Shown: piece after piece, positions 1-64,000 of the stretch | Layout of the letters: each line of letters opens with the position of its first letter | Position numbering within the stretch: position 1 is the first letter of the stretch | DNA from: Dehalococcoidia bacterium | Lineage (GTDB): Bacteria; Chloroflexota; Dehalococcoidia; UBA6926 | Length of the DNA stretch: 64,000 bases | Assembly: GCA_009841045.1 (NCBI GenBank) | Contig: VXMO01000028.1 | Location: 2,916-66,915 of the forward strand | Direction of reading: 5' to 3' | Notes under the pieces: model-generated | Seen by the model: only the letters and a program-made list of their open reading frames with translations | What the model was told of the DNA's origin: nothing | The model's database searches: none | Translations under genes and position numbers: made by a program

Positions 1-580
1 CGGCCACGGTCAATACGGCCATGTTGTCCTCCAGTTGGAACCTCTGGATCGGGGCGTCGGATTTGAGTTCGGCGAGAAGGTCGTCGGCGGAGCGGTGCCC
101 AAGAATTTCATACCTGCCGTCGAAAAGGGCATCCGTGAAACGCTGCCGGAGGGGGCAGTCGCTCACTTCCCAATCGTCGACGTGCGCGCTGTGCTCGTGG
201 ATGGCAGCTTCCATGCTGTTGATTCATCGGAAATGGCGTTCAAGATCGCGGCGTCCACTGCCCTCAAACAGGGCATCCAACAGGCGCAGCCCGTTCTCCT
301 TGAGCCCGTCATGACGCTCGAAGTCGTCACTCCTGACGACTTCACCGGTGACGTGATCGGCAACCTCAACTCCAAGCGCGCCCACGTGCAGGGTATGACC
401 ACGGAGAACGAAGTGACAACGGTGCAGGCCGAGGCGCCGATGGCCGAGGTGCTCCGTTACTCGACCGAACTCCGCTCCATGACGCAGGGCCGTGCCTCAT
501 ACACTATGCGCTTCTCTCACTACGAGGAGGTGCCCCAGCACCTGGCTCAGAAGATCATCGACGAGAGCGCAGAGGGCTAG
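1..580 (+). CDS. fusA: elongation factor G, C-terminal part (5' end lies outside the window)
   Basis: The translation ends ...MTTENEVTTVQAEAPMAEVLRYSTELRSMTQGRASYTMRFSHYEEVP, the conserved EF-G domain V/C-terminus. The frame is open from the window edge and the stop is TAG at 578-580. Confidence 0.85.
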   Translation, partial: GHGQYGHVVLQLEPLDRGVGFEFGEKVVGGAVPKNFIPAVEKGIRETLPEGAVAHFPIVDVRAVLVDGSFHAVDSSEMAFKIAASTALKQGIQQAQPVLLEPVMTLEVVTPDDFTGDVIGNLNSKRAHVQGMTTENEVTTVQAEAPMAEVLRYSTELRSMTQGRASYTMRFSHYEEVPQHLAQKIIDESAEG

Positions 581-587
581 ACTCGCG

Positions 588-689
588 ATGAAGGACCTGA
601 AGAAATTTCTCAGGGAAAATGGTCACTGGGTTTATGCGGCGGGAGTAATCGTCTTCTTCACAATCTGGATAGTGCTATTCATCGAATAG
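588..689 (+). CDS. small hydrophobic ORF (33 aa, predicted single transmembrane helix); may not be real
   Basis: ATG at 588, 8 nt after the fusA stop, with GAGGG upstream. It encodes MKDLKKFLRENGHWVYAAGVIVFFTIWIVLFIE, one clear hydrophobic helix. Confidence 0.25.
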   Translation: MKDLKKFLRENGHWVYAAGVIVFFTIWIVLFIE

Positions 690-782
690 CCATAGCCTGA
701 TCCTCTGCTGCCAAAACGAAATCGGGGCGCTCCGGTGGAGCGCCCCGTTGACGTTTCTAAGGGCTGAGTTGACTGGGCCTGT

Positions 783-1781
783 TCAGCCCTGCATCAGCTT
801 CTCAACCTCTTCAATGAGCGCCGGCAGAACCTGCTTGTAGTCGCCAACGACGCCGAAGCGCGACTCACTGAAGATGTTGGCCTCAGGATCGCGGTTGATG
901 GCCACGATGTTCTTGGAGCCGGAGCAGCCCGCCATATGCTGGCTCGCGCCCGACAGAGCAATCGCAAAGTAAACGTCCGGGGAGACCACGCGCCCCGTGA
1001 TGCCGATCATCAGGTCCTGCTCACAGAAACCGGAATCCGTCGCGGCACGCGTCGCGCCCACCGCGGACTGCGGCAGCAGCGCCTGCAGCTTGTAGAGCTC
1101 GTTGAAGCCCGCTTCGTCTCCCATGCCGCGCCCGCCGGTCACAACGATGGTCGCATCCTCCATCCGGATGCCCTCAACCTGCGCGTCCTCATGCTTGACG
1201 AACCGGGAGCGTACGGACGAGGCATCCAGACCGACGTCAACATTGACCACGTTGCCGGAGCGGCCGCTCTGCGGCTCTGCGCCGTCATACGCCTTCATGT
1301 GGACCGTCGCGATGGCGGGCATCTTTGGGAATGAAACAACCTGCCTGAACAGGCCGCCCGCCACGGATCGCGCCGCCTGCAGTTGACCGCCCTCAATACT
1401 CAGCCCGGACGTGTCAGACGCGATTCCGGTCTGCAAGCGCACCGCAAGGTATGGCCCAAGATCGCGTCCGTTCGGCGTGTGGCCAATCAGAATGATGCGC
1501 GGGTTCGCCTGCTGCGCGATGGCGATAACCGCCGGAGTGTATGTCTCGTTCAGGTAATTGGCGAACTGCTCGCCATCCACCAGGTACACGGTATCCGCGC
1601 CCAGATCGATGATGTCCTGCGCGCGGTCGCCGACGCCGCTGCCAATCAGCGCCGCCGAAATCGGCTCGCCCAGGTCAGCCGACAGGCCCTGCGCCGCCGA
1701 CATCAACTCGTTCGTGATCGAGCCCAAGGAACCGTCCGCGCCAGTCTCCGCAACAATCAGAATGCCGTTCTCACCGGCCAT
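783..1781 (-). CDS. etfA: electron transfer flavoprotein subunit alpha
   Basis: 332 aa with the EtfA FAD-binding C-terminal motifs (IAINRDPEANIF, VVGDYKQVLPALIEEV). It lies immediately downstream of etfB. Confidence 0.9.
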   Translation of the reverse strand: MAGENGILIVAETGADGSLGSITNELMSAAQGLSADLGEPISAALIGSGVGDRAQDIIDLGADTVYLVDGEQFANYLNETYTPAVIAIAQQANPRIILIGHTPNGRDLGPYLAVRLQTGIASDTSGLSIEGGQLQAARSVAGGLFRQVVSFPKMPAIATVHMKAYDGAEPQSGRSGNVVNVDVGLDASSVRSRFVKHEDAQVEGIRMEDATIVVTGGRGMGDEAGFNELYKLQALLPQSAVGATRAATDSGFCEQDLMIGITGRVVSPDVYFAIALSGASQHMAGCSGSKNIVAINRDPEANIFSESRFGVVGDYKQVLPALIEEVEKLMQG

Positions 1782-1841
1782 TTCTCGTTCTCCTTCTCGT
1801 TCCGTGATTCGGAATCTTTTGTACGTGTGTACGCGGTCGGC

Positions 1842-2633
1842 CTAGATCAGGCGCTCTTCGCGCAGTCGCTGCGCCAACGCCTTGGCCGCCTCTGCCGGTG
1901 ACTCGCCCTCAATCATCTCGACGTTGGACGACTTCTCGGGCGCGAACAGGTCAACGACCTCCGTGAACGGATCGGCCGCGTCCATCGCGTCAAGGTCTCC
2001 CTTGCCCCACACGGTTGGATCAACGCGGCGGGCCGCCATGATGCCCCGCATCGTCGCGTACCGCGGCTGTCCAAGCTCGTTGGAGACGGTGACAAGCGCC
2101 GGAAGCTTGGCAGCCACCGTGTCGATGCCATCATCGACGATGCGGTCGATCTGCACTTCGTCGCCGTTCACCTCAACCGCGATTGCGTTGGTCAGAACGG
2201 GAATGTCCAGGATGGCCGCCAGGGCCGTCGCCACGATTCCCTGGTCAAGGTCGGACGACTGCCTGCCGGAAACAACAAGGTCGAAATCGCCGATCTTGCG
2301 AATCGCTGCCGCCAACGCAGCAGCAACCGTTACGGGGTCGCCGTTCGGCAAATCGGGGTCCTGCACCAGGAAGAGATCATCCGCGCCCATCGCCAGCGGC
2401 CGCTTGATCACGTCGAGGACGTGGCTCTCTCCGAGGCTCACGACGCTGACGGTTGTATCGGAATCATTGTCCTTGATGCGAAGCGCCGCTTCCGCGGCGT
2501 AGTTGTCATAGTCGCTGACAGCCGCCGGAACGCTTGCCGCGACGGCCACTCTCTTGGCCGCCCGGTCCGCCGTGAAAGAGCTCTGCGGCGCCTCCGGATC
2601 AGGCACTTGTTTAACGGTAACGATGATGCGCAT
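1842..2633 (-). CDS. etfB: electron transfer flavoprotein subunit beta
   Basis: 263 aa starting MRIIVTVKQVPDPE, the canonical EtfB N-terminus. It pairs with etfA. Confidence 0.9.
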   Translation of the reverse strand: MRIIVTVKQVPDPEAPQSSFTADRAAKRVAVAASVPAAVSDYDNYAAEAALRIKDNDSDTTVSVVSLGESHVLDVIKRPLAMGADDLFLVQDPDLPNGDPVTVAAALAAAIRKIGDFDLVVSGRQSSDLDQGIVATALAAILDIPVLTNAIAVEVNGDEVQIDRIVDDGIDTVAAKLPALVTVSNELGQPRYATMRGIMAARRVDPTVWGKGDLDAMDAADPFTEVVDLFAPEKSSNVEMIEGESPAEAAKALAQRLREERLI

Positions 2634-2845
2634 TCATACCCCCAAAAAACACGTTTTACATGGGAACGCCCCCAGCATCTGGGGGCACTAAATGTATAGC
2701 ATTCTGGATTGAATTGTGTCAAATTGCACAAACGTGGCGGGCGCGGCGTGAAAGGCCCTTTTCAACCCGGATTTTCCTTACCCCGTGCTATACTGCCCCG
2801 AACAGCGGCAACAACGGCCGAAACTGGGCGGGGAGGGGCGGTATT

Positions 2846-4960
2846 GTGATACCAGAAAAGGAATTTCTCTGGACAATCGGCGACCTCAAGTGGATCCTCT
2901 TCGCGCTCGCCGGACTCACCGTCGCCTACATCTTCTACCGACTCTATGAGCGCGCCCAGCTCTGGAAACTCGGCCAGCCCGCGGACCGGCTTGGCAACCC
3001 CATCACACGCGGCATCGCATTCTCCCGTCTCCTCATTACCCAGGGCTACGGCCATGAGAAGTTTCTGCGAGACCGCTACGGCGGTCTCATGCACCTGCTC
3101 ATCTTCTTGGGCGCGTCCATGCTCTTTCTCGGCACCGCCGTCGGCACCATCGAAGAGGAGTTCCTGTACCCGCTTGAGCACCAGGGAGTGCTGGAATGGC
3201 CAATCGGCAATTGGTATCTCTATTCCTCACTTGCGTGGGACATCGGCGGTCTTATGGCTCTCGCGGGCCTCACCATGGCCATCTTCCGGCGTTCCGCCAT
3301 CGGCAAGCCCCACCACCCCGGCCTCCTCGATGACAAGATCATCCTCACACTTGCCATCATTCTCATCTTCCAGGGCTTCGGCCTTGAGGGGCTGAGGCAG
3401 CTTGGCCAAACATCGTTCGGCATCGAATACCTTGACCATCCGGACTGGGCGATCTGGTCCCCCGGCGGCTTTGCGTTCGCCGCATTCTTCTACGAGTTTG
3501 TCGGCATCCGCGCTGACACGGCAGAAACGATCTATCGTGGCCTCTGGTGGGCGCACTCCCTAACGGTGCTTGGCTCGCTCCTTTACGCTGCCGCCACGCT
3601 CTCAAAGTTCAGCCACACGTGGATATCTCCCGCCAACTGGTTCTTCCGCAACCTTGAGCCGCGCGGCAAGCTGCAGGCCATCCCAAACCTTGAAACGCGG
3701 GAGACGTTTGGCGCGGCAACGCTGACCGATTTCACGTGGAAGCAACTGATGGACGGCGATGCCTGCACGCGGTGCAGCCGCTGCACGGACAACTGCCCTG
3801 CCAACATCACTGGCAAGACCCTCTCGCCGATGATGGTCATCCAGAACCTGAAGGGATACGTCGGCTCCTACGGCAACGCCCTGTATAAGGCGGGCGGCGA
3901 CGAATCCAAGGTTGACGAGAAACTCATCATGGCTCCGGCCGGTGAGGTCGTTGACGAGGAAGACCTCTGGTCATGCGTCACGTGCGGCGCGTGCATGGAG
4001 GCCTGCCCCGTCTTTATCGAGCACGTCCCGACAATCGTTGAAATGCGGCGCGCCCTTGTGATGAACGAGGGCCGCTTGCCGGAGACGGCAGAGGCGGCGC
4101 TCCGCAGCCTCGAAACACGCGGCCACCCCTGGAGCGGCATGAGCCGCACCCGCACTGAATGGGCGGAGGGGCTGGATGTCCCGCTCATATCCGAGGTCGA
4201 AAACCCTGAGGATCTGGAAGTCCTGTATTGGGTCGGCTGCGCCGCGTCCATGGAGGATCGTTCCATGCGCATCGCCCGCGCCACCGGCCGCATTCTCATC
4301 AATGCCGGAATCAAGTTCGCCATCCTTGGTGACGAGGAATCCTGCACGGGAGACCCCGCCCGCCGCATCGGCATGGAGTACCTGTTCCAGCTGCAGGCAA
4401 TGCAGAACGTGGAGACGCTGGACCGTTACGGCGTCAAGACCATCGTCACAACCTGCCCGCACTGCTTCAACACACTCTCGAACGAATACCCGCAGTTCGG
4501 CGGAAACTACCAGGTCATGCACCACACGCAGTACCTGCAGAGCCTCGTCGCGGATGGCCGCCTAACCCTGGATAAGACCCGTGAAGGCCCCACGTTTGGC
4601 ACGGTCACCTACCATGACCCCTGCTACCTCGGCAGGCACAACGGGGTGTACGACGCGCCGCGAGAGGTCGCCGACGCCATCCCCGGCATCAACAAGCTCA
4701 CTGAGATGGAGATGCACCGGAACCGCGCGTTCTGCTGCGGCGCCGGCGGCGGACACATGTGGATGGAAGACGGCCCCGGCCATGAGAAGATCAACCACCG
4801 CCGCACTCATCACGCCATTGATGCGGGAGCCGATGTTATCGCCGTCGCCTGCCCGTTCTGCGCCCAGATGTTCGAGGACGGCGTCCGCGTGACTGGCCAG
4901 GACGAAAACATGCGCGTGCTCGACCTCTCGGAGATGATCGTCCAGACAATCGACGACTAA
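2846..4960 (+). CDS. membrane-bound Fe-S oxidoreductase, EtfD/HdrD-like: N-terminal multi-pass cytochrome b-like domain fused to a 2x[4Fe-4S] ferredoxin domain and two CCG domains
   Basis: GTG at 2846 follows GGGAGGGG. The N-terminal 300 aa are hydrophobic helices containing His. Downstream come CTRCSRCTDNCP and CVTCGACMEACP (two 4Fe-4S motifs), then CPHCFN...CCGAGGG...CPFC (CCG domains). The gene diverges from etfBA. The ORF track places an in-frame ATG at 2660, but the GTG at 2846 has a better RBS. Confidence 0.75.
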   Translation: MIPEKEFLWTIGDLKWILFALAGLTVAYIFYRLYERAQLWKLGQPADRLGNPITRGIAFSRLLITQGYGHEKFLRDRYGGLMHLLIFLGASMLFLGTAVGTIEEEFLYPLEHQGVLEWPIGNWYLYSSLAWDIGGLMALAGLTMAIFRRSAIGKPHHPGLLDDKIILTLAIILIFQGFGLEGLRQLGQTSFGIEYLDHPDWAIWSPGGFAFAAFFYEFVGIRADTAETIYRGLWWAHSLTVLGSLLYAAATLSKFSHTWISPANWFFRNLEPRGKLQAIPNLETRETFGAATLTDFTWKQLMDGDACTRCSRCTDNCPANITGKTLSPMMVIQNLKGYVGSYGNALYKAGGDESKVDEKLIMAPAGEVVDEEDLWSCVTCGACMEACPVFIEHVPTIVEMRRALVMNEGRLPETAEAALRSLETRGHPWSGMSRTRTEWAEGLDVPLISEVENPEDLEVLYWVGCAASMEDRSMRIARATGRILINAGIKFAILGDEESCTGDPARRIGMEYLFQLQAMQNVETLDRYGVKTIVTTCPHCFNTLSNEYPQFGGNYQVMHHTQYLQSLVADGRLTLDKTREGPTFGTVTYHDPCYLGRHNGVYDAPREVADAIPGINKLTEMEMHRNRAFCCGAGGGHMWMEDGPGHEKINHRRTHHAIDAGADVIAVACPFCAQMFEDGVRVTGQDENMRVLDLSEMIVQTIDD

Positions 4961-5039
4961 CACGCTCCCAATCTGCTTATAATGGGACTGTGAAAGTGTT
5001 CACTCTGTTTTTCTCGGCAAGCGCGGGGCACACCCTCTA

Positions 5040-6182
5040 GTGCGGCTTCCACGCGTTTTGGGCTACCAGCGGCAACCCCGCAGAGAGGGCGAAAGCGAGC
5101 TCGATGAGCTTTTGCGCCCGTTGCGCGAGCTATTTGGCCGGCTGAGGGGCAGCGGATCAGGCGACAACCAGGGCGGCCAAAGGCCACCGACCGGCGCGGG
5201 CGGTGGAGCGCCCCGCCCTTCCATGCCTATCGCCCGCATCGCAGGAATCATTGCCGCGGTTATCGTCCTCGTGTGGCTTGGCTCCGGCATCTATATCGTC
5301 AACCCCGGTGAGGTCGCCATCGTCCGCACCTTCGGAAACTGGAACGGTGATCAGCAGACAGAGGGTCTGCACTGGCACATCCCATGGCCTGTTGAGCGCC
5401 AGGACGTGGTGAGCATTCAACGCGTCCAGAACATGGAGCTTGGATTCAGAAGCGTCGGAGAGATCGGTTCCGGCGAGGGTCTCGTTGAAAGAGGTTCTGA
5501 GGCGCGCATGATCACCGGCGACGAGAATCTCGTCGATGTGCAGTTGGTTGTTCAGTACCGTGTCCGTGACGCAGGCGCGTTCCTCTTCAACGTCAAGGAC
5601 CCATCCGCGACCGGACGACCGGACGGGGAAACACTGCGAGACGCCACGGCGTCCGCGTTGAGGCAAGTTGTGGGACAGCGCCCCATTGATGACGTGCTGA
5701 CAACCGGTAAGGAAGTGGTGCAGGTCGAAACGCAGCAGCTTCTGCAGCGACTGTTGGATGACTATGGCACCGGCATTATGGTCGTCAACGTGCAGCTGCA
5801 GGACGTCCAGCCGCCCGACGAAGTTCAGGAGTCATTCAAGGACGTCATCAGCGCGCGCGAGGATCGCATCCGATTCATTAACGAGGGAGAGGCGTATCGC
5901 GAAGACATCGTCCCGCGAGCGCGTGGTGAGGCTGCTCGCATCGTCCAGGCTGCCGAGGCCTTCAAAGTGGAGCGCGTACGCGAGGCAACGGGTAATGCGA
6001 GCCGGTTCCTTGAGCGACTGCGCGAGTACCGCAATCACCCCGAAGCAACACGTCAGCGCCTCTATATCGAAATGATGGAGCGTATCCTCCCGAGGGTCGA
6101 AGTTGTCGTTGTCGACGATGAAATCGGCGGCAATGTTCTGCCGTTCCTGCCGCTGACTGACCAGGAATCGACGGGGGCGTAG
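5040..6182 (+). CDS. hflK: FtsH protease modulator HflK (SPFH/band-7 family)
   Basis: A Gly-rich low-complexity N-terminus, a TM helix (IIAAVIVLVWLGSGIY), then an SPFH domain (VNPGEVAIVRTFG...). hflC follows directly. The start is uncertain between the GTG at 5040 and an internal Met. Confidence 0.8.
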   Translation: MRLPRVLGYQRQPRREGESELDELLRPLRELFGRLRGSGSGDNQGGQRPPTGAGGGAPRPSMPIARIAGIIAAVIVLVWLGSGIYIVNPGEVAIVRTFGNWNGDQQTEGLHWHIPWPVERQDVVSIQRVQNMELGFRSVGEIGSGEGLVERGSEARMITGDENLVDVQLVVQYRVRDAGAFLFNVKDPSATGRPDGETLRDATASALRQVVGQRPIDDVLTTGKEVVQVETQQLLQRLLDDYGTGIMVVNVQLQDVQPPDEVQESFKDVISAREDRIRFINEGEAYREDIVPRARGEAARIVQAAEAFKVERVREATGNASRFLERLREYRNHPEATRQRLYIEMMERILPRVEVVVVDDEIGGNVLPFLPLTDQESTGA

Positions 6183-6184
6183 CG

Positions 6185-7102
6185 ATGCAGCAACGCAGAG
6201 GGCTCTCCCCGGAGATACAGCGCCTGGTCAGCATTGCCCTGGTCTTGCTGGGCGGCGCCCTGCTTATTCTCTTCAGTCAGAGCGTCTATGTTGTCGACGA
6301 GACTGAGCAGGTCATCATCACCCGCTTGGGTGAGTATCGACGCGAGGCGACCGAACCCGGCCTCCACTTCAAGACGCCCTTCATTGAATCTGTACACCGG
6401 ATAGAAAAGCGCCTGTTGCGGTTCGACTCGGAGCCGTCCGAATTCCTAACCGCTGAGAAGAAGGCGCTCATCATCGACTCCTACGCGCGCTACCGCATTA
6501 TCGACGCTCGGCAGTTCTTCGAGGTGGTCCGTACTGAACTGGGCGCACGCGGCAGATTGGAGGCCATCATATCCTCCGAAATCCGCGAGGAGGTCGCCAC
6601 GAACGATCAGATCGAAGTCATCCGCGATAACCGTGAGTCTCTCATGCGCAACGTCACAGAGCGCAGTGATGTGAAGGCACGGGAATTCGGCATGTCCGTT
6701 ATAGACGTTCGCATTGTCGGCGCAGACTTCCCGCCTGAGGTTGCCAACAGTGTCTACGACCGGATGCGCTCAGAGCGAACACGTATCGCCAACCGCTTCC
6801 GCGCAGAGGGTGACGAGGAGAAGGCCAAGATTGAAGCTGATGCCGACCTTCAGCGCGCCCAAATCCTCGCAGAGGCCAATGAGCGCGCCCGAACCATTCG
6901 CGGTGAGGGTGAGGCGGAGGCTATCAGCATCCAGGGCCTGGCCATTGACACCGACCGCGATTTCTACAACTTCGTCAGAACGCTGGAAGCCTATGAGGTT
7001 TCCATGACGGACGGCACAACTCTTGTGGTGCCGCTCGATTCGGACTTCTACCAGTTCCTGACGGACGTCTACCCAATCGGCGACGAACGCCGCACAGACT
7101 AA
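6185..7102 (+). CDS. hflC: FtsH protease modulator HflC (SPFH/band-7 family)
   Basis: An N-terminal TM helix, then SPFH domain motifs (YVVDETEQVIITRLGEY; RIVGADFPPEV). It is translationally coupled to hflK. Confidence 0.8.
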   Translation: MQQRRGLSPEIQRLVSIALVLLGGALLILFSQSVYVVDETEQVIITRLGEYRREATEPGLHFKTPFIESVHRIEKRLLRFDSEPSEFLTAEKKALIIDSYARYRIIDARQFFEVVRTELGARGRLEAIISSEIREEVATNDQIEVIRDNRESLMRNVTERSDVKAREFGMSVIDVRIVGADFPPEVANSVYDRMRSERTRIANRFRAEGDEEKAKIEADADLQRAQILAEANERARTIRGEGEAEAISIQGLAIDTDRDFYNFVRTLEAYEVSMTDGTTLVVPLDSDFYQFLTDVYPIGDERRTD

Positions 7103-7855
7103 CGCGTCGGCGCCTCGCGCAGAAATCCCTCGGCGGCCGGGCAGTTCTCCACCAATACGCAGTCGGAACACAGCGGCTTGCGGGATTTGCACACATCCTT
7201 GCCGTGCGCCACAAACAGCGCGTGGTACTCATTGAACACCTGCACGTCCGCCGGCAGTGACTCATGGAACATGGCGCGCACGGCGTCATATGAGGGCTTG
7301 GAATCTGCATCGATAACTCCCAGCCGTTGCAGCACGCGCATGGTGTAGGCATCGATGACGAACGACGGCAGGTTCCCGGCGTAGAGCAGCATTGAATCTG
7401 CCGTCTCCGGCCCAACACCGTGGAGAGCCAGCAGCTCTTCGCGCAGTTCGTCGAGCGGTTTGGAGGCGAATAGCCGCTCAATGTCATCGTCATAGCCCGC
7501 AAGATAATCCCCGAATGCGCGGAGCTTGCGCGCCTTGGCGTTGAAATAGCCTGACGGTCGAATCAGGGCCGCAAGCTCATCAATCGGACGAGTGCGCAGC
7601 GCCTCCGGGTTCAGAGCGTCGGCTTCCCGCAGAGCCGTGATCGCCTTCTCCACGTTCGTCCACGCCGTGTTCTGGGTCAGGATCGCCCCGACCATTACTT
7701 CGAACGGCGTCTCACCCGGCCACCAATGCTGCTCGCCATACGCCGCAAAGAGACGGTCGTAGAGTTCAAGCAGGCCGAGCGGCCTCTTTCGCCGTCGTCG
7801 CCTCGACTTAGTCGCTGTCACGGACCAGCCCCGCGCCGAGTTCATAGGCTTCCGC
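7099..7855 (-). CDS. endonuclease III-family DNA glycosylase (HhH-GPD, 4Fe-4S)
   Basis: HhH-GPD motif LHGVGPETADSMLLYAG and a C-terminal CKSRKPLCSDCVLVENC cluster. The start is set at ATG 7855 (alternative GTG at 7820). The longer ORF-track start would overlap the upstream gene by 118 nt. Confidence 0.7.
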
Positions 7856-8398
7856 CAAAGCATCCGGCTTCTCCATGACATCAGTGGCGCGGACGACGCC
7901 GGGCACAAGCAGGCGCGCTGCCTCACGGAAGTGCAGACTCACCAGCCACGAGCGCGTGGCCTGCACCGCCCCGTCGAACTCCGTCAGGTCGTCTCGATCG
8001 GCGGTGGCGATGATGAGCGCCTTGCCCGCCTCCTTATCGCGTCGCAGCTGCTGTCCCAGCACGTACTTCCGGATCCACAGCGGCTGTGTTCGGTCATAGA
8101 GCGCCTTCGTCTGCGCGGGCACACCGCGAAACGCAATAGGAAAGGCGATGAAGATCAGGTCCACCGTGCGCAGCTTGGCGTACAACGCCTGCATATCGTC
8201 CAGCACCGTGCAGACGCCGGTGAGCATGCAATCTTCGGATTGCGGGCAGATGCAGGGGCTGATGGAAAGGTCCAGCAGGTTGATGAATTCCGTGTCCGCG
8301 CCGGCGTCCCGCGCTCCGTCAAGCGCCCGCTCCAACAGCGTCTCGCTGTTGCCGCCGCGCCGCATCCCGCCCGCGATCCCAAGCACTGAAATAGTCAC
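7808..8398 (-). CDS. NADPH-dependent FMN reductase family flavoprotein (with an iron-sulfur-flavoprotein-like Cys cluster)
   Basis: N-terminus MTISVLGIAGGMRRGGNSETLLERAL, the flavodoxin-like FMN reductase signature. It carries the compact Cys cluster CICPQSEDCMLTGVC. Confidence 0.65.
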   Translation of the reverse strand: MTISVLGIAGGMRRGGNSETLLERALDGARDAGADTEFINLLDLSISPCICPQSEDCMLTGVCTVLDDMQALYAKLRTVDLIFIAFPIAFRGVPAQTKALYDRTQPLWIRKYVLGQQLRRDKEAGKALIIATADRDDLTEFDGAVQATRSWLVSLHFREAARLLVPGVVRATDVMEKPDALAEAYELGAGLVRDSD

Positions 8399-8468
8399 CT
8401 AGAGATTATATGGCGGCCACCCCGTGCGGTACGATGAATCACACGGCTGAAAGAAGGGGGCGGGGACA

Positions 8469-9296
8469 GTGACAACAACCACGAAGACATCATTTCGTCA
8501 GCGGCTGCGGGAGGCCAGTGAGCGCAACAGTTCCCTGCTCTGCGTTGGTCTTGACCCCGACCCCGCCGAATTAAACGGTCGTGACATTGCTGAGTTCGGC
8601 ATCGCCATCATCGACGCCACAATCGACCTCGTCTGCGCCTACAAGCCCAATCTCGCCTTCTATGAGGCACACGGCTCGGCGGGTTATGCCGCGCTTGAGA
8701 GGATCATCGACCACGTCAACGGGCGCGTGCCGGTGCTCGGCGACGCCAAGCGAAATGACATCGGCAACTCCGTCCGCTTCTACGCGAAGGGACTGTTCGA
8801 GACGATGGGCTTTGACGCCGTCACGGTCAACCCGTTCCTCGGTCGAGACAGCCTCCAGCCATTCCTCGATTATGAGGACAAGGGCGTGTTCATCCTGTGC
8901 CGCACATCCAACCCCGGTGGCGCGGACATTCAGGGGCTGAACGCCGCCTACGACGGCGTCCCAATGCCGCTCTATGAAGCCGTCGCTCACATGAGCAAGT
9001 CATGGGACACGAATGGCAACATTGGCCTCGTGACGGGAGCGACGTACCCGTCCGAAGCGCAAAGGATCCGTGAGATTTGCCCCGACATGCCGTTCCTCGT
9101 TCCCGGTGTTGGGACGCAGGGGGGTGAGCTTGAAGCAGCCCTATCAGCGACCCTTGATGCGGACGGCGGCGGTATCCTGGTCAATTCATCGCGGGGGATC
9201 CTGTATGCCTCCACCGGCTCGGACTTTGCGGAAGCCGCTCGCGTCGCCGCGGAGAATCTCCGAGCTCAGATCGAGGCCGCCCGCCCGTCTGCGTAG
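8469..9296 (+). CDS. pyrF: orotidine 5'-phosphate decarboxylase (long type-2 form)
   Basis: LLCVGLDPDP, GDAKRNDIGNS and PGVGTQGG motifs in a 275-aa protein. Confidence 0.85.
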   Translation: MTTTTKTSFRQRLREASERNSSLLCVGLDPDPAELNGRDIAEFGIAIIDATIDLVCAYKPNLAFYEAHGSAGYAALERIIDHVNGRVPVLGDAKRNDIGNSVRFYAKGLFETMGFDAVTVNPFLGRDSLQPFLDYEDKGVFILCRTSNPGGADIQGLNAAYDGVPMPLYEAVAHMSKSWDTNGNIGLVTGATYPSEAQRIREICPDMPFLVPGVGTQGGELEAALSATLDADGGGILVNSSRGILYASTGSDFAEAARVAAENLRAQIEAARPSA

Positions 9297-9306
9297 CGCT
9301 TGGTCG

Positions 9307-10218
9307 TCAGGACGCGCCCACCAGCGACAGCACAATCGTCACCGAAACGAGACTCCCAAGCGTTCCGGCCACCACGATTCCGCTCGCAAGCTCCGGCCTG
9401 CCCTTGTACTGCGTCGCCAGGATGATGGTCAACACGGCGGTCGGCATGCCGGCCACCACGATGAGCACCTTCGATGTCAAGTCGTCGAATTGCAGAAGCT
9501 GAACGAGTCCGTACGCTACGAGAGACGACAGCACCAGCCGGATCGCAACAACGCCAGCAATCGCCCTCGCCCCCGCCATCTCACGCGTCGACGCAAGCTG
9601 GATGCCCAACACGATGAGCATGGCCGGAATCGCCGCGTCGCCCATAATCTGGGCAGGCTGCTGGATGTAGTCCGGGAGTTCGATGGCCAGCATGCTCACG
9701 GCAAGACCGAGAACCGCCGCATAGCTTGTGGGCAACTTGGCCACGGACACGAGCGAGCCCATCAGGTTCGATTGGGCACGGGAGGCGATGAACGCGCCGA
9801 CCGTCCACGCGAGAATCGCCTGCGTCACGAAGAACACCACGGCGATGGCCAGTCCCTCGTCTCCGAATGCAAAGAATGCCACCGGCAGGCCGTAGTTGCC
9901 CGCGTTCATAAACAACGCCGCGATCACAAACGTGGTCTGGGCATCCTTCGGCACTCTCATCGCGCGGGCGGCGACATAGGCAATGACGTACAGAGCCGAA
10001 AGCAGCAACAAGCTGAACGCGGCGATGCGAGCGAGGTCCTCAAGGGCAACCTGCGTGGTGGCCAAGCCGTTGAACACAAGCGCGGGACTGAAGATGAAGA
10101 GGATGGCCTGGCTGAGCGGCTCCGGCGAGATCGGCCTAAATCGGTGAACAAGCGCGCCGATCGCCGCCATCAGGAAGACGGGAAAGACGACGCTGATGAA
10201 TATATTCAGGAAGTCCAT
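9307..10218 (-). CDS. AEC (auxin efflux carrier) family transporter
   Basis: 303 aa, about 10 TM helices, N-terminus MDFLNIFISVVFPVFLMAAIG typical of AEC/malate permease. Confidence 0.7.
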   Translation of the reverse strand: MDFLNIFISVVFPVFLMAAIGALVHRFRPISPEPLSQAILFIFSPALVFNGLATTQVALEDLARIAAFSLLLLSALYVIAYVAARAMRVPKDAQTTFVIAALFMNAGNYGLPVAFFAFGDEGLAIAVVFFVTQAILAWTVGAFIASRAQSNLMGSLVSVAKLPTSYAAVLGLAVSMLAIELPDYIQQPAQIMGDAAIPAMLIVLGIQLASTREMAGARAIAGVVAIRLVLSSLVAYGLVQLLQFDDLTSKVLIVVAGMPTAVLTIILATQYKGRPELASGIVVAGTLGSLVSVTIVLSLVGAS

Positions 10219-10934
10219 TCAGCGTTGAGACGGTCAAGGAGGTCCGGTAATTCCTCCAGTGAGCTAATCACGCGGGCATCCTTGTAGCCCTCGAAAACGC
10301 CATCCCTGTCGAGGAGGACGGGTAAAATGCCAACCCCCGCCGGGCCCTGCACGTCCGCGAGCGGCTGGTCGCCCACGTGGACAACCTCATCGGCCCCCGC
10401 CCCTGCCCGCTTCAAGGCCTCCTCGAATATCTCGGGGTTTGGCTTGGCAACACCGATCTCCTCCGACGTTACCGCAAAGGACATGAACTCAGCGATGCCG
10501 AGATCAAGCAGCGTCTGCGCCAAACCACCCTCGTAGTTGGTGACGACGCCGATGGAGTAACCCTTCTCACGGAGCGCCTGCAGCGACGGCACAACATCCG
10601 GGAACATCGCAAAGCCTTGCCGCGTCTCCCACACGCGCTCGAATATGCGGCTCGCCAACTCAAGATCCACCGTCACTCCCGCGCCGGCCAGCAGCAGCAT
10701 CTCATACCGCCCCCACAGCTCCCTCACGTCCTCGGGCGTGCGCCGACTCAGCGGGAGTTTCCCATTCTCCTCAGAGAGGAATTGATCGGCGGCAGGATAG
10801 GCGCGGAGGACGGCATTCGTATCGACCGTGATGTCGAATTCAGCGCAGGCGGCGGCCTGAATCTGCTCGCGTCGTGGCTCGAACCTGACGACGGTGTTGT
10901 AGAAATCCAGAGAGACCGCCCGAATACGCGCCAT
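10206..10934 (-). CDS. HAD-superfamily hydrolase
   Basis: Motif I (VSLDFYNTVV), motif III/IV (VHVGDQ...D). The start is taken at ATG 10934 (alternative 10946). The ORF track extends the start to 11039. Confidence 0.7.
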   Translation of the reverse strand: MARIRAVSLDFYNTVVRFEPRREQIQAAACAEFDITVDTNAVLRAYPAADQFLSEENGKLPLSRRTPEDVRELWGRYEMLLLAGAGVTVDLELASRIFERVWETRQGFAMFPDVVPSLQALREKGYSIGVVTNYEGGLAQTLLDLGIAEFMSFAVTSEEIGVAKPNPEIFEEALKRAGAGADEVVHVGDQPLADVQGPAGVGILPVLLDRDGVFEGYKDARVISSLEELPDLLDRLNAEWTS

Positions 10935-11000
10935 AGCAATTCTCATCGTACCATCGGCGGGTTTTCCGTTAGTTCTTTTAGAAGTAAGTGGAAGTGCGCT

Positions 11001-11030
11001 CCGTTCGCCTTGAGCCTGTCGAAGTGCGCT
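11001..11030. repeat. dispersed element family B copy (diverged) flanked by a 10-bp direct repeat GAAGTGCGCT
   Basis: CCGTTCGCCT-TGAGCCTGTCGAAG-TGCGCT. GAAGTGCGCT occurs at 10991-11000 and 11021-11030. Confidence 0.5.
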
Positions 11031-11219
11031 GCCGCTCATGGTCCGACAAGCCCACCACGAGGGGGCAAAAACCCTTGACCCAAAGCCTGTTCAGAACGTA
11101 GCATGACGCAATCCGACGGCCATGCGGGGAGGCAGGGAACGCTGATTTTTCGGCTCCTGCACAATGAGGGGAGAGAGGCTCAACGTCTCTGTCACAAGCG
11201 TGAATTACAGGGAGGTGCA

Positions 11220-11474
11220 ATGAACTCCAGCCTGATCAGCAAGATCGAGAAGGCGCGGAAGTACGCCGAGGAGCGGGACGACCGTATCAGGTTCGAGTCG
11301 TTTCGCGCCCGAATCGTCGGCGACAACAGTGAGCACATCGTCGAACTTAAGGACGGCGTGTTCACGTGCGACTGCGACTTCTTTGCAGGCTGGAGTTCTT
11401 GCAGTCATGTGATGGCCCTTGAGCGCATCCTGGGGGCGATGATCCCGGAGCCCCCCGTCCCGGAGCACCGCTAG
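11220..11474 (+). CDS. small SWIM-type zinc-finger protein (84 aa)
   Basis: ATG at 11220 follows AGGGAGGTG. CDCDFFAGWSSCSHVMALE fits the CxCx(n)CxH SWIM signature. Confidence 0.55.
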   Translation: MNSSLISKIEKARKYAEERDDRIRFESFRARIVGDNSEHIVELKDGVFTCDCDFFAGWSSCSHVMALERILGAMIPEPPVPEHR

Positions 11475-11487
11475 CCTGCACTACCCC

Positions 11488-11515
11488 GTCATTCCCGCGA
11501 AAGCAGGAATCCATC
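11488..11515. repeat. dispersed element family A copy (ATTCCCGC-GAAA-GCAGGAAT)
   Basis: It lies between the convergent SWIM and HIT genes. Confidence 0.6.
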
Positions 11516-11519
11516 CGGC

Positions 11520-12014
11520 TCAGAGCTTCTCAAACAGCGGCTTTAGCCGCGCGTAGGTCTGATCCAGGCTTTCCGGCACCAGTTTCGTCTCGCCGACGAC
11601 GGCCATGAAGTTGGTGTCGCCGCCCCACCGTGGAACCACGTGCAAGTGCAGATGGCCCGGCACGCCCGCGCCCGCTAGCTGGCCGATGTTCATTCCGACG
11701 TTGAACCCGTCCGGCCCATACTCCTCTTTGATGATGCCGACGCTCCGCTGGGCAAGCGCCCACATCTCCGCTCCGGTCTCCGGCGGCAGTTCCTCCAGCG
11801 CGCCGATATGAGCATAGGGCGCAATCATCAGGTGGCCGGAGTTGTACGGATAGAGATTCAGAATGACGAACGAACGCTCCGCCCTGTGGAGGATGTAGGT
11901 CTCGTCGTCCTTGTCGAGGGTCGGATTCTCACAGAGGAAGCAGGCGGGCGCACCCTGTTCTCCGGTCTGGCCGGTCACGAATTCCGCTCTCCACGGGGTC
12001 CAGAGCCGTTCCAT
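11520..12014 (-). CDS. HIT family protein
   Basis: HIT motif HLHLHVVPRW, an N-terminal CFLCE, 164 aa. Confidence 0.75.
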   Translation of the reverse strand: MERLWTPWRAEFVTGQTGEQGAPACFLCENPTLDKDDETYILHRAERSFVILNLYPYNSGHLMIAPYAHIGALEELPPETGAEMWALAQRSVGIIKEEYGPDGFNVGMNIGQLAGAGVPGHLHLHVVPRWGGDTNFMAVVGETKLVPESLDQTYARLKPLFEKL

Positions 12015-12026
12015 GGCGCCAATACC

Positions 12027-14180
12027 CTACGGCGCAAGAAACTGGACAGTCGGGGGCGGCGCGTCGAGCTGCTCGAGGAATGCCTCCACGGTTGTGACTG
12101 GCAGCATGCAGATGTAGTTCTCGCAAACATAGGCCGTCGCCGTGTCGTTGATCATGGAGCGCCCTTCCAGCACAGGGAGATCACCCCACTCGAACGCCTC
12201 ATCCGGCGTGGCGGCCACCACAATCTTGTTTGGCATGAACCGCGTATTCAGGGCGTCCAGCAGTTCACTCATATCGTCCGCCGCCCTGTCGCCGATGAGC
12301 GCAATCTCCTTGGTGGAGCCGATGGCGAAATCAAGCGCCGCAAGCCAGTGACCGACCGCCGTGGGGTAGCGCGACATATACATATGGACGCTGCGGAGCG
12401 CTCTTTCCGCGATGGCATGGTAATTGCCGTTGCCCGTGAGGGCGTGGAGGCGGAGCAGGAGTTCAGCCGCAGCCGCGCCGCCGGACGGGGTCGCGTTGTC
12501 CAGCACGGTACGAGGGCGGACCACGAGTGATTCCGCGTCGCTGCCGATATCGTAGAAGATTGAGTCCGCGTCATCCCAAAAGAGCTCAATGATGCTGTCC
12601 GCCAGCGAGACCGCCTCATCCAGCCACCGCCGATCGAAGGTAAGTTCAAAGAGCGAGAGCAGGCCGTTGGCGAGGTTGGCATGATCTTCCAGGTACGCGG
12701 GGATGCGGGCCTCGCCGTCCTTGTATGTCCGCAACAGGCGTCCTTCAGGCGTCCGCATTGTCTCGACCAGGAACGCCCCCTGCTTCTCCACTACGGTGCG
12801 GTAGTCCTCTCTGCCGAGCGCCCCCGCCGTTTCCGCAATTGCCCGTAGCAGCAGCCCGTTCCAGCTTGTCAGCATCTTCTCGTCACGGAACGGCCGTATC
12901 CTGCCCTCTCTGGCTTCAAGCAAGGTCTGCCGGGACTTGCCTAGAGATCCATGCACGTCCTCGACCGACATGTTGTGCTTCGTGGCCAATTCCTCGTCCG
13001 AGGCAACACGGCTCAGGACGGACGAGCCGCTGTCCTCAAAGTTGCCGGACTCGGTCACGCCGTAGGCACCGCAGAACAGGGCAGCGGCAGACTCATCGGC
13101 CAGCGCCGCGCTGATCTCAGCCGGCGTCCAGACGTAGAACTTGCCCTCTTCGCCCTCGCTGTCCGCGTCCAGCGTTGAATAGAATCCGCCCTCCGGCGAC
13201 AGCTTCTCTCTCAGCAGAAAGTCGACGGATTCCTCAACGACACGCCTAAAATCCTCCCGCTTGGTGAGCTGCCACGCGTGGAGATAGACGCCGATCAGTA
13301 GCGCGTTGTCGTACAACATCTTTTCGAAGTGCGGCACCAGCCATTGGGCATCGGTGCTGTAGCGATGGAACCCGCCGCCAAGCTGGTCGTACAGACCGCC
13401 CGCCGCCATGTGCTCCAGTGTGGTTTCAAGGATGGCGCGGGCGTTTGAATCGTCATCGTTGGCAGAGATGTACCGCATCAGGAACTCAAGTAGCATGGGC
13501 TGGGGGAACTTGGGCGCGGCCATGAACCCGCCGTTCGCCGCGTCAAACGTGCTGCTCAGCCGCGCAAACGCCTCCATGAACAGGTCCTTTGACAACAGGG
13601 AGTCCTGCCCGCTTGATGCGATCGTTGCGCGGCGGAGATGGTCGACGATGTTCTGCCCCGCCTGCTTGATCTCCGACTTTCGCGCCGTGTACGCATCCAG
13701 CACGGTGGTCAGCACCCGAGGAAATCCGGGCATGCCGGGGCGATCCTCCGGGGGGTAGTAGGTACCGCCAAAGAACGGCGAGCCGTCCGGCGTAAGGAAC
13801 ACGCTCAGCGGCCAGCCGCCGTGGCCGGACAGCGCCTGAACTGCATCCATGTACACGGAATCGATGTCGGGCCGCTCCTCCCGATCAACCTTGACTGACA
13901 CGAAATTATCGTTGAGGAGCTTGGCCGTGTCCTGGTTCTCGAATGACTCCCGCTCCATCACGTGGCACCAGTGGCAAGAGGAATAGCCGATGCTGAGGAA
14001 GATGGGGACGTCGCGTTCCTGCGCCGCCGCCAGCGCTTCCTGCCCCCACGGATACCAGTCCACGGGGTTGTGCGCGTGTTGCTGCAGATACGGGCTTGTC
14101 TCGTTGATCAGGCGATTCGGCACGCTGCGTCTCCCCGTTCCCCAGTGAGCGCCACGAGCGCCCGTTGTCCTCATTGCCAC
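12027..14180 (-). CDS. thioredoxin-domain protein of the DUF255/YyaL family
   Basis: [21 protein letters not shown]...[16 protein letters not shown], the diagnostic N-terminus, followed by a roughly 600-aa alpha/alpha-barrel-like region. Confidence 0.8.
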
Positions 14181-14198
14181 CGAGAGCGGCGGTTCCGT

Positions 14199-14954
14199 TT
14201 AGTCGTTCTCTCCCTGCGACCACTGCCACAGCGCGGGCTTGATTCGTTCAAGGACGAGGATGCCCTTGCGCGTATCGCTTGCCAAGCGCGCCGGGTCGCT
14301 CTTTGCGACACGCCGCTTGAACAGCCAATACGTAAACGTCTTGTATTCGTCCAGAGATGAGCGGACGGGTGCTTTCCTCTTCTTGCCCGTCGCCAAGCGA
14401 AATTCGGTGCGGAGATCGCCACTTGGCGCGCCGTAGAGGCGGTTCATCGCTTCATCTTCGATGAGGTTTTCGCGAGCGGCGAGATTCTGCTGCGCCTTCG
14501 CGACCTCTTCGATGTTGGCCTGCTGCAACGCCTCCTCAACCACGATGCCGTACAGGAAATTCAGGTGAGCGGCATGCTTGCCGTGGCCGATGCTGCGGCG
14601 AAAGAGTTCGGCATTGATGTGAACAGGGGCCCTGCCTTCAAACAGCAGCCGCGTCGCCTCCTGCTCAGGAATCACGTCCCCCGCCGCTTCAATCAACCTC
14701 TCCGCGAGCAGCAGCCAATCAAAGGCCTCTCCTGCAATGACGTATGTATAAGCGCGGCCCTTCAGCTCTTCCCTTGGCGCGCTCCACTCGGCGACGGCGT
14801 TCAGGAGCGCAAGGAACCAGTTCTCACCCCTACGCACATCGGCAACAAACGACTCAATGATCTCCTGCGCGGTTCGAAGCTCCTGTCCCCCATTGACGTG
14901 CGGGGCCTCAACGTCGACGACCGTCTGCGCGGAGGCTCGCGACCGCGAAGTCAT
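14199..14954 (-). CDS. hypothetical protein (251 aa)
   Basis: Long ORF downstream of secA. The start is trimmed to ATG 14954, because the ORF-track start (15257) would overlap the secA 3' end by about 250 nt in another frame. No recognisable motif. Confidence 0.4.
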   Translation of the reverse strand: MTSRSRASAQTVVDVEAPHVNGGQELRTAQEIIESFVADVRRGENWFLALLNAVAEWSAPREELKGRAYTYVIAGEAFDWLLLAERLIEAAGDVIPEQEATRLLFEGRAPVHINAELFRRSIGHGKHAAHLNFLYGIVVEEALQQANIEEVAKAQQNLAARENLIEDEAMNRLYGAPSGDLRTEFRLATGKKRKAPVRSSLDEYKTFTYWLFKRRVAKSDPARLASDTRKGILVLERIKPALWQWSQGEND

Positions 14955-15000
14955 AGCGACTGAGCCGGCCGTGTGGTCGGCCCTTTCGGTAAGCAGCGCA

Positions 15001-17682
15001 TCAGGCGCCGGCCCCGTGGCACTTCTTGTACTTGAGGCCGCTGCCGCAGAAGCATGGATCGTTGCGGCCGATCTTTGCAGTGGCGCGGCGCACCGGGCCG
15101 CGAGCCGCCTGCGCGTCCGGCGCCTGCCCGCTCGCGTCACGCTGTTGGGATGCCATCGGGCTTTCGGCCATCGCGCCGCGGCTTGCCACTGCGCCGTTTG
15201 GCGCCGTGCCGTTGGCTGCTGCCGCGACGGGACGGGTCGGCCGGATCGTTGCGTCAAGATTGAGCACGGTCCGGACGATGCCGTTGCGCAGGCGGTCCAT
15301 CAACTCCTGGAACATGCCGTGGCTTTCTTGCCGGTACATCACCAGCGGGTTGCGCTGCCCGTATGCCTGCAGGCCGGCGCTCATGCGCATCTGCTCCATG
15401 GCGGTCAGATGCTGAACCCAGAGGTTGTCGAGCGTCTGCAGCAGGACAAGGCTTTCAATTTCCCTCAGCCGCTCCGCGCCAAGCTCTTCTTCGATCTCGT
15501 CATAGACGGCCAACGCGTACTCAACCAACTCGTCCGTGATCTCCGTTCGCGTGAGGTCGAGCACCTGCCCCGCCTCAAGCCAGTCCGGGGCGGGAAAGGC
15601 GGCGCGGACGGTTGCTACAAATCCCTCGATGTCCCAGTTTGCAGGGTCACGGTCGCCCAGGTGCGCATCAACAATGGCGGCGCACTCGTCCGCGATCATC
15701 TGCCGGATGTTCTCCCGCAAGTCCTCTGACTGCAAGACCTTGGCGCGCTCCGAATAGACGATGGAGCGTTGCCGATTGATCACGTCATCGTATTCCACGA
15801 GGTGCTTGCGTACCTCAAAGTTGTTGCCTTCGACGCGGACCTGTGCGTTCTCAAAGGCGCGTGAGACCATGCGGTTCTCAACGGCATCGTCGTCCTTGAG
15901 GCCGGACCACGACATGATTGACTTGACTCGATCGCCGCCAAACCGCTTGATGATTTCGTCCTCAAGCGACACATAGAACTGCGACGCGCCGGGGTCGCCC
16001 TGCCGCCCCGCGCGGCCACGTAGCTGGTTGTCGATGCGGCGGGCCTCGTGTCGCTCGGTGCCAAGGATGAACAGGCCGCCCAGGTTGAGCACTTCATCAT
16101 GCTCTCGCTGCCAGTCGTCCTCGTCACGGCCGTCGGGGTTGCCCCCCAAGATGATGTCGGTGCCGCGCCCCGCCATGTTGGTGGACACGGTGATCGCGCC
16201 AAGCCGCCCCGCCTGCGCAACGATCTGCGCCTCGCGATCATGCTGCTTGGCGTTCAGAACTTCATGCTCCAGCCCCTCGCTGCGGAGCAGAGCGCTGAGT
16301 CGTTCCGAGGTATCGATGGAGGCCGTGCCGACAAGCACCGGCCTGCCCTCGTCGTGCAACTCCCTGAGCGTGCGCACGATGGCCTTGAACTTGCCCTCTT
16401 CGTTCAGATAGATGAGATCCGGTTGGTCATCCCGGACAGAGGGCTTGTTGGTGGGGATGGGCAGCGGATCCAGGTTGTAGATCTTGAGGAACTCTTCGGC
16501 CTCCGTGGACGCCGTGCCCGTCATGCCCGCAAGCCGCTCGTACATGCGAAAGTAATTCTGGAGCGTGATGGTGGCAAGGGTCATCGACTCCCGCCGTATG
16601 GCGACATTCTCCTTCGCCTCAATTGCCTGGTGGAGACCCTCGGAATAGCGTCGGCCCGGCATCAGGCGGCCAGTGAACTCATCGACAATGACCACCTGGT
16701 TTTCTCCGTCAACGACGTATTCCTTGTCGCGCTGGTAGACGAATTCCGCCTTGAGCGCGTTCTCAAGGAAATGCACCGCCGTGTAGTGCTCCGGCGCGTA
16801 GAGATTGTCAATGTTCAGCGAGCGCTCAACCTTGGTGATGCCGTCTTCCGTCAGCGACACCGCGCGAGTCTTGGGATCGATGGCGAAGTCAGCCTCTTCC
16901 GTAAGGCGGCGCGCCAGTTGAGCGAACTGGCCGTAGCTCTGTGTCGGCGTCTGTCCCGGACCGCTGATAATCAGCGGCGTCCGCGCTTCATCAATGAGGA
17001 TGTAGTCAACCTCGTCAACGATGGCGTAGACAAGCTCACGCTGAACGCGCTGCTCCGCCGTCAGGGCAAGGTTGTCCCGGAGATAGTCAAATCCAAACTC
17101 GGAGTTCGTGCCATACGTGATGTCCGCCGCATACGCCTCCCGTCGATGAACGGGGCGCATTGCTTCATCCGACTCTTCGCTTTCGGGGTCATAGAGCAGA
17201 GACGCGTCGTGCTGCAGGCAGGAGACGGATATGCCGAGGGCATGGTAGACGGCGCCCATCCATGAAGCGTCGCGCCGCGCCAGGTAATCGTTCACCGTAA
17301 TGACGTGGACGCCCCTGCCTGTCAGCGCGTTCAGATACACCGGGAGCGTGGCAACAAGCGTTTTCCCTTCACCCGTCCGCATCTCCGCAATGCGCCCCTG
17401 GTGCAGCGTAATACCGCCGATGATCTGCACGTCAAAGTGCCGCATTCCGAGCACACGCTTTGACATCTCACGCACGACGGCGAAAGCCTCAGGCACCAGA
17501 TCGTCCAGGGTTTCCTTGCCCGCCAGGCGCTCACGGAATTGGGCGGTCATCCCTCGCAATTCATCGTCGCTCAGCCGCGCAAAGCGGCCTTCAAGCGCGT
17601 TGACCTCATCCACGGCGGGCTGCATGCGCTTGACGGCACGTTCGCTGCCGTCGCCGAGTATCTTGCGGAGCTTGCTGATCAC
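15001..17682 (-). CDS. secA: preprotein translocase ATPase SecA
   Basis: 893 aa with DEAD-like motor motifs and the C-terminal Zn-binding [14 protein letters not shown]. Confidence 0.95.
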
Positions 17683-18593
17683 GTCGTGCGCCCCTTGCCG
17701 ATCACCGTTTGCAGCACATACGTCATCACACCCAGTCCGACACGGTTGCGCCGCAGATAGGCGGCCCGGGGGTCTGCGTCAAACCACTCCGGCAGCTCCA
17801 CCGTGCGCGGCATGGGATGCAGCACGATGGCATCCGTATTCAAATCTTGCTGTGCCTGTTCTGTCATGATGATTGGCCTGTTCGCGGAGCCGCGCTCCGC
17901 CTGAACCCGCGTCATATACAAAACGTCGGTTTCTTTAAGGATACTGCTATTCAGAAACTCGGTCTCTTTCAGCCTCGGCGCGGTCTTTCTCACCGCCAAT
18001 GACGTGAGATCAGACGACAAACGCAGGCCGGGATCCGTGACGACGGTGATGTGATTGTCGAACAGCGCAAGAGCCATGATGAGGCTGTGGATAGTGCGTC
18101 CATGCAGGGCGTCACCCGTCATGGTGACGTACAGATTGGTCAGCCTGCCGAATTTCTGGTAGATCATAGCGAGGTCGATGAGCGTCTGAACGGGATGCTC
18201 CCCCGCCCCGTTGCCGGCGTTGATCACAGGACATGCGCTCGCCGCTGTCGCGACGGTCATGGACTCCCTGTCAGGGTGACGGAGAATCAGCGCCGCGACG
18301 CCGTAGTCGGCCAGCACGCGAATCGTATCTGTCAGGCTTTCGCCCTTGTTGACTGAGCTTGCGCTGACATCGAGGGGAATGACGTCCAGCCCCAACGCGC
18401 GCGCGGCGAACTGGAACCCAAGTCGCGTGCGCGTGCTCGCTTCATAGAACGCGGTGGCGACAGCGCGGCCGTCCCGGGTTGGCAGCGCTGTGCCGTCCGG
18501 CAGGGGTCTTTCGGCGAGCCCACGGACAGCCAGCAACAGGGCGTCGGCGGACATGCCCTGCAGGGTGATGAAGGACTCGCCTTTCGCTAGCAC
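17679..18593 (-). CDS. pyrB: aspartate/ornithine carbamoyltransferase-family protein, most likely aspartate carbamoyltransferase catalytic chain
   Basis: STRTR carbamoyl-phosphate motif, HPVQ and HPMPR. About 300 aa. The start is uncertain (M1 or M14). No pyrI is adjacent. Confidence 0.6.
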
Positions 18594-18604
18594 CCCGGCC
18601 GCCT

Positions 18605-21022
<2,418 letters not shown>

Positions 21023-21030
21023 ACCGCGCC

Positions 21031-21939
21031 CTAAACCGGCAAATCGACGTCGTACTGCGAAAGAACGTCCTCGACGTGGGCGCGAGTAGCGTCGTCTGCT
21101 TCCGTCAGCGGCAGGCGTGGCGCTCCAACATCCATCCCCACGGTGTTCAGCATGTGCTTCACGGGAATCGGATTTGCAACCACGAACAGCGCGTCGATGA
21201 GCGGCAGCAGGCCCCGGTGGATGGTCGCCGATTCCTCGCGCGCGCCGTCAAGGAACGCATAGATCTTTCTTGCAATCTGCTTGCCGACCACGTGCGCCGC
21301 AACGCTGACAACGCCGTAGCCACCGACGGCCAACACAGGCAGCGTGTCCGCGTCATTGCCGGACCACACGTAGAAGCCGTCATCGGCAGTTTCTATAATC
21401 CGGGCAATCTGCCCGATATCCGCGCTCGCCTCTTTGACGCCGGCAATGTTGTCCACGTGGCTGAGTCGAGCCGTCGTGGCGGCGGTCATGTTGAGGGACG
21501 TGCGGCTGGGCACGTTGTACAGGATGCCGGGGATGCCGACGGACTCCGCGATGGCGACGAAATGGCGATACAGCGAGTCCTGCGGCGGCTTGTTATAGTA
21601 CGGGACGGTCATCAGGATGCCGTGCGCGCCGAGTTTCTCGGCCTCTTGCGAAAGCTCTATGCTCTCTGCGGTGTTGTAGGTTGTCGTGCCTGCAATGATG
21701 TGCGCCCCGTTGCGGTTGGCCACCTCAAGCGTGACCTCGTACATGCGGAGCTTCTCTTCGGCTGTCAGCGTTGGCCCCTCGCCCGTCGTGCCAGTGACAA
21801 CGAGCCCCTCCGTGCCGGAGCCGATGAGAGCCTGCGCCAGCTTGGCCGCCTGTTCATAGTTGACGTTGCCGTCACTGTCGAACGGGGTCACCATTGCCGT
21901 CAGCACCCGTCCAAAGGGCGCGCCATTGCGGTCTCTCAT
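21031..21939 (-). CDS. dapA: 4-hydroxy-tetrahydrodipicolinate synthase
   Basis: AMVTPF...GTTGE...YNVP motifs. The start is at 21939, preceded (on the minus strand) by GGGGAGGGGACG. Confidence 0.85.
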   Translation of the reverse strand: MRDRNGAPFGRVLTAMVTPFDSDGNVNYEQAAKLAQALIGSGTEGLVVTGTTGEGPTLTAEEKLRMYEVTLEVANRNGAHIIAGTTTYNTAESIELSQEAEKLGAHGILMTVPYYNKPPQDSLYRHFVAIAESVGIPGILYNVPSRTSLNMTAATTARLSHVDNIAGVKEASADIGQIARIIETADDGFYVWSGNDADTLPVLAVGGYGVVSVAAHVVGKQIARKIYAFLDGAREESATIHRGLLPLIDALFVVANPIPVKHMLNTVGMDVGAPRLPLTEADDATRAHVEDVLSQYDVDLPV

Positions 21940-22007
21940 CGTCCCCTCCCCTTTACGTCGGGCTGCCGTCTCCCCGGGTCGATGCACGAATTGTAGTACG
22001 TTTCGAG

Positions 22008-22799
22008 CTAGTAGGTGCGACCGGCGGGACGCGGTCCAAAGATGGCCGTTCCAAGCCGCACAACCGTCGCGCCCTCCTGGATGGCCACGTGGAAATCGTT
22101 GGTCATTCCCATGGAGAGTTCCGTCAACGACGCGGACGCAACCGAATCATTGAGAGCGTCGCGGATCTCACGCAGCCGGCGAAAACCCGGGCGGGACGCT
22201 TCGGCGTCCTCCGCCATCGGCCCCACCGTCATCAGGCCAATCACGTTCAGGTTCGGCAGCTCAATGATGCGCCGCGCGTCCTCCATAAATTGACCGAGGC
22301 TCCCATCATCTGTCGCAAGTCCCAGCTTGAATCCGCCGCGGTCCGGATTGTCCGTGAAATCAATCTCAATGAGCGCATCAACAGTGCCAACGTCCATCTG
22401 CTCTGCGCGCTGGCTGATGGTCTCGGCGAGGCGCAGCGAGTCAACGGTGTCGATCGCTTGAAACACCTGCAGCGCCTGCCGTGTCTTGTTGCGCTGGAGG
22501 TGGCCGATCATGTGCCACGTGGGCGGCGCAATGCCCTGATCGTCCGCCAACGCATTGGCCGCGCCAATCTTGGGAGCGGCCTCCTGCACCCAGTTCTCGC
22601 CGAAATGGGTTAGGCCATGCCGAATCGCGGCGATTACACGCTCCGGCTCAACGCCCTTCGTCGCGCCGTGCAGCTTGACGGACTGCGGATCGCGTCCGGC
22701 CTCCGTCGCAATCTCAGCCATGCGGTTCTGCAGCCGCGCTATGTTGTCGCCGATAGCGGCGGCGCGTTCGTCAGCAGTCGGGGCCTCGTGTGTCTGCAT
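22008..22799 (-). CDS. yggS: YggS-family pyridoxal-phosphate homeostasis protein
   Basis: Alanine-racemase N-terminal-like fold (KLHGATKGVEPERVIAA...HMIGHLQRNK). ATG at 22799 with a GAGGTGAGG RBS. Confidence 0.8.
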   Translation of the reverse strand: MQTHEAPTADERAAAIGDNIARLQNRMAEIATEAGRDPQSVKLHGATKGVEPERVIAAIRHGLTHFGENWVQEAAPKIGAANALADDQGIAPPTWHMIGHLQRNKTRQALQVFQAIDTVDSLRLAETISQRAEQMDVGTVDALIEIDFTDNPDRGGFKLGLATDDGSLGQFMEDARRIIELPNLNVIGLMTVGPMAEDAEASRPGFRRLREIRDALNDSVASASLTELSMGMTNDFHVAIQEGATVVRLGTAIFGPRPAGRTY

Positions 22800-22803
22800 C
22801 GCC

Positions 22804-23841
22804 TCACCTCGCGGCGGCGGCAGGAGCGCCTTTGGCCAAAAGTTCGGCAATCTGAATGGTATTCGTCGCCGCGCCCTTGCGGATGTTGTCCGAGACGACC
22901 CACATGGAGATGCCGTTGTCCAGCGCGGTGTCGCGGCGGATGCGTCCCACAAACACCTCGTCCCTGCCCTGCGCGTCGATTGCCATCGGGTAGGCGCTTG
23001 CCGAGGGATTATCGGTCACGACGATGCCCGGCGCTGCTGCCAGGATATCCCGCGCCTCGTCTGGGGTGATTGGGTTGGTGAACTCCACGTGAACGGCCTC
23101 AGAATGGGCGAACGCAGCAGGAATCCGCACGCAGGTGGCGGAGACGGCAATCTCCGGCGCGTGCATGATCTTCTGCGTCTCTCGCACCATCTTGATCTCT
23201 TCCTTGGTGTAATCGTCCTCTTCAAAGACGTCGATCTGCGGGATGGCGTTGAATGCGATGCGGTGCGGGAACGCGCTCGGCTGCGCTTGCTCGCCGTTCA
23301 GCACGCCGCGCGATTGCTCCAGCATCTCCTCAAGCGCCAGCCGCCCCGCGCCGGACGCCGACTGATACGTGTCCACGATAACCCGCTTGATTGGGTTCTC
23401 ACGATGCAGCGGCCACAACGCGACCACCATCTGGATGGTCGAGCAGTTGGGGTTGGCGATGATGCCGTTGTGGTTCAGGGCGTCGTCCGGATTGACCTCC
23501 GGCACGACGAGCGGGACATCAGGTTCCATGCGCCACGCGGACGAATTGTCCACGACAACCGCGCCCCGTTTCGCCGCCTCCGGTGCAAGCTGCTTGCTGC
23601 TGCCACCACCAGCGGAGAACAACGCGATATCAATGTCCTCAAACGCGTCCGGCGTTGCCTCGATGACCTCGTGCTCGTCTCCCATTGCCGTGAGACGCTT
23701 GCCCGCGGAACGCGCCGACGCCATGAGCGTCAGGGACGACATGGGAAAGCCGCGCTCCTCCAGCACGTTGATGAAGGTCTCACCCACAAGCCCGGTTGCG
23801 CCGACAATCGCGACGCGGGGTCGATCACTGCTGGCCATCAT
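22804..23841 (-). CDS. asd: aspartate-semialdehyde dehydrogenase
   Basis: VAIVGATGLVG NAD(P)-binding loop and the active-site region NPNCSTI. The start overlaps the dapB stop (ATGA). Confidence 0.9.
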   Translation of the reverse strand: MMASSDRPRVAIVGATGLVGETFINVLEERGFPMSSLTLMASARSAGKRLTAMGDEHEVIEATPDAFEDIDIALFSAGGGSSKQLAPEAAKRGAVVVDNSSAWRMEPDVPLVVPEVNPDDALNHNGIIANPNCSTIQMVVALWPLHRENPIKRVIVDTYQSASGAGRLALEEMLEQSRGVLNGEQAQPSAFPHRIAFNAIPQIDVFEEDDYTKEEIKMVRETQKIMHAPEIAVSATCVRIPAAFAHSEAVHVEFTNPITPDEARDILAAAPGIVVTDNPSASAYPMAIDAQGRDEVFVGRIRRDTALDNGISMWVVSDNIRKGAATNTIQIAELLAKGAPAAAAR

Positions 23842-24656
23842 TCCCCTTCCTGCTCCGGCCACAGCAGCGCGCCGAGGCCGTATGTTAGTTGTCCGTGCCG
23901 GTTGCCCACCTCACGAATCGCGAGCAGGACACCCGGCATATAGCTTTCTCTATCTATTACATCATGGCGAAGCGTCAGCGTTTCGCCCGGCCCGCCAAGA
24001 AGCACCTGCTGATGCGCCATCAGTCCCGGCAGTCGCACGGAGTGAATAGCGACACCACTGATGTCACCGCCGCGAACATCGTCCACGTTCACCACTCTTG
24101 ACTCCGCATTCGTGAATGCCTTGCCGTCTCGCGCCTCTACCATCGTACGCGCGGTGGCCATTGCTGAGCCGGAGGGCGCATCCGCCTTGCCCGCGTGGTG
24201 CATCTCGATGATCTCTGCGTGGTCAAAATGTCGCCCTGCCTCACGCGCAACGCGCTCCAAGACCACTGCGCCAAGGCTGAAGTTGGGCCCCACCATCACG
24301 CCGATGTTGTGATCATCGGCGATGGCACGCAGTTCTTCGAGAATCTCCGGCGAGAGTCCGCTCGTGCCGGTGACAAAGTCAACCCCGCTCTGAGCGGCAG
24401 CCCTCGCGAGCGGCAGCACGGCGTCGCGCGCCGAAAAGTCCACAACGACATCCGGGCGCTCAGCCGCAAGCATGGACTCAACGGTGTCATGCAAACGGGC
24501 GTCCTCACCCGCTTCGGTTAATGCGATTGCCGTGGAACGACTGGCCGTCCCGACAAGCCGCAAGTCATGAGCGTGCTCGATAGCGTTCAGCAGCACGCGC
24601 CCCATGCGGCCGGTAGCGCCGTGAACGGCGACGGTAATGCTGGGATGCGCTGCCAT
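23838..24656 (-). CDS. dapB: 4-hydroxy-tetrahydrodipicolinate reductase
   Basis: N-terminus VAVHGATGRMGR, 272 aa. Confidence 0.85.
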   Translation of the reverse strand: MAAHPSITVAVHGATGRMGRVLLNAIEHAHDLRLVGTASRSTAIALTEAGEDARLHDTVESMLAAERPDVVVDFSARDAVLPLARAAAQSGVDFVTGTSGLSPEILEELRAIADDHNIGVMVGPNFSLGAVVLERVAREAGRHFDHAEIIEMHHAGKADAPSGSAMATARTMVEARDGKAFTNAESRVVNVDDVRGGDISGVAIHSVRLPGLMAHQQVLLGGPGETLTLRHDVIDRESYMPGVLLAIREVGNRHGQLTYGLGALLWPEQEGE

Positions 24657-24662
24657 GGCTGC

Positions 24663-26948
24663 CTACATACGGCGGCGAGGTGGTCGATCGCCCTCAGGAC
24701 GACGCGGGCGGTCACGATCGCCGTCCGGCCTGCGCCGGGGCGGGCGCCCATTGCCACCGGGCCGTGGGCCGCGGTCACGATCACCAAACCTGCGACCGCC
24801 CCCGTCGCCCCTGCTGTCTCGCTGGTCAAATGGACGACTCGTGTTCACTTCCGCGCCTTCAGGCGGCGTCTCAGCATCCGGATCGATCAGCGCTCGGCGA
24901 GACAGGCGGATACGCCCGGTCGGATCGATGTCCGTCACAAGAACTTCAACCTCATCTCCAACCTTGATAACGTCCTCGACGCTGCCCACACGGTAGTGCG
25001 CCAGCTCTGAGATATGCACCATGCCGTCACGGCCCGGCGCGAGTTCGACGAACGCGCCGAAGTCAGTCGTGCGGACAACCTTGCCCTTGAATTGCTCGCC
25101 GACCTCAATATCCTTGGTCAGCCGCTCAATCATGCCAATAGCCCGGTCCGCGATCTCACCGTCCGCCGCTCCGACGAACACCGTGCCGTCGTTCTCCACG
25201 TCCACGGTCGCGCCCGTCTCCTCAACGATGCTGCGGATGGTCTTGCCACCGGGGCCGATGAGTTGGCCGATGCGTTCCGGGTTGATCTGGATGCGCGTCA
25301 TGCGCGGCGCGAACGGGCTCATCTCCTGTCGCGTTTCGGCAATCGTCTCGCTCATGTGGGCAAGCAGCTCAAGCCGGGCGTCCCTCGCCTGCGCGAGCGC
25401 GCGTTCCATAATCTCATCCGTGATGCCGGTGAGCTTGATATCCATCTGCAGGGCGGTTACGCCCTCTGCGGTGCCCGCCACCTTGAAATCCATGTCGCCA
25501 AGGTGATCCTCAAGGCCCTGTATGTCGGTCAGGACTGCATACGCGCCGGTCTTGTCCGTCACAAGTCCCATCGCGATGCCCGCCACCGGCGCCTTGATCG
25601 GCACGCCGGCGTCCATCAACGAAAGGGTGCTGGAGCAGACACTCGCCATTGAGGTGCTGCCGTTGGAGCCGAGCACGTCGGAAACGAGCCGCAGTGTGTA
25701 CGGGAACTCCATCTCGCCGGGGATGACCGGCAGCAACGCCCGCTCCGCGAGCGCGCCGTGTCCGATCTCTCGGCGGCCGGGCGTGCCCACGCGCCGCGCC
25801 TCTCCCACCGAGTACGGCGGGAAGTTGTAGTGGTGCAGATACCGCTTGGTATCGACAGGGGTGAGTGAATCGATCTTCTGCGCGTCCGCTAGTGGGCCGA
25901 GCGTGGTGACGTTGAGCACCTGCGTCTCGCCTCGCTGGAACAGCGCGGAGCCGTGCGCGCGCGGCAGCACGCCCACCCTGCTGGTCAACGGTCGAATCTG
26001 TGTATGCGTGCGACCGTCCGGGCGCGTGCCACTCAAAATGCAGGAGCGGACGGCGTCCGTGAAGACATCTTCAAAGACACGGCTGAGAAGGGCGGCATCG
26101 TGCTCTCCGGAGAGCCGCTCAAGCGTCTCATCGAGGAGAGCCTGCGTCGTCTCGTTCCGCTCATGCCTGCCCAGTCCGGACGCCGCCTCCAACAGCCGCT
26201 CGCCAACAAGCGACTCAATGGCCTCGCGGACGGCGCTGTTGTCGTCCGGCTCGTCAAGGACGGCCTTGGGCTTGCCGCACAAGGCCTGCAGTTCCTCCTG
26301 CATCTCGATGACGATGCGGTTGGCGTCCTGCCCTGCTTGCAGCGCCTGCCGCAGTACGGACTCATCAACCTCGTTTGCGCCCGCCTCAACCATCACAATG
26401 GCGTTCTGGGAACCGGCAACAACCAGGTCCAGATCACTGGTGTCGCCATCCGCATACGTTGGATTGATGACAATCTCGCCATTGATGTAGCCGACGTGGC
26501 AGCCGCTGACGGGCCCCTCGAATGGCACGTGTGAAATGGTCAGCGCGGCTGACGCGCCGATCACGCCAAGCGTATCGAGGGGATACTCTCGATCCGATGA
26601 AAGCACGGTGAGGATGATCTGCACCTCATTCCGCAGTCCCTTGGGAAACAGCGGACGGATGGTGCGGTCCGTGATGCGCCCGGCAAGGATGGCCTCCGAC
26701 CCCGGCCTTCCCTCCCGTCGGAAGAAACTGCCGGGAATCTTGCCAATGGCGTAATGGCGCTCCTCCATGTCCACGGTGAGGGGGAGGAAATCGATGCCCT
26801 CGCGGGCAGTGGGGGCCATGACGGCCGTGGCGAGGATGATATTGTCGCCATAGCGGACGGTAACCGCTCCGCTTGCCTGTTGGGCGAGTTCGCCCGTCTC
26901 GATGGTGAGTGTGCGTCCTGCGAGCTCTCGCTCGACTTTGTGAATCAT
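24663..26948 (-). CDS. pnp: polyribonucleotide nucleotidyltransferase (PNPase) with a C-terminal Arg/Gly/Asp/Pro-rich extension
   Basis: Two RNase PH domains, then KH and S1. The roughly 60-aa tail is ...RRFGDRDRGPRPGGNGRPPRRRPDGDRDRPRRPEGDRPPRRR. Confidence 0.9.
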   Translation of the reverse strand: MIHKVERELAGRTLTIETGELAQQASGAVTVRYGDNIILATAVMAPTAREGIDFLPLTVDMEERHYAIGKIPGSFFRREGRPGSEAILAGRITDRTIRPLFPKGLRNEVQIILTVLSSDREYPLDTLGVIGASAALTISHVPFEGPVSGCHVGYINGEIVINPTYADGDTSDLDLVVAGSQNAIVMVEAGANEVDESVLRQALQAGQDANRIVIEMQEELQALCGKPKAVLDEPDDNSAVREAIESLVGERLLEAASGLGRHERNETTQALLDETLERLSGEHDAALLSRVFEDVFTDAVRSCILSGTRPDGRTHTQIRPLTSRVGVLPRAHGSALFQRGETQVLNVTTLGPLADAQKIDSLTPVDTKRYLHHYNFPPYSVGEARRVGTPGRREIGHGALAERALLPVIPGEMEFPYTLRLVSDVLGSNGSTSMASVCSSTLSLMDAGVPIKAPVAGIAMGLVTDKTGAYAVLTDIQGLEDHLGDMDFKVAGTAEGVTALQMDIKLTGITDEIMERALAQARDARLELLAHMSETIAETRQEMSPFAPRMTRIQINPERIGQLIGPGGKTIRSIVEETGATVDVENDGTVFVGAADGEIADRAIGMIERLTKDIEVGEQFKGKVVRTTDFGAFVELAPGRDGMVHISELAHYRVGSVEDVIKVGDEVEVLVTDIDPTGRIRLSRRALIDPDAETPPEGAEVNTSRPFDQRDSRGDGGGRRFGDRDRGPRPGGNGRPPRRRPDGDRDRPRRPEGDRPPRRRM

Positions 26949-27001
26949 GCCGTTCTACTCTCCTGCGCTCGCGCGCCGGAGGAAGACGGAGCCGTATCGA
27001 C

Positions 27002-27265
27002 TTATCTACGCAGGCCGAGTGACGCGATGAGGGACTGGTATCGTCCTACGTCTTTTCGGCGGAGGTATCGGAGCAACCTGCGCCGCTGGCCAACGAGCAT
27101 CAGCAGGCCTCTCCTTGTCGCATGGTCGTGGCGGTGGACTTGTAGGTGTCCGGTCAAATCGCTAATTCGTCTGCTCAGGACTGCAACCTGGACCTCAGTG
27201 GAACCGGTATCACTAGGATGTCCCCGATATTCTTCAATGATTTGGGACTTGGTCTGCCGATCCAA
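27002..27265 (-). CDS. rpsO: 30S ribosomal protein S15
   Basis: [56 protein letters not shown] start at 27265 follows GGAGGCAG. The ORF-track N-terminal extension is spurious. Confidence 0.8.
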
Positions 27266-27389
27266 ACTGCCTCCGCCGCGGGCTATCGCCGTTCCTCTGT
27301 TCTTTCTCTTCCTGTTTCCATCCGAGTATAGCAGAACAGATAGAAAACGGACGGGATGGGCACGGCGCGGCCTGCTGATACAGGCACGC

Positions 27390-27448
27390 GCCATCGCAAA
27401 AGGATGGCGAGGGGTCAAGCGCCCGGGGCGGGGAGCCGACCCCTCGCC
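27390..27448 (-). terminator. putative intrinsic terminator downstream of the ZnuA-like gene
   Basis: Inverted repeat GGCGAGGGGTC...GACCCCTCGCC (27406-27448). On the minus-strand transcript it is followed by CCUUUUGC. Confidence 0.4.
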
Positions 27449-27479
27449 TGAGGGGAGGAGACTAAATCAGGGAGTTTGC

Positions 27480-29864
27480 CTAGCCCAAAGCCTCCACAAG
27501 AATCTCAATGTTTCTGCGGAACATGGTCAGGTACGTGTCTGCGCCGCTGCCCGCCGGTCCAAGGGAGCCGGTGAAGAGGGAGTAGAAGCCCGCTCCTGTT
27601 TCGTCGGCAATCGTACGCGCGATCCGTTCAGGGACCGTGTTCTCTCCGAAGACCGCCGGAACCCCCTCGTGCTCGATAATCTCGACGAGCTCAGCAAGCT
27701 GCTCCGCTGATGACTCCGTTTCCGTCGTTCCACTGGGAATCACCGTTCCCACCACTTCAAAGCCGTACAGCAAAGCAAAGTAGCTGTGCGTATCGTGCGA
27801 GGTGACGAGGATGCGGTGGTCGGCAGGGATTGTGGCAACCTGCTGCTCGCTCCACGCGTGGAGCTCTTGCAACTGGGCCACATAGGCCGTGGCGTTAGCG
27901 GTGTAGGTCTCCGCGCCGGCCGGATCCATCATCGCCAGACGAGTGGCGATGTCAATGACCGCGGTCTGGACTCGAATCGGGTCAAACCAGAAGTGAGGAT
28001 CGTGCGTACCGTGGTCATGATCGTGGTGATCATGGTCGTCGTGCTCGTCCTCGTCTTCGTGGTCGTCATCCTCGTCGTGGTCATGCTCATCTTCATGGGC
28101 GTGCTCGTCCTCATGATGGTCATCAACGCCCAATCCGACGAAGGCGATGCTGCGAGGCTGCCCGCCGATGGGCCACGTGCGCTCAATCTCCCCATGTGGA
28201 AGATGGAACTCAATGATCTGGCCGCCAACCCTGTCTGAAAGGTACAGAAACTCGCCAACGACGATGAACGACGGAGAGTTGCTGCCTTCGAATGCCTCTA
28301 CAAGCTCGTAGGTTTCCTCTACTTCGCCGTGCTCCACGTGGATGACGTTCAAGAGCCCATCGTATGTCAGTACGTACAGATGCTCACCATGAGCGTCAAA
28401 AGCCGCGCTGCGCACGGTCTTCTCAGCAGTTGGAGGCAGGACGAGCGACATTTCATCGCCCTCGGCGTCAATCATCCAGAGTCCGCCGTTCAGGCGAGCG
28501 CCGCCTTCCTCACTGTATGAGGCAGAGCCGAAGAAGTACTCGGAATCGTGATGCCCCCACAGAGTGCCAATGCGGGCCGCCGGATTCATGTCGGCCGGGT
28601 TCTCAATGAACGAATGCTCATATTCGCCGAAATGGGCATGAATGAACAACACTCCGCCGGCGCAGCCGAACACCGTGCCATGCGCATTGCTAGCCTCGCC
28701 GTGGAGGGCCGGGCATGCGCGGGACGCCCCGTCAAAGACGACATCGCCGCCCATCGTCCAGACCTCCGCCCCGAGCGGCAAGCTGCTTGTGCCCGAAACA
28801 CTCGGGTAGTCCGGATTGTTGGTCGTCACCAGAACGTTTCCATCCTCCAACACGATGCCTGCGCCGTGCTGCAGACCTGCCTCCAGCCAGGCCGGTTCGT
28901 ACTCGTTGAGCTCTTCTATCAGGTCGTGCTCCTCGAACAGAGCGATTCGACCCGACCCGTCATGGAAGATTGCCGTCCAGCCTGCATGAGGGTTGAAGTG
29001 GATAGGCCGGTTGTCAGTTGTGCCTACGGTCAGCCGCGAAACGGAATCCGTGACCAGGTCGAAGTGATCGCCGTGTTCCTCAAGGTAGATGCCGCCATCA
29101 AAGATGTGGACGCGGTCGTCATTGGCGGCATCATCTCCCGGTCCGCGGGCGAGAGCAAAGGCAAAGCGTCCGCTTGGGCTCGTGTAGAGCGTTGCCGCGG
29201 GCGCCGCCACCTGCAGGCTCCCCTCATCCAACTGTTCCGTTGTGAGGTCCAGGACGGACACGGTGGCGGAGTCTCCGTCCGCGATGAGAAGTCGGCCCGT
29301 GAGGTCCTCATGGCCCATCTCGTCCATGTGATCGTCATGGTCGTCATGCTCATCGTGATGGGCGCCGGTTTCCGCGAATTCAATCGGATTCACAGCTTCA
29401 GCGAGAGCAATGATCTTTGACTCGTCCGTGCTTGCGTTGTGGATGAGCTCCTCAAGCCACTGGCCCTCCAGCTGAAGACCAACGGTAAATACCAGGTCAG
29501 CATCCACAATGTTCGCAACATCTCGCGCGCCGGGCTGGTACGTATGCGGGTCGCCGCCCGGCGGGATGAGGCTCGTCACCTCTACGCGATCTCCGCCGAT
29601 ATTCTTGATCCAGTCGCCGACGATGTTGCTCGTCGCGATCACCTGCAGTGGCTCGTGATCCATCTGGGTATCCCCGGATGATCCGGTCTGCGATGTGTCG
29701 GTCTGCCCCGTGGTGGACGATGTATCAGCGGGTTGTGGTGTCGCTGTAGGATCGTCCTCGCTTTCGCACGCTGCAACGGCCAGGACCATTGCAAGCGCGA
29801 GAGTTAGTAACAAGAGGCCAAATGCTCTCGCTGGAATCAGCCTCCGTACTCCAAATGCCTTCAT
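27480..29864 (-). CDS. ZnuA/AztC-type metal-ABC-transporter substrate-binding lipoprotein with a large (about 390 aa) beta-propeller-like insertion in the His-rich loop
   Basis: Lipobox LAVAAC. N-lobe of cluster-A-I SBPs (IATSNIVGDWIKNIGG...DPHTYQP). His-rich stretch HHDEHDDHDDHMDEMGHED, then the insert with repeated xDGxxL/YVLTYDG-like strand motifs. Second stretch DDHHEDEHAHEDEHDHDEDDDHEDEDEHDDHDHHDHDHGTHDPHFWFDP, then the ZnuA C-lobe (ILVTSHDTHSYFALLYG...). Confidence 0.7.
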   Translation of the reverse strand: MKAFGVRRLIPARAFGLLLLTLALAMVLAVAACESEDDPTATPQPADTSSTTGQTDTSQTGSSGDTQMDHEPLQVIATSNIVGDWIKNIGGDRVEVTSLIPPGGDPHTYQPGARDVANIVDADLVFTVGLQLEGQWLEELIHNASTDESKIIALAEAVNPIEFAETGAHHDEHDDHDDHMDEMGHEDLTGRLLIADGDSATVSVLDLTTEQLDEGSLQVAAPAATLYTSPSGRFAFALARGPGDDAANDDRVHIFDGGIYLEEHGDHFDLVTDSVSRLTVGTTDNRPIHFNPHAGWTAIFHDGSGRIALFEEHDLIEELNEYEPAWLEAGLQHGAGIVLEDGNVLVTTNNPDYPSVSGTSSLPLGAEVWTMGGDVVFDGASRACPALHGEASNAHGTVFGCAGGVLFIHAHFGEYEHSFIENPADMNPAARIGTLWGHHDSEYFFGSASYSEEGGARLNGGLWMIDAEGDEMSLVLPPTAEKTVRSAAFDAHGEHLYVLTYDGLLNVIHVEHGEVEETYELVEAFEGSNSPSFIVVGEFLYLSDRVGGQIIEFHLPHGEIERTWPIGGQPRSIAFVGLGVDDHHEDEHAHEDEHDHDEDDDHEDEDEHDDHDHHDHDHGTHDPHFWFDPIRVQTAVIDIATRLAMMDPAGAETYTANATAYVAQLQELHAWSEQQVATIPADHRILVTSHDTHSYFALLYGFEVVGTVIPSGTTETESSAEQLAELVEIIEHEGVPAVFGENTVPERIARTIADETGAGFYSLFTGSLGPAGSGADTYLTMFRRNIEILVEALG

Positions 29865-30046
29865 TCTGTCTCCCTACCCTCTGTGGGTTGATGCTTGGCG
29901 GCCTCGACTAACCGCATTTGTCTGCCTTCTTTTTGAGATACAGTGTCAGTTTTCTCTTCGATCCACTCCGTCGATGTACGATAGCATCTATCCCGTTTCC
30001 TACTGCGCTTACACGGGGTTAGTCGCCTTTGCAGACAGGTTCATAT

Positions 30047-30059
30047 GATACTGAGTATC
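30047..30059. promoter_or_regulatory. perfect palindrome GATACTGAGTATC in a divergent promoter region (candidate operator)
   Basis: AT-richer 380-bp region between the divergent ZnuA-like and Cache-lipoprotein genes. The palindrome is seen directly, its function is inferred. Confidence 0.2.
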
Positions 30060-30247
30060 ACATTTCTCCAAGCGCCCACGTCACTTCGGAAGCGGAACAA
30101 ACAACGATACCCAAACCCCGAAAGGGGTGTCAATAGTATTGAGATTTGCAGGTGATCACCAGCCTCACAATGAGTCACCTTCGTACAATGGATTGATCGT
30201 GCCAGAGGCGCTCATTCAGCCGACCCGGGACTTGGCGTACAATATCA

Positions 30248-31207
30248 GTGATAATGACATTTGTTGCTCCATTCAATCTATTGAAGTGGCTCATGCAACG
30301 CATTCTTCTCATAGCTCTGCTGATTGCCGTGGTCGTGACCGCCACACTGCTGGCGGCCTGCTCTGACGAATCGTCTGAACCAACGACGGAGGCGGAACCG
30401 GGAGAGGTCGGCGCTCAAGACGGCACAATCACCGTGTCAAAGGACCAACCTCTGGCCTACGCGCAGGCATTGGTCCAGCAAGCGATTGACCGCTACGGCA
30501 CGGATGGACGCCAGGCAACCATCGACTTCTATAACTCCGAGGAAAGCCTCGATGGTGATTGGCATGTGTTCATCCTCGATGAAGCGGGATACATCGCGTC
30601 CATGGCAGCGTTCCCTGCTTGGGTTGGCGTCCATGATTCCGAGTTCAAGGGATACAAGGACTACCCCGCCGGGCAGATGGTGATCGACGGCGCACACGAG
30701 GAAGGCATCCAAATCGATTACCTCGCCAGGGATTTCTTTGGCAACATCGACCTCAATCATCTTTGGGTCGTCAAACACGATGGACTGGTATTTGCCTCGT
30801 CGTCGTGGTCCGGCGAGGAAATATCGAAGTCGGACCAGCCCGGGTACACGCAAGAACAGGTCAGGCTGGCGATAGGGCTCTATGAAGCGTCCGGCCTGCA
30901 GGCGGCACTCGACTACTACAACAGCCCGGACAGCGTTGACGAGCAATGGTACACGTTCATCGTGGACACGGAGACTGGACGCACAATCGGACACTTCAAT
31001 CCTGACCTGCGTGATCGTGACCCAAGTTTACGCGTCGACTCCACCGGATACTTCTACGGGGATGATCTTCTGGGAGCAACGGAGTCCGGCGACTGGATCC
31101 AGTACGTGATCACGAACCCTGACAATGGTGAAGAACAGCTCAAACACACGTGGGCCGTCCTGCACGATGGCTACATCTTCGCCTCCGGCTGGTACGAAGA
31201 CCCGTAG
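30248..31207 (+). CDS. lipoprotein with two tandem sCache_2-like extracytoplasmic sensor domains (no output domain)
   Basis: Signal and lipobox LLAAC (alternative ATG at 30293). Two repeats of about 140 aa with the pattern YxFxxDxxG...G...DxxGY..G..gxWxxYxxxNPxxG...KHxWxxxHDGxIFxSGWYED. Confidence 0.6.
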   Translation: MIMTFVAPFNLLKWLMQRILLIALLIAVVVTATLLAACSDESSEPTTEAEPGEVGAQDGTITVSKDQPLAYAQALVQQAIDRYGTDGRQATIDFYNSEESLDGDWHVFILDEAGYIASMAAFPAWVGVHDSEFKGYKDYPAGQMVIDGAHEEGIQIDYLARDFFGNIDLNHLWVVKHDGLVFASSSWSGEEISKSDQPGYTQEQVRLAIGLYEASGLQAALDYYNSPDSVDEQWYTFIVDTETGRTIGHFNPDLRDRDPSLRVDSTGYFYGDDLLGATESGDWIQYVITNPDNGEEQLKHTWAVLHDGYIFASGWYEDP

Positions 31208-31267
31208 TTGCTAGAATAGTCGTAGATGTACTCCACTTCCCCATCTTCTCCACAAAGGACATGACCG

Positions 31268-32569
31268 ATGACCAATTCTATTGCCGTCTATAACGTCATC
31301 TCCAGGCGGATAGGGCAGGCTGCGCTGCCAATGCTTCTATTCCTCACTTTGGGGATGCTGGCATTGTCGTTCGGCTGCACTGAGCAACAGGCAGACGATC
31401 TGGCGGCTATTGATGCCCCGAGGAGTCAGCCCACCGCGTACACGCAGGCATACGTACAGGCCGCTATCGATTACTACGAGGCCAACGGACTTGATGAAAC
31501 TGTCAACCATTACAACGATCCCGCCAGCGTTGACGGTCAGTGGTACATCTTCATTGCCGATGAGACCGGGCGCCTCATCGTGCACGGCGCGAACCAGGAC
31601 CTGGTTGGCGTGCCCCTGGACGATGTCATTGACGGGAATGGCTACCCATCGGGCCGAATTGTGGCCAATGATGCTGACGAAGGCGGCGCATGGTCGGAGT
31701 ACGTGTTCTTCAATCCCGCCACCGGCCGTTCACAGGCTAAGCATTCGTGGCTGGTCATCCACGATGGCCTTATCTTCGGCTCCGGCTGGTACGAGGACGG
31801 CCCGCGCAAGTCTGAACAGCCGGCTTACACGCAGGAATATGTGCGCCAGGCATTGAACCTGTATGACTCTTTAGGCCGTGAAGCCCTTGTCGACTATTAC
31901 AACAATCCCGTCAGCATTGATGGCCAGTGGTACATGTTCATCACCGATGAAAGCGGACGCCTCATCGTTAATGGCGCGAACCAGGACCTGATTGGCATGC
32001 CCCTTGTTGACGTCGTCGGGGCGAACGGCTACCCGTCTGGTCGGATCGTGGCGGATGACGCGGATGAAGACGGCGAATGGTCCGTGAACACCTTTTTCAA
32101 CCCTGCCACAGGCCGCTCCCAGATCAAGCACCCGTGGCTGGTCAGACATGATGGTCTGATCTTCGCCTCCGGCTGGTACGAGGACGGCCCGCGCAAATCG
32201 GAACAACCGGCGTACACGCAGGCGCTCGTTCAGCAGGCGCTGAATCTCTATGATTCCTCCGGCCTGGACGTGGCGATTGAGTACTATAGCGATCCTGTCA
32301 GCGTGGACGGCCCATGGTATGTCGGCATCATTGATGCTGAGACGGGACGGACAATCGCCCACTTCAACCCCGATGTGCGAGATCGCGACCCTGCTCTACG
32401 CGTCGATTCGACGGGGTACTTCTACGGAGATGACCTGCTTCGTGCAACGGAGGAGGGTCATTGGTTCGAAGTCGTATTCCACAACCCGGCTACCGGCCAA
32501 GAGGAGCGTAAACATTCGTGGGCCGTCCTGCACGACGGCTACATCTTTTCGTCCGGCTGGTACGAATAA
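31268..32569 (+). CDS. lipoprotein with three tandem sCache_2-like domains, paralogue of the preceding gene
   Basis: Signal and lipobox LSFGC. Three repeats each starting PAYTQ...V.QA...Y and ending SGWYEDGPRKSEQ. Confidence 0.6.
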   Translation: MTNSIAVYNVISRRIGQAALPMLLFLTLGMLALSFGCTEQQADDLAAIDAPRSQPTAYTQAYVQAAIDYYEANGLDETVNHYNDPASVDGQWYIFIADETGRLIVHGANQDLVGVPLDDVIDGNGYPSGRIVANDADEGGAWSEYVFFNPATGRSQAKHSWLVIHDGLIFGSGWYEDGPRKSEQPAYTQEYVRQALNLYDSLGREALVDYYNNPVSIDGQWYMFITDESGRLIVNGANQDLIGMPLVDVVGANGYPSGRIVADDADEDGEWSVNTFFNPATGRSQIKHPWLVRHDGLIFASGWYEDGPRKSEQPAYTQALVQQALNLYDSSGLDVAIEYYSDPVSVDGPWYVGIIDAETGRTIAHFNPDVRDRDPALRVDSTGYFYGDDLLRATEEGHWFEVVFHNPATGQEERKHSWAVLHDGYIFSSGWYE

Positions 32570-32612
32570 GAACGGCCCGCTGCCGCCCTGGGAGCGGCGC
32601 CTGCCGAATGGG

Positions 32613-32870
32613 CTAGCTCAGGCCGAGGGCAGCGCTGAGTTCCTTGTCGGACGGCTCAGCCAGAACACGCCCGCCGGGCAGGACGATAGTCGGAACAACC
32701 TGCATCCCGTTGTTGAGGTGCCGCACGGTATCTGCCGCCTCGGGCACTTCCTCGATGTTGATCCAGGTGTACTTAACGTTGTGCTTGTCCAGCAGTCGCT
32801 TGGAGCGCGCGCAGTCCGGGCACCACGTCGTCGCGTACATCAGGATTTCCGCTTCGGTTTGCGTCATGTC
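32613..32870 (-). CDS. glutaredoxin-like protein (NrdH/mycoredoxin type, CPDC active site)
   Basis: MTQTEAEILMYATTWCPDCARSKRLL...VPTIVLPGG (CxxC plus cis-Pro TVP). Start at ATG 32870. The ORF-track N-extension is unlikely. Confidence 0.7.
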   Translation of the reverse strand, partial: DMTQTEAEILMYATTWCPDCARSKRLLDKHNVKYTWINIEEVPEAADTVRHLNNGMQVVPTIVLPGGRVLAEPSDKELSAALGLS

Positions 32871-32932
32871 TATTCTCCTTGTTGGCTTGGGCTGGTGCTT
32901 TCTCCATATCCAGTGTAGTAGGAGAGGCAACT

Positions 32933-33880
32933 CTAGATATCCGCCTCCGCCCCTCTGCCCTGTTCAATTGCGGCGCGGTACACGTGCGTCGCAAGCGCAA
33001 CATCCCACAGCCCGATGCCGTGCGACTCAAAGAGTGTGATGTCACTGTCTGAACGACGGGCGGACTCACCACCCGCAACGATATCCCCAAGCTCCGGGAG
33101 TCGCGCCAGATCAACGATGCCGCGCTCGATGGGTTCCTGCAGGTCGCCGCTCTCAATCGCGGTCTGTTCGCGGTCGTCGACCACGATTACATCCGCCCTT
33201 CTAACGGCCTCCATATCAATCTCGCGCCGCAACAGTGAGTTCGACCCAATCGCGTTCACATGCGCCCCCGCCTTGAGCCACGCGCCCTCCAACACCGGCG
33301 ATGACGCGTTCGTCGCGGTAATCACGATGTCCGCCTCCCCAACAATCTGTGCGTTATCGACCGGCTCTACCGGAACCCCTACCCGCTCACTCATTCGCTC
33401 CGCAAACGTCTTGCGTCTGTCCTCATCTCGACCGTAGGCGAGCACCCGGGACACATTTCGCACTGCGCACACCGCAGAAACCTGTGTCCGCGCCTGCATG
33501 CCGGTTCCGATGATCCCAACGGTCTGCTCTGCGTCCTCCCGCGCCATGTACTTCGTCGCGACGCCGCTGGCCGCGCCCGTGCGCAGCGTGCCAAGCCAGT
33601 TCGCCTGGATAATCGCCGCGAGCTTGCGCTCGGTCATGTCGTAGAGAAGAACGTGGACGGCCCCGGCGGCATAGAACGCCGTCTTGAATCCCAGGAATCC
33701 CGTCTCGGCGTCTCCGCCCGGCATGATGGCAAGTGCCCCGTGCGGAGCGCGGAGACGGCGGCGCGGGTCGTTCACCGCCCTGCCCGCCCCCTGGCTCTTA
33801 TGAGCGCTCTCGAGCGCCGCGATAGCGTCGTCCATTGTTGAGAGATCACGAACATCCTGTTCAGTGAGTAGTAAGGGCAC
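32933..33880 (-). CDS. ornithine cyclodeaminase/mu-crystallin family protein
   Basis: 315 aa. Rossmann GIIGTGMQAR and other OCD-family blocks. Confidence 0.75.
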   Translation of the reverse strand: MPLLLTEQDVRDLSTMDDAIAALESAHKSQGAGRAVNDPRRRLRAPHGALAIMPGGDAETGFLGFKTAFYAAGAVHVLLYDMTERKLAAIIQANWLGTLRTGAASGVATKYMAREDAEQTVGIIGTGMQARTQVSAVCAVRNVSRVLAYGRDEDRRKTFAERMSERVGVPVEPVDNAQIVGEADIVITATNASSPVLEGAWLKAGAHVNAIGSNSLLRREIDMEAVRRADVIVVDDREQTAIESGDLQEPIERGIVDLARLPELGDIVAGGESARRSDSDITLFESHGIGLWDVALATHVYRAAIEQGRGAEADI

Positions 33881-34046
33881 GCAACACCTCCACGTTGACT
33901 TTCATGTATGGTACGCGGACTGTCCGCCAAATTGACACGCCCGAAGCGCGAACGGACAATAAGACGACGCGCCGCCGGATGAACGGACAGCGCAGTAATT
34001 GCCGCCTGACGGCGTGCGGCGTTTAAGAAAGCGGGGGAGGCAGACA

Positions 34047-35441
34047 ATGGCCAAGGCGCGGACGATTGGGGAATTGAGGGAGAGCGAATACCGCGTTCTT
34101 AGCGTCAAGGACGAGCTTCGCAAGAACCTCGTGGCGCGGATTCGGACGGGTGAGGAACTCTTCCCCGGGATCGTCGGCTATGAGGAAACGGTTCTGCCGC
34201 AGATCGAGAACGCCATCCTCTCCGGGCAGGACATCATCCTGCTTGGTGAGCGGGGTCAGGCCAAGACGCGTATCATTCGCGCGCTCGTCGGCCTCCTTGA
34301 TTCCGAAGTGCCGGTCATTGAGGGCTGTGAGATCAATTGCAACCCCTATGCCCCCACATGCCGTTCCTGCCTTATCCGCTTCGAGGAGGAGGGTGACAAG
34401 ACCCCTATCGCCTGGCAGCCCCGCGAACGCCGTTACGGCGAGAAGCTCGCCACACCGGACATCACCATTGCGGACCTCATCGGCGAGGTCGACCCCATCA
34501 AGGTGGCCGAAGGCCGCTATCTATCCGACGAGTTCACCATCCACTACGGCCTCATCCCCCGGACCAACCGCGGCATCTTCTGTATCAACGAGCTGCCCGA
34601 CTTATCGGAGCGGATACAGGTCGGCATGTTCAACATCATGGAAGAGCGCGACGTGCAGATTAAGGGCTACAAGGTTCAGCTCCCACTGGACCTGTTCCTG
34701 ATTGCGAGCGCGAACCCGGAGGACTACACCAACCGCGGGCGGATCATCACCCCGCTCAAGGACCGCTTCGGCGCGCAGATTCGCACCCACTATCCCAAGA
34801 CGCTCGAACATGAGATTGAAATCATGGACGCGGAGCGTGAGCCGATCGCGGACGTGGGCGTGAACCTGACCATGCCTTATTTCATGAAGGAAACCGTCGC
34901 CGAGTTCACGAATCTTGCACGCAAGAGCGGCGACGTGAACCAGCGCTCCGGTGTCAGCGTCCGCGTGTCCATCGGCAACTATGAGACCATCTCCTCCAAC
35001 GCCGTGCGCCGAGCCCTCCGCCTTAAGGAGAAAGAGGCCGTGCCTCGTGTTAGTGACATGGCCTTCTTCCTCACATCGACGGCCGGCAAGGTTGAACTGG
35101 AAAGCGTGGAGGAGGGCCGCGAGCCGCGCATCATCGAGGATCTGACCAAGCGCGCGGTTCTTAACACGTTCAATAATCACTTTTCCACCAATGAATTCGA
35201 CGCCATCATCCGCCGCTTTGACGAAGGTCTGTCCATTGATACCGGCGACATGATTCCGTCGAAGGAGTTAGCCGGCTGGCTCAAGGACCTGCCGGAGCTG
35301 AAGGACGCGGCCAATCGACTAGACGTCAAGCGCTCGGTAGCGGCGCAGGCGTCGGTCGTGGAGTTCGTGCTGGATGGGCTGCACCTGAGCAGGAAGATCA
35401 ATAAAGACCGACACGAAGGTGGCTACCGCTATCGAGGCTGA
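34047..35441 (+). CDS. ChlI/BchI-family AAA+ ATPase (Mg-chelatase-like)
   Basis: ATG at 34047 follows GGGGGAGG. Degenerate Walker A GERGQAKT, Cys-containing insert, NRGIFCINE (Walker B) and NPEDYTNRGRIITPLKDRFG (sensor-2 block), all in BchI order. Confidence 0.7.
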   Translation: MAKARTIGELRESEYRVLSVKDELRKNLVARIRTGEELFPGIVGYEETVLPQIENAILSGQDIILLGERGQAKTRIIRALVGLLDSEVPVIEGCEINCNPYAPTCRSCLIRFEEEGDKTPIAWQPRERRYGEKLATPDITIADLIGEVDPIKVAEGRYLSDEFTIHYGLIPRTNRGIFCINELPDLSERIQVGMFNIMEERDVQIKGYKVQLPLDLFLIASANPEDYTNRGRIITPLKDRFGAQIRTHYPKTLEHEIEIMDAEREPIADVGVNLTMPYFMKETVAEFTNLARKSGDVNQRSGVSVRVSIGNYETISSNAVRRALRLKEKEAVPRVSDMAFFLTSTAGKVELESVEEGREPRIIEDLTKRAVLNTFNNHFSTNEFDAIIRRFDEGLSIDTGDMIPSKELAGWLKDLPELKDAANRLDVKRSVAAQASVVEFVLDGLHLSRKINKDRHEGGYRYRG

Positions 35442-35449
35442 GTAAGCTC

Positions 35450-37498
35450 GTGGCGCCCATCTACCGGTTTTCTCGTTGGGACGGTACGCAGCTTCTCGAC
35501 GAAGCAGCCGATGAAGCCCTCCTGGACGAACTCATGGACGATGTCCTCGCCCGAGGGGACATCGACTCATCCCTCCGCTCAATCATGCGGCGGGGCACAC
35601 ACCCGCGTGACAGCGATGTCGATGTGCAGGGCATGGACGATATGCTCCGCCAGCTGCGCCAACAGCGGCAGGACATCCTCCGCAAACACGACCTCGGCAG
35701 CCTGCTGGATGATCTCCGAAACAAGCTGAAAGAGGTTATCGAAACGGAACGTCAGGGTATTCAAGAGCGTGTGTCCGCGGCAGAGTCCGCGATTGAAAAT
35801 CCCCCACCCGGCATAGACCCGGGAACCGCTGCCCGCCTCGCCGAACGCGTCAAGGACATGGCGCAACGGAATGAGGCAACCCTGAATGCCCTGCCAGACA
35901 ACCTGGGCGACGCCGTCCGGGAACTCAATGACTACGAGTTCATGGACCCGGAGGCGCAGCGGCTTTTTGAAGAGTTGAAGAACCTCATACAACAGCAGTT
36001 CGTCGATCGGCAGTTCTCTGACCTGCGTGAGAATCTTGAAAACATCACGCAGCAAGACCTAGATGCCGCCGCGCAGATGATGCGGGAACTCAACGGCATG
36101 CTGCAGAGTCACATCCGCGGCGACGAGGAAACGGGCTTCGATGAGTTCATGGAGCGGTGGGGCGGCGCGTTCGGTGAGTCGCCGCCGCAGGACATCGAGC
36201 AGCTCATCGACCAACTCCAGGATCAGGCCGCGCAGGCGCAGTCCCTCATGAGCAGCCTCTCACCGAGCCAGCGTCAACAGCTCCAGGACATGATCTCCGG
36301 CATGTTGGACAACCCTCAACTCGCTCAACAGATGGCCGAGCTGCAAACGAACCTTGACATGCTTCGCGTTGGCGGCGAATTTGGGCGCCAATTCAGGTTC
36401 AGTGGCGATGAGCCAGTCGCCCTGCAGGACGCCCTCAACCTGATGGACGAACTGAACCGCATGGACAACCTTGAGGACGATCTCAAGAAGGCTCTTTATG
36501 GCGGCGGCAGCATTGACCAGATCGATACCGAGCGCGTCAGTGAGATCCTCGGTGAAGACGCGGAAGCATCGCTGGAAAAGCTGCGTCAACTAGCCGAGCG
36601 TGCCGTCGAGGAGGGGCTTCTGCGAACGTCGGATGACGGGTCGCACGAGTTTACCGCGCGAGGCATCCGCAAGATTGGCGAGAAGGCGCTGGCCGAGATA
36701 TTCGGCTACCTGCGGCGAACATACACAGGCCGCCACACCGCCCGAATGCAGGGACGGGGCGGCGAGCCGACAGAGGCCACCCGGCCCTACCAATACGGCG
36801 ACGAGTTCAACGTCGATCTGCGCCGCACCGTGCAGTCGGCGGTCATGCGCAGCGGCAATGGCGTGCCGGTACGGCTTGAGGCGGACGATTTCCAGGTGCG
36901 CGAGACGGAGGAATTGGCGCAGGCGTCCACGGTGCTGCTGATCGACCTCAGCCTGTCCATGGCGATGCGTGGCAACTTTGTGATGGCAAAGAAGGTCGCG
37001 TTGGCGCTGGACACCCTGATCCGGACGCAGTTCAGCCGCGACAGCCTCTACGTGGTGGGATTCTCAACCTACGCGCGGGAGATGAAACCTGAGACGCTCG
37101 CCTACCTTAGCTGGGACGAGTTCGAGCCGTACACCAACATCCAGCACGGCCTCGTCGTCGCCCAAAAACTGCTGGCGCGGCATGCGGGCGGCAACAAGCA
37201 GATCATCATGGTATCGGACGGAGAGCCGACGGCCCACATCGAGAACGGCCGCATCTTCCTCCAATACCCGCCAAGCCCGCGCACAATCCAGGAGACCCTG
37301 AAAGAGGTGTCACGCACCACGCGGGCGGGCATCTCCATCAACACGTTCATGCTGGAGCAGAACCCATACCTGATGGAATTCGTGGACCAGATCACGAGAA
37401 TCAACAAGGGCCGCGTCTTTTACACGTCGCCGGAGCGGCTTGGCGAATACATCGTCGTGGACTACTACACCAACCGCCGCCGCTCCATCATCTCCTGA
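35450..37498 (+). CDS. VWA-domain protein (ChlD/CobT-like architecture: helical N-terminal region, acidic linker, C-terminal von Willebrand A)
   Basis: C-terminal MIDAS motif VLLIDLSLSM...SDGEPT. Long Gln/Glu/Asp-rich coiled-coil-like N-terminal part. The start is 9 nt after the ATPase stop. Confidence 0.7.
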   Translation: MAPIYRFSRWDGTQLLDEAADEALLDELMDDVLARGDIDSSLRSIMRRGTHPRDSDVDVQGMDDMLRQLRQQRQDILRKHDLGSLLDDLRNKLKEVIETERQGIQERVSAAESAIENPPPGIDPGTAARLAERVKDMAQRNEATLNALPDNLGDAVRELNDYEFMDPEAQRLFEELKNLIQQQFVDRQFSDLRENLENITQQDLDAAAQMMRELNGMLQSHIRGDEETGFDEFMERWGGAFGESPPQDIEQLIDQLQDQAAQAQSLMSSLSPSQRQQLQDMISGMLDNPQLAQQMAELQTNLDMLRVGGEFGRQFRFSGDEPVALQDALNLMDELNRMDNLEDDLKKALYGGGSIDQIDTERVSEILGEDAEASLEKLRQLAERAVEEGLLRTSDDGSHEFTARGIRKIGEKALAEIFGYLRRTYTGRHTARMQGRGGEPTEATRPYQYGDEFNVDLRRTVQSAVMRSGNGVPVRLEADDFQVRETEELAQASTVLLIDLSLSMAMRGNFVMAKKVALALDTLIRTQFSRDSLYVVGFSTYAREMKPETLAYLSWDEFEPYTNIQHGLVVAQKLLARHAGGNKQIIMVSDGEPTAHIENGRIFLQYPPSPRTIQETLKEVSRTTRAGISINTFMLEQNPYLMEFVDQITRINKGRVFYTSPERLGEYIVVDYYTNRRRSIIS

Positions 37499-37516
37499 CA
37501 CTTTCACCTCACCCCA

Positions 37517-37533
37517 GCGAATCTGGATTCGCA
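37517..37533. repeat. short perfect hairpin GCGAATC-TGG-GATTCGC
   Basis: Seen directly. It is the first of three consecutive hairpins in this intergenic region. Confidence 0.4.
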
Positions 37534-37545
37534 GAGCCATTTACC

Positions 37546-37572
37546 TCATTCCAGCGAAAGCTGGAATCCATC
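37546..37572. repeat. dispersed palindromic element, family A copy (ATTCCAGC-GAAA-GCTGGAAT)
   Basis: Matches 11488, 52452 and 53848 copies. Same conserved flanks CATTC...GAATCCATC, GAAA loop, stem with compensatory changes. Confidence 0.6.
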
Positions 37573-37580
37573 GGGCCTCC

Positions 37581-37604
37581 TATTCTGAGCGCAGCGAAGA
37601 ATCC
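37581..37604. repeat. dispersed element family C copy (ATTCTGAGCGCAGCGAAGAATC)
   Basis: Identical 22-mer also at 44105-44126. Confidence 0.55.
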
Positions 37605-37693
37605 GAAAACACCTTTACCAAGGCTCTTGACATGCGCATTTCATGCTTACACAATTACATCAGTTATAGTAATTGTGTTTGGAGGTAACGGCG

Positions 37694-38356
37694 ATGGCGG
37701 AGTCGCGCGGAGACAGGAAGCAGCTCGTTGAGGACATCGACGCGCTGGCGCTCCTCGTTGAGCAGGCGGTTCGAGAGGCAGTTGTCGGCGAGGCGACGCA
37801 GGAGGACATAGACGCGCTCACGGCGAAAGTAGGTGAGGCGGTCCGGTTCGCAGCCGGCGGCGGCGATATCCGCCCGGTCGATGCAGACGCGCTTGCGAAG
37901 GCGATTCTGGAGGCCGTCCGCGAGGCGTACCACGAGGTTCATGCGAACGGCAGGACATTCAATCTGAACTTCGAGGGTCTGGACGATAAGGTCAAGGATG
38001 CCGCACGCGCTGCGGCGTCCGGTGGGGAGGCGCTCGCGGAAAAGCTGAGCCAGGCCCGCCACGGAGCAGCCAACGTGGCGGGGGAAGTCACTGGATTTGT
38101 GCGCGGCATGACGCGAACGGTTCAGCAAGTAGGCAGGAAGAACGTTGTCATGGTGCGGATGGACGATGACGCCCTTGACCACCTGACTATGCTGATCGAC
38201 GCCGACCTCTTCGCCAGCCGCTCCGAGGCAGCGGCGTTCCTGATCACCGAGGGCATCAAGTCCCGCTCAAAACTCTTCAATCGTATCCACGAAAAGATCG
38301 CCGAAATCCGCAAAGCAAAAAGTGACCTGACGGCCATTCTGGAAGAGGAAGAGTAG
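37694..38356 (+). CDS. hypothetical protein with a C-terminal ribbon-helix-helix (CopG/Arc-like) domain
   Basis: ATG at 37694 follows GGAGGT. The C-terminus VVMVRMDDDALDHLTMLIDADLFASRSEAAAFLITEGI has the beta-strand, helix, helix pattern of RHH. The N-terminal 150 aa are Ala/Glu-rich and helical. Confidence 0.55.
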   Translation: MAESRGDRKQLVEDIDALALLVEQAVREAVVGEATQEDIDALTAKVGEAVRFAAGGGDIRPVDADALAKAILEAVREAYHEVHANGRTFNLNFEGLDDKVKDAARAAASGGEALAEKLSQARHGAANVAGEVTGFVRGMTRTVQQVGRKNVVMVRMDDDALDHLTMLIDADLFASRSEAAAFLITEGIKSRSKLFNRIHEKIAEIRKAKSDLTAILEEEE

Positions 38357-38358
38357 CA

Positions 38359-39807
38359 GTGTACATTCGACTGACACGTAAGAAGCACACATCCGACAGA
38401 CCGGGCGTCACACTGACAGCCGGCGCTGTGACCGCGGCCCGTGCAGTGGATGGCACTCAGATTCACAAGTACGCGTATGAGGCTAGGCCGTATGAGGCTA
38501 GGCACGGATTTGCGGCCGAGGACGCCAACCACAGAAACGACATTCTGCGCGGTAGGCCCGCCACCATCGTCGGCACGGACAACAAGCCCAACGGCCCTGA
38601 CCGAAAGGTGAACGGCGTGCTGATCCAGTCGAAGTATTGCAGGACTGCATGGAAGAGCGTCGACTCGGCGTTTGATAAGTGCACCGGCATGTATCGGTAT
38701 GCGGGTCAGGTGCTAGAAGTGCCCAAAGACCAGTTTGACGATGCCGTCCAATACATGGCACGGCGAATTGCCGAGGGCAAGGTGCCGGGCTACAGCGACC
38801 CTGCTGATGCTGTCAAGGTGGTCAAGCAGGGCTCCGTCACTTACCAGCAGGCGAAGAATATAGCCCGCGCAGGTAATCTGGACTCCCTTATCTTCGACGC
38901 CAAGACGCAAGTCGTCAGCTGCCTGTCGGTGGCAGGCATCTCCTTTGTCATAACTTTTGCACGGAGCAGGTGGAGCGGCCGTAGCAACAGGGAGGCTGCT
39001 TGGGATGCCACCAAGTCCGCGGGGCTAGGCATGGGCGCGACGATGGTGACAGGTGTGGTAACGGCCCAACTGTTGCGTACCCCTTTGCCGTCGACTATTG
39101 CCGAAACGCTGACACGCTTGCCAGTGCAGAGGCAGATTGCGCGCGGCCCGATTGCCAGCGTTTTTCGCTCTACTCCGCTCGCCACGGCGATTTCGTTCGG
39201 TATCACGAGCGCGCCGGACTTCTACAGGGCGACACTAGGCCACACCATTTCCAAGCAGCAACTCGCAAAGAATACGTCCATCAACGCGGTGGGCACGGCC
39301 GGAGGATCGGCGGGTTGGGTGGGTGGCATGTACGTTGGTGGCATCATCGGCACAGCAATCCCCGTCCCGGTTGTCGGCACTGCGGCCGGAGCGCTGATGG
39401 GCGGCATTATCGGCTCTCTCAGCATCGGCATGGGAACATCCGCCCTCGCCCACAAGGCCGCAAGTAGAGTCATTGCCGACGATGCTCAGAAGCTCATCGC
39501 CATCATCGAGACGGAACTCGGCATTCTCGCCGAGGAGTACCTCGTATCCGAGGACGAACTCGCCGAGATCGTCAACACAATTGGCGGCCGAGCGAACACC
39601 ACTTGGCTCCGGCGGCTCTACAGAGAAACGCGACGCGCCTCGGATGATGCCGCTGAACGTGATCTTATCCGCGCAGAACTGGAACCCGAGTTTGAGGCTG
39701 TCGGTAAACGGCGCCAGCGCATCACGCCTCCTGGAGAACAGGAAATCAGTGTAATCGCGTTGACATCAGATCCGAGGGATTCTGCGCCAGACATGGCGCT
39801 CGCATAG
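38359..39807 (+). CDS. hypothetical 482-aa protein with a central glycine-zipper hydrophobic segment
   Basis: GTG at 38359, 3 nt after the previous stop. GTAGGSAGWVGGMYVGGIIGTAIPVPVVGTAAGALMGGIIGSLSIGMG is a GxxxG zipper. The N-terminal 230 aa and C-terminal 100 aa match no domain I can recognise. Confidence 0.45.
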   Translation: MYIRLTRKKHTSDRPGVTLTAGAVTAARAVDGTQIHKYAYEARPYEARHGFAAEDANHRNDILRGRPATIVGTDNKPNGPDRKVNGVLIQSKYCRTAWKSVDSAFDKCTGMYRYAGQVLEVPKDQFDDAVQYMARRIAEGKVPGYSDPADAVKVVKQGSVTYQQAKNIARAGNLDSLIFDAKTQVVSCLSVAGISFVITFARSRWSGRSNREAAWDATKSAGLGMGATMVTGVVTAQLLRTPLPSTIAETLTRLPVQRQIARGPIASVFRSTPLATAISFGITSAPDFYRATLGHTISKQQLAKNTSINAVGTAGGSAGWVGGMYVGGIIGTAIPVPVVGTAAGALMGGIIGSLSIGMGTSALAHKAASRVIADDAQKLIAIIETELGILAEEYLVSEDELAEIVNTIGGRANTTWLRRLYRETRRASDDAAERDLIRAELEPEFEAVGKRRQRITPPGEQEISVIALTSDPRDSAPDMALA

Positions 39808-39863
39808 GATTGTGTGCCGCGCGAGCCGCATGGAGGCTTTCTCCCTCTCCTTGCCCGTTCCCC

Positions 39864-40178
39864 CTATGGCAGCGGTGAGAACGGCAGGGGTTGCAGGATG
39901 TGATTCGTGATGTGGGAGACCGTCTCGCCGTATTTCTCCATCGACTTTGGCCATTCGGGGTCGGCATAGAACGCGCCCCACGCCGCCTCCCGCGCATCCC
40001 AGCTCTCCCACGCCAGCAGATAGATTACCCGGTGGGGAATCCCCACCTCCTCGCGCCAATACCCGACCGCGCGGAAGCCGTGCCGCTCGAACATTTTCGC
40101 CGTCACGGTCGCGAACCTGTCAATCAGATCGTTGATCCGTGACGTATGCGCCTCGTACTGCCTCAGTTCATAGAACAT
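39864..40178 (-). CDS. NIPSNAP family protein
   Basis: 104 aa starting MFYELRQYE..., with the characteristic NIPSNAP fold signature. Confidence 0.7.
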   Translation of the reverse strand: MFYELRQYEAHTSRINDLIDRFATVTAKMFERHGFRAVGYWREEVGIPHRVIYLLAWESWDAREAAWGAFYADPEWPKSMEKYGETVSHITNHILQPLPFSPLP

Positions 40179-40220
40179 GGATTTACCCCCAATTGTTGAC
40201 GCTGTGGCACACCTTTCGAC

Positions 40221-40664
40221 TTACTCAGTCGGATCAACGGGCAGGCCCGCGCCGGTCGCCACTTCCCACAGGAATCCGTCGGGATCGGCAAAGTAGCCAG
40301 CGTAGCCGCCCCAGAATGTGTCCGCAGCAGGTTTAGCGATGCGCGCCCCGGCTGATTCCGCCTGCGCGATGACAGCGTCCACCTCGGCACGCGACGCCAC
40401 GTTGTGCGCTATTGAGAAGCCATGCAATGCCGGCTGAGGAGTTCCTTTGAATTCCGGGTGGCCTATATCCTCGGCCAGGTCGTCCCGCGAATACAGGGAG
40501 AGCATGATGTCGTTCAGTTCAAAGAACGTAATCTCATCCCCGCCCGCGTCATGCACGGGAAAGCCCAGCCCGTCCCGATAAAAGACTGTCGAGCGCGCCA
40601 AATCCGAAACGCCGAGAGTGATGATGCTGATCCTGGGTTCCATCCGACCGTTTTCCTCCGTCAA
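40221..40664 (-). CDS. VOC (glyoxalase/bleomycin-resistance) family protein
   Basis: Paired beta-alpha-beta-beta-beta modules (ISIITLGVSDLARSTVFY...). Probable start at ATG 40643. Confidence 0.65.
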   Translation of the reverse strand: MTEENGRMEPRISIITLGVSDLARSTVFYRDGLGFPVHDAGGDEITFFELNDIMLSLYSRDDLAEDIGHPEFKGTPQPALHGFSIAHNVASRAEVDAVIAQAESAGARIAKPAADTFWGGYAGYFADPDGFLWEVATGAGLPVDPTE

Positions 40665-40726
40665 TTGGCCTCTTGCTCACGTGAGCGTATCGCCGCACTG
40701 CTGAGGGCTGCAACAACATTTTGACT

Positions 40727-40770
40727 CCCTCTCCCTCGGGGAGAGGGCTAGGGTGAGGGGGCTAGCCCCC
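40727..40770. repeat. dispersed element family D copy (CCCTCTCC-loop-GGAGAGGG plus GGGGG-CTAG-CCCCC)
   Basis: Near-identical to 53881-53915. The second hairpin contains the priA stop codon. Confidence 0.55.
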
Positions 40771-43212
40771 GCTCATCGGGTCCACATCCACCGTCCAGCC
40801 GGGGGGCAGCGCTACCGTTTCCAGAAGCTTCGTCGGATCGTCGGCAATGATCGTTATCTGCCAGCGATACCGCCCTCGTAGTCGTTCCCACGGAGCCGGC
40901 GCGGGGCCGATGACCCGCGTGTTCATCATGCCGCGCGAGCGAATCTCAGCACGCAGTAACCGCGTCAACTGTCCCGCCGCCTCCTGTACGTCACGCCGTG
41001 AAGTCCGCGCGCACGTCAGCCGAGCCATGCGACTGTACGGCGGATACCGAAGCTGCCTCCTGAACTGCGTTTCCTCGAGGTAGAACTGCCGATAATCCTG
41101 CGCCGCCGCGGCCTGTATCGCCTGGTTCTCCGGCTCATACGTCTGCACGATGACGCGGCCCGGCGCATGGCCTCTCCCCGCCCTGCCCGCCACCTGGCAG
41201 AGCAGTTGAAACACCCTCTCCGAAGCGCGGAAATCTGGCGCGTGCAGCCCGATATCCGCGTTCACCACACCCACAACCGTGACGCCAGGTAGATCCAGTC
41301 CTTTGGCAATCATCTGCGTTCCGACAAGGATGTCCGCGCGGCCATTCGCAAACTCCCCAAGGATCGGCTCATGTCCCCGCGCTTCGTTGACCGCGTCGCG
41401 GTCCCACCGAATGACATGCGCCCCCGGAAATGCCGCCATTGCCTCCTCGGCAACGCGTTCCGTGCCGATGCCTATAGCCCGAATCGTATTGCGACGGCAG
41501 TTTGGGCAGCGGGTGGGCGAGCGTCGCCTCTCCCCGCACAGATGGCACACAATGCGCTCATCGGCGTGGTACGTCATCACCGTCGTGCAGCGACGGCATC
41601 GCATCGTATGGCCGCACGCGCGGCACTGAACCGCCTGCCCCGCCCCGCGCCGGTTCACGAACAGGATCGCCTGCTCACCCCGCGCCAACGCATCGGTCAT
41701 CGCCTCACGGAGCGCTCTTGAAAATATGCTGCGGTTGCCCTCCATCAGCTCCTGCCGCAGATCGACAATCTCTACGTCCGCAAGGGGCCGCTCCGTCCAT
41801 CCCGTGCCGCCGCCGTTCTCAGCAGCCGTAATCCGCCCGGGGAGTTCCAGCAGGGTGATCTCAGTCCTGAGCGCCGCGTACATCGTGCTCACGTCCGGCG
41901 TCGCACTGCCAAGCATCACCACGGCCTTCTCGCGGCGGGCTCGCTCGATAGCCACGTCTCGGGCGTGGTAGCGGGGCGTGGGCGATTCCTGCTTGTACGT
42001 CCACTCCTGCTCTTCGTCCACGACAATCAGGCCAACGTCCGGCATGGGCGCGAGCGCGGCGCTCCGCGAGCCGATGACGATATCGAACTGCCCCTCCGCG
42101 ATGCTGCGCCACTCGTCATACCGCTCCCGCAGCGTCAGCCCGCTGTGGAGAACGGCAACACGACCGGGGAATCGTTCCCAGAACCGGCCGATTGTCTGCG
42201 GCGTCAGCGCAATCTCCGGCACCAGCATGATGCCCCGCCTGCCCTTCTCAATCACGTGCCGAAAGGCTTGCAGGTACACCTCCGTCTTGCCGCTCCCCGT
42301 CACGCCGTGAAGCAGATAAGTGTCGGACACGCCGTCATCAATGCTCGCCGTCACGTGATTCAGCGCGTCTTTCTGGTGGGGAGTGAGTTGGAGATTGGCC
42401 GCAGGAGGAGCAGAGTCCCGTGCAGCAAGCGGATCACGCCGCGTCTCGCGTTGCTCGAGGGTGATCACCCCGGCCTCAGCAAGCGCATCCCAGGACCCCC
42501 GCGCCGCTCCGGAAACACGGCGCAAGTCAGATAAACGTCCACCAAGGTTTGCGGCCAGCGCCTCCAACGCATCCGCCTGCCGAAACGCGCCGGAAGTCCG
42601 CAGTTCCCCTGCTTTGATTCTCAACTGGTCCACCGGGGCTGCCGCCTCAACAAAAGTCTCCATGCGAGGAGAGATGCGCGGCCCCTCCCACACGTCGGAC
42701 GTGTCGAGATAGCCCCTACCTGTCAGCGCCGTTACGTCGCGGGCGGCACGTGCGCCGAACTCGTCGCGGATGGCGGCGGTGGTCGTCTCGCCGGCGGCCT
42801 CAACAAAGGCCAGTATCTCCGCGCGTCGCGGCGAAACGCTCTCCATTGCGTCCCGTCCCGCCTCCGTTACACGAACGATAATCGTCTGCCGTCGCTCGAA
42901 CGCCGGCGGCAGCATGGGGCGGTACGCCGTATAGAGATCGGTCTGATAGTAGGCTGCTATCCACTCGCCCAGGCCAATGAGTGGCGCCGCGATAACCGGA
43001 TCATCGGCGACAAGCGACTCAATAGGCCGCGTTCGGGAATACCCCGGCTCGTCCGTGATTTCCAGAACGATGCCTTGAAACGTGTGGCGACCAAACGGGA
43101 CGATAACCCCATGCCCCGCCCGCACACGATCGGCAAGCTCGTCCGGTATGGAATAACTGTAGGAACGCCGACCGGCTCCGGGTGAGTTGACGGCGACCTG
43201 CGCGTACGGCAT
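40762..43212 (-). CDS. priA: primosomal protein N' (replication restart helicase PriA)
   Basis: Walker A GVTGSGKTEVY, DEEQE, and the Cys4/Cys4 zinc-binding region CRACGHTMRCRRC...CHLCG...CPNC. Confidence 0.9.
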   Translation of the reverse strand: MPYAQVAVNSPGAGRRSYSYSIPDELADRVRAGHGVIVPFGRHTFQGIVLEITDEPGYSRTRPIESLVADDPVIAAPLIGLGEWIAAYYQTDLYTAYRPMLPPAFERRQTIIVRVTEAGRDAMESVSPRRAEILAFVEAAGETTTAAIRDEFGARAARDVTALTGRGYLDTSDVWEGPRISPRMETFVEAAAPVDQLRIKAGELRTSGAFRQADALEALAANLGGRLSDLRRVSGAARGSWDALAEAGVITLEQRETRRDPLAARDSAPPAANLQLTPHQKDALNHVTASIDDGVSDTYLLHGVTGSGKTEVYLQAFRHVIEKGRRGIMLVPEIALTPQTIGRFWERFPGRVAVLHSGLTLRERYDEWRSIAEGQFDIVIGSRSAALAPMPDVGLIVVDEEQEWTYKQESPTPRYHARDVAIERARREKAVVMLGSATPDVSTMYAALRTEITLLELPGRITAAENGGGTGWTERPLADVEIVDLRQELMEGNRSIFSRALREAMTDALARGEQAILFVNRRGAGQAVQCRACGHTMRCRRCTTVMTYHADERIVCHLCGERRRSPTRCPNCRRNTIRAIGIGTERVAEEAMAAFPGAHVIRWDRDAVNEARGHEPILGEFANGRADILVGTQMIAKGLDLPGVTVVGVVNADIGLHAPDFRASERVFQLLCQVAGRAGRGHAPGRVIVQTYEPENQAIQAAAAQDYRQFYLEETQFRRQLRYPPYSRMARLTCARTSRRDVQEAAGQLTRLLRAEIRSRGMMNTRVIGPAPAPWERLRGRYRWQITIIADDPTKLLETVALPPGWTVDVDPMSGG

Positions 43213-43282
43213 GGCCTAACCTTACGCGGTTTGGGCTAACAAGGACGACCGGGGGTGGATTCAGGCCGCTGCGATGAGGAAG

Positions 43283-43951
43283 TTAGGACTTCTCTTCTTC
43301 AGCTTCAGCCGACTCTTCATCCGCTGATTCATCGCCATCGGATTCGGCCTCTGCATCAGCAGGCTCCTCGGGCTCCGTATCCTCAGACGCTTCAGGAGCC
43401 TCTTCAGCTTCCGCCGCGGCCTCCGTCTCAGACGCCTCGGGAGTCTCTTCGGTTGCCTCTACAGCTTCGGCTTCTTCCGCCTCCGCTACAACGTCCTCGG
43501 CCTCGACGACATCATCCTCAATCTCTTCTTCCTCGATGACGTCATCCTCGGCCACAGCAACAGGAGCGTCGGCCTCAACGACTGCGCCGTCCTCGATGAT
43601 GCGGCGGGCGCGCGTGCCGGTCTTGATGCGGGCGCGGCGGCCGGTGCGGCCACGCTGGTAGTACAGGCGGGCGCGGCGAACCTTGCCCTGTCGAACAACG
43701 TCGATGCGCTCAAGGCGCGGCGAGTTCAGCAGGAACGTGCGCTCAACGCCAACACCCTGGATCACGCGGCGGATGGTGATGTTTGCATTCGGGCCGCTGC
43801 GGGTCATCCACATGACCACGCCCTGCAGCTGCTGCGTGCGAACGCGCTCACCCTCAACAACCCGATAGTACACGCGGACGGTATCACCCGGGCGGACGTG
43901 CTGATAACGGTGCTGCCTGGGAATTGAGGTCAGCAGATGCCCGACGTCCAT
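43283..43951 (-). CDS. rplS: 50S ribosomal protein L19 with a roughly 105-aa acidic C-terminal extension
   Basis: L19 core ends about ...RARLYYQRGRTGRRARIKT. It is followed by EDGAVVEADAPVAVAEDDVIEEEEIEDDVVEAEDVV...EEEKS (Ala/Glu/Asp-rich). Confidence 0.85.
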   Translation of the reverse strand: MDVGHLLTSIPRQHRYQHVRPGDTVRVYYRVVEGERVRTQQLQGVVMWMTRSGPNANITIRRVIQGVGVERTFLLNSPRLERIDVVRQGKVRRARLYYQRGRTGRRARIKTGTRARRIIEDGAVVEADAPVAVAEDDVIEEEEIEDDVVEAEDVVAEAEEAEAVEATEETPEASETEAAAEAEEAPEASEDTEPEEPADAEAESDGDESADEESAEAEEEKS

Positions 43952-44102
43952 GATTCAAGCGCCTTTCCTGCGTGTTTCCGCGCGCGGAAACATATGACAG
44001 ATGTGTAGTTGCTCCTATAGTTTGGGGCGTCGCCCGCATCCCGCGTTGGCGACAGCAGTAGTGAGTATACGGCTTTGCGCCGCCCAATAGCAAAAATCCT
44101 CT

Positions 44103-44197
44103 GTCATTCTGAGCGCAGCGAAGAATCTAAAGCCTCAACTGTGCAGCCTTAGACCTCTTTGGATTCTTCTCTCCGCTGTCGCTCCGTTCAGAATGAC
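44103..44197. repeat. imperfect inverted repeat built from a family C element (forward 44103-44127, diverged inverted copy 44162-44197)
   Basis: GTCATTCTGAGCGCAGCGAAGAATC versus GATTCTTCTCTCCGCTGTCGCTCCGTTCAGAATGAC. It lies in the 257-bp trmD-rplS intergenic gap. Confidence 0.5.
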
Positions 44198-44208
44198 ATG
44201 GTGGGAAG

Positions 44209-44955
44209 TCAGCTTTGCCACCCCAGCTCCCGCAAGAACTCGCGCTCCCATTCCAGCAAGTCCACGGAATTGAGCAGGTCCGGCCTTCGCTGTAGAGTCC
44301 GCAGCAGCGACTGCTCCCTGCGCCATCTATCCACGCGAGCGTGGTCGCCGGACAACAGAATCTCCGGAACCGCCTCATCCTCCCACACCGCGGGGCGAGT
44401 GTACTGCGGATGCTGCAGCAGGCCGGACGCGAATGAGTCGGCCTTGCCGGAGTCTTCGCCGCCAAGTACGCCCGGCACTCGACGCGCGATGGCCTCGATA
44501 AAGACCATCGCGGGTAATTCCCCGCCCGTCAGCACATAGTCGCCAATAGATACCTCATGCGTGACGAGCCGTTGGCGGACGCGCTCGTCGATTCCTTCAT
44601 ACCGCCCCGCAATGATAATCATCTCATCCAGACCGGCGAATCGGTCCACCACCTGCTGAGTCAGACGCTCGCCCTGCGGGTCCATCAGGACAACCGGAAC
44701 ATCGCTCCGCCCGCCCCCTGCCGTCCCATGACGGGCTTCCTCGATTGAGGCCGCAAGCGGGCCTGCCTTGAGCACCATGCCCGGGCCGCCGCCGAATGCC
44801 GTGTCATCAACAACCTTGTGCGGCCCCTCACCGTGATCACGAAGATTGTGCAGGTACAACTCAACAACGCCGCTGTCCAGCGCTCGACCGATGATGCTCT
44901 CCCCCAGGGGGCCGGGAAAGAGATCGGGGAACAGGGTGATGACGTGAATCTTCAC
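44209..44955 (-). CDS. trmD: tRNA (guanine37-N1)-methyltransferase
   Basis: MKIHVITLFPDLF N-terminus and the SPOUT-knot motifs. rplS is downstream as usual. Confidence 0.9.
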   Translation of the reverse strand: MKIHVITLFPDLFPGPLGESIIGRALDSGVVELYLHNLRDHGEGPHKVVDDTAFGGGPGMVLKAGPLAASIEEARHGTAGGGRSDVPVVLMDPQGERLTQQVVDRFAGLDEMIIIAGRYEGIDERVRQRLVTHEVSIGDYVLTGGELPAMVFIEAIARRVPGVLGGEDSGKADSFASGLLQHPQYTRPAVWEDEAVPEILLSGDHARVDRWRREQSLLRTLQRRPDLLNSVDLLEWEREFLRELGWQS

Positions 44956-44963
44956 CGGAACGG

Positions 44964-45470
44964 TTAAGTCTGCTGCGTCGGATGCTCGTCCGTGCGCGGC
45001 TGGGTCAGCACCTCAAGAACGTGGGGCAGGACGGGCATGAGGATATCCAGGCACTCCTGCACGGCCTTTGGACTGCCGGGGAGATTGACGATCAGAGTCT
45101 GGCCGCGAATGCCCACGACCTGTCGGGATGTCATCGCCATCGGCGTCTTGTCGAAGGTCTGCGCGCGCATCTGTTCCGCCATTCCCGGCACCAGACGATC
45201 CACCACGTCCAGCGTCGCCTCCGGGGTCACGTCCCTTGGCCCGACGCCCGTTCCGCCAGTGGTCACAATGAGCGCAACGTCGCCATCATCCGCCCAGGAG
45301 CGCAGTTGCGCTGCAATAACGGCCCGATCATCCGGCGTGATGACTTTTTCGGATGCGATCCAGCCCTCTGCGGCAACAAGCTCTTCTATCAATTTACCGC
45401 TTCGGTCTGCCCGGTCTCCGGCAGCCCCCGAATCGCTCGCAACAAGGACGGCAACACGAATATCAGTCAT
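44964..45470 (-). CDS. mogA: molybdenum cofactor biosynthesis protein MogA/MoaB family
   Basis: GGTG motif (IVTTGGTGVGPRD), 168 aa. Confidence 0.8.
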   Translation of the reverse strand: MTDIRVAVLVASDSGAAGDRADRSGKLIEELVAAEGWIASEKVITPDDRAVIAAQLRSWADDGDVALIVTTGGTGVGPRDVTPEATLDVVDRLVPGMAEQMRAQTFDKTPMAMTSRQVVGIRGQTLIVNLPGSPKAVQECLDILMPVLPHVLEVLTQPRTDEHPTQQT

Positions 45471-45544
45471 ATCAGCAGTCTAGCGCGACTCCGGTGCGTC
45501 TTGCATCGGGTGTATGGAGCAGCCAATGTCTCACGCCTCCGGGA

Positions 45545-46390
45545 TCAGAGCATCCGGGAGTTGGTGTCATCAATGGTTGGATAGGCCAGATCAAGGGCGG
45601 CGCCAAGGGCTATCTTGAACTTGTCCCTATCTGAATTCGTCCACGTTTCCCCGTGCCTGGGCAGGACCTCAAGCAACCCGAGAATGGTCGGATGAATCCC
45701 ATCCTGGTGAATAACGCTGTTTTCGTTTACCGGTAGGGAATTTTCGGAAACGATTTCATTTTTCGGTTGCTCTGCCTCATTTTCGGCTCGTCCATCAGAT
45801 TCTTTTCGGTTGGTGGCAGTTTTTCGCCGTGTCCTTGTCCCTTGAACGCGCGAAAAAAGACTCTGATGAAGTTCGATTCCGGCATCCCTGGCAAAGGAAA
45901 CGAAAAAGCTGATGGCCTTGTCCGCAGTCGAACTCCCGGATCCGGCGGCTCTGAACGCCTGTTGTATCTGCTGGCGCGTCGCCCGGGGCAGGTCGATGCC
46001 CTCAAGCAGCGGCCCGTAGTTCTCATCAAACAGGGCTGCAAGGAGCTGCCGCTTCGCCTCCTCGCTCGATGATCTGGCAAGCGTTTCAAGTCGCCTATCA
46101 TCCGTTTTCCCCTGTGGGTCCGTCAGACCCAGAAAAAGGAGAGCGCCCTGGATGGCAGAACGCGTTGAACCTGAGAACGGCGTATTTCGCCAAACGCTGC
46201 TGTCCAGCCGGTCCGGCAATGGATCGAGGTCGGTCTTCACGAAAGCAAGAAATGTCTCCCAGCTCCTGTAAGAGCCGTAGGGAGGCGCAACTCCGCGCGA
46301 TCTTGCGTTTGTTGTCACGTGTCCACTTCCCGAAATGAATTTTTCGCTGACACAATCATCCACCAGTTTTTCGCCCACTGTCAACATCAT
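45545..46390 (-). CDS. hypothetical protein in a low-GC segment
   Basis: The start is trimmed to the ATGATG at 46390/46387, because the ORF-track start would overlap rsmH. The region 45650-46450 is markedly AT-richer, with repeated TTTTCG. No identifiable domain. Confidence 0.4.
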   Translation of the reverse strand: MMLTVGEKLVDDCVSEKFISGSGHVTTNARSRGVAPPYGSYRSWETFLAFVKTDLDPLPDRLDSSVWRNTPFSGSTRSAIQGALLFLGLTDPQGKTDDRRLETLARSSSEEAKRQLLAALFDENYGPLLEGIDLPRATRQQIQQAFRAAGSGSSTADKAISFFVSFARDAGIELHQSLFSRVQGTRTRRKTATNRKESDGRAENEAEQPKNEIVSENSLPVNENSVIHQDGIHPTILGLLEVLPRHGETWTNSDRDKFKIALGAALDLAYPTIDDTNSRML

Positions 46391-46561
46391 GATTTCGTCC
46401 ACGTTTCGTGACGTTTTTCGTTGAGTGGACACAGTGTGACAAATTCTTGAGGATGGCGGCATTTCGGTGTCAGGATTGTTCGTGCGACGGGGAAAAGGGA
46501 CGCGCGGGAATACCCACCCAGCGCCCCTGGACACAGAAGGATCGGGAGCAAGGAGGGAGTC

Positions 46562-47503
46562 ATGGTGGCGAATTCGCATATCTACCATGTCCCTGCCCTA
46601 TTGGACGAGGTCATCGAAACGCTTCAGCCGTATGCCGGTGGGAAGTACATCGACTGCACGCTCGGAGAGGGATCCGTCACTGAGGCGCTTCTCTCCGCAG
46701 GCGCGCAGGTACTGGGCATGGATGCTGACCCGGAGATGCTTTCGTCAGCGGCGCGCCGTTTGGGGGACCTGCCGAATGCGCAATACACGCTGGTACAGGC
46801 GAACTTCGCGTCCCTTAAAGAGGTGGCAGTCGCACACGGCTTTACGCAGGCGCAGGGAATTATCTTGGACGTTGGCCTGTCTTCTCGGCAGTTGCAGGCC
46901 ATTAGTCGCGGCTTCACATTCCAGGAAGATCAGCCACTGGACATGCGGTATGACCCTCGGCAAGACGTCACCGCCGCAGACCTGGTGAATGATCTCCCGG
47001 AGCAGGAGCTTATCGACCTCCTCAGGACGTACGGCGAGGAGGACACGTGGTCGGCCCTGTCCATCGCGAGGACAGTAATGGGGAGGCGGCCACTGAACAC
47101 GACACGCGAACTCGTTGAGTGCATCGAGCTCGCAATCGGGCAGCGCAGCGCGGCGCGAATACACCCGGCCACCAAGACCTTCATGGCGCTTCGGATGGTC
47201 GTCAACGCAGATCTCCAGGCCCTGGAGTCGGCCCTCCCGCAGGCACTGGAGCTGTTGGCCCCTGGTGGCAAATTGGCCGTCATCGGGTACCAGAGTTTGG
47301 AGGATCGCATTATCAAGCGGTTCCTCCACCAGGAGGCAAAGGACTGCCTCTGCCCTCCTGCCCAACCGGTCTGCACGTGTGATCACACGGCGACGGTCAA
47401 GCTGGCACGGCGGCAGGGAATCACCCCATCCATCGCTGAGATTGCGCGCAACCCCGCAAGCCGTTCGGCCCGGCTGCGGACCGCGGAGCGCGTCGCGGCG
47501 TAA
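46562..47503 (+). CDS. rsmH: 16S rRNA (cytosine1402-N4)-methyltransferase
   Basis: HIPVLLDEV...DCTLGEG SAM motif. ATG follows GGAGGGAG. Confidence 0.9.
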   Translation: MVANSHIYHVPALLDEVIETLQPYAGGKYIDCTLGEGSVTEALLSAGAQVLGMDADPEMLSSAARRLGDLPNAQYTLVQANFASLKEVAVAHGFTQAQGIILDVGLSSRQLQAISRGFTFQEDQPLDMRYDPRQDVTAADLVNDLPEQELIDLLRTYGEEDTWSALSIARTVMGRRPLNTTRELVECIELAIGQRSAARIHPATKTFMALRMVVNADLQALESALPQALELLAPGGKLAVIGYQSLEDRIIKRFLHQEAKDCLCPPAQPVCTCDHTATVKLARRQGITPSIAEIARNPASRSARLRTAERVAA

Positions 47504-47609
47504 AAGGGGATCAGACAGTTAGGCAGCACAGCGCGGGGAAAGCATAGGTACAAGAGGACTGCAGGCAGCGCAGCGCGGGAAGCAGTGAGAACGTGGGGAG
47601 TGGCGAGAG

Positions 47610-48959
47610 ATGGATCGGATAGTAGCCGGCGTCGAACTCGGTGAAAGGAAACTTCGGGTCGCCGTCGCGCGGCATCGCCCGGAGTCTACCCGGCTGCTCA
47701 CGGGCATCGAGGCGCCCTCTGCGGGCATTGAAGACCAGAGAGTCGTCGATGCGCGAGACTTGGCGAATGCCCTGTCCGACATCTCCCGGAAACTGCGGAC
47801 ATCCGTTGACTTCCCTCTTGAGAACGTCGTATTTGTCGTTCCCACTGGCCAGATCCAGTTCCACGAGACGGAAGCAAGCATGCGGCCGTCCGGCTCCCGA
47901 GGAACGGTGGCAGAGGCGGACCGTGAGCGGCTGTCCAATAAGAGTCGCCCCGCCTTTCCGTCCAATGACCGCCACTTGATCCACGTTATCCCGCAGGGGT
48001 ACTTGCTTGACGGCAAGGAGACGGAGCGCCTGCCGGTTGGCAAGACAGGACAGGACCTTCGGGTTCTCTCAATGTCCGTCTCATGTGAGGCTGACACGGC
48101 GGCAAACATCCGTGAGGCCGCCCAGATCATCGGAAGCGAAGGGGTTGCCCTGATGGCAGGGCCGGTGGCGGAAAGTCACGCCGCGCTAACAGACACGGAG
48201 CGCGAAAGCGGCGCCGCCGTTCTTTCCATTGGCGAGCGCATCAGCACTGTCACCGTCATGCATTACGGCCAGTATCTTGGTTCGGCGAAGATTGGGATTG
48301 GCGCTCGGCATTTCACCAGCGACCTCTCTATCGCTCTTGATCTCCCCTACCCCACCGCCGAGGCAGTGATGGATCAGGTGGCAACTTTCTCTGACACCGT
48401 CGGGCCGCGACGCACCGCAATAACGGTCGCCGATGAGGGCATCGACATTGACCGGGTGGAGATGGTGGCAACGCTCCGTGACCGAGCCGAAGAGCTCTTT
48501 TCTTTGACTGAGACCGCCATCGAGAGCATCGCCGGAGATCGGGAGTTGCCGGGCGGTCTGGCCATCGCCGGTCAGCCTATCCTGCGTGACGGGCTCTCTC
48601 AACTCGGACGCACGGTGATCTCCATGCCCATTCACTGGGCAGCGCCGCGCGGCATTGAGGGCATCCCCCATGCCGTATCCGGCAACGCGTCATGGGTGCC
48701 GGCCATTGGAGCCCTCGTCTGGGCAGGAACCATCAAGGACCCCTTGGCGCATCCCGCGTTCCATTCGGAGCCGAGCAGCAGGTCCGGCGGCATCCTCTCT
48801 CGCCTGTTCGGCGGGCGCAACGGAACGAAGTCCTCTTCAACCGAGACATCTGTGACAGCGAATAACAACGACTCAGAGCGCGCCGCGCGCAGACAGAATG
48901 CGTCGGTCGCTCGGAGTACCGGCAAGCAGGAAAGACGCCGGGAAACAGCGCGGGTTTAG
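47610..48959 (+). CDS. ftsA: cell division protein FtsA
   Basis: Actin-like ATPase fold with FtsA-type blocks. It lies directly upstream of ftsZ. Confidence 0.8.
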   Translation: MDRIVAGVELGERKLRVAVARHRPESTRLLTGIEAPSAGIEDQRVVDARDLANALSDISRKLRTSVDFPLENVVFVVPTGQIQFHETEASMRPSGSRGTVAEADRERLSNKSRPAFPSNDRHLIHVIPQGYLLDGKETERLPVGKTGQDLRVLSMSVSCEADTAANIREAAQIIGSEGVALMAGPVAESHAALTDTERESGAAVLSIGERISTVTVMHYGQYLGSAKIGIGARHFTSDLSIALDLPYPTAEAVMDQVATFSDTVGPRRTAITVADEGIDIDRVEMVATLRDRAEELFSLTETAIESIAGDRELPGGLAIAGQPILRDGLSQLGRTVISMPIHWAAPRGIEGIPHAVSGNASWVPAIGALVWAGTIKDPLAHPAFHSEPSSRSGGILSRLFGGRNGTKSSSTETSVTANNNDSERAARRQNASVARSTGKQERRRETARV

Positions 48960-48991
48960 AGAGCAGACGGCAGAAAGGGAGGAATACAGAT

Positions 48992-50059
48992 ATGTCACTG
49001 CCTGAAGATGTAGATGGGTTGGTTCGCATCAAGGCGTTCGGCATCGGCGGCGGCGGCGGAAACGCGGTCTCCAGGATGGCTCGTGAGGCCGTCCCGGGCA
49101 TCGAGTACATCGCCGTGAACACGGACGCGCAAGCCCTTGCGCGCTCGGACGCCCCGTATCGCCTTCGCATTGGCGACCAGATCACCCGCGGCCTCGGCGC
49201 GGGCGGCAACCCTGAGATTGGCCGACAGGCCGCAGAGGAAAGCCGCGACGATATCTATGAAGCCGTCAAGAACTCTGACATGGTCTTCGTTGCAAGCGGC
49301 ATGGGTGGCGGCACCGGCACCGGCGCAGCCCCTGTTATCGCCCAGGTTGCCCGGGAAACCGGTGCGCTCACCATCGGAATCGTCACGCGACCTTTCGCCT
49401 TTGAGGGAACCCACAGGGCCCGGCAGGCGGAAGAGGGTATCGCTGCCCTGCACAGCTGCGTTGACAGCCTCATCATCGTTCCGAACGAGCGGCTCCTCGC
49501 CGTTGCGGGAACGGAAGCCTCCTGGCACGACGCGTTCCGCATGGCGGACGATGTTCTCGGACAGGGCGTCCACGCCATCTCCGAGCTTGTCACCGTCCCC
49601 GGTGAGATAAACCTCGACTTCGCGGATGTCCGAACCGTCATGTCCATGTCCGGTCAGGCCCTCATGGCCATCGGCAATGGGCGCGGCAGCACACGGGCGA
49701 CGGACGCGGCAAAGGCCGCAATTCAGAATCCCCTGCTTGAGATTGACATTACGGGCGCAACCGGCGTCCTCTATAACATCACCGCCGGTTCCGACCTCTC
49801 CCTGGCGGAGATTCATGCAGCCTCGGAGATTATCTCCTCGGCCGTTGATCCCAACGCCAACATCATCTTCGGCGTCGTCTCCAACCGCGCCAGCGATGGT
49901 GAGGTCCAGCTGACCCTCATCGCCACGGGCTTTGAGACCGCGCAAGACACCTTCGAAGATGACGAAGTGGTCGATCAGATCCTGCGCGACGCGCTCGGTG
50001 ACGGAGACCTGGATCTCCCGCCGTTCCTGCGCCGCAAGTCCAGGAGGGTTGCTCGCTAA
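48992..50059 (+). CDS. ftsZ: cell division protein FtsZ
   Basis: GIGGGGGNAV tubulin signature. RRKSRRV C-terminal peptide. Confidence 0.95.
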   Translation: MSLPEDVDGLVRIKAFGIGGGGGNAVSRMAREAVPGIEYIAVNTDAQALARSDAPYRLRIGDQITRGLGAGGNPEIGRQAAEESRDDIYEAVKNSDMVFVASGMGGGTGTGAAPVIAQVARETGALTIGIVTRPFAFEGTHRARQAEEGIAALHSCVDSLIIVPNERLLAVAGTEASWHDAFRMADDVLGQGVHAISELVTVPGEINLDFADVRTVMSMSGQALMAIGNGRGSTRATDAAKAAIQNPLLEIDITGATGVLYNITAGSDLSLAEIHAASEIISSAVDPNANIIFGVVSNRASDGEVQLTLIATGFETAQDTFEDDEVVDQILRDALGDGDLDLPPFLRRKSRRVAR

Positions 50060-50118
50060 GCCCCTTCAGGGCCCAAAAACGAACTTACAGCACCCAGTCT
50101 TCCCCTACCCCCAGGGAA

Positions 50119-50170
50119 GCGCAGGCCACCCGAACTATCGGAGCTTCGGCCTGCGTTTTCCTTTTTGTTT
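50119..50170 (+). terminator. intrinsic terminator after ftsZ
   Basis: GCGCAGGCC...GGCCTGCG stem followed by TTTTCCTTTTTGTTT. Confidence 0.55.
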
Positions 50171-50194
50171 GGATGCTCTATCCGGCCGGAACTT

Positions 50195-51139
50195 TTACCC
50201 GGCCTTTATGCCGGCGAGTTCCCGCGGCAACAGGAAGGTGACGTTTTCTTCCAGCGCCTTCAGCGTCCGTACGTCCTCTACCCCTGACGCCATGAAGTGC
50301 GCGATAACCTCTTCAACGAGGGAGTCCGGGGTAGACGCCCCGGAGGTGATGCCCACCGACTGCGCTCCCTCCAGCCAGGACTCATCAAGGTCCTGGAGGC
50401 TGTCAATAAGATATGCCCTGCACTGCCCTGTATTCGCCACCTCTCGCAGCCGCTGTGAGTTGCTGCTGTTCTCCGCGCCGAGCACGAGAACAACATCCGT
50501 CTCCTCTGCAAGCAGCTTCACGGCATCCTGTCGGTTCTGTGTGGCAAAGCAGATATCGGAACGTGCCGGCATTCGGATCTTGGGGAAGCGTGCCTTCAGG
50601 GCATCAACAATGTCTTTCGTCTCATCCACGCTCAGCGTCGTCTGCGTAACCAGCGCCACACGCTCCTCGTCGGGAACACTGACCGTGGTCACGTCATCCA
50701 TGTCCTGGACGAGGATGATATCGTCCGGGGCCTCTCCCATCGTGCCGATGATCTCATCGTGCCCGGCATGGCCCACGAGAAGAACCTTGTACCCGTCCCG
50801 AACGTAGCGGACGGCCTCCACGTGCACCTTTGTCACCAGCGGGCATGTGGCGTCGATAACGTCAAGGTCGCGTCCCTGCGCCATCTCCCGCACGATGGGG
50901 GCGATGCCGTGCGCGCTGAAGATGACCCGCCCTCCGGCCGGAACGGCGGATACTTCCTCAACGAACACCGCGCCCTTTCGCTCCAGATCGCGCACGACAA
51001 ACAGGTTGTGGACGATCTGCCTGCGGACATAGATAGGCGGGCCATACTGCGCGAGGGCAAGCTCAACCGCCTCGATGGCTCGGATCACGCCGGCGCAGAA
51101 GCCGCGCGGCTCCGCAAGGATAACTCTCTCAATATTCAC
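50195..51139 (-). CDS. ispH: 4-hydroxy-3-methylbut-2-enyl diphosphate reductase
   Basis: MNIERVILAEPRGFCAGV N-terminus and the three conserved Cys (CAGV, TCPLV, ICFATQNRQ). Confidence 0.9.
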   Translation of the reverse strand: MNIERVILAEPRGFCAGVIRAIEAVELALAQYGPPIYVRRQIVHNLFVVRDLERKGAVFVEEVSAVPAGGRVIFSAHGIAPIVREMAQGRDLDVIDATCPLVTKVHVEAVRYVRDGYKVLLVGHAGHDEIIGTMGEAPDDIILVQDMDDVTTVSVPDEERVALVTQTTLSVDETKDIVDALKARFPKIRMPARSDICFATQNRQDAVKLLAEETDVVLVLGAENSSNSQRLREVANTGQCRAYLIDSLQDLDESWLEGAQSVGITSGASTPDSLVEEVIAHFMASGVEDVRTLKALEENVTFLLPRELAGIKAG

Positions 51140-51311
51140 TGTATCGCCTTTACAATCAGCTGCGGACTGCCGACTACTTCAATCATACACGCAGCCCGCC
51201 TGCCCTCTCACCTATACGCATAGGCAATGTTGTTATAGTGGAGTTGGCGCGGAGAGCGGCTATGCCGTATAGTTTGCGATTCACGCGCCCCAACACCACC
51301 GGAGGTGGCTT

Positions 51312-52244
51312 GTGCAAGACATTCGTCTTCACCGAGAGATTCCCCGAAACGTCCGCACCGTCATCATGGCGTTCTATGGATGGACTGATGCCGGCGATGC
51401 CGCAACCGGCGCCGTTGAATTCCTCAGCCGCGCGCGCAACGCTGAAGTCATCGCCGAGTTCGACCCGGACGAGTTTTTCAACTTCACGGACTACCGCCCT
51501 ATCGTCAACGTCGATGACTCCGGCGTACGGTCTCTCACGTGGCCGCAGAACCGCTTCTATCTCGCGCCCGGCACGGACGCGACGGAGCCGCTTCTGCTCT
51601 TCTCCGGCATTGAGCCGCACCTGCGGTGGAAGCGATTCAGCAACCAGTTCGTTGATTTCATCCTCGAATGCGGCGTCGAACACATCATCTCGTTCGGCGC
51701 GCTGCTCAATGCCGTGCCACACACCCGCAAGCCGTATGTCAACGGCAGCAGCAGAACGCCGGAGATCAAGGCCACAATGGAGCGCCTCGGAATCGCGCGC
51801 GGCGGCTCCTACAACGGCCCCACGGGAATCTCGTCCGTCATTGCTGAGGCGTGCCAGCGGCGCGGCATCGGCTCCTCCAGCTTCTGGGGCCACGTGCCGC
51901 ACTACATCCAGACATCACCGAACCCCACCATCATCCACGCCATCCTGGATACTCTTAGGCAGTCCATGGGCATCGGCGCAGATCTCCGCGAGCTGGAGGG
52001 CGAATCCGCGGCGTTCTACGAGCAATGCGAGGAGGCCATCGAGGAAGAGCCGTCCATGAGGCAGTACGTCCGCAAACTGGAGCAGTACTACGACGAGACG
52101 GAGGCGGAGCAGCAGTCCGGTCGACCAAGCAGCACGGGCCTCATCACCCCCGGCTCACCGGAGTTCCCGGACGCCCAGGATCTCGTCGACGACCTTGAAG
52201 ACTTCCTCCGCCGCCGCCCACCCTTCAACGGCTCCTCTTCATAA
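51312..52244 (+). CDS. PAC2 (proteasome-assembly-chaperone-2-like) family protein
   Basis: GTG follows GGAGGTG. VIMAFYGWTDAGDAATGAVEFL is the family N-terminal signature. Confidence 0.65.
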   Translation: MQDIRLHREIPRNVRTVIMAFYGWTDAGDAATGAVEFLSRARNAEVIAEFDPDEFFNFTDYRPIVNVDDSGVRSLTWPQNRFYLAPGTDATEPLLLFSGIEPHLRWKRFSNQFVDFILECGVEHIISFGALLNAVPHTRKPYVNGSSRTPEIKATMERLGIARGGSYNGPTGISSVIAEACQRRGIGSSSFWGHVPHYIQTSPNPTIIHAILDTLRQSMGIGADLRELEGESAAFYEQCEEAIEEEPSMRQYVRKLEQYYDETEAEQQSGRPSSTGLITPGSPEFPDAQDLVDDLEDFLRRRPPFNGSSS

Positions 52245-52309
52245 CCCAACACCCCTACCCCGCTATTGCGTCGCCTTAGTCAGGTGAGCGCGTACCGCTT
52301 AGCACCCTA

Positions 52310-52344
52310 CCCGTTCGCCCTGAGCCTGTCGAAGGGTGAACGGG
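52310..52344. repeat. dispersed element family B copy (CCCGTTCGCCC-TGAGCCTGTCGAAGG-GTGAACGGG)
   Basis: Core TGAGCCTGTCGAAGG shared with 11001, 57153 and 59361. The arms differ but stay complementary. Confidence 0.6.
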
Positions 52345-52367
52345 AACTACAGTTAGAATAAGATAGA

Positions 52368-52441
52368 CGGGGCGTAGCGCAGCCCGGCAGCGCGCCTGCT
52401 TTGGGAGCAGGAAGTCCCCGGTTCAAATCCGGGCGCCCCGA
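52368..52441 (+). tRNA. tRNA-Pro (anticodon TGG)
   Basis: Acceptor stem CGGGGCG/CGCCCCG, D-arm AGCGCAGCCCGGCAGCGC, anticodon loop CTTTGGGAG, T-arm GGTTCAAATCC. CCA is not encoded. Confidence 0.85.
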
Positions 52442-52451
52442 CTTCCACCTT

Positions 52452-52476
52452 CGTCATTCCCGCGAAAGCGGGAATC
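52452..52476. repeat. dispersed element family A copy (ATTCCCGC-GAAA-GCGGGAAT)
   Basis: Perfect 8-bp stem with a GAAA loop. Flanks CGTC...C. Confidence 0.6.
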
Positions 52477-52494
52477 TATTGCATATTCCGCAGC

Positions 52495-53733
52495 CTACGC
52501 CGCCTCGCCCTCACGCCGCACCGTCCCAATGCCGCGGCTCATGGCGGCGAGGGCCAAAACGATGCATCCAATCGCCAAGATGCCCGCGACCAAGTACGGC
52601 ACCCCAGTTGGTGCTGCAGAAGACGCATCGGCGATGGAACCGCTCATCGCTGCTCCCGCGGCCACGCCAAGAGAGTACGCGCCGTAAAAAATGCCGAACG
52701 CTCGCCCCCGATGGCGGGTTCCGCCTGAATCGGCCACGAGGGCGGCGGCGGCGGGAAACAGGAGCCCAAACCCCAGCCCGACGACACCCATGCCCAGGAA
52801 GACCGCCCACACGTCCTGGTTGGCCGCCATCAGAACAAGGCCCGCCCCGAAGAGCAACAGTCCCCCACTAACGATGGCGAGTCGGTTGAAGCGGTCCCCA
52901 AAGACGCCCATCGCCCCCACCATCATGATGAGCGCCATCACCGCGTACAGGGTGAAAGCCGTCCCTGAGGTCCTCGACGTCTCCCCCAGTTCTTCCACGT
53001 GCAGCGGCATATAGGCCGCAAGTGTGCCAATTCCAATCGTCAGTGCAACGACAACCACGGACGCAACGGTCAAACCCACTGCATCCAAGCGGCCGTTTCC
53101 TAGCTCCTCAGCAGTCTCAGCAACCTCTTGGTCGCTAGGCGTCTCCCCCACCCCACGCGACCCAATCACATAGATCACTGCCGTCACTGCCATCAACCCT
53201 GCCGCGATGAGAAACACCGGTTCATATCCGATCCTGTCAGCGAGGATTCCTGCAGACGCCGGGCCCACCACGGCGGCAACCGCGATGCCTGCCGCGCTGC
53301 GCCCCATCCTCCTCGCTCGCTGTCCCTGTTGGGTGGAGTCTCCAAGCATCGCAAACGCCCCGGGAGTCAGCACTGCGGCGGCGATTCCGTGTAGCCCTCT
53401 GACGGCAAGAAGCACCTCTGCACTGTTGGCCACGGCATATCCCGCAAGAGCGAGCGCAGTGACCACCAAGCCCGTCGTGATGGGAATTCTCCGACCAAAC
53501 CGATCCAAAAAATAACCCGCCACGACATTGCCCGGCAGGTTCGTAATCGAGTACGCCGCGACAATGATGCCAACCATCGTGGCGGACGCGCCCAGATCAT
53601 CCGCATACGTCGGAACCAGCGGTAGCCCGATGAAGAAATCAAGGAACGCGACGAAGACAACAAGCGTCGCGAGTTGAGCGCTGCGCCGCCCGGTGATTCC
53701 CGGTGCGACGGCAATGTGGTTCGATGATGACAT
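52495..53733 (-). CDS. MFS transporter
   Basis: 412 aa, 12 predicted TM helices, MFS motif A (GYFLDRFGRR). Confidence 0.8.
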   Translation of the reverse strand: MSSSNHIAVAPGITGRRSAQLATLVVFVAFLDFFIGLPLVPTYADDLGASATMVGIIVAAYSITNLPGNVVAGYFLDRFGRRIPITTGLVVTALALAGYAVANSAEVLLAVRGLHGIAAAVLTPGAFAMLGDSTQQGQRARRMGRSAAGIAVAAVVGPASAGILADRIGYEPVFLIAAGLMAVTAVIYVIGSRGVGETPSDQEVAETAEELGNGRLDAVGLTVASVVVVALTIGIGTLAAYMPLHVEELGETSRTSGTAFTLYAVMALIMMVGAMGVFGDRFNRLAIVSGGLLLFGAGLVLMAANQDVWAVFLGMGVVGLGFGLLFPAAAALVADSGGTRHRGRAFGIFYGAYSLGVAAGAAMSGSIADASSAAPTGVPYLVAGILAIGCIVLALAAMSRGIGTVRREGEAA

Positions 53734-53847
53734 GACCTATATTCCGACCCTGCCCTGACGCACGATAAGGCGCTGTCACACTAACGTATCACGGACGGTG
53801 CTCAAGCTATCATCGATAAGAGGATTAGGGGGAGGGGCAGCCTTCCC

Positions 53848-53875
53848 CTCATTCCTGCGAAAGCAGGAATCCATC
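53848..53875. repeat. dispersed element family A copy (ATTCCTGC-GAAA-GCAGGAAT)
   Basis: Immediately followed by a family D copy. Confidence 0.6.
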
Positions 53876-53880
53876 GGATC

Positions 53881-53915
53881 CCCTCTCCCTGAAGGAGAGG
53901 GTTGGGGTGAGGGGG
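53881..53915. repeat. dispersed element family D copy
   Basis: CCCTCTCC-CTGAA-GGAGAGGG then GTTGGGGTGAGGGGG. Matches 40727-40770. Confidence 0.55.
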
Positions 53916-53924
53916 AACATAGCT

Positions 53925-54290
53925 ATGGCATCGGTCCGATACATCGTGAAAGACGTGGATGCGGCGGTGGAGTTCTATACGTCACTGTTGGATTTCTCGG
54001 TGGCTGAACAGTACGGCCCCGCCATGGCAATTGTGATTCGCGGCGATCTGCGCCTCTGGCTGGCCGGACCGCGAGCCTCCGCGTCCCGCCCTATGCCCGA
54101 CGGCCGCCAGCCTGAGCCGGGCGGCTGGGCGCGTATCGTCATCGAAACCGACGATATCGAGTCCACCGCCGCCGCCCTACGTGACGCGGGCGCGGCCTTC
54201 CGCAATGACATTATCAGCGGCCCCGGCGGCAGGCAGGTCATCGTGGAAGACCCCTCCGGCAACCCAATCGAGATATTCCAACCCGGCTAA
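53925..54290 (+). CDS. VOC (glyoxalase) family protein
   Basis: ATG at 53925. 122 aa with a single VOC module. Confidence 0.6.
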   Translation: MASVRYIVKDVDAAVEFYTSLLDFSVAEQYGPAMAIVIRGDLRLWLAGPRASASRPMPDGRQPEPGGWARIVIETDDIESTAAALRDAGAAFRNDIISGPGGRQVIVEDPSGNPIEIFQPG

Positions 54291-54339
54291 TTCCCCAACC
54301 CCATTACTATGGACAAAGCAACTGCAAATGGGAGGAACT

Positions 54340-55137
54340 ATGCCCGGCCTGCATGAATTCAGCCTTGACGGAAAGACGGCAATCGTCACCGGCGCCGGTC
54401 AGGGAATCGGCAAGGGCATCGCCCTCGCGCTTGCCGAGGCCGGAGCGGACGTTGTCGTCGCCGGCATCACTGTCGCGGACCGCTCGCGTTCAGAGGCCGA
54501 CCTTGAAGCAACGGCGGATGAGATACGTCTCCTTGGCCGCTCTGCCCTGCCCGTCGTCACGGACGCCCGCGACGCCACAGATGTTCAAGCGCTGATTGAC
54601 GCCGCGCTTGCGGAGTTCGACAGTCTGGACATCATGGTCAACAACGCGGGCGGCAGCTTCTACGCCCGTTTCCCGGACATCAGTGAGGGCGGCTTTGAGG
54701 CAATCGTCCGCAACAACCTCAAGAGCACATTCCTGTGCTGCCAAGCCGCGGGAGCCGTTATGCGTGAACGAGAGACCGGTGTCATCATCAACCTCTCATC
54801 CGGCGCGGCATTTTCCGGCTCCATCGCCCAGCCTGTCTACGCCGCCACCAAGGCGGGCATCACCAACCTCACGCAAACGCTGGCCGCCGAGTTCGCCCCC
54901 CACGTCCGCGTCGTCGCCTTGGCCCCCGGACTCACGGACACCGTCGGCATGAGAGCGGGCTACGGCGACGAGGCCGAGGCAAGAGTCGCGGCACAGGCCC
55001 AGACCATGGCCGCCAAGCGCCTCGCCACACCGCGAGACATGGGGCTGGCCTGCGTCTTCCTCGCCAGCGACGCCGCGTCCTATGTCAGCGGCATCACCCT
55101 GCGCGTCGACGGCGGCGGACGCGCCGCCGACGACTAA
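54340..55137 (+). CDS. SDR family oxidoreductase
   Basis: ATG follows GGGAGGAAC. TGAGQGIGKG cofactor loop and YAATKAG catalytic YxxxK. Confidence 0.85.
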   Translation: MPGLHEFSLDGKTAIVTGAGQGIGKGIALALAEAGADVVVAGITVADRSRSEADLEATADEIRLLGRSALPVVTDARDATDVQALIDAALAEFDSLDIMVNNAGGSFYARFPDISEGGFEAIVRNNLKSTFLCCQAAGAVMRERETGVIINLSSGAAFSGSIAQPVYAATKAGITNLTQTLAAEFAPHVRVVALAPGLTDTVGMRAGYGDEAEARVAAQAQTMAAKRLATPRDMGLACVFLASDAASYVSGITLRVDGGGRAADD

Positions 55138-55152
55138 TCTTGGAGAGAATCC

Positions 55153-55920
55153 ATGCCGGATTTCATCGACCTTCTGGAACAATTCAATCGTAAAGAGCGC
55201 TTCTTCCTGTTTCTCCGAGCGACAGGAGAAGACGAGCTCAGACTTTCGGCTGCCTTTAGGGAGCAACTGAGTCAAGAAATTGGCATTCCAGTACCTGAGA
55301 CTGCGTACGCGGCCACGGACTACCATCTTGATTGGTTGGCGGCAAGTGTCGTTGCCTATCAACATGAGCAAGCCGGCAAGCAATTCCTTGGGAATATTTT
55401 CCCCAATCACGGGGAACAGAAGATCGTCACAGGCAGCCAAGAAGACATCGACCTCTTGGTGGCTTTTCCAGCACAGGATGGTTTCCATATTGTCCTTGTT
55501 GAGGCGAAGGGTTACGAAAGATGGAGCATCAGTCAACTCAATAGCAAGGCTGAACGATTGAAGCGGATTTTTCCCAATCCAGGCAAAGATGGCATAACGC
55601 CCCACTTTTGTCTGGCGTCCAATGCGACTTCGCGTCCACCGAGGGGGAATAAAGTCACGCTTTGGCCCGAGTGGATGCGTAAGCACACTGAGCCATATTG
55701 GATAGAACTTGATTTGCCAAGAATGCGCCGTAGCGTGACAAGAACAGACAAGCTCGGCAATAGAACCAAGCGGGGCAGAATGTTCAAGATAGTAACGCTG
55801 GAGGACAACAAAGTTCGACGAACACAAGATAGGAGATTTGAGAAAGGTACTCCAAATCGTCTGACAAGGACAGGACAGAAAGATAGGCGTTACAGGGTCA
55901 ACCGAAAGTCTAACTTATGA
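55153..55920 (+). CDS. hypothetical protein with a PD-(D/E)xK nuclease-like motif and a basic tail, in a low-GC segment
   Basis: DIDLLVAFPAQDGFHIVLVEAKGYE (D...ExK). C-terminal 80 aa very Arg/Lys-rich. GC about 50% against about 65% in the flanks. Confidence 0.5.
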   Translation: MPDFIDLLEQFNRKERFFLFLRATGEDELRLSAAFREQLSQEIGIPVPETAYAATDYHLDWLAASVVAYQHEQAGKQFLGNIFPNHGEQKIVTGSQEDIDLLVAFPAQDGFHIVLVEAKGYERWSISQLNSKAERLKRIFPNPGKDGITPHFCLASNATSRPPRGNKVTLWPEWMRKHTEPYWIELDLPRMRRSVTRTDKLGNRTKRGRMFKIVTLEDNKVRRTQDRRFEKGTPNRLTRTGQKDRRYRVNRKSNL

Positions 55921-57140
55921 CCCTCGACGATACCCTTTCCGAGGAGCTGCGCATCCTGCGCCACTCCGTGCGTGAGCTGGTGCGGGATAAGGTCGCTCCC
56001 CGCGCATGGCAGATCGACCAGGACCGCGACTATCCGGAGGATGTCTTTGCAGCCTTTCGCGATCAGGGCCTGTTCGCCTTGGCGCTCCCTGAGAACGAGG
56101 GTGGAACGGACGCAGGAACGATGGGCCTCGCCATCGCCGTCGAAGAGGTTGCGCGGGCCTGCGCCTCCTCCGCGCAGATACTCATACTCTCCGCGCTCGT
56201 CACGTGGCCGATGCGACTCTTCGGCACGGATGATATGCGACAAAACTATGTCCACGCTGTCGCGGACGGCAGCAAGCGCGGCTCCTTCGCCCTGACCGAA
56301 CCCAACGCCTCCTCCGATCTCGGCTCCATGGTCACACGTGCCGAGAAAGACGGCCCCGACTACATACTCAACGGAGAAAAGGACTTCATCAGCGGCTCCC
56401 CGCAGGCGGATTTCTTCATCGTCTTTGCCGGCGCGGGCGATAACGCAGACATGCGAGAAAGCATGACCGCGTTCCTCGTCGATGTCCCGCAGCCCGGCGT
56501 CATCTTTCTCCGCCGCGATGAGGGCATGGGCCTCAAGGGGATGCCCCACTGCGATTGGTCGTTTGACAACTGCCGCACGCCGGAGTCGCATCTAATCGGC
56601 GGCATTGGGAAAGGAGAGGAGATCGCCCGCCTCAGCATGAACGCCATCCAGCCGCTGCTCGCCGCCCGTGGACTCGGCGCGGCGGAGGAGGCGCTGGCAT
56701 TCGCGCGCGACTACGCCAACACGCGCCGCATCTACGGCGGCCTGCTCGCAGACCTGCAGACCACCCAGCTCCACCTTGCTGAGATGGCCGTCAACGTCGA
56801 AGCAACACGGCTGCTAACCTATCAGGCCGCGCGCATGGTGGACGAAGACCGGTTCCGTGACGAAGTCGACGCCGCCTACCTGAACGCCGCCAAACTCATG
56901 TCCGCTCGTACCGCCGTCCACGCAACCGATCACGCCATGCAGGCCGTCGGCGGCCACGCCTATATGGAAGTCCACCCGCTGGAGCGCATGTACCGTGACG
57001 CCCGCCACCTGGGCCTCTACATGGGTACGAGCGAGGTGCTCAGCCTGCGCGTCGCCCGTTCAGTGCTGGACGGCTCGCTCGGCTACGGGCCGTCCGTCTC
57101 TCGCCAATCAACCGAGGAACGTTCGCGTCGGCAGGGGTAG
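55917..57140 (+). CDS. acyl-CoA dehydrogenase
   Basis: 407 aa. ACAD N, middle and C domains, with the catalytic region near YAATKAG absent but the ACAD signature GGHAYMEVHPLERMYRDARHLGLYMGTSE present. Confidence 0.85.
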   Translation: MTLDDTLSEELRILRHSVRELVRDKVAPRAWQIDQDRDYPEDVFAAFRDQGLFALALPENEGGTDAGTMGLAIAVEEVARACASSAQILILSALVTWPMRLFGTDDMRQNYVHAVADGSKRGSFALTEPNASSDLGSMVTRAEKDGPDYILNGEKDFISGSPQADFFIVFAGAGDNADMRESMTAFLVDVPQPGVIFLRRDEGMGLKGMPHCDWSFDNCRTPESHLIGGIGKGEEIARLSMNAIQPLLAARGLGAAEEALAFARDYANTRRIYGGLLADLQTTQLHLAEMAVNVEATRLLTYQAARMVDEDRFRDEVDAAYLNAAKLMSARTAVHATDHAMQAVGGHAYMEVHPLERMYRDARHLGLYMGTSEVLSLRVARSVLDGSLGYGPSVSRQSTEERSRRQG

Positions 57141-57152
57141 GATAAGGGGGTG

Positions 57153-57188
57153 CCCGCTCATCCTGAGCCTGTCGAAGGATGAGAGCGG
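57153..57188. repeat. dispersed element family B copy
   Basis: CCCGCTCATCC-TGAGCCTGTCGAAGG-ATGAGAGCGG. It sits between the ACAD stop and the MBL-gene RBS. Confidence 0.6.
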
Positions 57189-57202
57189 ATAGGAGGGGTA
57201 GG

Positions 57203-58084
57203 ATGTCCGAATTCACGATGCAGGTCGGCGATGCGGAAATCATCGCCGTGACGGACATGAACATCATCTATCCGCGGCCATTGCCGGAGCTTTTCCCTGC
57301 CGTGCCCGTTGAGGCGTGGGACGCGTATCGGGAAGAATTCGCGGACACGTTCGCGGGCAACCACATCCGGTTGGAAATCGGCTGCTACGTCGTTCGCTCG
57401 CAGGGGCGGACAATTCTCATTGACACCGGCTACGGCCCCGGCCCCATAGAGGGAGAACTCGGCCAACTTATGGACAATCTATCCGCCGCCGGGGTTGAGG
57501 CCGGTGACGTGGATGTGGTCTTCTTCTCGCATCTTCACCCCGACCACACCGGCTGGAACACGGTTTGGGGAGAAGCGGAAGAAATTCCCACTGAGCCAAC
57601 GTTCCCCAACGCGCGCTATGTTGTGCACGAGCTTGATCTTGAACACTTTCGCAAGCCGGAGACGCAGGCGGCAATGTCGTTCCCGTTCATGTACCGCGAC
57701 GTGGAGCCGCTGGACACACTCGGAATCCTGGACACGATCGATGAAGACACGAACCTCACGCCCGAGGTGAGAGCAGTTCACACTCCCGGCCACACACCGG
57801 GTCACATGAGTGTCGTCGTTGAGTCCGGCGGCCAGGACGCCATCATCCAGGGCGACATATTCATCCACCCTGCGCAGGTTGTTGAGGACGAGTGGAATTG
57901 CATCTTTGACGTCGATTGGCCGTTGGCAACCGAGGTGCGTCGCAAGATGCTGGACGACGCCGCTGACAAAGGTACGCCGCTGATCTCCTGCCACTTTCCC
58001 CTGCCCGGTTTCGGTCGAATCGGCCGCAAGGGAGGCAAGAGGTACTACCAGGTCGGCCTGGACATCATGCCGGTCAACAACTAG
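57203..58084 (+). CDS. MBL-fold metallo-hydrolase
   Basis: ATG follows AGGAGGGG. HLHPDHTG (HxHxDH) motif. Confidence 0.8.
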   Translation: MSEFTMQVGDAEIIAVTDMNIIYPRPLPELFPAVPVEAWDAYREEFADTFAGNHIRLEIGCYVVRSQGRTILIDTGYGPGPIEGELGQLMDNLSAAGVEAGDVDVVFFSHLHPDHTGWNTVWGEAEEIPTEPTFPNARYVVHELDLEHFRKPETQAAMSFPFMYRDVEPLDTLGILDTIDEDTNLTPEVRAVHTPGHTPGHMSVVVESGGQDAIIQGDIFIHPAQVVEDEWNCIFDVDWPLATEVRRKMLDDAADKGTPLISCHFPLPGFGRIGRKGGKRYYQVGLDIMPVNN

Positions 58085-58095
58085 GAGAAATCGAC

Positions 58096-59343
58096 ATGGC
58101 AACTGACAACGCTCAAAAAATTCTCGACAGCATCAATACCGCCGAGATGACGAGTCTTGCGGAACAGCTTGTCAGCATTCCGAGCTTTAAGACGGAGGAG
58201 ACGGAAGTCGCTCGTTTCCTGGAGGGATATTTCTCGGATCGCGGCTACGAGGTCCAGGTACAGGAGGTGGAGCCGGGCCGATTGCAGACCATCGCCATAC
58301 TGCGCGGCACGGGCGGCGGCAAGTCCTTCATGCTCAACGGCCACACGGACATTGATCCACTCGCCATGGGATGGAAACGCGACCCGTGGACTCCCAGCGT
58401 GGAGGATGACCGCATCTACGGCGGAGGCATCCGCAACATGAAGGCCGGCGTCGCCTCCATGATCACCGCGGCGGAGGCGCTGCGAACATCAGGCGTGGAA
58501 CGACGCGGCGACATCGTTATCGCATGTGTTGTCGGCGAGCTGCAGGGCGGCGTCGGAACAATTTACCTCTGTGAGAACGGCCCGCTCGCGGACATGGCCG
58601 TCATCCCGGAGCCGCACGGCGCGAACAACATCCTGACCACGCACGCGGGCGTTGTTGAGTTCGCTGTCCACATCATCGGCAACTCCCGCCACATCGTCCG
58701 CAAGGATGAGGCCGTTGACGCCATCGCCAACATGGCCAAAGCCATCCCCGCCCTCAACGCCGTCCAATTCACCCACACCCCGCGAGAAGACCTCCCCGGC
58801 CTACCCCGCATCAACGTTGGCGCGATCATCGGCGGGCGCGGGCGCGACTATGACCTGCGCGGCCCCAACTGGGTCGCGGATTTCTGCACTGCCCTCGTCG
58901 ACGTGCGTTTCCTGCCCGGCATGTCCTCTGAATCCGTCAGGGCGGACATTGAACGCGCGCTGGACGCCATCAAGAGCGACGACCCTGATTTCCAGTACGA
59001 AATCGAGATGCCCCCCGACCCGAAACACCGCGTGTTCACGCGCGTGATGGAGCCTTTTGATCTGCCCAAGGACGAGTACATCGTTGATGCTGTGTTGCGG
59101 AGTTTCCGCGCCGTGACGGGCCGTGAACCGGACGGTTTCGGCACGGTTCTGCCCGGCTCCTACACCGGCGACGACACCACGCACCTCTGGCGCGCCGGCG
59201 TCTCGTGCCTCCTCTATGGCGCTGGTGGCGCGTCTGAATCGGAGACCATCCCCGATGAATACGTCCGCATCCCGGACATGGAGCAGGTCGCCCGCGTCCT
59301 CGCCCTCACTGCCCTGGACGTAATCAGCTTGCCCGCTGACTAG
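58096..59343 (+). CDS. M20-family metallopeptidase (ArgE/DapE-like)
   Basis: 415 aa. Metal-binding blocks HTDIDP, a GGGIRNMKAG-like dimerisation lid, and a C-terminal ...YGAGG. Confidence 0.75.
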   Translation: MATDNAQKILDSINTAEMTSLAEQLVSIPSFKTEETEVARFLEGYFSDRGYEVQVQEVEPGRLQTIAILRGTGGGKSFMLNGHTDIDPLAMGWKRDPWTPSVEDDRIYGGGIRNMKAGVASMITAAEALRTSGVERRGDIVIACVVGELQGGVGTIYLCENGPLADMAVIPEPHGANNILTTHAGVVEFAVHIIGNSRHIVRKDEAVDAIANMAKAIPALNAVQFTHTPREDLPGLPRINVGAIIGGRGRDYDLRGPNWVADFCTALVDVRFLPGMSSESVRADIERALDAIKSDDPDFQYEIEMPPDPKHRVFTRVMEPFDLPKDEYIVDAVLRSFRAVTGREPDGFGTVLPGSYTGDDTTHLWRAGVSCLLYGAGGASESETIPDEYVRIPDMEQVARVLALTALDVISLPAD

Positions 59344-59345
59344 CC

Positions 59346-59402
59346 CGTCATTCCCGCCGCCTCCCGTTCGCCCTGAGCCTGTCGAAGGGGGCTCCCGAAC
59401 GG
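59346..59402. repeat. composite: a truncated family A element followed by a family B copy
   Basis: CGTCATTCCCGC then CTCCCGTTCGCCC-TGAGCCTGTCGAAGG-GGGCTCCCGAACGGAGG. Confidence 0.5.
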
Positions 59403-59493
59403 AGGAGATATACCTTCCTCATTCCGCCCCCACGCCGGAACGCGGCAGACCAACCAATTCCTCAACCAAGCAGGAGCGCGAACTTCAAAAAAC

Positions 59494-61047
59494 TCACATC
59501 ATGCGGGCGTCGTCCGGGCCCATGCCGGGCGGCGGGCTTTCCTCGTGAGGTCGCAAATCGGAGCGCACGCGCATCCAGCGCGGCAATGGCGCGCGAATCG
59601 GCCTCTCCTCAGTTGCCGCCGTCGCAGGTTTCGTCTCCGGCTTGTGACGCGGAGGCGGGTACAGCTCGCGGATGTTTGCCCAGATGGCGCGAATCTGGCC
59701 CACGTCCTCTCCTGACGGCGGGATTCCCCCGTACCGCGCCCGCACAAACGAATTAGTGAAGATGCCGATATCCTGCCCGACAAACAGTCGGCTGAGTTCC
59801 GGGTGAAACTCCTCCGGCGTCTCCCACCCCTCGCGTGAAACCCCATGATCGTCGGCCAGCGCCACCAGCCCCCGGTACGCGCCCAACGCGACGGAAACAG
59901 GGTTGTTGGGGTCCAGATCAGCTGTAATGTCGTCGTGTTTGGGTGGTCGGCGGAATCGGGCGGCCAGCGCCGACAACGCGGACGAAAGGTCCTCGACAAT
60001 CGTCGTCTCGCCCTGCAGCCTTTCGCGTTCCTCGCCCATCTCCGCCTGTGAGCGCCGTCCTCGGAAACCCGAGAACAGCCGCCACAGGAACCACGCGACC
60101 CCAACAACCGCCGCCGTCACCGCCGCCCAGCCGAAGATGCGAGACAGCCAATACAGCAGCCTGTTCTCTTCCTCGGACTGCGTGAATATCCGCTCGAAAT
60201 CCGGCGCGGACGGCAGCTGAAGCTCGGGGCTCTCTCCCTCCGTGGCAAAGAAACGAACCACCTCAAAGAACGCCCAGACGAACGCCTGGATGACAATCTC
60301 AAAGACCCAGCCAATAACAACCAGAACGGGCAGGAACAGCCGTCCCGCGAACCCGAACGCGGTCCCCGCAAACCGTCCTAACTCGCCCTCTGCAAGGACG
60401 GCCAGCAGAACGCTGCCGATGAGGATGCCACCCACGGTCAGCGCCATCATCCGCGGCCAATCCCGCAGACCCGCGCTCTGCTCCGGGTCCATCGACGTGA
60501 TATGGATCAGCGCGAACGACGCGATGCCCATCCCGAAGAAGAGGAATGTGGGGATCGGCGCGCCGGAATAGCTATCAATCAGGACATCGACAACCACCCC
60601 CACCACTACAACGGCAACACCGATGCGGAACGACTGCGCCAGGTTGTTCACCCAGACGACTTCCTGCCCAAGGTGGGTGCCGCGCCACCAGAACACGCCG
60701 AGCATGACGCCGCCGACAATTGCGTGCCGCCCTTCCTGCCAGTCCTGCCAGAACCACAGCGGCCAGGAAAAATCCCAACCCACCTGCGGCAGCATGACGA
60801 CTCCCAGATAGATGACGATTGCGCCGCCGCCCGCCACGATGCCTCGCGCCGCCGCCATGGTCGCGCCCGCGGGAACAATCCAGCGCGTGAGAATGTACCC
60901 GGATACCGTGACAATCAGCGCCAGCCAGACGGGAACAAGGCTCTCCCCCGCCCCGATCAGCAGCAGCGCAAGAGCGCCCGCAATGGTGATCCACGCCACT
61001 TCCATCGTGAGGCGCGTACCCTCCAGTGCCAGCGGCGCCCACCTCAT
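59494..61047 (-). CDS. polytopic membrane protein, probable DUF4129-type third gene of a MoxR operon
   Basis: About 10 TM helices, then a soluble C-terminal domain. The start overlaps the DUF58 gene stop (ATGA). Confidence 0.5.
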   Translation of the reverse strand: MRWAPLALEGTRLTMEVAWITIAGALALLLIGAGESLVPVWLALIVTVSGYILTRWIVPAGATMAAARGIVAGGGAIVIYLGVVMLPQVGWDFSWPLWFWQDWQEGRHAIVGGVMLGVFWWRGTHLGQEVVWVNNLAQSFRIGVAVVVVGVVVDVLIDSYSGAPIPTFLFFGMGIASFALIHITSMDPEQSAGLRDWPRMMALTVGGILIGSVLLAVLAEGELGRFAGTAFGFAGRLFLPVLVVIGWVFEIVIQAFVWAFFEVVRFFATEGESPELQLPSAPDFERIFTQSEEENRLLYWLSRIFGWAAVTAAVVGVAWFLWRLFSGFRGRRSQAEMGEERERLQGETTIVEDLSSALSALAARFRRPPKHDDITADLDPNNPVSVALGAYRGLVALADDHGVSREGWETPEEFHPELSRLFVGQDIGIFTNSFVRARYGGIPPSGEDVGQIRAIWANIRELYPPPRHKPETKPATAATEERPIRAPLPRWMRVRSDLRPHEESPPPGMGPDDARMM

Positions 61048-62330
61048 TCCATCACCGCCTGTGCCGGAACAACGTGCTCCACGCGACGAGTCACTCCCGG
61101 CCGGAAGACCGCTTCATGCTCCAGTTGCGCCATCTGATGCCCGATCTCATGCACGATGATGTCCGGGTCGGACAGCAGCGGTGATGGTGTTTCGGAGGTC
61201 CACACCACGCTCGGCTTTGCGCCCGCCCGTCGCAGCGTGTGCAGCGCGTCAATCGTCTCCTCATCAATCACGCTTGTGACGAGGACGATAGTTGCGCCGA
61301 CCGGCAGCCGCCGTGTCTGCTCCAACAGGAATTGCCCCATCGCCTGCCGCCCTAGCGGCGTCACGACCGCGAGGTTCTCCAGCACTGTCGTTAGCTGTTG
61401 CCGAGAGCGATTCGGCAGCACGCGTATCGGCTCGTCCGTCAACGGCGACACGCTGTTCGTCATCAGGCCGAATGACATCTTTCGCGCGTAGGCCCATTCG
61501 GCAATTGACGCCGCCGCGGTCACTCCCCGCTCCAAGAGCAGTGGCGAAAACCCCCACTGCCCCTCCGCCGCCGTCAGCGTCTGCGCGTTCAGGGCAAGAA
61601 TCATCGTCTCAGAGACCGACGGCGAGAAAAGCCGCACCGTCAGCGCCTGAGAACGCGCCGTCGCCTTCCAGTCAACGCGTCTCAACGCGTCCCCCGCCTC
61701 ATACGGACGCAACCCTCGTAGCCTGCTCGGATCCTCGTGATAGGGCTGGCCGCCCCGTTGCTCGCCGAACGGACGCCTCGCCGGAATTCCCAGCGCGGGT
61801 AGCGGCAGCGTCTGCGGATAGACAATGACGTGGTCCCACTTGGGCTCAAGACGCTCCGAGAAGAAGAACCCGAACACGTCCCCGCTCGTCACGCTTGCCG
61901 GGCCGAAACGATACAGCCCCCGCTTCCTGCACTCCATCGTGAAGTGCCACGTCACGCGTTCATACCGCGCCAGCGACGTTGAGCGCGTTGTCGTATACGT
62001 CCCTTGCTCCACCCGAATCGTGCGCGGCTTGTCCGCCTCTTCAAGCCCGGACGGGAATTGATCTTCAAGCGTGACCCACGGCATGGGAATCGCCTTGCGG
62101 TTGGTCACGCGAAGATTAACGGTCACGTTGTCGCCCACAAATGCCCGCGTCTCGGACAGAGACCGTTCAAACGTCACCCGCGCCAGGGAAACACGATTCC
62201 ACCCATACGCAACCAGGTACGTCAGGATGATGAGCGCGCCCAGCCCCACCAACAGCCCCTGCCCCGTCGCGAGGCCGATGATCAGCAGCAGGCTGAATGT
62301 AGCAACCCAGCCCCCGGTGAGCGTGAGCAT
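61044..62330 (-). CDS. DUF58 domain protein (VWA-like, MoxR partner)
   Basis: Two N-terminal TM helices, then the DUF58 core. Sits in the typical position between moxR and the membrane protein. Confidence 0.7.
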   Translation of the reverse strand: MLTLTGGWVATFSLLLIIGLATGQGLLVGLGALIILTYLVAYGWNRVSLARVTFERSLSETRAFVGDNVTVNLRVTNRKAIPMPWVTLEDQFPSGLEEADKPRTIRVEQGTYTTTRSTSLARYERVTWHFTMECRKRGLYRFGPASVTSGDVFGFFFSERLEPKWDHVIVYPQTLPLPALGIPARRPFGEQRGGQPYHEDPSRLRGLRPYEAGDALRRVDWKATARSQALTVRLFSPSVSETMILALNAQTLTAAEGQWGFSPLLLERGVTAAASIAEWAYARKMSFGLMTNSVSPLTDEPIRVLPNRSRQQLTTVLENLAVVTPLGRQAMGQFLLEQTRRLPVGATIVLVTSVIDEETIDALHTLRRAGAKPSVVWTSETPSPLLSDPDIIVHEIGHQMAQLEHEAVFRPGVTRRVEHVVPAQAVME

Positions 62331-62332
62331 GT

Positions 62333-63382
62333 CTAGCGGTCCGCCGCCACCTCTTCGGCCACGGTATCGTCCTCCGGTTGCCCGCTTATCGGCACGGGCA
62401 CGGTGCGGAGAACGTCGTCCACCACGTCAAGGGACGTCAGCCCGCGCAGCCGCGCCTGCGCATTCAGGATCACGCGATGCGTCAGCACATACGGCGCAAG
62501 ACGCTTCACGTCGTCCGGCGTCACGTAGTCCCGCCCTTGCTGCAGCGCCAACGCCTGCGACGTGTGATGCAGCGCCAGCGACGCGCGCGGACTTGCGCCA
62601 AGATCCAGTGAGGGATGATCGCGTGTTGAATGAACGATGCCGATGATGTAATCCTCCAGCGCCGGTTCTACGCGCGCAGTCGCAATCTGGTCCTGCATCG
62701 ACAGCAGTTCCTGGGTCGAGAGAACCGGCCTCACGCGTTCAAGCGGGTCGTCTGCGTTGAATCGATGAATCATCCGCGCCTCTTCTTCTGCCGAGGGCAG
62801 GCCGAGACTCAATCGCATGAGGAACCGGTCCAGCTGCGCCTCCGGCAGCGGGAACGTCCCCTCGAGTTCAATAGGGTTTTGGGTGGCCATCACCATAAAG
62901 GGCGCGGGTAGCGGCAGCGTCTCGCCCTCAATCGTCACCTGCCCCTCTTGCATGGCCTCCAGCAGCGCCGACTGCGTCCGTGGCGTGGCTCGGTTCACCT
63001 CATCGGCCAACAGCACTTGCGAGAAGATCGGCCCGTTCCGTAGTTCAAAGTCCCCGGATCGCTGATTGTAGTAGTTGATGCCCGTGATGTCAGCCGGCAT
63101 TAGGTCCGGCGTGAACTGCACACGACTGAACGTGCAGCCCAGCGAGGCGGCCAACGCCTTGGCCAACGTCGTCTTGCCGCTCCCCGGCACGTCCTCAAAA
63201 AGAAGATGCCCGCGACACAGCAATGCCGTAACGGCCAACTCAATGACGTCATCCTTACCCACGATGACCGAGGCCACGCTTTCCGCCACACGCTGCGCGG
63301 CCTCGTGAACAGTTAAGGATTGGTTAGCGATTTTCCCGTCCCCTCCCGTTGGTTCACACAAGTCTACGGTCTGCCCTGCCAA
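62333..63382 (-). CDS. MoxR-family AAA+ ATPase
   Basis: Walker A GVPGSGKT ([18 protein letters not shown]), Walker [10 protein letters not shown], sensor region. Confidence 0.9.
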
Positions 63383-63509
63383 GCGGCAAGGAACTATACC
63401 CGTCTATACACCCCCCTGTCTGACTGCTAGGATGAGCGTGGTGGGGGAAAATGTACGCGCGCGGCGCGGCTGCCCACACAAGAAGCAGAATCCAAATGGG
63501 AGGACACAA

Positions 63510-64000
63510 GAATGCCGGACACGATTGTCTCTCACGACGTTGACCTGGTGAAGGGATATGCCGCTTATCCCATGGCGGAAGGCAAGTACCCGGGCATCGT
63601 CGTGATTCAGGAGTGGTGGGGACTTGATGAGCACATCCGGGACGTCACCCGCCGATTCGCGCGACAGGGCTACACCGCCATCGCGCCTGACCTGTTCCAC
63701 GGCGACGTGGTAAACGAGCCCTCCGAGGCGCAGAAGCTGGCCATGGGCCTTGATCGCGGCCGCGCAGTTCGCGACACCCGCGCTGCCATCGACTACATCA
63801 GGAATTGTGAGTCCTCGAACGGCAGCGTGGCCGTCATCGGCTACTGCCTCGGCGGCGGCGTTTCCTTGCTGACCGCGACTGAGGACGATAGCGTCTCCGC
63901 GACCATCGTCTACTACGGCGGCATACCTGATCCCGCCGACCTGCTGAATAACGTGAATTCGCCCGTGCTCTCCGTCTATGGCAGCGACGAGGCGGATCGC
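63510..64000 (+). CDS. dienelactone hydrolase family protein (3' end lies outside the window)
   Basis: ATG follows GGGAGGACACAAGA. GYCLGGG nucleophile elbow. The frame is open to the window end, so the ORF track misses it. Confidence 0.7.

Follow-up and report, generated by a model that had tools for sequence, protein, structure and literature searches.

Short palindromic repeats resembling those analyzed here are known from several systems. One is the CGTC-1 class of the CGTC-tagged REP superfamily, to which Neisseria dRS3 and Rickettsia RPE-6 belong: the 5′ tetranucleotide, CGTC or its variants TGTC and CCTC, is unpaired, the stem has 8 bp and begins with AT, the loop has 4 nt, and the tail resembles CCA. 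Copies are mostly head-to-head dimers (a tendency, not a strict rule), and the defining paper (Di Nocera, De Gregorio & Rocco 2013, PMC3733652), in its available text, lists five phyla for CGTC repeats, links no transposase to the class, and does not mention that orientation might depend on strand composition. The E. coli BoxC/PIT elements (TM_ECO; Holder et al. 2015, NAR) are three-segment "intrastrand triplex motifs" that are intergenic, lack an adjacent mobility gene, and show no strand bias. REPIN-RAYT systems (Bertels & Rainey 2011; Nunvar 2010; Ton-Hoang 2012) combine an unpaired 5′ tetranucleotide, GTAG, with inverted dimers and persistence within lineages, and E. coli BIMEs and Neisseria NIMEs stack unrelated short families in a composition that varies between strains. 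With respect to DNA structure, the mini-hairpins d(GCGAAAGC)/d(GCGNAGC) of Hirao and co-workers, defined as GCGNNAGC/GCGNAGC (review PMC13037366), are discussed for phage origins and promoters; we found no link there to dispersed genome-wide repeats.

The window analyzed here is a 64,000-nt stretch of chromosome from an uncultured member of the Dehalococcoidia (Chloroflexota). The palindromes it contains are genuine DNA repeats of the REP/BIME kind: four families (A to D) occur at all of the positions given in the first-pass annotation, far above chance expectation, in multiple intergenic copies with covarying stems, and all four also co-occur at unrelated loci. That annotation was likewise right about the adjacencies (A+C, A+D, and A+B) and about the B and A copies on either side of tRNA-Pro, but it missed that Families A and D are already in the literature, with Neisseria, Rickettsia, and E. 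coli named as hosts. No description of Families B and C was found in the literature searched. The elements of the window are new members, in the Chloroflexota, of a described class of repeats, and are as follows:

11000 to 11066, plus strand: B1, an inverted dimer lying between divergent genes; core with 1 mismatch, inverted B-like partner at about 11035 to 11066 (reverse complement: CCTCGTGGTGGGCTTGTCGGACCATGAGC)
11487 to 11515, plus strand: A1, CGTC-ATTCCCGC-GAAA-GCAGGAAT-CCATC, stem interrupted by a C·A mismatch; between convergent genes
37544 to 37572, plus strand: A2, tag CCTC, variable pair A:T; 6 nt upstream of C1
37579 to 37604, plus strand: C1, ATTCT-GA-GC-GCA-GC-GA-AGAAT, tag CCT
40727 to 40761, plus strand: D1, CCCTCTCCC-TCG-GGGAGAGGG-CTA-GGGTGAGGGGG, a BoxC/PIT/triplex motif abutting the priA stop codon
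44102 to 44198, no single strand: C2, a REPIN-like inverted dimer of 97 nt (TGTCATTCTGA...TCAGAATGACA) between trmD and rplS
52310 to 52344, plus strand: B2, stem of 12 bp that includes a conserved G·T, apex CCT-GA-G-CCTGT-C-GA-AGG; upstream of tRNA-Pro
52368 to 52442, plus strand: tRNA-Pro(TGG), for context; flanked by B2 and A3
52452 to 52480, plus strand: A3, 10 nt downstream of tRNA-Pro
53847 to 53875, plus strand: A4, tag CCTC, T:A pair; in the divergent MFS/glyoxalase region, with D2 5 nt downstream
53881 to 53915, plus strand: D2, G-rich tail followed 10 nt later by the glyoxalase ATG (53926)
57153 to 57188, plus strand: B3, between acyl-CoA dehydrogenase and MBL genes
59345 to 59358, plus strand: A half-copy (left arm only), CCGTCATTCCCGCC
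59360 to 59406, plus strand: B4, a variant whose 3′ arm carries an inserted GGCTCC; belongs to an A-half/B mosaic

Judged by its sequence, Family A appears to be of the CGTC-1 type and the same as dRS3 and RPE-6: it shares the tag, stem, loop, and tail architecture, and a dRS3-type copy of Neisseria gonorrhoeae matches A3 without a difference over 27 nt. A crude motif scan picked up no transposase gene beside the copies, and the available text of the defining paper links none to the class. The four full copies in the window, all on the plus strand, follow the pattern YCTC/CGTC-ATTCCNGC-GAAA-GCNGGAAT-CYAT, which has 0 matches in shuffled sequence; the 8-bp stem (ATTCCNGC/GCNGGAAT) carries a GAAA loop, and the tail is CCA in A1, A2, and A4 and CTA in A3. 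The tags are CGTC and CCTC (two copies each), and among 192 copies from many genomes, CGTC (111) and TGTC (63) predominate. In those same 192 copies, the variable stem position, which was left free in the search pattern, is Watson-Crick paired in 186, with all four pair types present. Pairing therefore holds up with more copies but is not "always" kept, as first proposed, since the C·A mismatch of A1 lies at this very position. Loops of unselected copies read GNNA 42 times and a flipped TTTC once. The family differs from CGTC-1 as characterized in the available text in that its host phylum is outside the five listed and in that the copies in the window stand singly, all face one way, and are stacked with other families; dimers of A occur in other genomes, with none among the window copies. 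More than 120 stretches from GTDB species genomes, of many phyla, contain the exact A 25-mer. The 64 kb hold 4 to 5 copies, and every relative that has elements supplies further ones.

Family C is a TGTC-tagged relative in which two sheared-type G·A/A·G mismatches flank a GC-GNA-GC apex; pattern matches in the window lie at 37582 to 37603 and 44106 to 44127. Its loop is GNA with N any base, and 151 of 152 copies have a Watson-Crick pair at the position left free in the search pattern. The apex is thus the GCGNAGC mini-hairpin with its N free, just as the apex of A is GCGAAAGC. A single C folds at only −2.2 kcal/mol (z = −0.25) under the ViennaRNA DNA parameters, which ignore sheared G·A pairs and mini-hairpins, so the stability claimed for it rests on the literature and not on computation; the C2 dimer folds at −23 kcal/mol (z = −5.6). 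The "diverged inverted copy" reported at 44162 to 44197 is indeed inverted, but it makes up a single dimer with C2, whose termini, taken for the MITE terminal-inverted-repeat test, are TGTCATTCTGA/TCAGAATGACA.

Family B places a C-like core, CTGAGC-N4-CGAAG with tandem G·A mismatches, within a longer hairpin. The core TGAGCCTGTCGAAGG occurs at 11011, 52321, 57164, and 59374, always on the plus strand, against a chance expectation of 0.17. Its arms were first described as variable: the 5′ arm, CCGTTCGYCC, is in fact conserved, and the inner Y:R pair, left free in the search pattern, is the sole one to covary cleanly (Watson-Crick in 101 of 106 copies, G·T in the other 5). Of two further statements on this family, the copy at 11001 exists but is half of an inverted dimer, and B3 does not overlie the ribosome-binding site of the MBL gene, ending a few bases upstream of its Shine-Dalgarno sequence (true ATG at 57203). 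Both families are widespread in IMG/VR (C in more than 120 stretches, B in 87), contigs of which supply most of the B and C loci outside the Dehalococcoidia lineage; the cross-phylum labels in the distribution data are taken from MAGs, some evidently mis-binned (e.g., "Bordetella parapertussis" MAGs).

Family D, on alignment, corresponds to the BoxC/PIT motif of E. coli: both copies (40727 to 40761 and 53881 to 53915) align to the TM_ECO entries of Table 1 in PMC4666352, and D2 is 92.5% identical over its full length to copies in 4,834 of 5,426 E. coli genomes (median, 7 per genome). Its three-part layout is also that of BoxC/PIT, CCCTCTCCC, loop, GGGAGAGGG, 2 to 3 nt, and GGGTGAGGG, that is, a pyrimidine arm, a loop, a purine arm, a short linker, and a second G-rich segment that is a potential third strand; the triplex is putative, the hairpin part alone being predicted here. 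As in E. coli, the copies are intergenic without an adjacent mobility gene, and their loci are rearranged between relatives. They differ in lying beside CGTC-type repeats and in being co-oriented within the lineage. D1 does not contain the priA stop codon, as had been claimed, but ends at 40761, just before it (40762 to 40764).

Comparison with nine syntenic relatives from uncultured Dehalococcoidia (L140 plus eight others; genomes 72 to 91% identical) shows that copies at orthologous sites have been inserted, have dropped out, or have been replaced. L140, which retains a degenerate ortholog of A2, lacks the C2 dimer (~100 nt) and the 26-nt hairpin part of D1 and also differs by a 2.36-kb block bounded by A2+C1. 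Among the eight others, presence varies for B2, B3, A3, and A4+D2: B2 is also in L414 and missing from L203, L204, L205, L415, L416, and L417; A3 is found in L204, L205, and L415 and missing from L203, L206, L416, and L417, with a HicAB insertion at its site in L203, L414, L416, and L417; A4 is missing from all eight relatives covering that region; and the B3 site is filled in the window, L203, and L414 but empty in L204, L416, and L417. In L205, the A3 loop is flipped in place from GAAA to TTTC; L204 contains a 431-nt A/B/C mosaic; and where D2 has its G-rich tail, relatives carry an ordinary GGAGG. Assembly breaks coincide with copies as well, a same-strain short-read contig breaking off within D and where C ends. 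Turnover in this intergenic DNA thus consists of insertion, deletion, partial duplication, and mosaic stacking. At the majority of sites, filled or empty, the flanks have been rearranged as well, and neither an unambiguous target-site duplication nor the precise edge of an insertion could be discerned (B3 has GATAG on both sides, in an ambiguous G-rich context). With these sites so disposed and no enzyme identified, "mobile" would describe the presence and absence of copies and not an observed mechanism.

The orientation of the copies tracks strand composition and not transcription. In the syntenic set, ~44 of 46 copies have their tagged strand on the C-rich strand, and at unrelated loci B favors that strand by 54:27 and C by 71:34. 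Counted per unrelated locus, the bias of A is weak (41:35 overall, 26:11 when |skew| is ≥0.03), and D is unbiased per copy (23:16), with all of the approximately six copies in the Dehalococcoidia lineage sharing one orientation. The bias of B and C remains at loci of mixed gene orientation (20:9 and 28:7), and there is none with respect to genes (71:62 for A, 27:36 for B, 58:51 for C; 34 versus 31 for A in tandem contexts). Loop and mismatch chemistry are kept on one strand only, the one with the 5′ YGTC tag. Any replication-based reading of this bias uses local GC skew as a proxy.

We consider Families A to D to be short, nonautonomous palindromic repeats of the REP/BIME class acting at the DNA level (probability, about 0.68), with hairpins that compensatory change has kept across the hundreds of copies compared. 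As in BIMEs and NIMEs, unrelated short families are stacked within 30 to 430 nt and vary between strains; the component families are others, and the copies in the window are co-oriented, whereas BIME REPs alternate. Given that GCGNNAGC/GCGNAGC apices and Y-GA-R tandem mismatches are unusually stable single-stranded DNA (ssDNA) motifs, the unit under constraint would be the ssDNA hairpin. Copies may insert or survive mainly in the orientation that keeps the strongly folding strand off the lagging-strand template, where a stable hairpin would stall replication or be deleted. They would spread through a trans-acting enzyme or through template switching in replication or repair, not through an adjacent gene, and effects on neighboring genes (3′ hairpins, a replaced Shine-Dalgarno region, indel boundaries) would be by-products. 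A wider proposal, which we regard as rather unlikely, is that A, B, C, and perhaps D form one pan-bacterial class of ssDNA elements defined by mini-hairpins, Y-GA-R mismatches, and the triplex, spread across phyla, probably on phages or other mobile DNA, with no dedicated adjacent transposase and with insertion or survival coupled to replication. If so, this would be a replication-polarized repeat system separate from REP-RAYT, with the folding strand mainly the C-rich one, the presumed leading-strand template.

A classical REP-RAYT system, in which a single-copy Y1 tyrosine transposase encoded elsewhere recognizes tag and hairpin and copies the elements, would account for the GTAG-REP-like build (5′ unpaired tetranucleotide, hairpin, short tail), the inverted dimers (C2, B1, and many head-to-head pairs of A in Xanthomonadales loci), and the strand-asymmetric distribution expected of single-strand transposition. 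Yet the tags are CGTC, TGTC, or CCTC, so these are not REPs of the GTAG type; in the available text of PMC3733652, no Y1 gene is bordered by CGTC repeats, Y1-encoding genomes included; and the conserved structure sits on the C-rich strand, which, provided that skew denotes the leading strand in the usual way, differs from the lagging-strand template on which IS200/IS605 enzymes act. A crude motif scan found no HUH/Y-motif open reading frame (ORF) in the window or adjoining copies and one unrelated ORF (L187) in 3.6 Mb around ~600 copies, a result expected to be uninformative for a single-copy gene. Of the REP/MITE-type element with a cognate RAYT suggested in the first-pass annotation, the repeated, mobile-type element thus stands (multiple covarying copies, dimers, presence/absence), and the RAYT, for which no gene was found or is known for the class, appears quite improbable.

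The other suggestion made there, of small structured RNA modules (3′-untranslated-region stabilizers, processing sites, or attenuators) selected as RNA, we judge similarly improbable. GAAA and other GNRA loops, tandem G·A pairs, and G·T pairs, as in B, are equally typical of RNA, and covarying stems, GAAA/GCAA/GUAA/GGAA loops, and the conserved G·U-compatible wobble of B would suit RNA folding, as would the position of A3 just past tRNA-Pro and of most window copies in 3′ regions or sense to at least one neighboring plus-strand gene. Against this, Rfam covariance models match only tRNA-Pro at the gathering score and nothing at the elements even at E ≤ 10; some 130 to 190 copies per family show no preference for gene orientation; D1 and C2 are antisense to their own operons; copies also lie in divergent promoter regions; the orthologous A loop has flipped to UUUC; and close relatives dispense with copies at the same operon junctions. 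BoxC/PIT, moreover, showed neither promoter nor terminator activity in E. coli (PMC4666352). The elements do not fit intrinsic terminators, a G+C-rich hairpin followed by a T-run: the hairpins are followed by CCATC..., CTATT..., or GGGAAC... and not by a T-run (U-tract), and no element is among the terminator-like sites between 44 and 60 kb, in keeping with the earlier view that the elements are "not simply terminators."

Neisseria dRS3 has been proposed as a phage or IS target. That the elements are recognition sites, whether bound by nucleoid, gyrase, or IHF-type proteins, as E. coli BIMEs are, or serving as safe-harbor targets of site-specific recombinases, IS110-type elements, or phages, is highly improbable: it would suit the extreme conservation of tag, stem, and tail across phyla and the indels and foreign genes adjoining copies (the 2.36-kb block, HicAB), but the annotated flanks of the window copies are ordinary housekeeping genes with no recombinase or IS110-type gene, relatives manage without copies, and recognition explains persistence, not the origin of new copies.

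Two small-scale arrangements recur beyond the window. The A+D adjacency is seen again on an IMG/VR contig (L018). At 59345 to 59358, what was first taken for a truncated A is a half-copy, CCGTCATTCCCGCC, that is itself conserved at its site in relatives, where it lies ahead of a full A copy and is repeated one to three times in tandem; a second A arm-like piece, CCTCATTCCGCC, follows at about 59417 to 59428, and the A-E-B unit to which B4 belongs is duplicated in L204.

Pattern searches recovered four families of short intergenic palindromic elements (A through D, with copies numbered along the sequence) where the first-pass annotation had located them, none being expected by chance; the underlying observation is correct and goes beyond chance. 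These repeated elements are under structural constraint, turn over rapidly by gain and loss, form mosaics, and are polarised by strand composition and not by transcription. The earlier interpretation was right in kind (REP-type repeats) and wrong in its specifics, in that A and D are families already known; B and C are REP-like families for which we found no description.

Elements in the window
11487, 37544, 52452, 53847, + strand: family A, four full copies (pattern search; shuffles gave 0 matches)
11011, 52321, 57164, 59374, + strand: family B, 15-nt core (pattern search; chance expectation 0.17)
37582, 44106: family C (pattern search)
40727, 53881: family D

Of the ~33 intergenic regions ≥25 nt long in the window, 8 hold elements, and the expected hairpins are predicted when the copies are folded as single-stranded DNA. 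Reading the sequence bears out the adjacencies (A with C, A with D, an A fragment with B, and B and A flanking tRNA-Pro), and several details required correction. The A stem, described as always pairing, has a C·A mismatch in A1; the "diverged inverted copy" of C makes, with C2, one 97-nt inverted dimer (44102–44198), and B1 has the same inverted-dimer form. The priA stop codon lies immediately next to D1, not inside it; B3 stops just 5′ of the Shine-Dalgarno of the MBL gene, which it was thought to overlie; and the "truncated A" is a half-copy, CCGTCATTCCCGCC, of which one to three tandem repeats stand ahead of a full A in four related contigs (L205, L414, L415, and L417). A perfect 7-bp palindrome, GCGAATC-TG-GATTCGC, lies upstream of A2 (37517–37540), just 3′ of the stop codon of the gene at 35450–37498, and may belong to a further repeat family or be a plain 3′ hairpin.

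Family A agrees on every point with the CGTC-1 class of Di Nocera et al. 2013 (PMC3733652): the tag is an unpaired CGTC (or TGTC or CCTC), the 8-bp stem begins with AT, the loop is 4 nt long, and the tail is of CCA type. That paper equates CGTC-1 with Neisseria dRS3 and Rickettsia RPE-6, lists a read-through peptide (SFPRKRES) that is translated family A sequence, and reports no transposase association for the CGTC class. A3 is identical to CGTCATTCCCGCGAAAGCGGGAATCTA within a Neisseria gonorrhoeae sequence printed in PMC7593972. The matches listed for the exact A 25-mer, two of whose positions were left free, cover >120 stretches from GTDB species genomes, and the labels of these genomes (partly unreliable for MAGs) include Alpha-, Beta-, Gamma-, and "Delta"-proteobacteria, Chloroflexota, Dehalococcoidia, Nitrospirota, Planctomycetota, Omnitrophota, Ignavibacteria, Bacteroidota, Spirochaetia, Zixibacteria, Vampirovibrionales, one CPR MAG, and one Nanoarchaeota MAG; this breadth clearly exceeds the five phyla named in 2013. 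An Ignavibacterium album MAG (L067, 5792–5930) carries four A copies in a head-to-tail tandem with a 36-nt period, TTTTTTCTCTGTCATTCCCGCGAAAGCGGGAATCTA, an array of a kind not seen in the window.

Family D is the E. coli BoxC/PIT/"TM_ECO" intrastrand-triplex motif of Holder et al. 2015 (PMC4666352), who report no transposase association for it and found motif-bearing loci to be unusually rearranged. D2 is 92.5% identical to E. coli copies across the whole 39 nt, and D2-like copies are present in 4834 of 5426 complete E. coli genomes (median, 7 per genome). A 22-nt unit resembling the pyrimidine arm of family D, CCCCCTCTCC(T/C)CCCGGTTAA, is found in tandem in L416 (3268–3500, ~10 copies) and L417 (3414–3470, ~2 copies), where the arrays adjoin a family C copy between glyoxalase and SDR genes.

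Families B and C have CTGAGC-N4-CGAAG in common, and their hairpin contains two G·A/A·G mismatches in a Y-GA-R context, beside G-C pairs. Hybrid copies with a C-type stem and a B-type centre (in L204, at 18540, and in locus L114) show the two to be one superfamily. The apex of C is GC-GNA-GC, and the apices of A (GCGAAAGC) and C (GCGNAGC) exactly match the two forms, GCGNNAGC and GCGNAGC (N any base), by which "mini-hairpin DNA" is defined (PMC13037366). The B 5′ arm, CCGTTCG, shows sequence conservation even in copies that lack a complementary 3′ arm. A full-text literature search, which is a weak test of novelty, returned no paper with the B and C core sequences. The B pattern (21–23 bases) occurs in 87 IMG/VR stretches and the C pattern in >120 among the matches listed, and both are also present in loci selected solely for A (from Chloroflexota, Acidobacteriota, Planctomycetota, and others). 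A hammerhead-like reading of C (GUC ... CUGA ... GAA) was rejected upon inspection because CUGANGA is incomplete (the GA/stem/GAA part alone is there) and no Rfam ribozyme matches. A fifth palindrome family, GCGGCGC-N3-GCGCCGC, occurs in L203 (13455–13478) and L204 (13425–13450 and 13557–13582) and lies regularly 3′ of A (…GGAATCCAGTGCGGCGCACAGCGCCGC…) in relatives; in the window only its terminal CGCC survives, following the A half-copy (59345–59358).

Covariation was counted solely at positions that are N in the search patterns and is therefore not forced by them. The first-pass annotation had named loss of pairing in larger copy sets as grounds against its reading; the counts keep pairing, so the reading survives this check.

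Variation at free positions of the search patterns
Family A, variable stem pair: Watson-Crick in 186/192 (C-G 125, G-C 34, T-A 14, A-T 13), otherwise C·A 4, G·T 2
Family C, free stem pair: Watson-Crick in 151/152, all four pair types
Family C, loop N: any base (C 58, A 52, G 27, T 15)
Family B, inner Y:R pair: Watson-Crick in 101/106, plus 5 G·T

A change of the tandem G·A positions to a Watson-Crick pair was never seen. In 71 A copies outside the scan selection, the loop on the tag strand (that carrying the tag and the conserved loop) reads GNNA 42 times and, flipped, TTTC once. The structural constraint is strand-specific.

Orthologous sites were compared in the metagenome contig LXNJ01000694.1 (L140), which is syntenic with window 32.6–45.9 kb at 83–86% identity, and in eight megabase contigs of uncultured Dehalococcoidia, which carry homologues of the acyl-CoA dehydrogenase at 55917–57140 (81–94% identical) and are collinear with window 45–64 kb (72–91% identity). 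The most distant of these, L206 (72% nucleotide identity), matches the window in gene order and orientation; its GC skew is of opposite sign (+0.05), and all of the repeat families are absent from it. A 3.4-kb Logan contig from the same strain (L001, SRR9841446; PriA identical to that of the window) is equal to window 40730–44127; one of its ends falls within D1 and the other at the C2 terminus, the pattern expected of repeat-induced assembly breaks.

Turnover is evident at orthologous sites. L140 is missing the ~100-nt C dimer between trmD and rplS, the trmD stop running directly into shared downstream sequence, and lacks the 26-nt D1 hairpin, keeping a remnant, CCCCTCAACCCT, behind the priA stop codon. 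In place of window 37499–39863 (2.36 kb, with A2, C1, and two genes), L140 has 82 nt with a degenerate A; the boundary of this indel coincides with repeats, and of its genes, 37673–38356 has no Pfam match and 38359–39807 only a sub-threshold match to DUF1269. Among the window and the eight relatives, B2 is limited to the window and L414, and A4+D2 to the window, where the G-rich tail of D2 replaces the usual GGAGG 5′ of the glyoxalase ATG. The B3 site is filled in the window, L203, and L414 and is a 21–22-nt empty site in L204, L416, and L417. The window, L204, L205, and L415 have A3, which is absent from L203, L206, L416, and L417; at its position, directly 3′ of tRNA-Pro, lies a HicB-family antitoxin gene in L203 (6723–7151), L416 (1139–1567), and L417 (1285–1713). 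L414 has a ~400-nt insertion there (about 1500–1900), in which an unannotated 150-aa ORF is called, and no MFS-side A copy was seen in this contig either. In L205 (7310–7340, orthologous to 52452–52480) the A3 loop reads GC-TTTC-GC with the CGTC tag and tail unchanged, and the loop has thus been inverted in place within a perfect palindrome. In L204, a 431-nt mosaic (A/B/C/B/C-dimer) lies between the glyoxalase gene and the SDR gene, and a duplicated A–GCGGCGC(N3)GCGCCGC–B unit follows the M20 peptidase gene; L416 and L417 have a D between the SDR and acyl-CoA dehydrogenase genes. No target-site duplication was unambiguously readable at any filled/empty site compared.

The copies are almost perfectly co-oriented. 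Thirteen of ~15 units in the window are on the + strand, whose GC skew (which is only a proxy for replication direction) is negative throughout. Across the nine syntenic loci (the window and the eight relatives), the + strand carries 44 units and the − strand 2, each of these being the second arm of a C dimer; the genes there run in both directions. Elements are on + in three independent Chloroflexota loci with negative skew (L029, L061, and L091) and on − in one with positive skew (L030).

Orientation in unrelated loci, as loci with the tag strand on the C-rich : G-rich strand (one orientation per locus; D per copy)
Family B: 54:27, P 0.004
Family C: 71:34, P 0.0004
Family A, all loci, no skew threshold: 41:35 (also 40:34), not significant
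Family A, |skew| ≥ 0.03: 26:11, P 0.02
Family D, per copy: 23:16, not significant

The lack of bias in D agrees with the E. coli report on BoxC/PIT. By crude longest-ORF gene calls, the elements favour neither direction with respect to the majority gene strand (A 71:62, B 27:36, C 58:51), and A copies between tandem genes are sense in 34 cases and antisense in 31; the skew bias holds in loci of mixed gene direction (B 20:9, C 28:7).

We infer that what is constrained is a hairpin formed by the tag strand as single-stranded DNA. For B and C, the complement would contain C·T mismatches and lose the mini-hairpin loop, and should fold much worse. The polarity may derive from strand-specific insertion or from preferential loss of some copies, which would be those with the strongly folding strand on the lagging-strand template, where sequences that form hairpins are less stable. 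The gradient of strand bias (B/C > A > D, absent for D in unrelated loci) fits this view, being strong in B and C, whose mismatches are asymmetric, and weak in A, whose stem is perfect on both strands. An RNA-level role is disfavoured, as no element matches Rfam in either gathering-threshold or E ≤ 10 scans. Mobilisation by a RAYT-type enzyme, the Y1 (HUH) transposase of GTAG-tagged REP/REPIN systems, was neither found nor expected: a HUH/Y-motif scan of all DNA analysed, uninformative for a single-copy gene, gave one unrelated match (L187) and none near the elements, and Di Nocera et al. 2013 (PMC3733652) make a RAYT unexpected for the CGTC class. Intrinsic terminators were rejected because the elements have no T-runs.

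Our additions (the host lineage, co-oriented mosaics, and strand-composition polarity) are modest. How CGTC-type REPs and BoxC/PIT, near-identical from E. coli and Neisseria to Chloroflexota, originate and spread without a linked transposase is a question left by the papers describing them. The present lineage offers a tractable, well-sampled system for asking how transposase-less REP classes spread, with several long-read megabase-scale relatives in which the same sites are filled, empty, half-copied, or stacked and the copies are almost perfectly co-oriented; replication polarity, if true, would imply action at the level of single-stranded DNA. On the practical side, such elements break short-read assemblies, make spurious small ORFs, and can replace ribosome-binding regions.

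Other features were also seen in the window. A 780-bp segment of visibly lower G+C (55138–55916), lying between the SDR gene and that for acyl-CoA dehydrogenase, resembles foreign DNA inserted recently; it has one ORF (55153–55920, 255 aa, no Pfam match), is missing in 8 of 8 syntenic relatives (31–109 nt there), and has no member of the repeat families on its flanks. In the intergenic region 5′ of ftsA (47504–47609), GGCAGC(A/G)CAGCGCGGG(G)AAGCA occurs as two direct copies spaced ~55 nt apart. Two adjacent genes (30248–32569) have internal direct repeats with a period of ~387 nt and 68–83% identity, which represent a repeated protein domain, since each repeat ends in a conserved ...HDG.IF.SGWYE motif.

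What the first reader, a model, noticed from the sequence alone, without database searches (positions are those of the whole stretch)
27480..29864. Metal-binding SBP lipoprotein with a beta-propeller-like domain inserted into its His-rich loop (possible AztC-AztD-type fusion)
Both lobes of a ZnuA/TroA-class substrate-binding protein are recognisable (N-lobe up to HHDEHDDHDDHMDEMGHED, C-lobe from DPHFWFDP). Between them sits about 390 aa where ZnuA proteins normally have only a short His-rich loop. The insert is bracketed by two His/Asp/Glu-rich metal-binding-type stretches. Its internal periodicity of short strands with xDGxxL / HLYVLTYDG-type motifs is what YVTN/WD-like beta-propellers show. 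Established knowledge: the periplasmic zinc metallochaperone AztD is a beta-propeller that hands zinc to the ZnuA-like SBP AztC, and streptococcal AdcA is a precedent for fusing a zinc SBP to a zinc chaperone (ZinT), though that fusion is end-to-end. An in-loop propeller insertion would put a chaperone/buffer domain exactly at the metal-entry loop. I see no permease or ATPase genes within 30 kb, so this may be an orphan SBP or scavenger serving a transporter encoded elsewhere.
Basis: partly seen in the sequence, partly recalled or inferred. Interest (0 to 1): 0.8.

Follow-up and report, generated by a model that had tools for sequence, protein, structure and literature searches.

The report
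Zinc-binding protein with built-in AztD chaperone
A membrane-anchored zinc-capturing protein of a Dehalococcoidia bacterium carries its own helper protein (the AztD zinc chaperone) spliced into the loop through which zinc normally enters; this design is common in Chloroflexota, I found no description of it in the papers I could search, and it independently supports a published model of how the two proteins hand zinc to each other.

Summary
ORF 27480-29864 (-) encodes a 794-aa lipoprotein. A complete AztD-type 8-bladed beta-propeller (residues ~186-581), flanked by two disordered His/Asp/Glu linkers, is nested between the two lobes of a cluster A-I metal-binding SBP, where AztC has its flexible loop (D-loop). 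NCBIfam AztD matches end to end (E 1e-41), and the AlphaFold model superposes on AztD crystal structures (TM 0.82-0.87). Both AztD zinc sites, its disulfide and the SBP His triad are conserved. It is not an artefact: 118 homologous protein clusters and at least 80 species-level genomes, almost all labelled Chloroflexota, share the architecture. In 44 of 80 related loci the gene directly precedes an ABC ATPase and ABC-3 permease, often with a FUR-family regulator and CobW GTPases. A palindrome, TGATAC-N3-GTATCA, marks these promoters, including the window's (30046-30060). The window has no transporter genes. On a syntenic relative's contig the transporter operon, with its own propeller-less SBP, lies 82 kb away behind palindrome-like boxes. 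Two differences from AztC: the fourth ligand Asp279 is an invariant Gly in this clade, and scores fall below NCBI naming cut-offs. I found no paper describing this. It is a new variant of a known kind, of moderate-to-high interest.

The parts
27480..29864 (-). Whole gene: 794-aa lipoprotein, a cluster A-I metal SBP with a nested AztD propeller (stop codon 27480-27482)
   Evidence: ORF list. The exact protein is on record as MYD36071.1, 'hypothetical protein', Dehalococcoidia MAG. Independent ENA and Logan assemblies carry it.
29766..29864 (-). Signal peptide with lipobox (residues 1-33, ...LAVAAC; Cys33 is the predicted lipidated residue)
   Evidence: Read from the sequence. Cys33 is invariant in 87/87 aligned homologues and Ala32 is >=90% conserved. 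AF2 predicts a helix at 12-32.
29664..29765 (-). Disordered Ser/Thr/Gln/Asp/Pro-rich tether (residues 34-67) between the lipid anchor and the SBP
   Evidence: pLDDT <50 for residues 34-67. Composition read from the sequence.
29382..29663 (-). SBP N-lobe (residues 68-161), with first metal ligand His107 in the invariant D105-P106-H107 motif
   Evidence: Pfam ZnuA and NCBIfam AztC first stretch. PDB SBP chains align to residues 60-176. His107 is present in 87/87.
29310..29381 (-). Linker 1 (residues 162-185), His/Asp/Glu-rich and disordered; N-terminal half of the split loop
   Evidence: pLDDT <50. Across the family the median length is 24 aa (17-52), ~60% H/D/E, median 4 His.
28122..29309 (-). 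Nested AztD-type 8-bladed beta-propeller (residues 186-581). Site 2: H264, H267, D269. Site 1: H289, H333, H388. Disulfide: C384-C401.
   Evidence: NCBIfam AztD E 1e-41 over model positions 2-354/356. phmmer to 6cmk E 2e-23 and 6ck1 E 4e-17 with ligand columns aligned. Foldseek TMt 0.82-0.87 to 6n01/6cmk/6ck1. Conservation counts. Ligand and disulfide definitions from PMC6689063.
28008..28121 (-). Linker 2 (residues 582-619), very His/Asp/Glu-rich and disordered; it ends in the invariant H616-x-H618-G619 motif just before the second SBP ligand
   Evidence: pLDDT <50. Median length 31 aa (14-84), ~64% H/D/E, median 8 His. The H-x-H-G-x-x-D-P-H motif is invariant in A1 and kept in nearly all distant nested lineages examined.
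27483..28007 (-). SBP C-lobe (residues 620-794), with ligands His624 (DPHFWFDP) and His690 (TSHD); Gly766 stands where the canonical fourth ligand Asp would be
   Evidence: Pfam and NCBIfam second stretch. Alignments to TroA, YfeA, 3mfq and PsaA, including the PsaA D280N control. H624, H690 and G766 are each 87/87. The whole SBP superposes on holo AztC 5w57 (TMt 0.84) across the insert.
30046..30060 (.). Perfect 7-1-7 palindrome TGATACT-N-AGTATCA, -196 to -182 from the ATG; predicted operator of a Fur-family (probably Zur) repressor
   Evidence: Sequence. It is the only match in the window at <=2 mismatches, against 0.04 expected. In 1.33 Mb of related loci, 40 of 51 matches (<=1 mismatch) lie within -350..+60 of SBP gene starts, a zone that is 2.6% of the sequence; several of the rest lie just upstream of the adjacent FUR gene. 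The same type of box lies upstream of the unlinked transporter operon in L088.
29934..29948 (.). Possible second, degenerate box TGACACTGTATCTCA (-84 to -70; 3 mismatches in the 12 specified positions); low confidence
   Evidence: Read from the sequence. Close relatives have a second box at the same distance: -83 to -85 in L003, L008 and L089.
30104..30133 (-). Sigma-70-like promoter match (TTGACA, 18 nt spacer, TATCGT); weak evidence only
   Evidence: Consensus scan: 2 sites found against 0.8 expected in shuffles.
29870..29875 (-). Shine-Dalgarno-like AGGGAG, 5-6 nt upstream of the ATG
   Evidence: Read from the sequence.

Best explanation
The gene encodes a lipid-anchored, extracytoplasmic zinc-binding component of an AztABC/ZnuABC-type (ABC-3) importer. 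A whole AztD zinc metallochaperone has been inserted into the protein's flexible metal-entry loop. Proposed mechanism, with each step marked as shown or inferred. (1) Under zinc limitation a Fur-family repressor, probably Zur, leaves the TGATAC-N3-GTATCA operator and the gene is expressed. This is inferred from motif enrichment and adjacent FUR genes. (2) The lipoprotein sits on the outer face of the membrane on a ~35-residue disordered tether. The lipobox and the disorder are shown; the location is inferred. (3) Zinc is collected by the His/Asp/Glu-rich linkers as low-affinity antennae, and by the two high-affinity AztD sites. The ligands are shown to be conserved; binding is inferred. (4) Zinc at AztD site 2 is passed within the same molecule to the SBP's three-His site (H107/H624/H690), probably via the invariant H616-x-H618 pair. 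Site 2 lies on the extension formed by the propeller's own N- and C-terminal strands, which are the ends joined through the linkers to the SBP loop stumps. This step is inferred from the published AztC-AztD transfer data and docking model. (5) The long disordered linkers let the propeller swing away so that the loaded SBP can dock on the permease (inferred). In this lineage the ATPase and permease are encoded elsewhere, in an operon that has its own propeller-less SBP of the same subfamily. The nested protein therefore acts as a second, high-capture SBP for a shared transporter, much as AdcA and AdcAII share AdcCB. This arrangement is shown on one syntenic relative's contig and inferred for this genome.
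For: Architecture and fold. Residues conserved in 87/87 homologues: SBP H107/H624/H690 and AztD site 2 H264/H267/D269. Site 1 is kept in 81-86/87, and the disulfide cysteines C384/C401 are invariant. Site 2 is the only transfer-competent site, sits on the N/C-terminal strand extension, and in the docking model lies ~10 A from the AztC site. The AztC D-loop with its His residues is required for transfer (PMC6689063, PMC7463823, PMC9175090). The insertion point is that loop: the insert ends 5 residues before the second ligand His. Site 1 has been lost in 6/87 sequences and site 2 in none, which fits site 2 being the functional core. Transport context: 44/80 related loci have the fused gene followed directly by an ABC ATPase and an ABC-3 permease, 41/80 have a FUR-family gene and 10/80 a CobW/COG0523 GTPase. 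The permease's best NCBIfam hit is AztB. Operator. Transporter elsewhere with a loop-only paralogous SBP on a syntenic 205-kb contig. A His/Asp/Glu loop is stated to indicate zinc specificity in PMC7463823. The third ligand is His, the zinc type, not Glu as in YfeA.
Against: There are no experimental data for any member. AF2 does not fix the relative position of propeller and SBP (pTM 0.58, linkers disordered), so there is no structural evidence for the intramolecular hand-off geometry. Scores are below NCBI's curated cut-offs for AztD (143 vs 400) and AztC (265 vs 350), and a Deinococcus-type Mn MntC model scores as well as AztC. The partner ATPase's best hit is a Mn-type MntA, and the FUR-family proteins cannot be assigned to Zur by HMMs. 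AztC Asp279, proposed to complete transfer and release AztD, is Gly in this clade, so the last step cannot be identical. [quoted passage not shown] The partner transporter of this particular genome has not been seen.
Confidence: 0.75

Rival explanations
1. The propeller and linkers act mainly as a surface zinc store or buffer, or as a competitive sink, and not as a kinetic hand-off device. Zinc reaches the SBP site from solution, and the insert only raises the local zinc concentration.
For: PMC6689063 reports that AztD knock-outs were not critical for growth but suggested a role in zinc accumulation in the periplasm. The linkers carry many His residues (median 4 and 8). Variants carry two AztD propellers or ZinT plus AztD in the loop, and one protein has five AztD repeats, which looks like capacity being increased. 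Propeller-less paralogues with long His-rich loops exist.
Against: Site 2, the transfer site, is invariant while the pore site 1 is lost in 6/87 sequences. A pure store would be expected to keep both. The insertion is always in the transfer loop and never at a terminus in the 118 + 85 nested proteins examined.
Confidence: 0.13
2. The system handles another metal (Mn, Fe, Ni or Co) rather than zinc.
For: The Mn-type MntC and MntA models score as high as or higher than AztC and AztA. The FUR-family regulator is unassigned, with best hits to Fur models. JGI names some partner permeases 'manganese/iron transport system'.
Against: The third SBP ligand is His, not the Glu of Mn/Fe proteins such as YfeA. 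There are His-rich loops (PMC7463823), a conserved AztD zinc site, CobW/COG0523 GTPase neighbours with ZigA/YjiA-type hits, and ZinT domains co-inserted in relatives.
Confidence: 0.07
3. As a gene unlinked from any transporter in a probably sponge-associated bacterium, the protein has a non-transport role, for example an adhesin or host-interaction protein like the laminin-binding SBPs Lmb and Lbp.
For: There is no transporter in the window. Sample and isolate names of many carriers suggest sponge metagenomes. Lmb/Lbp-type SBPs appear among the PDB hits.
Against: All metal ligands are invariant. Homologues sit in transporter operons. The promoter carries the same palindrome as the transporter operon of a syntenic relative.
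Confidence: 0.04
4. Assembly chimera or frameshift artefact joining separate aztC and aztD genes.
For: None found.
Against: A nested order (half an SBP, then AztD, then the other half) cannot arise from joining two adjacent genes. The identical protein occurs in two assemblies. 118/120 homologous clusters and at least 80 species genomes, including closed chromosomes, share the order.
Confidence: 0.01

Closest known systems
AztC + AztD of the AztABCD zinc importer (Paracoccus denitrificans; AztD also from Citrobacter koseri; PDB 5w56/5w57, 6ck1, 6cmk, 6n01)
   Same: Both components are present. One is a TroA/AztC-like cluster A-I SBP. The other is an 8-bladed AztD propeller with both zinc sites and the disulfide. 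The genomic company in relatives is also the same: AztB-like permease, ABC ATPase, FUR-family regulator, CobW/COG0523 (PMC6689063).
   Different: The two are one polypeptide, with AztD nested inside the SBP's flexible loop rather than a separate periplasmic protein that associates transiently. The loop is replaced by two long His/Asp/Glu linkers. In this clade the AztC ligand Asp279 is Gly. The protein is a lipoprotein of Chloroflexota. Scores are below the curated AztC and AztD cut-offs. In this lineage the gene is unlinked from the transporter.
AdcA of streptococci (ZnuA-like SBP fused end-to-end to a C-terminal ZinT domain), working alongside AdcAII on the AdcCB transporter
   Same: It is a zinc SBP covalently joined to its zinc-recruiting partner, it is a lipoprotein, and it coexists with a second SBP for one transporter. 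Compare the nested SBP and the loop-only SBP381 on one contig (PMC6689063 and PMC9175090 for AdcA).
   Different: The accessory domain is AztD (a beta-propeller), not ZinT. The topology is a domain insertion in the loop, not a C-terminal fusion. The NCBIfam AdcA model scores 116 against a cut-off of 700. Relatives of the window protein do carry ZinT, but again nested in the loop.
ZnuA with His-rich loop plus free periplasmic ZinT (E. coli, Salmonella)
   Same: Three-His metal site without the C-lobe Asp, an acidic His-rich loop next to the site, and Zur-type regulation. That ZnuA has a 3-His coordination is from my own knowledge.
   Different: Sequence similarity to ZnuA proper is low (90 bits against a cut-off of 268). 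The SBP is closer to the TroA/AztC/MntC branch. The accessory protein is covalently nested.
TroA of Treponema pallidum (PDB 1toa, 1k0f)
   Same: It is among the closest solved SBP relatives by sequence and fold. The His at the third ligand position is shared.
   Different: TroA has the Asp279 ligand, no His-rich loop and no inserted domain.

Membership tests
AztD zinc metallochaperone | Eight-bladed beta-propeller fold | tested here: met
   AF2 gives an all-beta domain at 188-578 with ~34 strands and pLDDT mostly >90. Foldseek's top 9 PDB hits are AztD structures, TMt 0.82-0.87, E 1e-29 to 1e-25. The fold description is from PMC6689063.
AztD zinc metallochaperone | Site 1 (pore) His triad: H124, H167, H218 in PdAztD | tested here: met
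   These align to H289, H333 and H388. They are conserved in 86, 81 and 82 of 87 homologues.
AztD zinc metallochaperone | Site 2 (transfer site) H99, H102, D104 plus the C-terminal His408 | tested here: met
   H264, H267 and D269 are in the HGDHxD motif, 87/87 each. The fourth ligand is variable, as in free AztD (68% conserved per PMC6689063). The window protein has H583/H584 at the equivalent distance, but this column is not conserved in the family.
AztD zinc metallochaperone | Conserved disulfide Cys214-Cys231 | tested here: met
   C384 and C401 have the same spacing to the site-1 His and are invariant in A1.
AztD zinc metallochaperone | Score above NCBIfam NF038015 curated cut-off (400 bits) | tested here: not met
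   142.8 bits, although the match is full length (model 2-354/356). Relatives score 112-262 bits.
AztD zinc metallochaperone | Free-standing periplasmic or surface protein that associates transiently with AztC | tested here: not met
   It is covalently nested in the SBP.
AztD zinc metallochaperone | Binds zinc and transfers it to the SBP | not testable with these tools
   Requires biochemistry.
AztC / cluster A-I metal SBP | Two alpha/beta lobes forming the cluster A-I SBP fold | tested here: met
   ZnuA Pfam matches in two stretches. The model superposes on 5w57 (TMt 0.84) and 5i4k (0.87) across the insert.
AztC / cluster A-I metal SBP | Three His ligands (including H138 and H204 of PdAztC) | tested here: met
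   H107, H624 and H690 are 87/87. H690 aligns with the TroA His and the YfeA Glu position.
AztC / cluster A-I metal SBP | Fourth ligand Asp279 (AztC, TroA; PsaA D280) | tested here: not met
   Gly766, 87/87. The column is fixed by alignments to TroA, YfeA and 3mfq, and by PsaA wild type versus the D280N mutant. The role of Asp279 is from PMC6689063. More distant nested lineages do keep Asp or Glu.
AztC / cluster A-I metal SBP | Short flexible His-containing D-loop (residues 117-133; H120, H122, H131) before the second ligand | tested here: inconclusive
   The position is occupied by the 458-residue insert. A conserved H616-x-H618-G motif 6-8 residues before H624 may be the remnant of the H131 region. 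I could not obtain a direct alignment to the PdAztC loop.
AztC / cluster A-I metal SBP | Score above NCBIfam NF040870 cut-off (350 bits) | tested here: not met
   265.1 bits, and it ties with the Deinococcus MntC model at 266.2 bits.
AztC / cluster A-I metal SBP | Encoded with AztA/AztB-type ATPase and permease | tested here: inconclusive
   Absent from the window. Present directly downstream in 44/80 related loci, and 82 kb away on a syntenic relative's contig. The permease's best hit is AztB at 212 bits against a cut-off of 280.
AdcA-type SBP-ZinT fusion | C-terminal ZinT domain following a complete SBP | tested here: not met
   There is no ZinT hit in the window protein, and the AdcA model scores 116 bits against a cut-off of 700.
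Zur regulon member | Fur-family operator in the promoter and zinc-dependent repression | tested here: inconclusive
   The palindrome is present and strongly enriched at homologous promoters and next to FUR genes. The regulator's subfamily is unassigned, and no expression data exist.

The most novel reading that the evidence does not exclude
The metal-entry loop of these SBPs is a modular socket into which zinc-recruitment cassettes are inserted, duplicated, combined and exchanged. The cassettes seen are AztD, ZinT, AztD+AztD, ZinT+ZinT and ZinT+AztD. Recombination at the low-complexity His/Asp/Glu linker-coding DNA would allow propellers to be swapped between otherwise near-identical SBP scaffolds. 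In the window's clade the covalently tethered AztD site 2 (or a linker His) may supply the fourth zinc ligand that the SBP has lost (Asp279 to Gly), creating a shared inter-domain zinc site that acts as a built-in gate.
Probability: 0.25. Interest if true: 0.75.

Novelty: new variant of a known kind. Interest (0 to 1): 0.6.

Why it matters
AztC-AztD is one of the few systems in which direct protein-to-protein zinc transfer has been dissected, but the transfer complex exists only as a docking model. This natural fusion is independent evolutionary evidence for that model. The chaperone is spliced into the loop shown to be essential for transfer, through the termini that carry the transfer-competent site. 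That site is invariant, while the other zinc site is dispensable. A covalent complex could make the otherwise transient hand-off state accessible to structural work. The finding extends the principle of an SBP fused to its metallochaperone (AdcA-ZinT) to a second chaperone family and to a different topology, domain insertion. It also shows that many Chloroflexota, including abundant marine and probably sponge-associated SAR202-type Dehalococcoidia, use such one-piece zinc harvesters. These proteins are currently annotated only as 'hypothetical' or generic SBPs, because Pfam returns no AztD match and NCBI's models score below cut-off. Finally, it yields a candidate Zur operator for the phylum.

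Tried and rejected
(1) Artefact hypothesis: rejected. (2) Pfam on the insert gave only sub-threshold Lactonase and WDR55 hits. Pfam returned no AztD family match, which explains why all homologues are annotated with PF01297 only. (3) 'Asp-to-Gly is the hallmark of nesting': rejected. Distant nested lineages keep Asp or Glu, and propeller-less paralogues of the same subfamily also have Gly. (4) Single origin of the insertion: a crude NJ tree of 127 propeller domains did not place the nested ones in one clade (11 separate groups). With 50%-identity representatives and no support values I treat this as unresolved, not as evidence for multiple origins. (5) Assigning the FUR-family neighbours to Zur with NCBIfam: inconclusive, all scores below cut-offs. 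(6) Sigma-70 promoter scan: only a weak match upstream of the palindrome, so no conclusion about operator-promoter overlap. (7) A direct residue alignment to PdAztC could not be displayed because 5w56 never ranked in the top five. The Asp279 = Gly766 equivalence therefore rests on the TroA, YfeA, 3mfq and PsaA (wild type vs D280N) alignments plus coordinate arithmetic. (9) I tried to find the partner transporter in the closed chromosomes of the closest relatives by matching contig lengths. This failed for the 1.85-1.99 Mb chromosomes but succeeded for a 205-kb contig. (10) Literature searches (AztD; AztD+AztC; ZnuA+propeller+zinc+fusion; ZinT+ZnuA+Chloroflexi) found no description of a nested AztD or ZinT. 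The library does not cover most subscription journals.


Full report
OBSERVATION. The window holds one uninterrupted 794-aa ORF at 27480..29864 on the minus strand. Pfam finds ZnuA (PF01297) in two separate stretches and nothing significant between them. NCBIfam is more informative. The AztC model matches the two flanks (E 7e-79). The zinc metallochaperone AztD model (NF038015) matches residues 195-576 over model positions 2-354 of 356 (E 1e-41). phmmer against PDB sequences recovers many cluster A-I SBPs in two stretches each, and the two crystallised AztD proteins over nearly their full length (6cmk E 5e-23, 6ck1 E 1e-16).

STRUCTURE. I built an AlphaFold2 model from an alignment of 87 full-length homologues. 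It has mean pLDDT 82. Both SBP lobes and an all-beta domain (residues 188-578, about 34 strands) are confident. The N-terminal tether (34-67) and the two linkers (162-185 and 582-619) are predicted disordered. pTM is only 0.58, so the mutual orientation of the propeller and the SBP is not determined. In Foldseek against the PDB, the nine best hits are all AztD structures (6n01, 6cmk, 6ck1; TM-score on target 0.82-0.87; E 1e-29 to 1e-25). Cluster A-I SBPs follow. Holo AztC (5w57) and MntA (5i4k) align across the insert with TMt 0.84-0.87, which shows that the two halves still form one normal SBP.

RESIDUE-LEVEL TESTS. PMC6689063 defines the following for AztD. Site 1, in the pore, is H124, H167 and H218. 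Site 2 is H99, H102, D104 and the C-terminal H408. Site 2 lies on an extension made of the N- and C-terminal strands plus a hairpin. A disulfide joins C214 and C231. The fold has 8 blades. [quoted passage not shown] In the HMMER alignments these residues map to H289/H333/H388, H264/H267/D269 and C384/C401. Across the 87 homologues, site 2 is 87/87 at all three positions and the cysteines are invariant. Site 1 is kept in 81-86 of 87 and has been lost in six sequences. In the SBP part, H107 (DPH), H624 (DPHFWFDP) and H690 (TSHD) are 87/87. The third ligand is His, as in TroA and the zinc type, and not the Glu of YfeA. The canonical fourth ligand is missing. The Asp of TroA, YfeA and S. suis 3mfq aligns with Gly766. 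The PsaA wild-type and D280N chains (FTDSIA vs FTNSIA) pin that column exactly. Gly766 is 87/87. PMC6689063 proposes that binding of AztC Asp279 is the last step that displaces the AztD ligands, so this clade cannot complete transfer in the same way. The Gly is not a requirement of nesting. More distant nested lineages keep Asp or Glu. Propeller-less paralogues of the same subfamily also have Gly. An H-x-H-G-x-x-D-P-H motif just before the second ligand is invariant in the family and kept in nearly all nested lineages examined. It lies where the AztC loop carries H131, one of the three His residues needed for transfer (PMC9175090).

WHERE THE INSERT SITS AND WHY THAT MATTERS. The insert, with its linkers, ends five residues before the second ligand His. 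That is the position of AztC's flexible D-loop (residues 117-133, before H138). This loop is essential for transfer, and in the docking model it enters the AztD pore while site 2 comes within ~10 A of the AztC site (PMC6689063 and PMC7463823). The termini of AztD pair with each other in the extension that carries site 2. A domain insertion through those termini is therefore geometrically simple, and it tethers the transfer-competent site next to the acceptor site. This is inference from published structures, not from my model.

NOT AN ARTEFACT, AND COMMON. The exact protein is on record as MYD36071.1, a 'hypothetical protein' from a Dehalococcoidia MAG. It was assembled independently in ENA and Logan assemblies. 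Of the 120 best homologous clusters (down to ~48% identity), 118 have the order N-lobe, AztD, C-lobe, and the other two are fragments. A scan of one genome per species returned 582 relatives. The best 80 are all nested, and nearly all are labelled Dehalococcoidia (one of them SAR202), Caldilineaceae or Chloroflexota. One is labelled Acidimicrobiia and one only 'bacterium'. Many isolate names look like sponge-metagenome bins; that is my reading of the names and was not verified. I also ran an exhaustive HMMER search with the propeller alone. It finds only 563 AztD clusters (at 50% identity) at E<=0.001. Of the best 150, 12 are full nested proteins, 10 are truncated nested ones, and 122 have a propeller without SBP lobes. 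Database names are 'hypothetical protein', 'metal/zinc ABC transporter substrate-binding protein' or 'ZnuA'. None of the AztD papers or the review I read mentions a fusion.

FUNCTIONAL CONTEXT. The window has no ABC-3 permease, ABC ATPase, FUR or CobW gene. tblastn with probes from related loci gives nothing better than E~0.1, while the positive control gives 7e-115. The gene lies between divergent sCache-type lipoprotein genes and rpsO-pnp. In relatives the picture is that of a zinc-uptake operon. In 44 of 80 loci the fused gene is followed directly by an ABC ATPase and an ABC-3 permease. In 41 of 80 a FUR-family gene is nearby, mostly just upstream. In 10 of 80 there are CobW/COG0523 GTPases. 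The permease's best curated match is AztB. The ATPase matches MntA and AztA types. All are below cut-off, and the FUR protein cannot be sub-typed. For the 'orphan' lineages I found one informative case, a 205-kb contig. There the nested gene (P0013) sits in window-like synteny without a transporter. About 82 kb away lies an operon of a 381-aa SBP, an ATPase and an ABC-3 permease. That SBP belongs to the same subfamily (Gly at the fourth-ligand position, the HDHGSHDPH motif, a lipobox-type N-terminus). It has only a ~50-residue His/Asp/Glu loop and no propeller. The nested protein thus looks like a second SBP feeding a shared transporter, analogous to AdcA and AdcAII.

REGULATION. A perfect palindrome, TGATACT-N-AGTATCA, lies at 30046-30060, which is 182-196 nt upstream of the ATG. 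It is unique in the window, with 0.04 matches expected at <=2 mismatches. In 1.33 Mb of related loci, 40 of 51 matches to TGATAC-N3-GTATCA (<=1 mismatch) lie within -350..+60 of SBP gene starts, a zone that is 2.6% of the sequence. Several of the rest lie just upstream of the adjacent FUR gene. Close relatives have two boxes, at about -196 and -84. The window has a degenerate copy at -84. Similar boxes precede the unlinked transporter operon in L088. The 7-1-7 geometry is that of Fur-family operators (my own knowledge). I propose it as the Zur operator of these Chloroflexota. The evidence is enrichment only.

MECHANISM. The most likely mechanism has five steps. (1) Zinc limitation derepresses the gene. 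(2) The lipoprotein is displayed outside the membrane on a flexible tether. (3) The linkers and the AztD sites collect zinc. (4) Site 2 hands zinc to the three-His SBP site within the same molecule, probably via H616 and H618. (5) The linkers let the propeller swing aside so that the SBP can dock on the permease. What is shown: the architecture, the fold, ligand conservation, operon context in relatives, and motif enrichment. What is inferred: the metal, the direction of transfer, the role of the linkers, the docking, and the regulator. I put 0.75 on the overall function (a zinc-uptake SBP with a built-in AztD chaperone), and less on the details.

COMPARISON AND NOVELTY. It works like AztC plus AztD, and in design like AdcA, an SBP fused to ZinT. 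It is not a strict member of either curated family. Scores are below NCBI's cut-offs, Asp279 is absent, and AztD is not free-standing. The topology, a chaperone nested in the client's transfer loop, is not described in the literature I could search. I rate it a new variant of a known kind.

SEEN ALONG THE WAY. (a) In a sister genome (L087) two tandem copies are 97-99% identical in nucleotides across linker 2 and the C-lobe, and 88-98% across the N-lobe. They are only 45-68% identical across the propeller, and the breakpoints fall at the linkers. Across the family, SBP and propeller identities are often decoupled, for example 0.61 vs 0.93 for P0035 and P0062. This suggests gene conversion of the scaffold, or cassette exchange of propellers. 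(b) The loop is a general insertion socket. Relatives show N-AztD-AztD-C. A second lineage shows N-AztD-C (85 proteins), N-ZinT-AztD-C (10), N-ZinT-C (7), N-ZinT-ZinT-C (4) and plain N-C (6). One protein of 2,432 aa carries five AztD repeats.

Noticed in passing
L087:8001-13180 (tandem genes P0014 and a 798-aa copy); also L003:8001-13029: Tandem paralogues of the nested gene are 97-99% identical in nucleotides across linker 2 and the C-lobe, and 88-98% across the N-lobe. They are only 45-68% identical across the propeller, with breakpoints at the two linkers. Family-wide, SBP and propeller identities are often decoupled (e.g. 0.94 vs 0.46, 0.61 vs 0.93). This suggests gene conversion of the scaffold or exchange of propeller cassettes.
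   Followed up: partly
Proteins P0308, P0198, P0313 (N-ZinT-AztD-C); P0379 (N-ZinT-C); P0377 (N-ZinT-ZinT-C); In a second, more distant SBP lineage the same loop hosts ZinT alone, two ZinT domains, or ZinT followed by AztD. In P0308 the N-lobe is 29-110, ZinT 121-295, AztD 339-699 and the C-lobe 721-894. A nested ZinT differs from the C-terminal ZinT of AdcA. These proteins have N-termini that look like ordinary signal peptides without a lipobox, and they keep the fourth-ligand Asp.
   Followed up: partly
Proteins P0020 (1216 aa), P0021 (1376 aa; locus L006:8001-12131), P0170; P0177 (2432 aa): Variants with two AztD propellers inside the loop (N-D-D-C), and one protein with five AztD repeats and no SBP lobes.
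   Followed up: partly
Proteins P0079, P0080, P0090, P0091, P0094, P0098, P0102, P0110, P0111, P0114, P0115 (910-991 aa): Nested proteins with an extra ~130-200-residue N-terminal region ahead of the SBP N-lobe. Pfam gives no domain for it in P0080.
   Followed up: no
L040:4422-5621 (399 aa), L088:8056-9201 (381 aa), L028:12689-14086 (465 aa): Propeller-less SBPs lie next to or in the same genomes as nested ones. Two belong to the same subfamily (Gly at the fourth-ligand position), with His/Asp/Glu loops of roughly 50 to 100 residues. One is a more distant ZnuA-like SBP with a ~150-residue His-rich loop that keeps Asp.
   Followed up: partly
window:30046-30060; loci L003-L089 upstream of SBP and FUR genes: TGATAC-N3-GTATCA is a candidate operator of a Fur-family (Zur-like) regulator in Chloroflexota. 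40 of 51 matches in 1.33 Mb sit in SBP promoter zones, and several others lie upstream of the FUR gene itself. I did not search the literature for this motif.
   Followed up: partly
A1 members P0010, P0013, P0016, P0060, P0065, P0071: Six of 87 nested proteins have lost one to three of the AztD site-1 (pore) histidines while keeping site 2 intact.
   Followed up: no
L005:12128-15815 (also L027, L031, L036, L040): Caldilineaceae zinc loci contain a conserved 387-aa protein with no family assignment and a WD40-type propeller protein between the permease and the CobW and FUR genes.
   Followed up: no
window:24663-26948 (-): The PNPase gene downstream ends in a long Arg/Gly/Asp/Pro-rich low-complexity tail (...RGDGGGRRFGDRDRGPRPGGNGRPPRRRPDGDRDRPRRPEGDRPPRRRM), seen.
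   Followed up: no
window:30248-32569 (+): Two divergently transcribed genes encode proteins with internally repeated sCache_2-like modules and N-termini that look lipoprotein-like. The first scores only below the Pfam threshold. GC content dips to 0.555 here against ~0.61 for the window. The palindrome lies in the shared intergenic region, so co-regulation cannot be excluded.
   Followed up: no

Follow-up and report, generated by a model that had tools for sequence, protein, structure and literature searches.

What do Cache domains do in a protein that has nothing to signal to? Cache domains form the largest prokaryotic family of extracellular sensor modules and are treated nearly always as signalling inputs. 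More than 90% of them are fused to signalling modules, and a stand-alone arrangement is atypical (PMC12889525). The 64,000-nucleotide stretch of a Dehalococcoidia genome analysed here (the window) carries two adjacent genes, A and B, whose products are built of Cache units and end with them.

Gene layout and domain architecture

Gene A (30248..31207) and gene B (31268..32569; 433 aa), both on the plus strand and identified from the list of open reading frames, encode two and three tandem sCache_2 units, respectively. Their products align by blastp with an E value of 2e-93, in agreement with a first-pass annotation of the sequence that had described two adjacent, paralogous, Cache-only lipoproteins. 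The choice of start codon for gene A is uncertain, the candidates being GTG 30248, ATG 30254 and ATG 30293; the product is 319 aa long from the first and 304 aa from the last, which is the start taken in the public gene call, and a GTG-AAx-ATG pattern is kept at the gene A start in the orthologous region. Every candidate start yields the same mature protein, which is thus unaffected by the choice. As the two genes are separated by 60 nt and gene B is preceded by an AAGGA ribosome-binding site, they probably form one operon. A terminator scan returned sites only within the coding region of B, at chance level. Downstream lies a glutaredoxin gene (32613-32930, minus strand) convergent with gene B.

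Hydrophobic sequence is limited in each protein to one N-terminal segment, and no segment elsewhere has a hydropathy above 1.13. In A the signal peptide (30248..30361, plus strand) ends in a lipobox, LLAAC, read from the sequence, with Cys38 in ORF numbering (codon 30359-30361) as its cysteine; in B the corresponding region (31268..31378, plus strand), defined by hydropathy and comparison with orthologues, ends in the lipobox-like LSFGC at Cys37 (codon 31376-31378). Both had been annotated as lipoboxes. Judged by the pattern [LVI][ASTVI][GAS]C that of A (LAAC) is canonical, whereas SFGC in B is off consensus at positions -3 and -2; B orthologues have LSGC, LSAC or AVGC at this site. A and B are probably exported and lipid-anchored. 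Export would be Sec-dependent, and the lipobox cysteine, probably lipid-modified, would hold each protein at the external surface of the membrane. Both mature proteins are strongly acidic, with 52 and 63 Asp plus Glu against 14 and 23 Lys plus Arg in A and B, and lack both cysteine and any His-rich motif. Acidity of this strength would also suit low-affinity cation binding. The predicted plan is a short acidic linker followed by the tandem sCache_2 modules, each with one small-molecule pocket.

The units were delimited as A1 (aa 65-190; 30440..30817) and A2 (aa 194-319; 30827..31204) in A, and as B1 (aa 52-179; 31421..31804), B2 (aa 181-308; 31808..32191) and B3 (aa 310-433; 32195..32566) in B, all on the plus strand. 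They are 126-129 aa long, shorter than the 140 aa or so at first ascribed to them, and share 32-67% identity with one another. A1 is the most divergent, with 40% identity to B1 (E 1e-25), and B1-B2 is detectable at the DNA level as a 387-nt tandem repeat with 80% matches (TRF). B1 and B2 are of an internal type; A2 (RDRDPSLRVDSTGYFYGDDLL) and B3, which are 67% identical, are of a terminal type. This C-terminal type is a distinct conserved subtype in the wider family described below, where it accounts for 90 of 119 terminal units and 4 of 374 non-terminal ones. Neighbouring units there are more than 90% identical in 41 of 203 pairs, pointing to recent unit duplication.

Assignment of the units to sCache_2 by Pfam (PF17200; gathering threshold 25 bits) held for B, which scored 74.3 bits (E 1.3e-20) over three stretches, but not for A, which at 20.7 bits fell below the cut-off; the A units are nonetheless clear homologues of the B units by the alignments given above. 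Neither a phmmer search of PDB sequences with B, which returned only a spurious de novo protein, nor an NCBIfam search of A and B gave anything useful, and a profile was needed to reach the real relatives: built from 49 units, it matched TlpB, PscD and Adeh_3718 in the PDB with E values of 2e-5 to 2e-4. The Cache fold anticipated for a single repeat was borne out by an AlphaFold2 model of B2 (pLDDT 96.3), in which two helices (residues 4-22 and 24-31) precede the strands. The model shows the sCache_2 order of elements, in which a long helix at the N terminus and another helix lead into an antiparallel, PAS-like sheet of five strands, and its best Foldseek matches were the sCache_2 structures 4exo/2qhk, TlpB, 4k08 and 5g4y (TM 0.65-0.75). 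By profile, predicted fold and structural match, the units are true sCache_2 domains.

B also scores above threshold against dCache_2 (PF08269; 53.3 bits). We rejected this assignment: the model is a plain helix-helix-sheet repeat with clean boundaries, and the repeated sCache_2 units explain the score. In the model of mature B (pLDDT 92.1, pTM 0.85) the helix-helix-sheet order is separate in every unit. Each helix pair there follows the last strand of the preceding unit, which makes B a plain tandem array and not the double-Cache topology of two modules nested on one long stalk helix. The dCache_2 family is itself the product of an sCache_2 duplication (PMC4822843). Foldseek comparison of the whole three-unit model with solved structures found no multi-domain counterpart, only single-domain matches (TMq at most 0.25).

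As annotated, neither protein has a transmembrane output or an enzymatic domain. Both end at their last repeat unit and the gene downstream is convergent, so that there is neither an output domain nor a receptor split in two. The idea that A and B are pieces of one larger receptor, separated by a frameshift or an assembly error, is suggested solely by their adjacency and paralogy. Each gene, however, has its own signal peptide; a two-unit plus three-unit gene pair is common to six independent genomes, in one of which two further three-unit genes follow it; orthologues in more than ten genomes are of equal length (431-434 aa); and an identical protein B occurs on another contig. These points refute a split receptor, and the frameshift that the first-pass annotation had failed to see is indeed not there.

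A and B share Pfam family and fold with the sensor domains of sCache_2 chemoreceptors (PscD, 5G4Y/5G4Z; Adeh_3718, 4K08; McpP; the Vibrio parahaemolyticus protein 2QHK/4EXO), but lack the flanking transmembrane helix, HAMP and MCP modules of those receptors. Their units are also shorter (126 aa against about 150), and in the family to which they belong they form tandem arrays of 2-16 on a predicted lipid anchor. With no transmembrane helix or output domain after the units, binding of a ligand would not be transduced in the usual Cache manner.

The ligand pocket

In PscD, a sensor of C2/C3 carboxylates, the carboxylate ligand is clamped by a hydrogen-bonding tetrad, Tyr90, His103, Tyr143 and Lys156 (PMC5062169). 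HMM alignments, which are sequence-based and not superposed coordinates, place these residues at unit positions 42, 55, 94 and 107. The complete Tyr-His-Tyr-Lys tetrad is present in 432 of 479 family units (90%), and Lys107 in 476. The clamp joins the pair of N-terminal helices and the sheet of five strands among the features common to these proteins and the C2/C3-carboxylate sCache_2 sensors. Within the window the clamp is complete in A2 and B1 and incomplete in the other three units: B2 (Tyr-Asn-Asn-Lys) and B3 (Tyr-His-Val-Lys) are partial, and the degenerate pocket of A1 (His-Met-Tyr-Asn) has almost none of it.

The remainder of the pocket is not that of PscD. There, Trp92 and Trp145 sandwich the ligand, with seven contact residues in all (PMC5062169). 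The Trp92 equivalent (position 44) is Phe in 437 of 479 units, and the Trp145 equivalent (position 96) is Phe, Tyr, Leu or Ile; taken as a pair, the sandwiching tryptophans are replaced by Phe, Ile or Gly in these units. Since both are replaced, the pocket differs from that of PscD. A second known pocket type was also considered: in PacP, one of the sCache_PC3 sensors of phosphorylated C3 compounds, phosphate is bound by Arg105, five residues after the histidine (PMC12395807). Family units have Asp, Ala or Glu there, the five in the window having either Asp or Ala, and the sCache_PC3 assignment was rejected.

Because the four-residue clamp of PscD is kept in most family pockets, the likeliest ligands are small molecules bearing a carboxylate. 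On this comparison of residues the modules most likely bind such compounds, with a specificity that differs between internal-type and terminal-type units.

The spacer and the ZnuA-like gene

The first-pass annotation had also noted that A and B diverge from a ZnuA-like gene across an AT-richer region. Such a spacer exists (29865..30247): it is 383 bp long with a GC content of 0.49-0.51 against about 0.60 in its flanks, and alignment of 16 orthologous spacers revealed several conserved non-coding blocks. The spacer also has an operator-like palindrome, TGATAC-N3-GTATCA (30046..30060), with conserved arms and a variable middle. A second, degenerate copy, TGAGATACAGTGTCA (29934..29948), aligned with TGATATTCAGTATCA of two related loci, lies 70 nt upstream of the ZnuA-like start. 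A promoter scan and the alignment together gave a promoter-like site on the minus strand (30104..30133; TTGACA, 18 nt, TATCGT) facing the ZnuA-like gene, with its TTGACA inside the conserved GGTGTCAA block. No credible match to the spacer emerged from Rfam. A suspected Fur/Zur-like box, TGATAATGACATT (30249-30261), was discarded: it coincides with the conserved start of gene A (GTG-AAx-ATG-AC), which GGAG precedes in relatives.

From this layout it had been judged plausible that the ZnuA-like gene and the Cache genes share their control and that the Cache lipoproteins bind a small ligand or a metal; in the form considered here, they would bind or buffer a metal or a metal chelate. Sixteen loci, at identities that fall to about 56%, retain the divergent pair despite insertions on both sides, and this persistence, the conserved blocks of the spacer and the acidity of the mature proteins are all consistent with the proposal; the ligand, moreover, may be a metal chelator of carboxylate type. 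The palindrome, however, does not behave as a shared operator. All ZnuA-like paralogues, among them three copies without a Cache neighbour, have it 182-185 nt upstream, and its place downstream of the conserved promoter-like site on the minus strand puts it in the leader of the ZnuA-like gene. By its distribution and position it belongs to the ZnuA-like gene, following the ZnuA-like genes rather than the Cache genes, and we rejected it as evidence of joint regulation. The adjacency itself is confined to one clade, those same 16 loci, within a larger syntenic block; one locus of the clade appears, on a crude gene map, to have the Cache gene and no ZnuA-like gene, and most family members occupy unrelated genomic contexts. 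Co-regulation is accordingly not supported. Nor is metal binding supported: the mature proteins have neither cysteine nor a His-rich motif, and the residues conserved in the pocket match the carboxylate-binding type of sCache_2 domain (PMC5062169) and not a metal site. We regard a metal-related role under joint control as very improbable.

A family of Cache arrays and its possible roles

An exhaustive search returned 1434 representatives with E<=1e-10; at the stricter limit of E<=1e-30 there were 360. Clustered at 50% identity, the family thus has no fewer than 360 clusters, and its proteins contain 2-16 units each. Its members come almost wholly from metagenome-assembled genomes (MAGs) of Dehalococcoidia and other Chloroflexota, many of them from sponges, and are concentrated in uncultured Dehalococcoidia of marine and sponge habitats. 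The closest loci are in unclassified Dehalococcoidia MAGs, and sponge-derived MAGs (APA, RHO, COS and SB bins; Ca. Spongiisociaceae) supply most of the related loci. Members are annotated as 'cache domain-containing protein' and nothing more, and no account of the family came out of a literature search that covered tandem, stand-alone or lipoprotein Cache proteins together with the Cache domains of SAR202 and sponge Chloroflexi. It is a large family and an undescribed one.

The domains found alongside the units are consistent with binding. All 120 closest relatives contain Cache families only, some with collagen-like or low-complexity stalks. In 18 longer members the partners are SBP_bac_3, Laminin_G_3 with Ig, cadherin-like, LRR, PPC, Peptidase_S8, 5_nucleotid_C and VCPO domains. 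No signalling domain or transmembrane-linked output was found in the window proteins, the 120 close relatives or the 18 longer members. Fusion to surface or binding modules and never to signalling domains favours the view, already put forward from the sequence, that these proteins bind ligands and do not transduce signals.

On these grounds we judge the chances to be about even that A and B are non-signalling, membrane-tethered, multivalent lipoproteins for binding or capturing carboxylates. They would retain organic acids, or polymers that carry carboxylates, on the cell surface for uptake or processing systems encoded elsewhere, in the manner of solute-binding proteins or of the binding modules of surface enzymes. 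With the solute-binding lipoproteins of ABC, TRAP and TTT systems in monoderms they would share a lipid anchor, an extracytoplasmic location, the absence of catalytic and signalling functions and a predicted capacity to bind small molecules. They differ in having a PAS-like Cache fold rather than the two-lobed periplasmic-binding fold, several pockets per chain, and no transporter gene conserved alongside. The stand-alone sCache_heme (Tll0287-like) proteins are likewise extracytoplasmic Cache proteins without an output domain; these, however, consist of one domain that carries a covalently bound c-type heme (CXXCH) and for which a redox role has been proposed (PMC12889525), whereas mature A and B have no cysteine, keep a small-ligand pocket and are tandem repeats.

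The multivalency of the arrays would also fit avidity binding, and adhesion or host interaction was considered: the arrays might attach to carboxylated polymers (uronic or sialic acids, acidic glycans) in the sponge matrix or on other cells, and so anchor a symbiont. The prevalence of sponge-derived MAGs among the related loci, the collagen-like Gly-X-Y stalks of many members, and the LRR, cadherin-like, Ig and Laminin_G partners all point in this direction. The window proteins themselves, on the other hand, have neither a stalk nor an adhesion module, and the conserved pocket residues are those of a site for a small, enclosed ligand (PMC5062169). We consider such a role improbable.

A different possibility is that the ligand-loaded lipoprotein docks on a separate membrane protein (a sensor kinase, a channel or a transporter) and alters its activity. 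Precedents exist, in that solute-binding proteins act as co-receptors for some chemoreceptors and kinases, and the lipid-anchored, multi-Cache alpha2delta subunit modulates animal calcium channels. Alpha2delta chains were among the weak Foldseek matches, an SBP_bac_3 domain ends some relatives, and candidate partners adjoin some Cache genes: an Ion_trans channel gene in four loci of a single clade, a CitMHS anion/carboxylate transporter gene, located downstream of genes for a HisKA_3 kinase and a LuxR-type regulator, in four others, and ABC transporter genes in one. Each of these associations, however, is confined to one clade of related genomes. Transporters and channels are not enriched beside family genes, polytopic membrane proteins making up 6% of neighbours at each of positions ±1, ±2 and ±3, so the proximity of CitMHS, Ion_trans and ABC genes is best read as clade-specific. 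In the window the neighbours of A and B are the ZnuA-like binding protein, glutaredoxin and ornithine cyclodeaminase, none of them such a partner, and no permease or ATPase gene adjoins them. An auxiliary role of this kind seems to us unlikely. The same survey bears on the capture reading: as no transporter or other partner is conserved beside family genes, delivery to an uptake system is without genomic support.

The likeness to alpha2delta and to its relative CACHD1 deserves comment. Both they and the proteins described here are extracellular, membrane-tethered (by prediction for A and B) and composed of several Cache modules with no cytoplasmic output; alpha2delta and CACHD1 bind a small carboxylate-bearing ligand (amino acids, gabapentinoids), and a carboxylate ligand is predicted here. 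The animal proteins, however, are channel subunits that combine dCache_1 with VWA, while A and B have sCache_2 only, no VWA and a weak structural match.

A broader proposal, which we advance tentatively and think more doubtful than the capture role itself, is that the family represents an undescribed functional class, in which a Cache sensor has been turned into a non-signalling, lipid-anchored, multivalent capture array, an equivalent of solute-binding proteins with a Cache fold. Marine and sponge-associated Dehalococcoidia would use such arrays to keep acids from a host, or dissolved organic matter rich in carboxylates, at the cell surface; the number of units, from 2 to 16, would tune avidity, and the terminal unit, being specialised, would serve some other purpose. 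In a variant of this proposal the proteins would play in bacteria the part that alpha2delta plays in animals, as auxiliary subunits to channels or transporters.

If the capture reading is true, the Cache domain also serves as a plain binding module, a use to which the size of the family, its intact pocket, the lack of any output, arrays of up to 16 repeats and the fusions to surface-enzyme and adhesion domains all point. For genome annotation, 'cache domain-containing protein' should not be equated with 'sensor' in such cases. The units are small and predicted to be well folded, and are suited to standard ligand screens. Their function would bear on how uncultured marine and sponge Dehalococcoidia acquire organic acids and recalcitrant organic matter.

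Two predicted lipoproteins built of sCache_2 units

The two adjacent genes for predicted Cache lipoproteins, A (30248-31207, 319 aa) and B (31268-32569, 433 aa), lie on the same strand with a gap of 60 nt between them and an AAGGA site ahead of the ATG of B. The start of A is uncertain, being GTG 30248, ATG 30254 or ATG 30293 (the last used in a public gene call), but the mature protein is the same for all three; a GTG-AAx-ATG arrangement with GGAG upstream is kept at this start in relatives. In each protein the sole N-terminal hydrophobic segment closes with a cysteine (Cys38 in LLAAC for A, Cys37 in LSFGC for B), and a scan of both whole proteins gave a hydropathy of at most 1.13 in every segment beyond it. 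The mature proteins contain no cysteine. Their coding regions (30362-31204 and 31379-32566) specify Trp- and Tyr-rich, strongly acidic sequences, with 52 Asp+Glu against 14 Lys+Arg in A and 63 against 23 in B.

An HMM built on the repeat units placed A1 and A2 at residues 65-190 and 194-319 of A, and B1, B2 and B3 at residues 52-179, 181-308 and 310-433 of B. With small corrections, the first-pass annotation of two adjacent lipoproteins made only of tandem Cache units is confirmed. Its repeats stand, but their length of about 140 aa does not, the HMM boundaries giving 126-129 aa. B1 and B2 share 67% identity, as do A2 and B3, with approximately 50% between these two groups, while A1 is only 32-37% identical to the other units of the window (E 1e-25 against B1); the whole proteins match each other with E 2e-93. 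In the nucleotide sequence B1 and B2 form a 387-nt tandem repeat (80% matches), and no further copy of the unit was found elsewhere in the window.

Gene A encodes a divergent unit and then one of the terminal type; in gene B two internal-type units come before the terminal-type one. C-terminal units form a subtype of their own across the family, marked by the conserved stretch RGRDPSLRVDxTGYFYGDDLL in 90 of 119 terminal units versus 4 of 374 non-terminal ones. Internal units are often near-identical to their neighbour and, since 41 of 203 adjacent pairs are more than 90% identical, unit number appears to change through recent tandem duplication.

The units of A and B are sCache_2 domains, and the Cache fold proposed for them at first reading is supported by several lines of evidence. 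Pfam sCache_2 matched three stretches of B (E 1.3e-20) and fell just under threshold for A alone. A profile of 49 diverse family units found the solved sCache_2 sensor domains of the chemoreceptors TlpB, PscD and Adeh_3718 with E-values of 2e-5 to 2e-4. An AlphaFold2 model of B2, made with the 49-unit alignment (pLDDT 96.3), has the expected long helix and second helix followed by a sheet, and in a Foldseek search of the PDB with the unit model 4exo/2qhk, TlpB, 4k08 and 5g4y came top (TM 0.65-0.75), with the remaining Cache and PAS domains ranking far behind these sCache_2 matches. With a pLDDT of 92.1 and a pTM of 0.85, the model of mature, three-unit B predicts that the domains are fixed in position relative to one another. 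Since every unit carries a helix pair of its own, the array is a simple tandem one rather than a nested double Cache. No solved structure with this overall arrangement was found.

The ligand pocket

In PscD the ligand carboxylate is held by Tyr90, His103, Tyr143 and Lys156, between Trp92 and Trp145 (PMC5062169). HMM alignments with PscD and Adeh_3718 place this tetrad at unit positions 42, 55, 94 and 107, and the Trp pair at 44 and 96. The tetrad is YHYK in 432 of 479 family units, and three of its residues are individually kept in 476 (Lys107), 473 (Tyr42) and 467 (Tyr94) units. The sandwich differs: where PscD has its two Trp residues, the family units typically have Phe at position 44 and Phe, Tyr, Leu or Ile at 96. 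The units also differ from the PacP family, in which an Arg binds phosphate (PMC12395807), by having Asp, Ala or Glu at the equivalent position. Because the PscD tetrad is conserved across the aligned sequences, we infer that the ligands of these units probably carry a carboxylate. Within the window the full tetrad occurs in A2 and B1, and partial or altered versions in B2 (YNNK), B3 (YHVK) and A1 (HMYN).

Neighbouring genes and the shared spacer

ORFs were called in all related loci and then clustered. The window order, pnp, rpsO, the ZnuA-like gene, divergent Cache gene(s), ornithine cyclodeaminase, MoxR-like ATPase and vWA protein, recurs at some 16 loci from the closest clade. Directly downstream of B, and convergent with it, is a glutaredoxin-like gene (32613-32930, minus strand), followed by the ornithine cyclodeaminase/mu-crystallin family gene (32933-33880, minus strand), both assigned by Pfam; the MoxR-like AAA ATPase and vWA-type genes (33999-35441 and 35450-37498, plus strand) were identified by reading the sequences by eye. 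A small, conserved lipoprotein-like gene (cluster 14, 179 aa) that directly follows the Cache gene in relatives is absent from the window.

Quite different genes adjoin the Cache gene in other clades, among them PhyH together with ceramidase-like genes, a luciferase-like monooxygenase together with an Ion_trans channel, a CitMHS transporter preceded by a kinase and regulator, and ABC genes. In one clade (L017, L019, L029, L052) a 271-aa channel gene of the voltage-gated Ion_trans type adjoins the Cache gene, and in another (L016, L020, L022, L023) the next gene encodes a CitMHS/TrkA_C anion transporter, while genes for a HisKA_3 kinase and LuxR-type regulator lie upstream. This arrangement recalls the pairing of alpha2delta and calcium channels, but it lacks family-wide enrichment: counted per distinct cluster, polytopic membrane proteins make up 6% of genes at ±1 and 6%, 6% and 9% over the three positions beyond. 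As neighbours differ by clade and membrane proteins are not enriched, no partner is conserved family-wide.

The ZnuA-like gene (27480-29864, minus strand, 794 aa) is divergent from A across 383 bp (29865-30247) with a GC content of about 0.50, versus 0.60 in the flanks. Its product is an AztC/MntC-type metal-binding protein (PF01297) in two stretches, approximately residues 62-176 and 600-793, between which sits an entire inserted beta-propeller of the AztD-like zinc-chaperone kind (NF038015, E 1e-41, residues 195-576) bordered by long His/Asp/Glu-rich runs. AztD and AztC are separate proteins with direct zinc transfer between them (PMC6689063), and a quick literature search found no fused form. 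The fusion gene is tandemly duplicated in several related genomes (L004, L008, L011, L013). No permease or ATPase gene lies beside it in the window, where rpsO and pnp come next; in some relatives a GH3-like gene and a haem-oxygenase-like/enolase-superfamily fusion-like gene (clusters 12 and 13, read from sequence) stand between rpsO and the ZnuA-like gene.

Aligning the spacers of 16 orthologous loci revealed a palindrome, TGATAC-N3-GTATCA (30046-30060), whose arms are fixed and whose centre varies, a weaker copy of it at 29934-29948, a conserved block GGTGTCAAnnnTATTGAGATT at about 30126-30147 and a CGTACAAT element at 30182-30189. The only good promoter-like site in the spacer (TTGACA, 18 nt, TATCGT; 30133 to 30104, minus strand) faces the ZnuA-like gene, with its TTGACA inside the conserved block, and the two palindromes are found on its downstream side, within the presumed ZnuA-like leader of approximately 230 nt. 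Three relatives each carry two tandem ZnuA-like paralogues, and the exact palindrome (3144-3158 in L004, 4990-5004 in L008, 5106-5120 in L013) occurs 182-185 nt upstream of each paralogue start, with or without a Cache neighbour. Every ZnuA-like paralogue has the palindrome at this distance, and it was not found elsewhere in the 81 loci. This fixed spacing and restricted occurrence mark the palindrome as an element of the ZnuA-like genes, likely the operator of some metal regulator. Co-regulation of the Cache genes with the ZnuA-like gene, as first proposed, found no support here, and neither did the suggested metal-binding role of the Cache proteins.

Family distribution and role

A word-indexed search scored 8000 candidates, of which at least 1434 were relatives at E≤0.001. 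An exhaustive profile search covering 1.84 billion representatives yielded 3756 matches at E≤1e-3, of which 1434 reached E≤1e-10 and 360 reached E≤1e-30. Nearly all of the 80 related loci are from Dehalococcoidia or Chloroflexota MAGs, many derived from sponge metagenomes. MAGs with the labels Acidimicrobiia (L064), Ca. Spongiisociaceae (L067) and Limisphaerales (L078) provide single cases, suggesting either that sponge symbionts have exchanged these genes or that the binning is at fault; the ORF in L078 (about 1387 aa, three units) resembles the Laminin_G/Ig fusion P0154 in length and unit count. A pair of two-unit and three-unit genes like that of the window is also found in L001-L003, L006 and L010, L004 has a two-unit gene followed by three three-unit genes, and the remaining relatives have one Cache gene each.

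Family proteins contain 2 to 16 units; the giant arrays P0131 (2099 aa) and P0155 (1561 aa) have about 16 and 11-12, respectively. Nearly all of the 120 closest relatives begin with a signal peptide and lipobox Cys, commonly followed by a low-complexity stalk, collagen-like Gly-X-Y or other; the rest consists of units only in all of them, the protein ending with the last unit. Collagen-like repeats (PF01391) precede the first unit in P0006, P0008, P0014, P0019 and others, while coiled-coil-like stalks or repeated acidic spacers of the 'VxxIVRSE' type are seen in other relatives. The precomputed Pfam lists of the closest relatives include Cache families and no signalling domain. One relative, 77% identical to B, is named 'cache domain-containing protein' by NCBI.

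We scanned 18 longer family members for fused domains. The partners were Laminin_G_3 with Ig, PPC, a 5'-nucleotidase C-terminal domain, LRR, subtilase with PPC and RCC1, and cadherin-like, vanadium-chloroperoxidase-like and DUF285 domains, together with a C-terminal SBP_bac_3 solute-binding domain in two proteins; none of the 18 had a kinase, MCP, GGDEF/EAL or HAMP domain. This fusion to extracellular modules, with signalling domains in none, argues that the unit acts as a surface binding module. A recent preprint describes stand-alone Cache domains as atypical, given that over 90% of Cache domains are joined to signalling modules (PMC12889525); our literature search found no paper on tandem Cache-only lipoproteins. 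A and B belong to a large, uncharacterised family that presents a known sensor domain in a new architecture, and the role of this family is most likely non-signalling binding.
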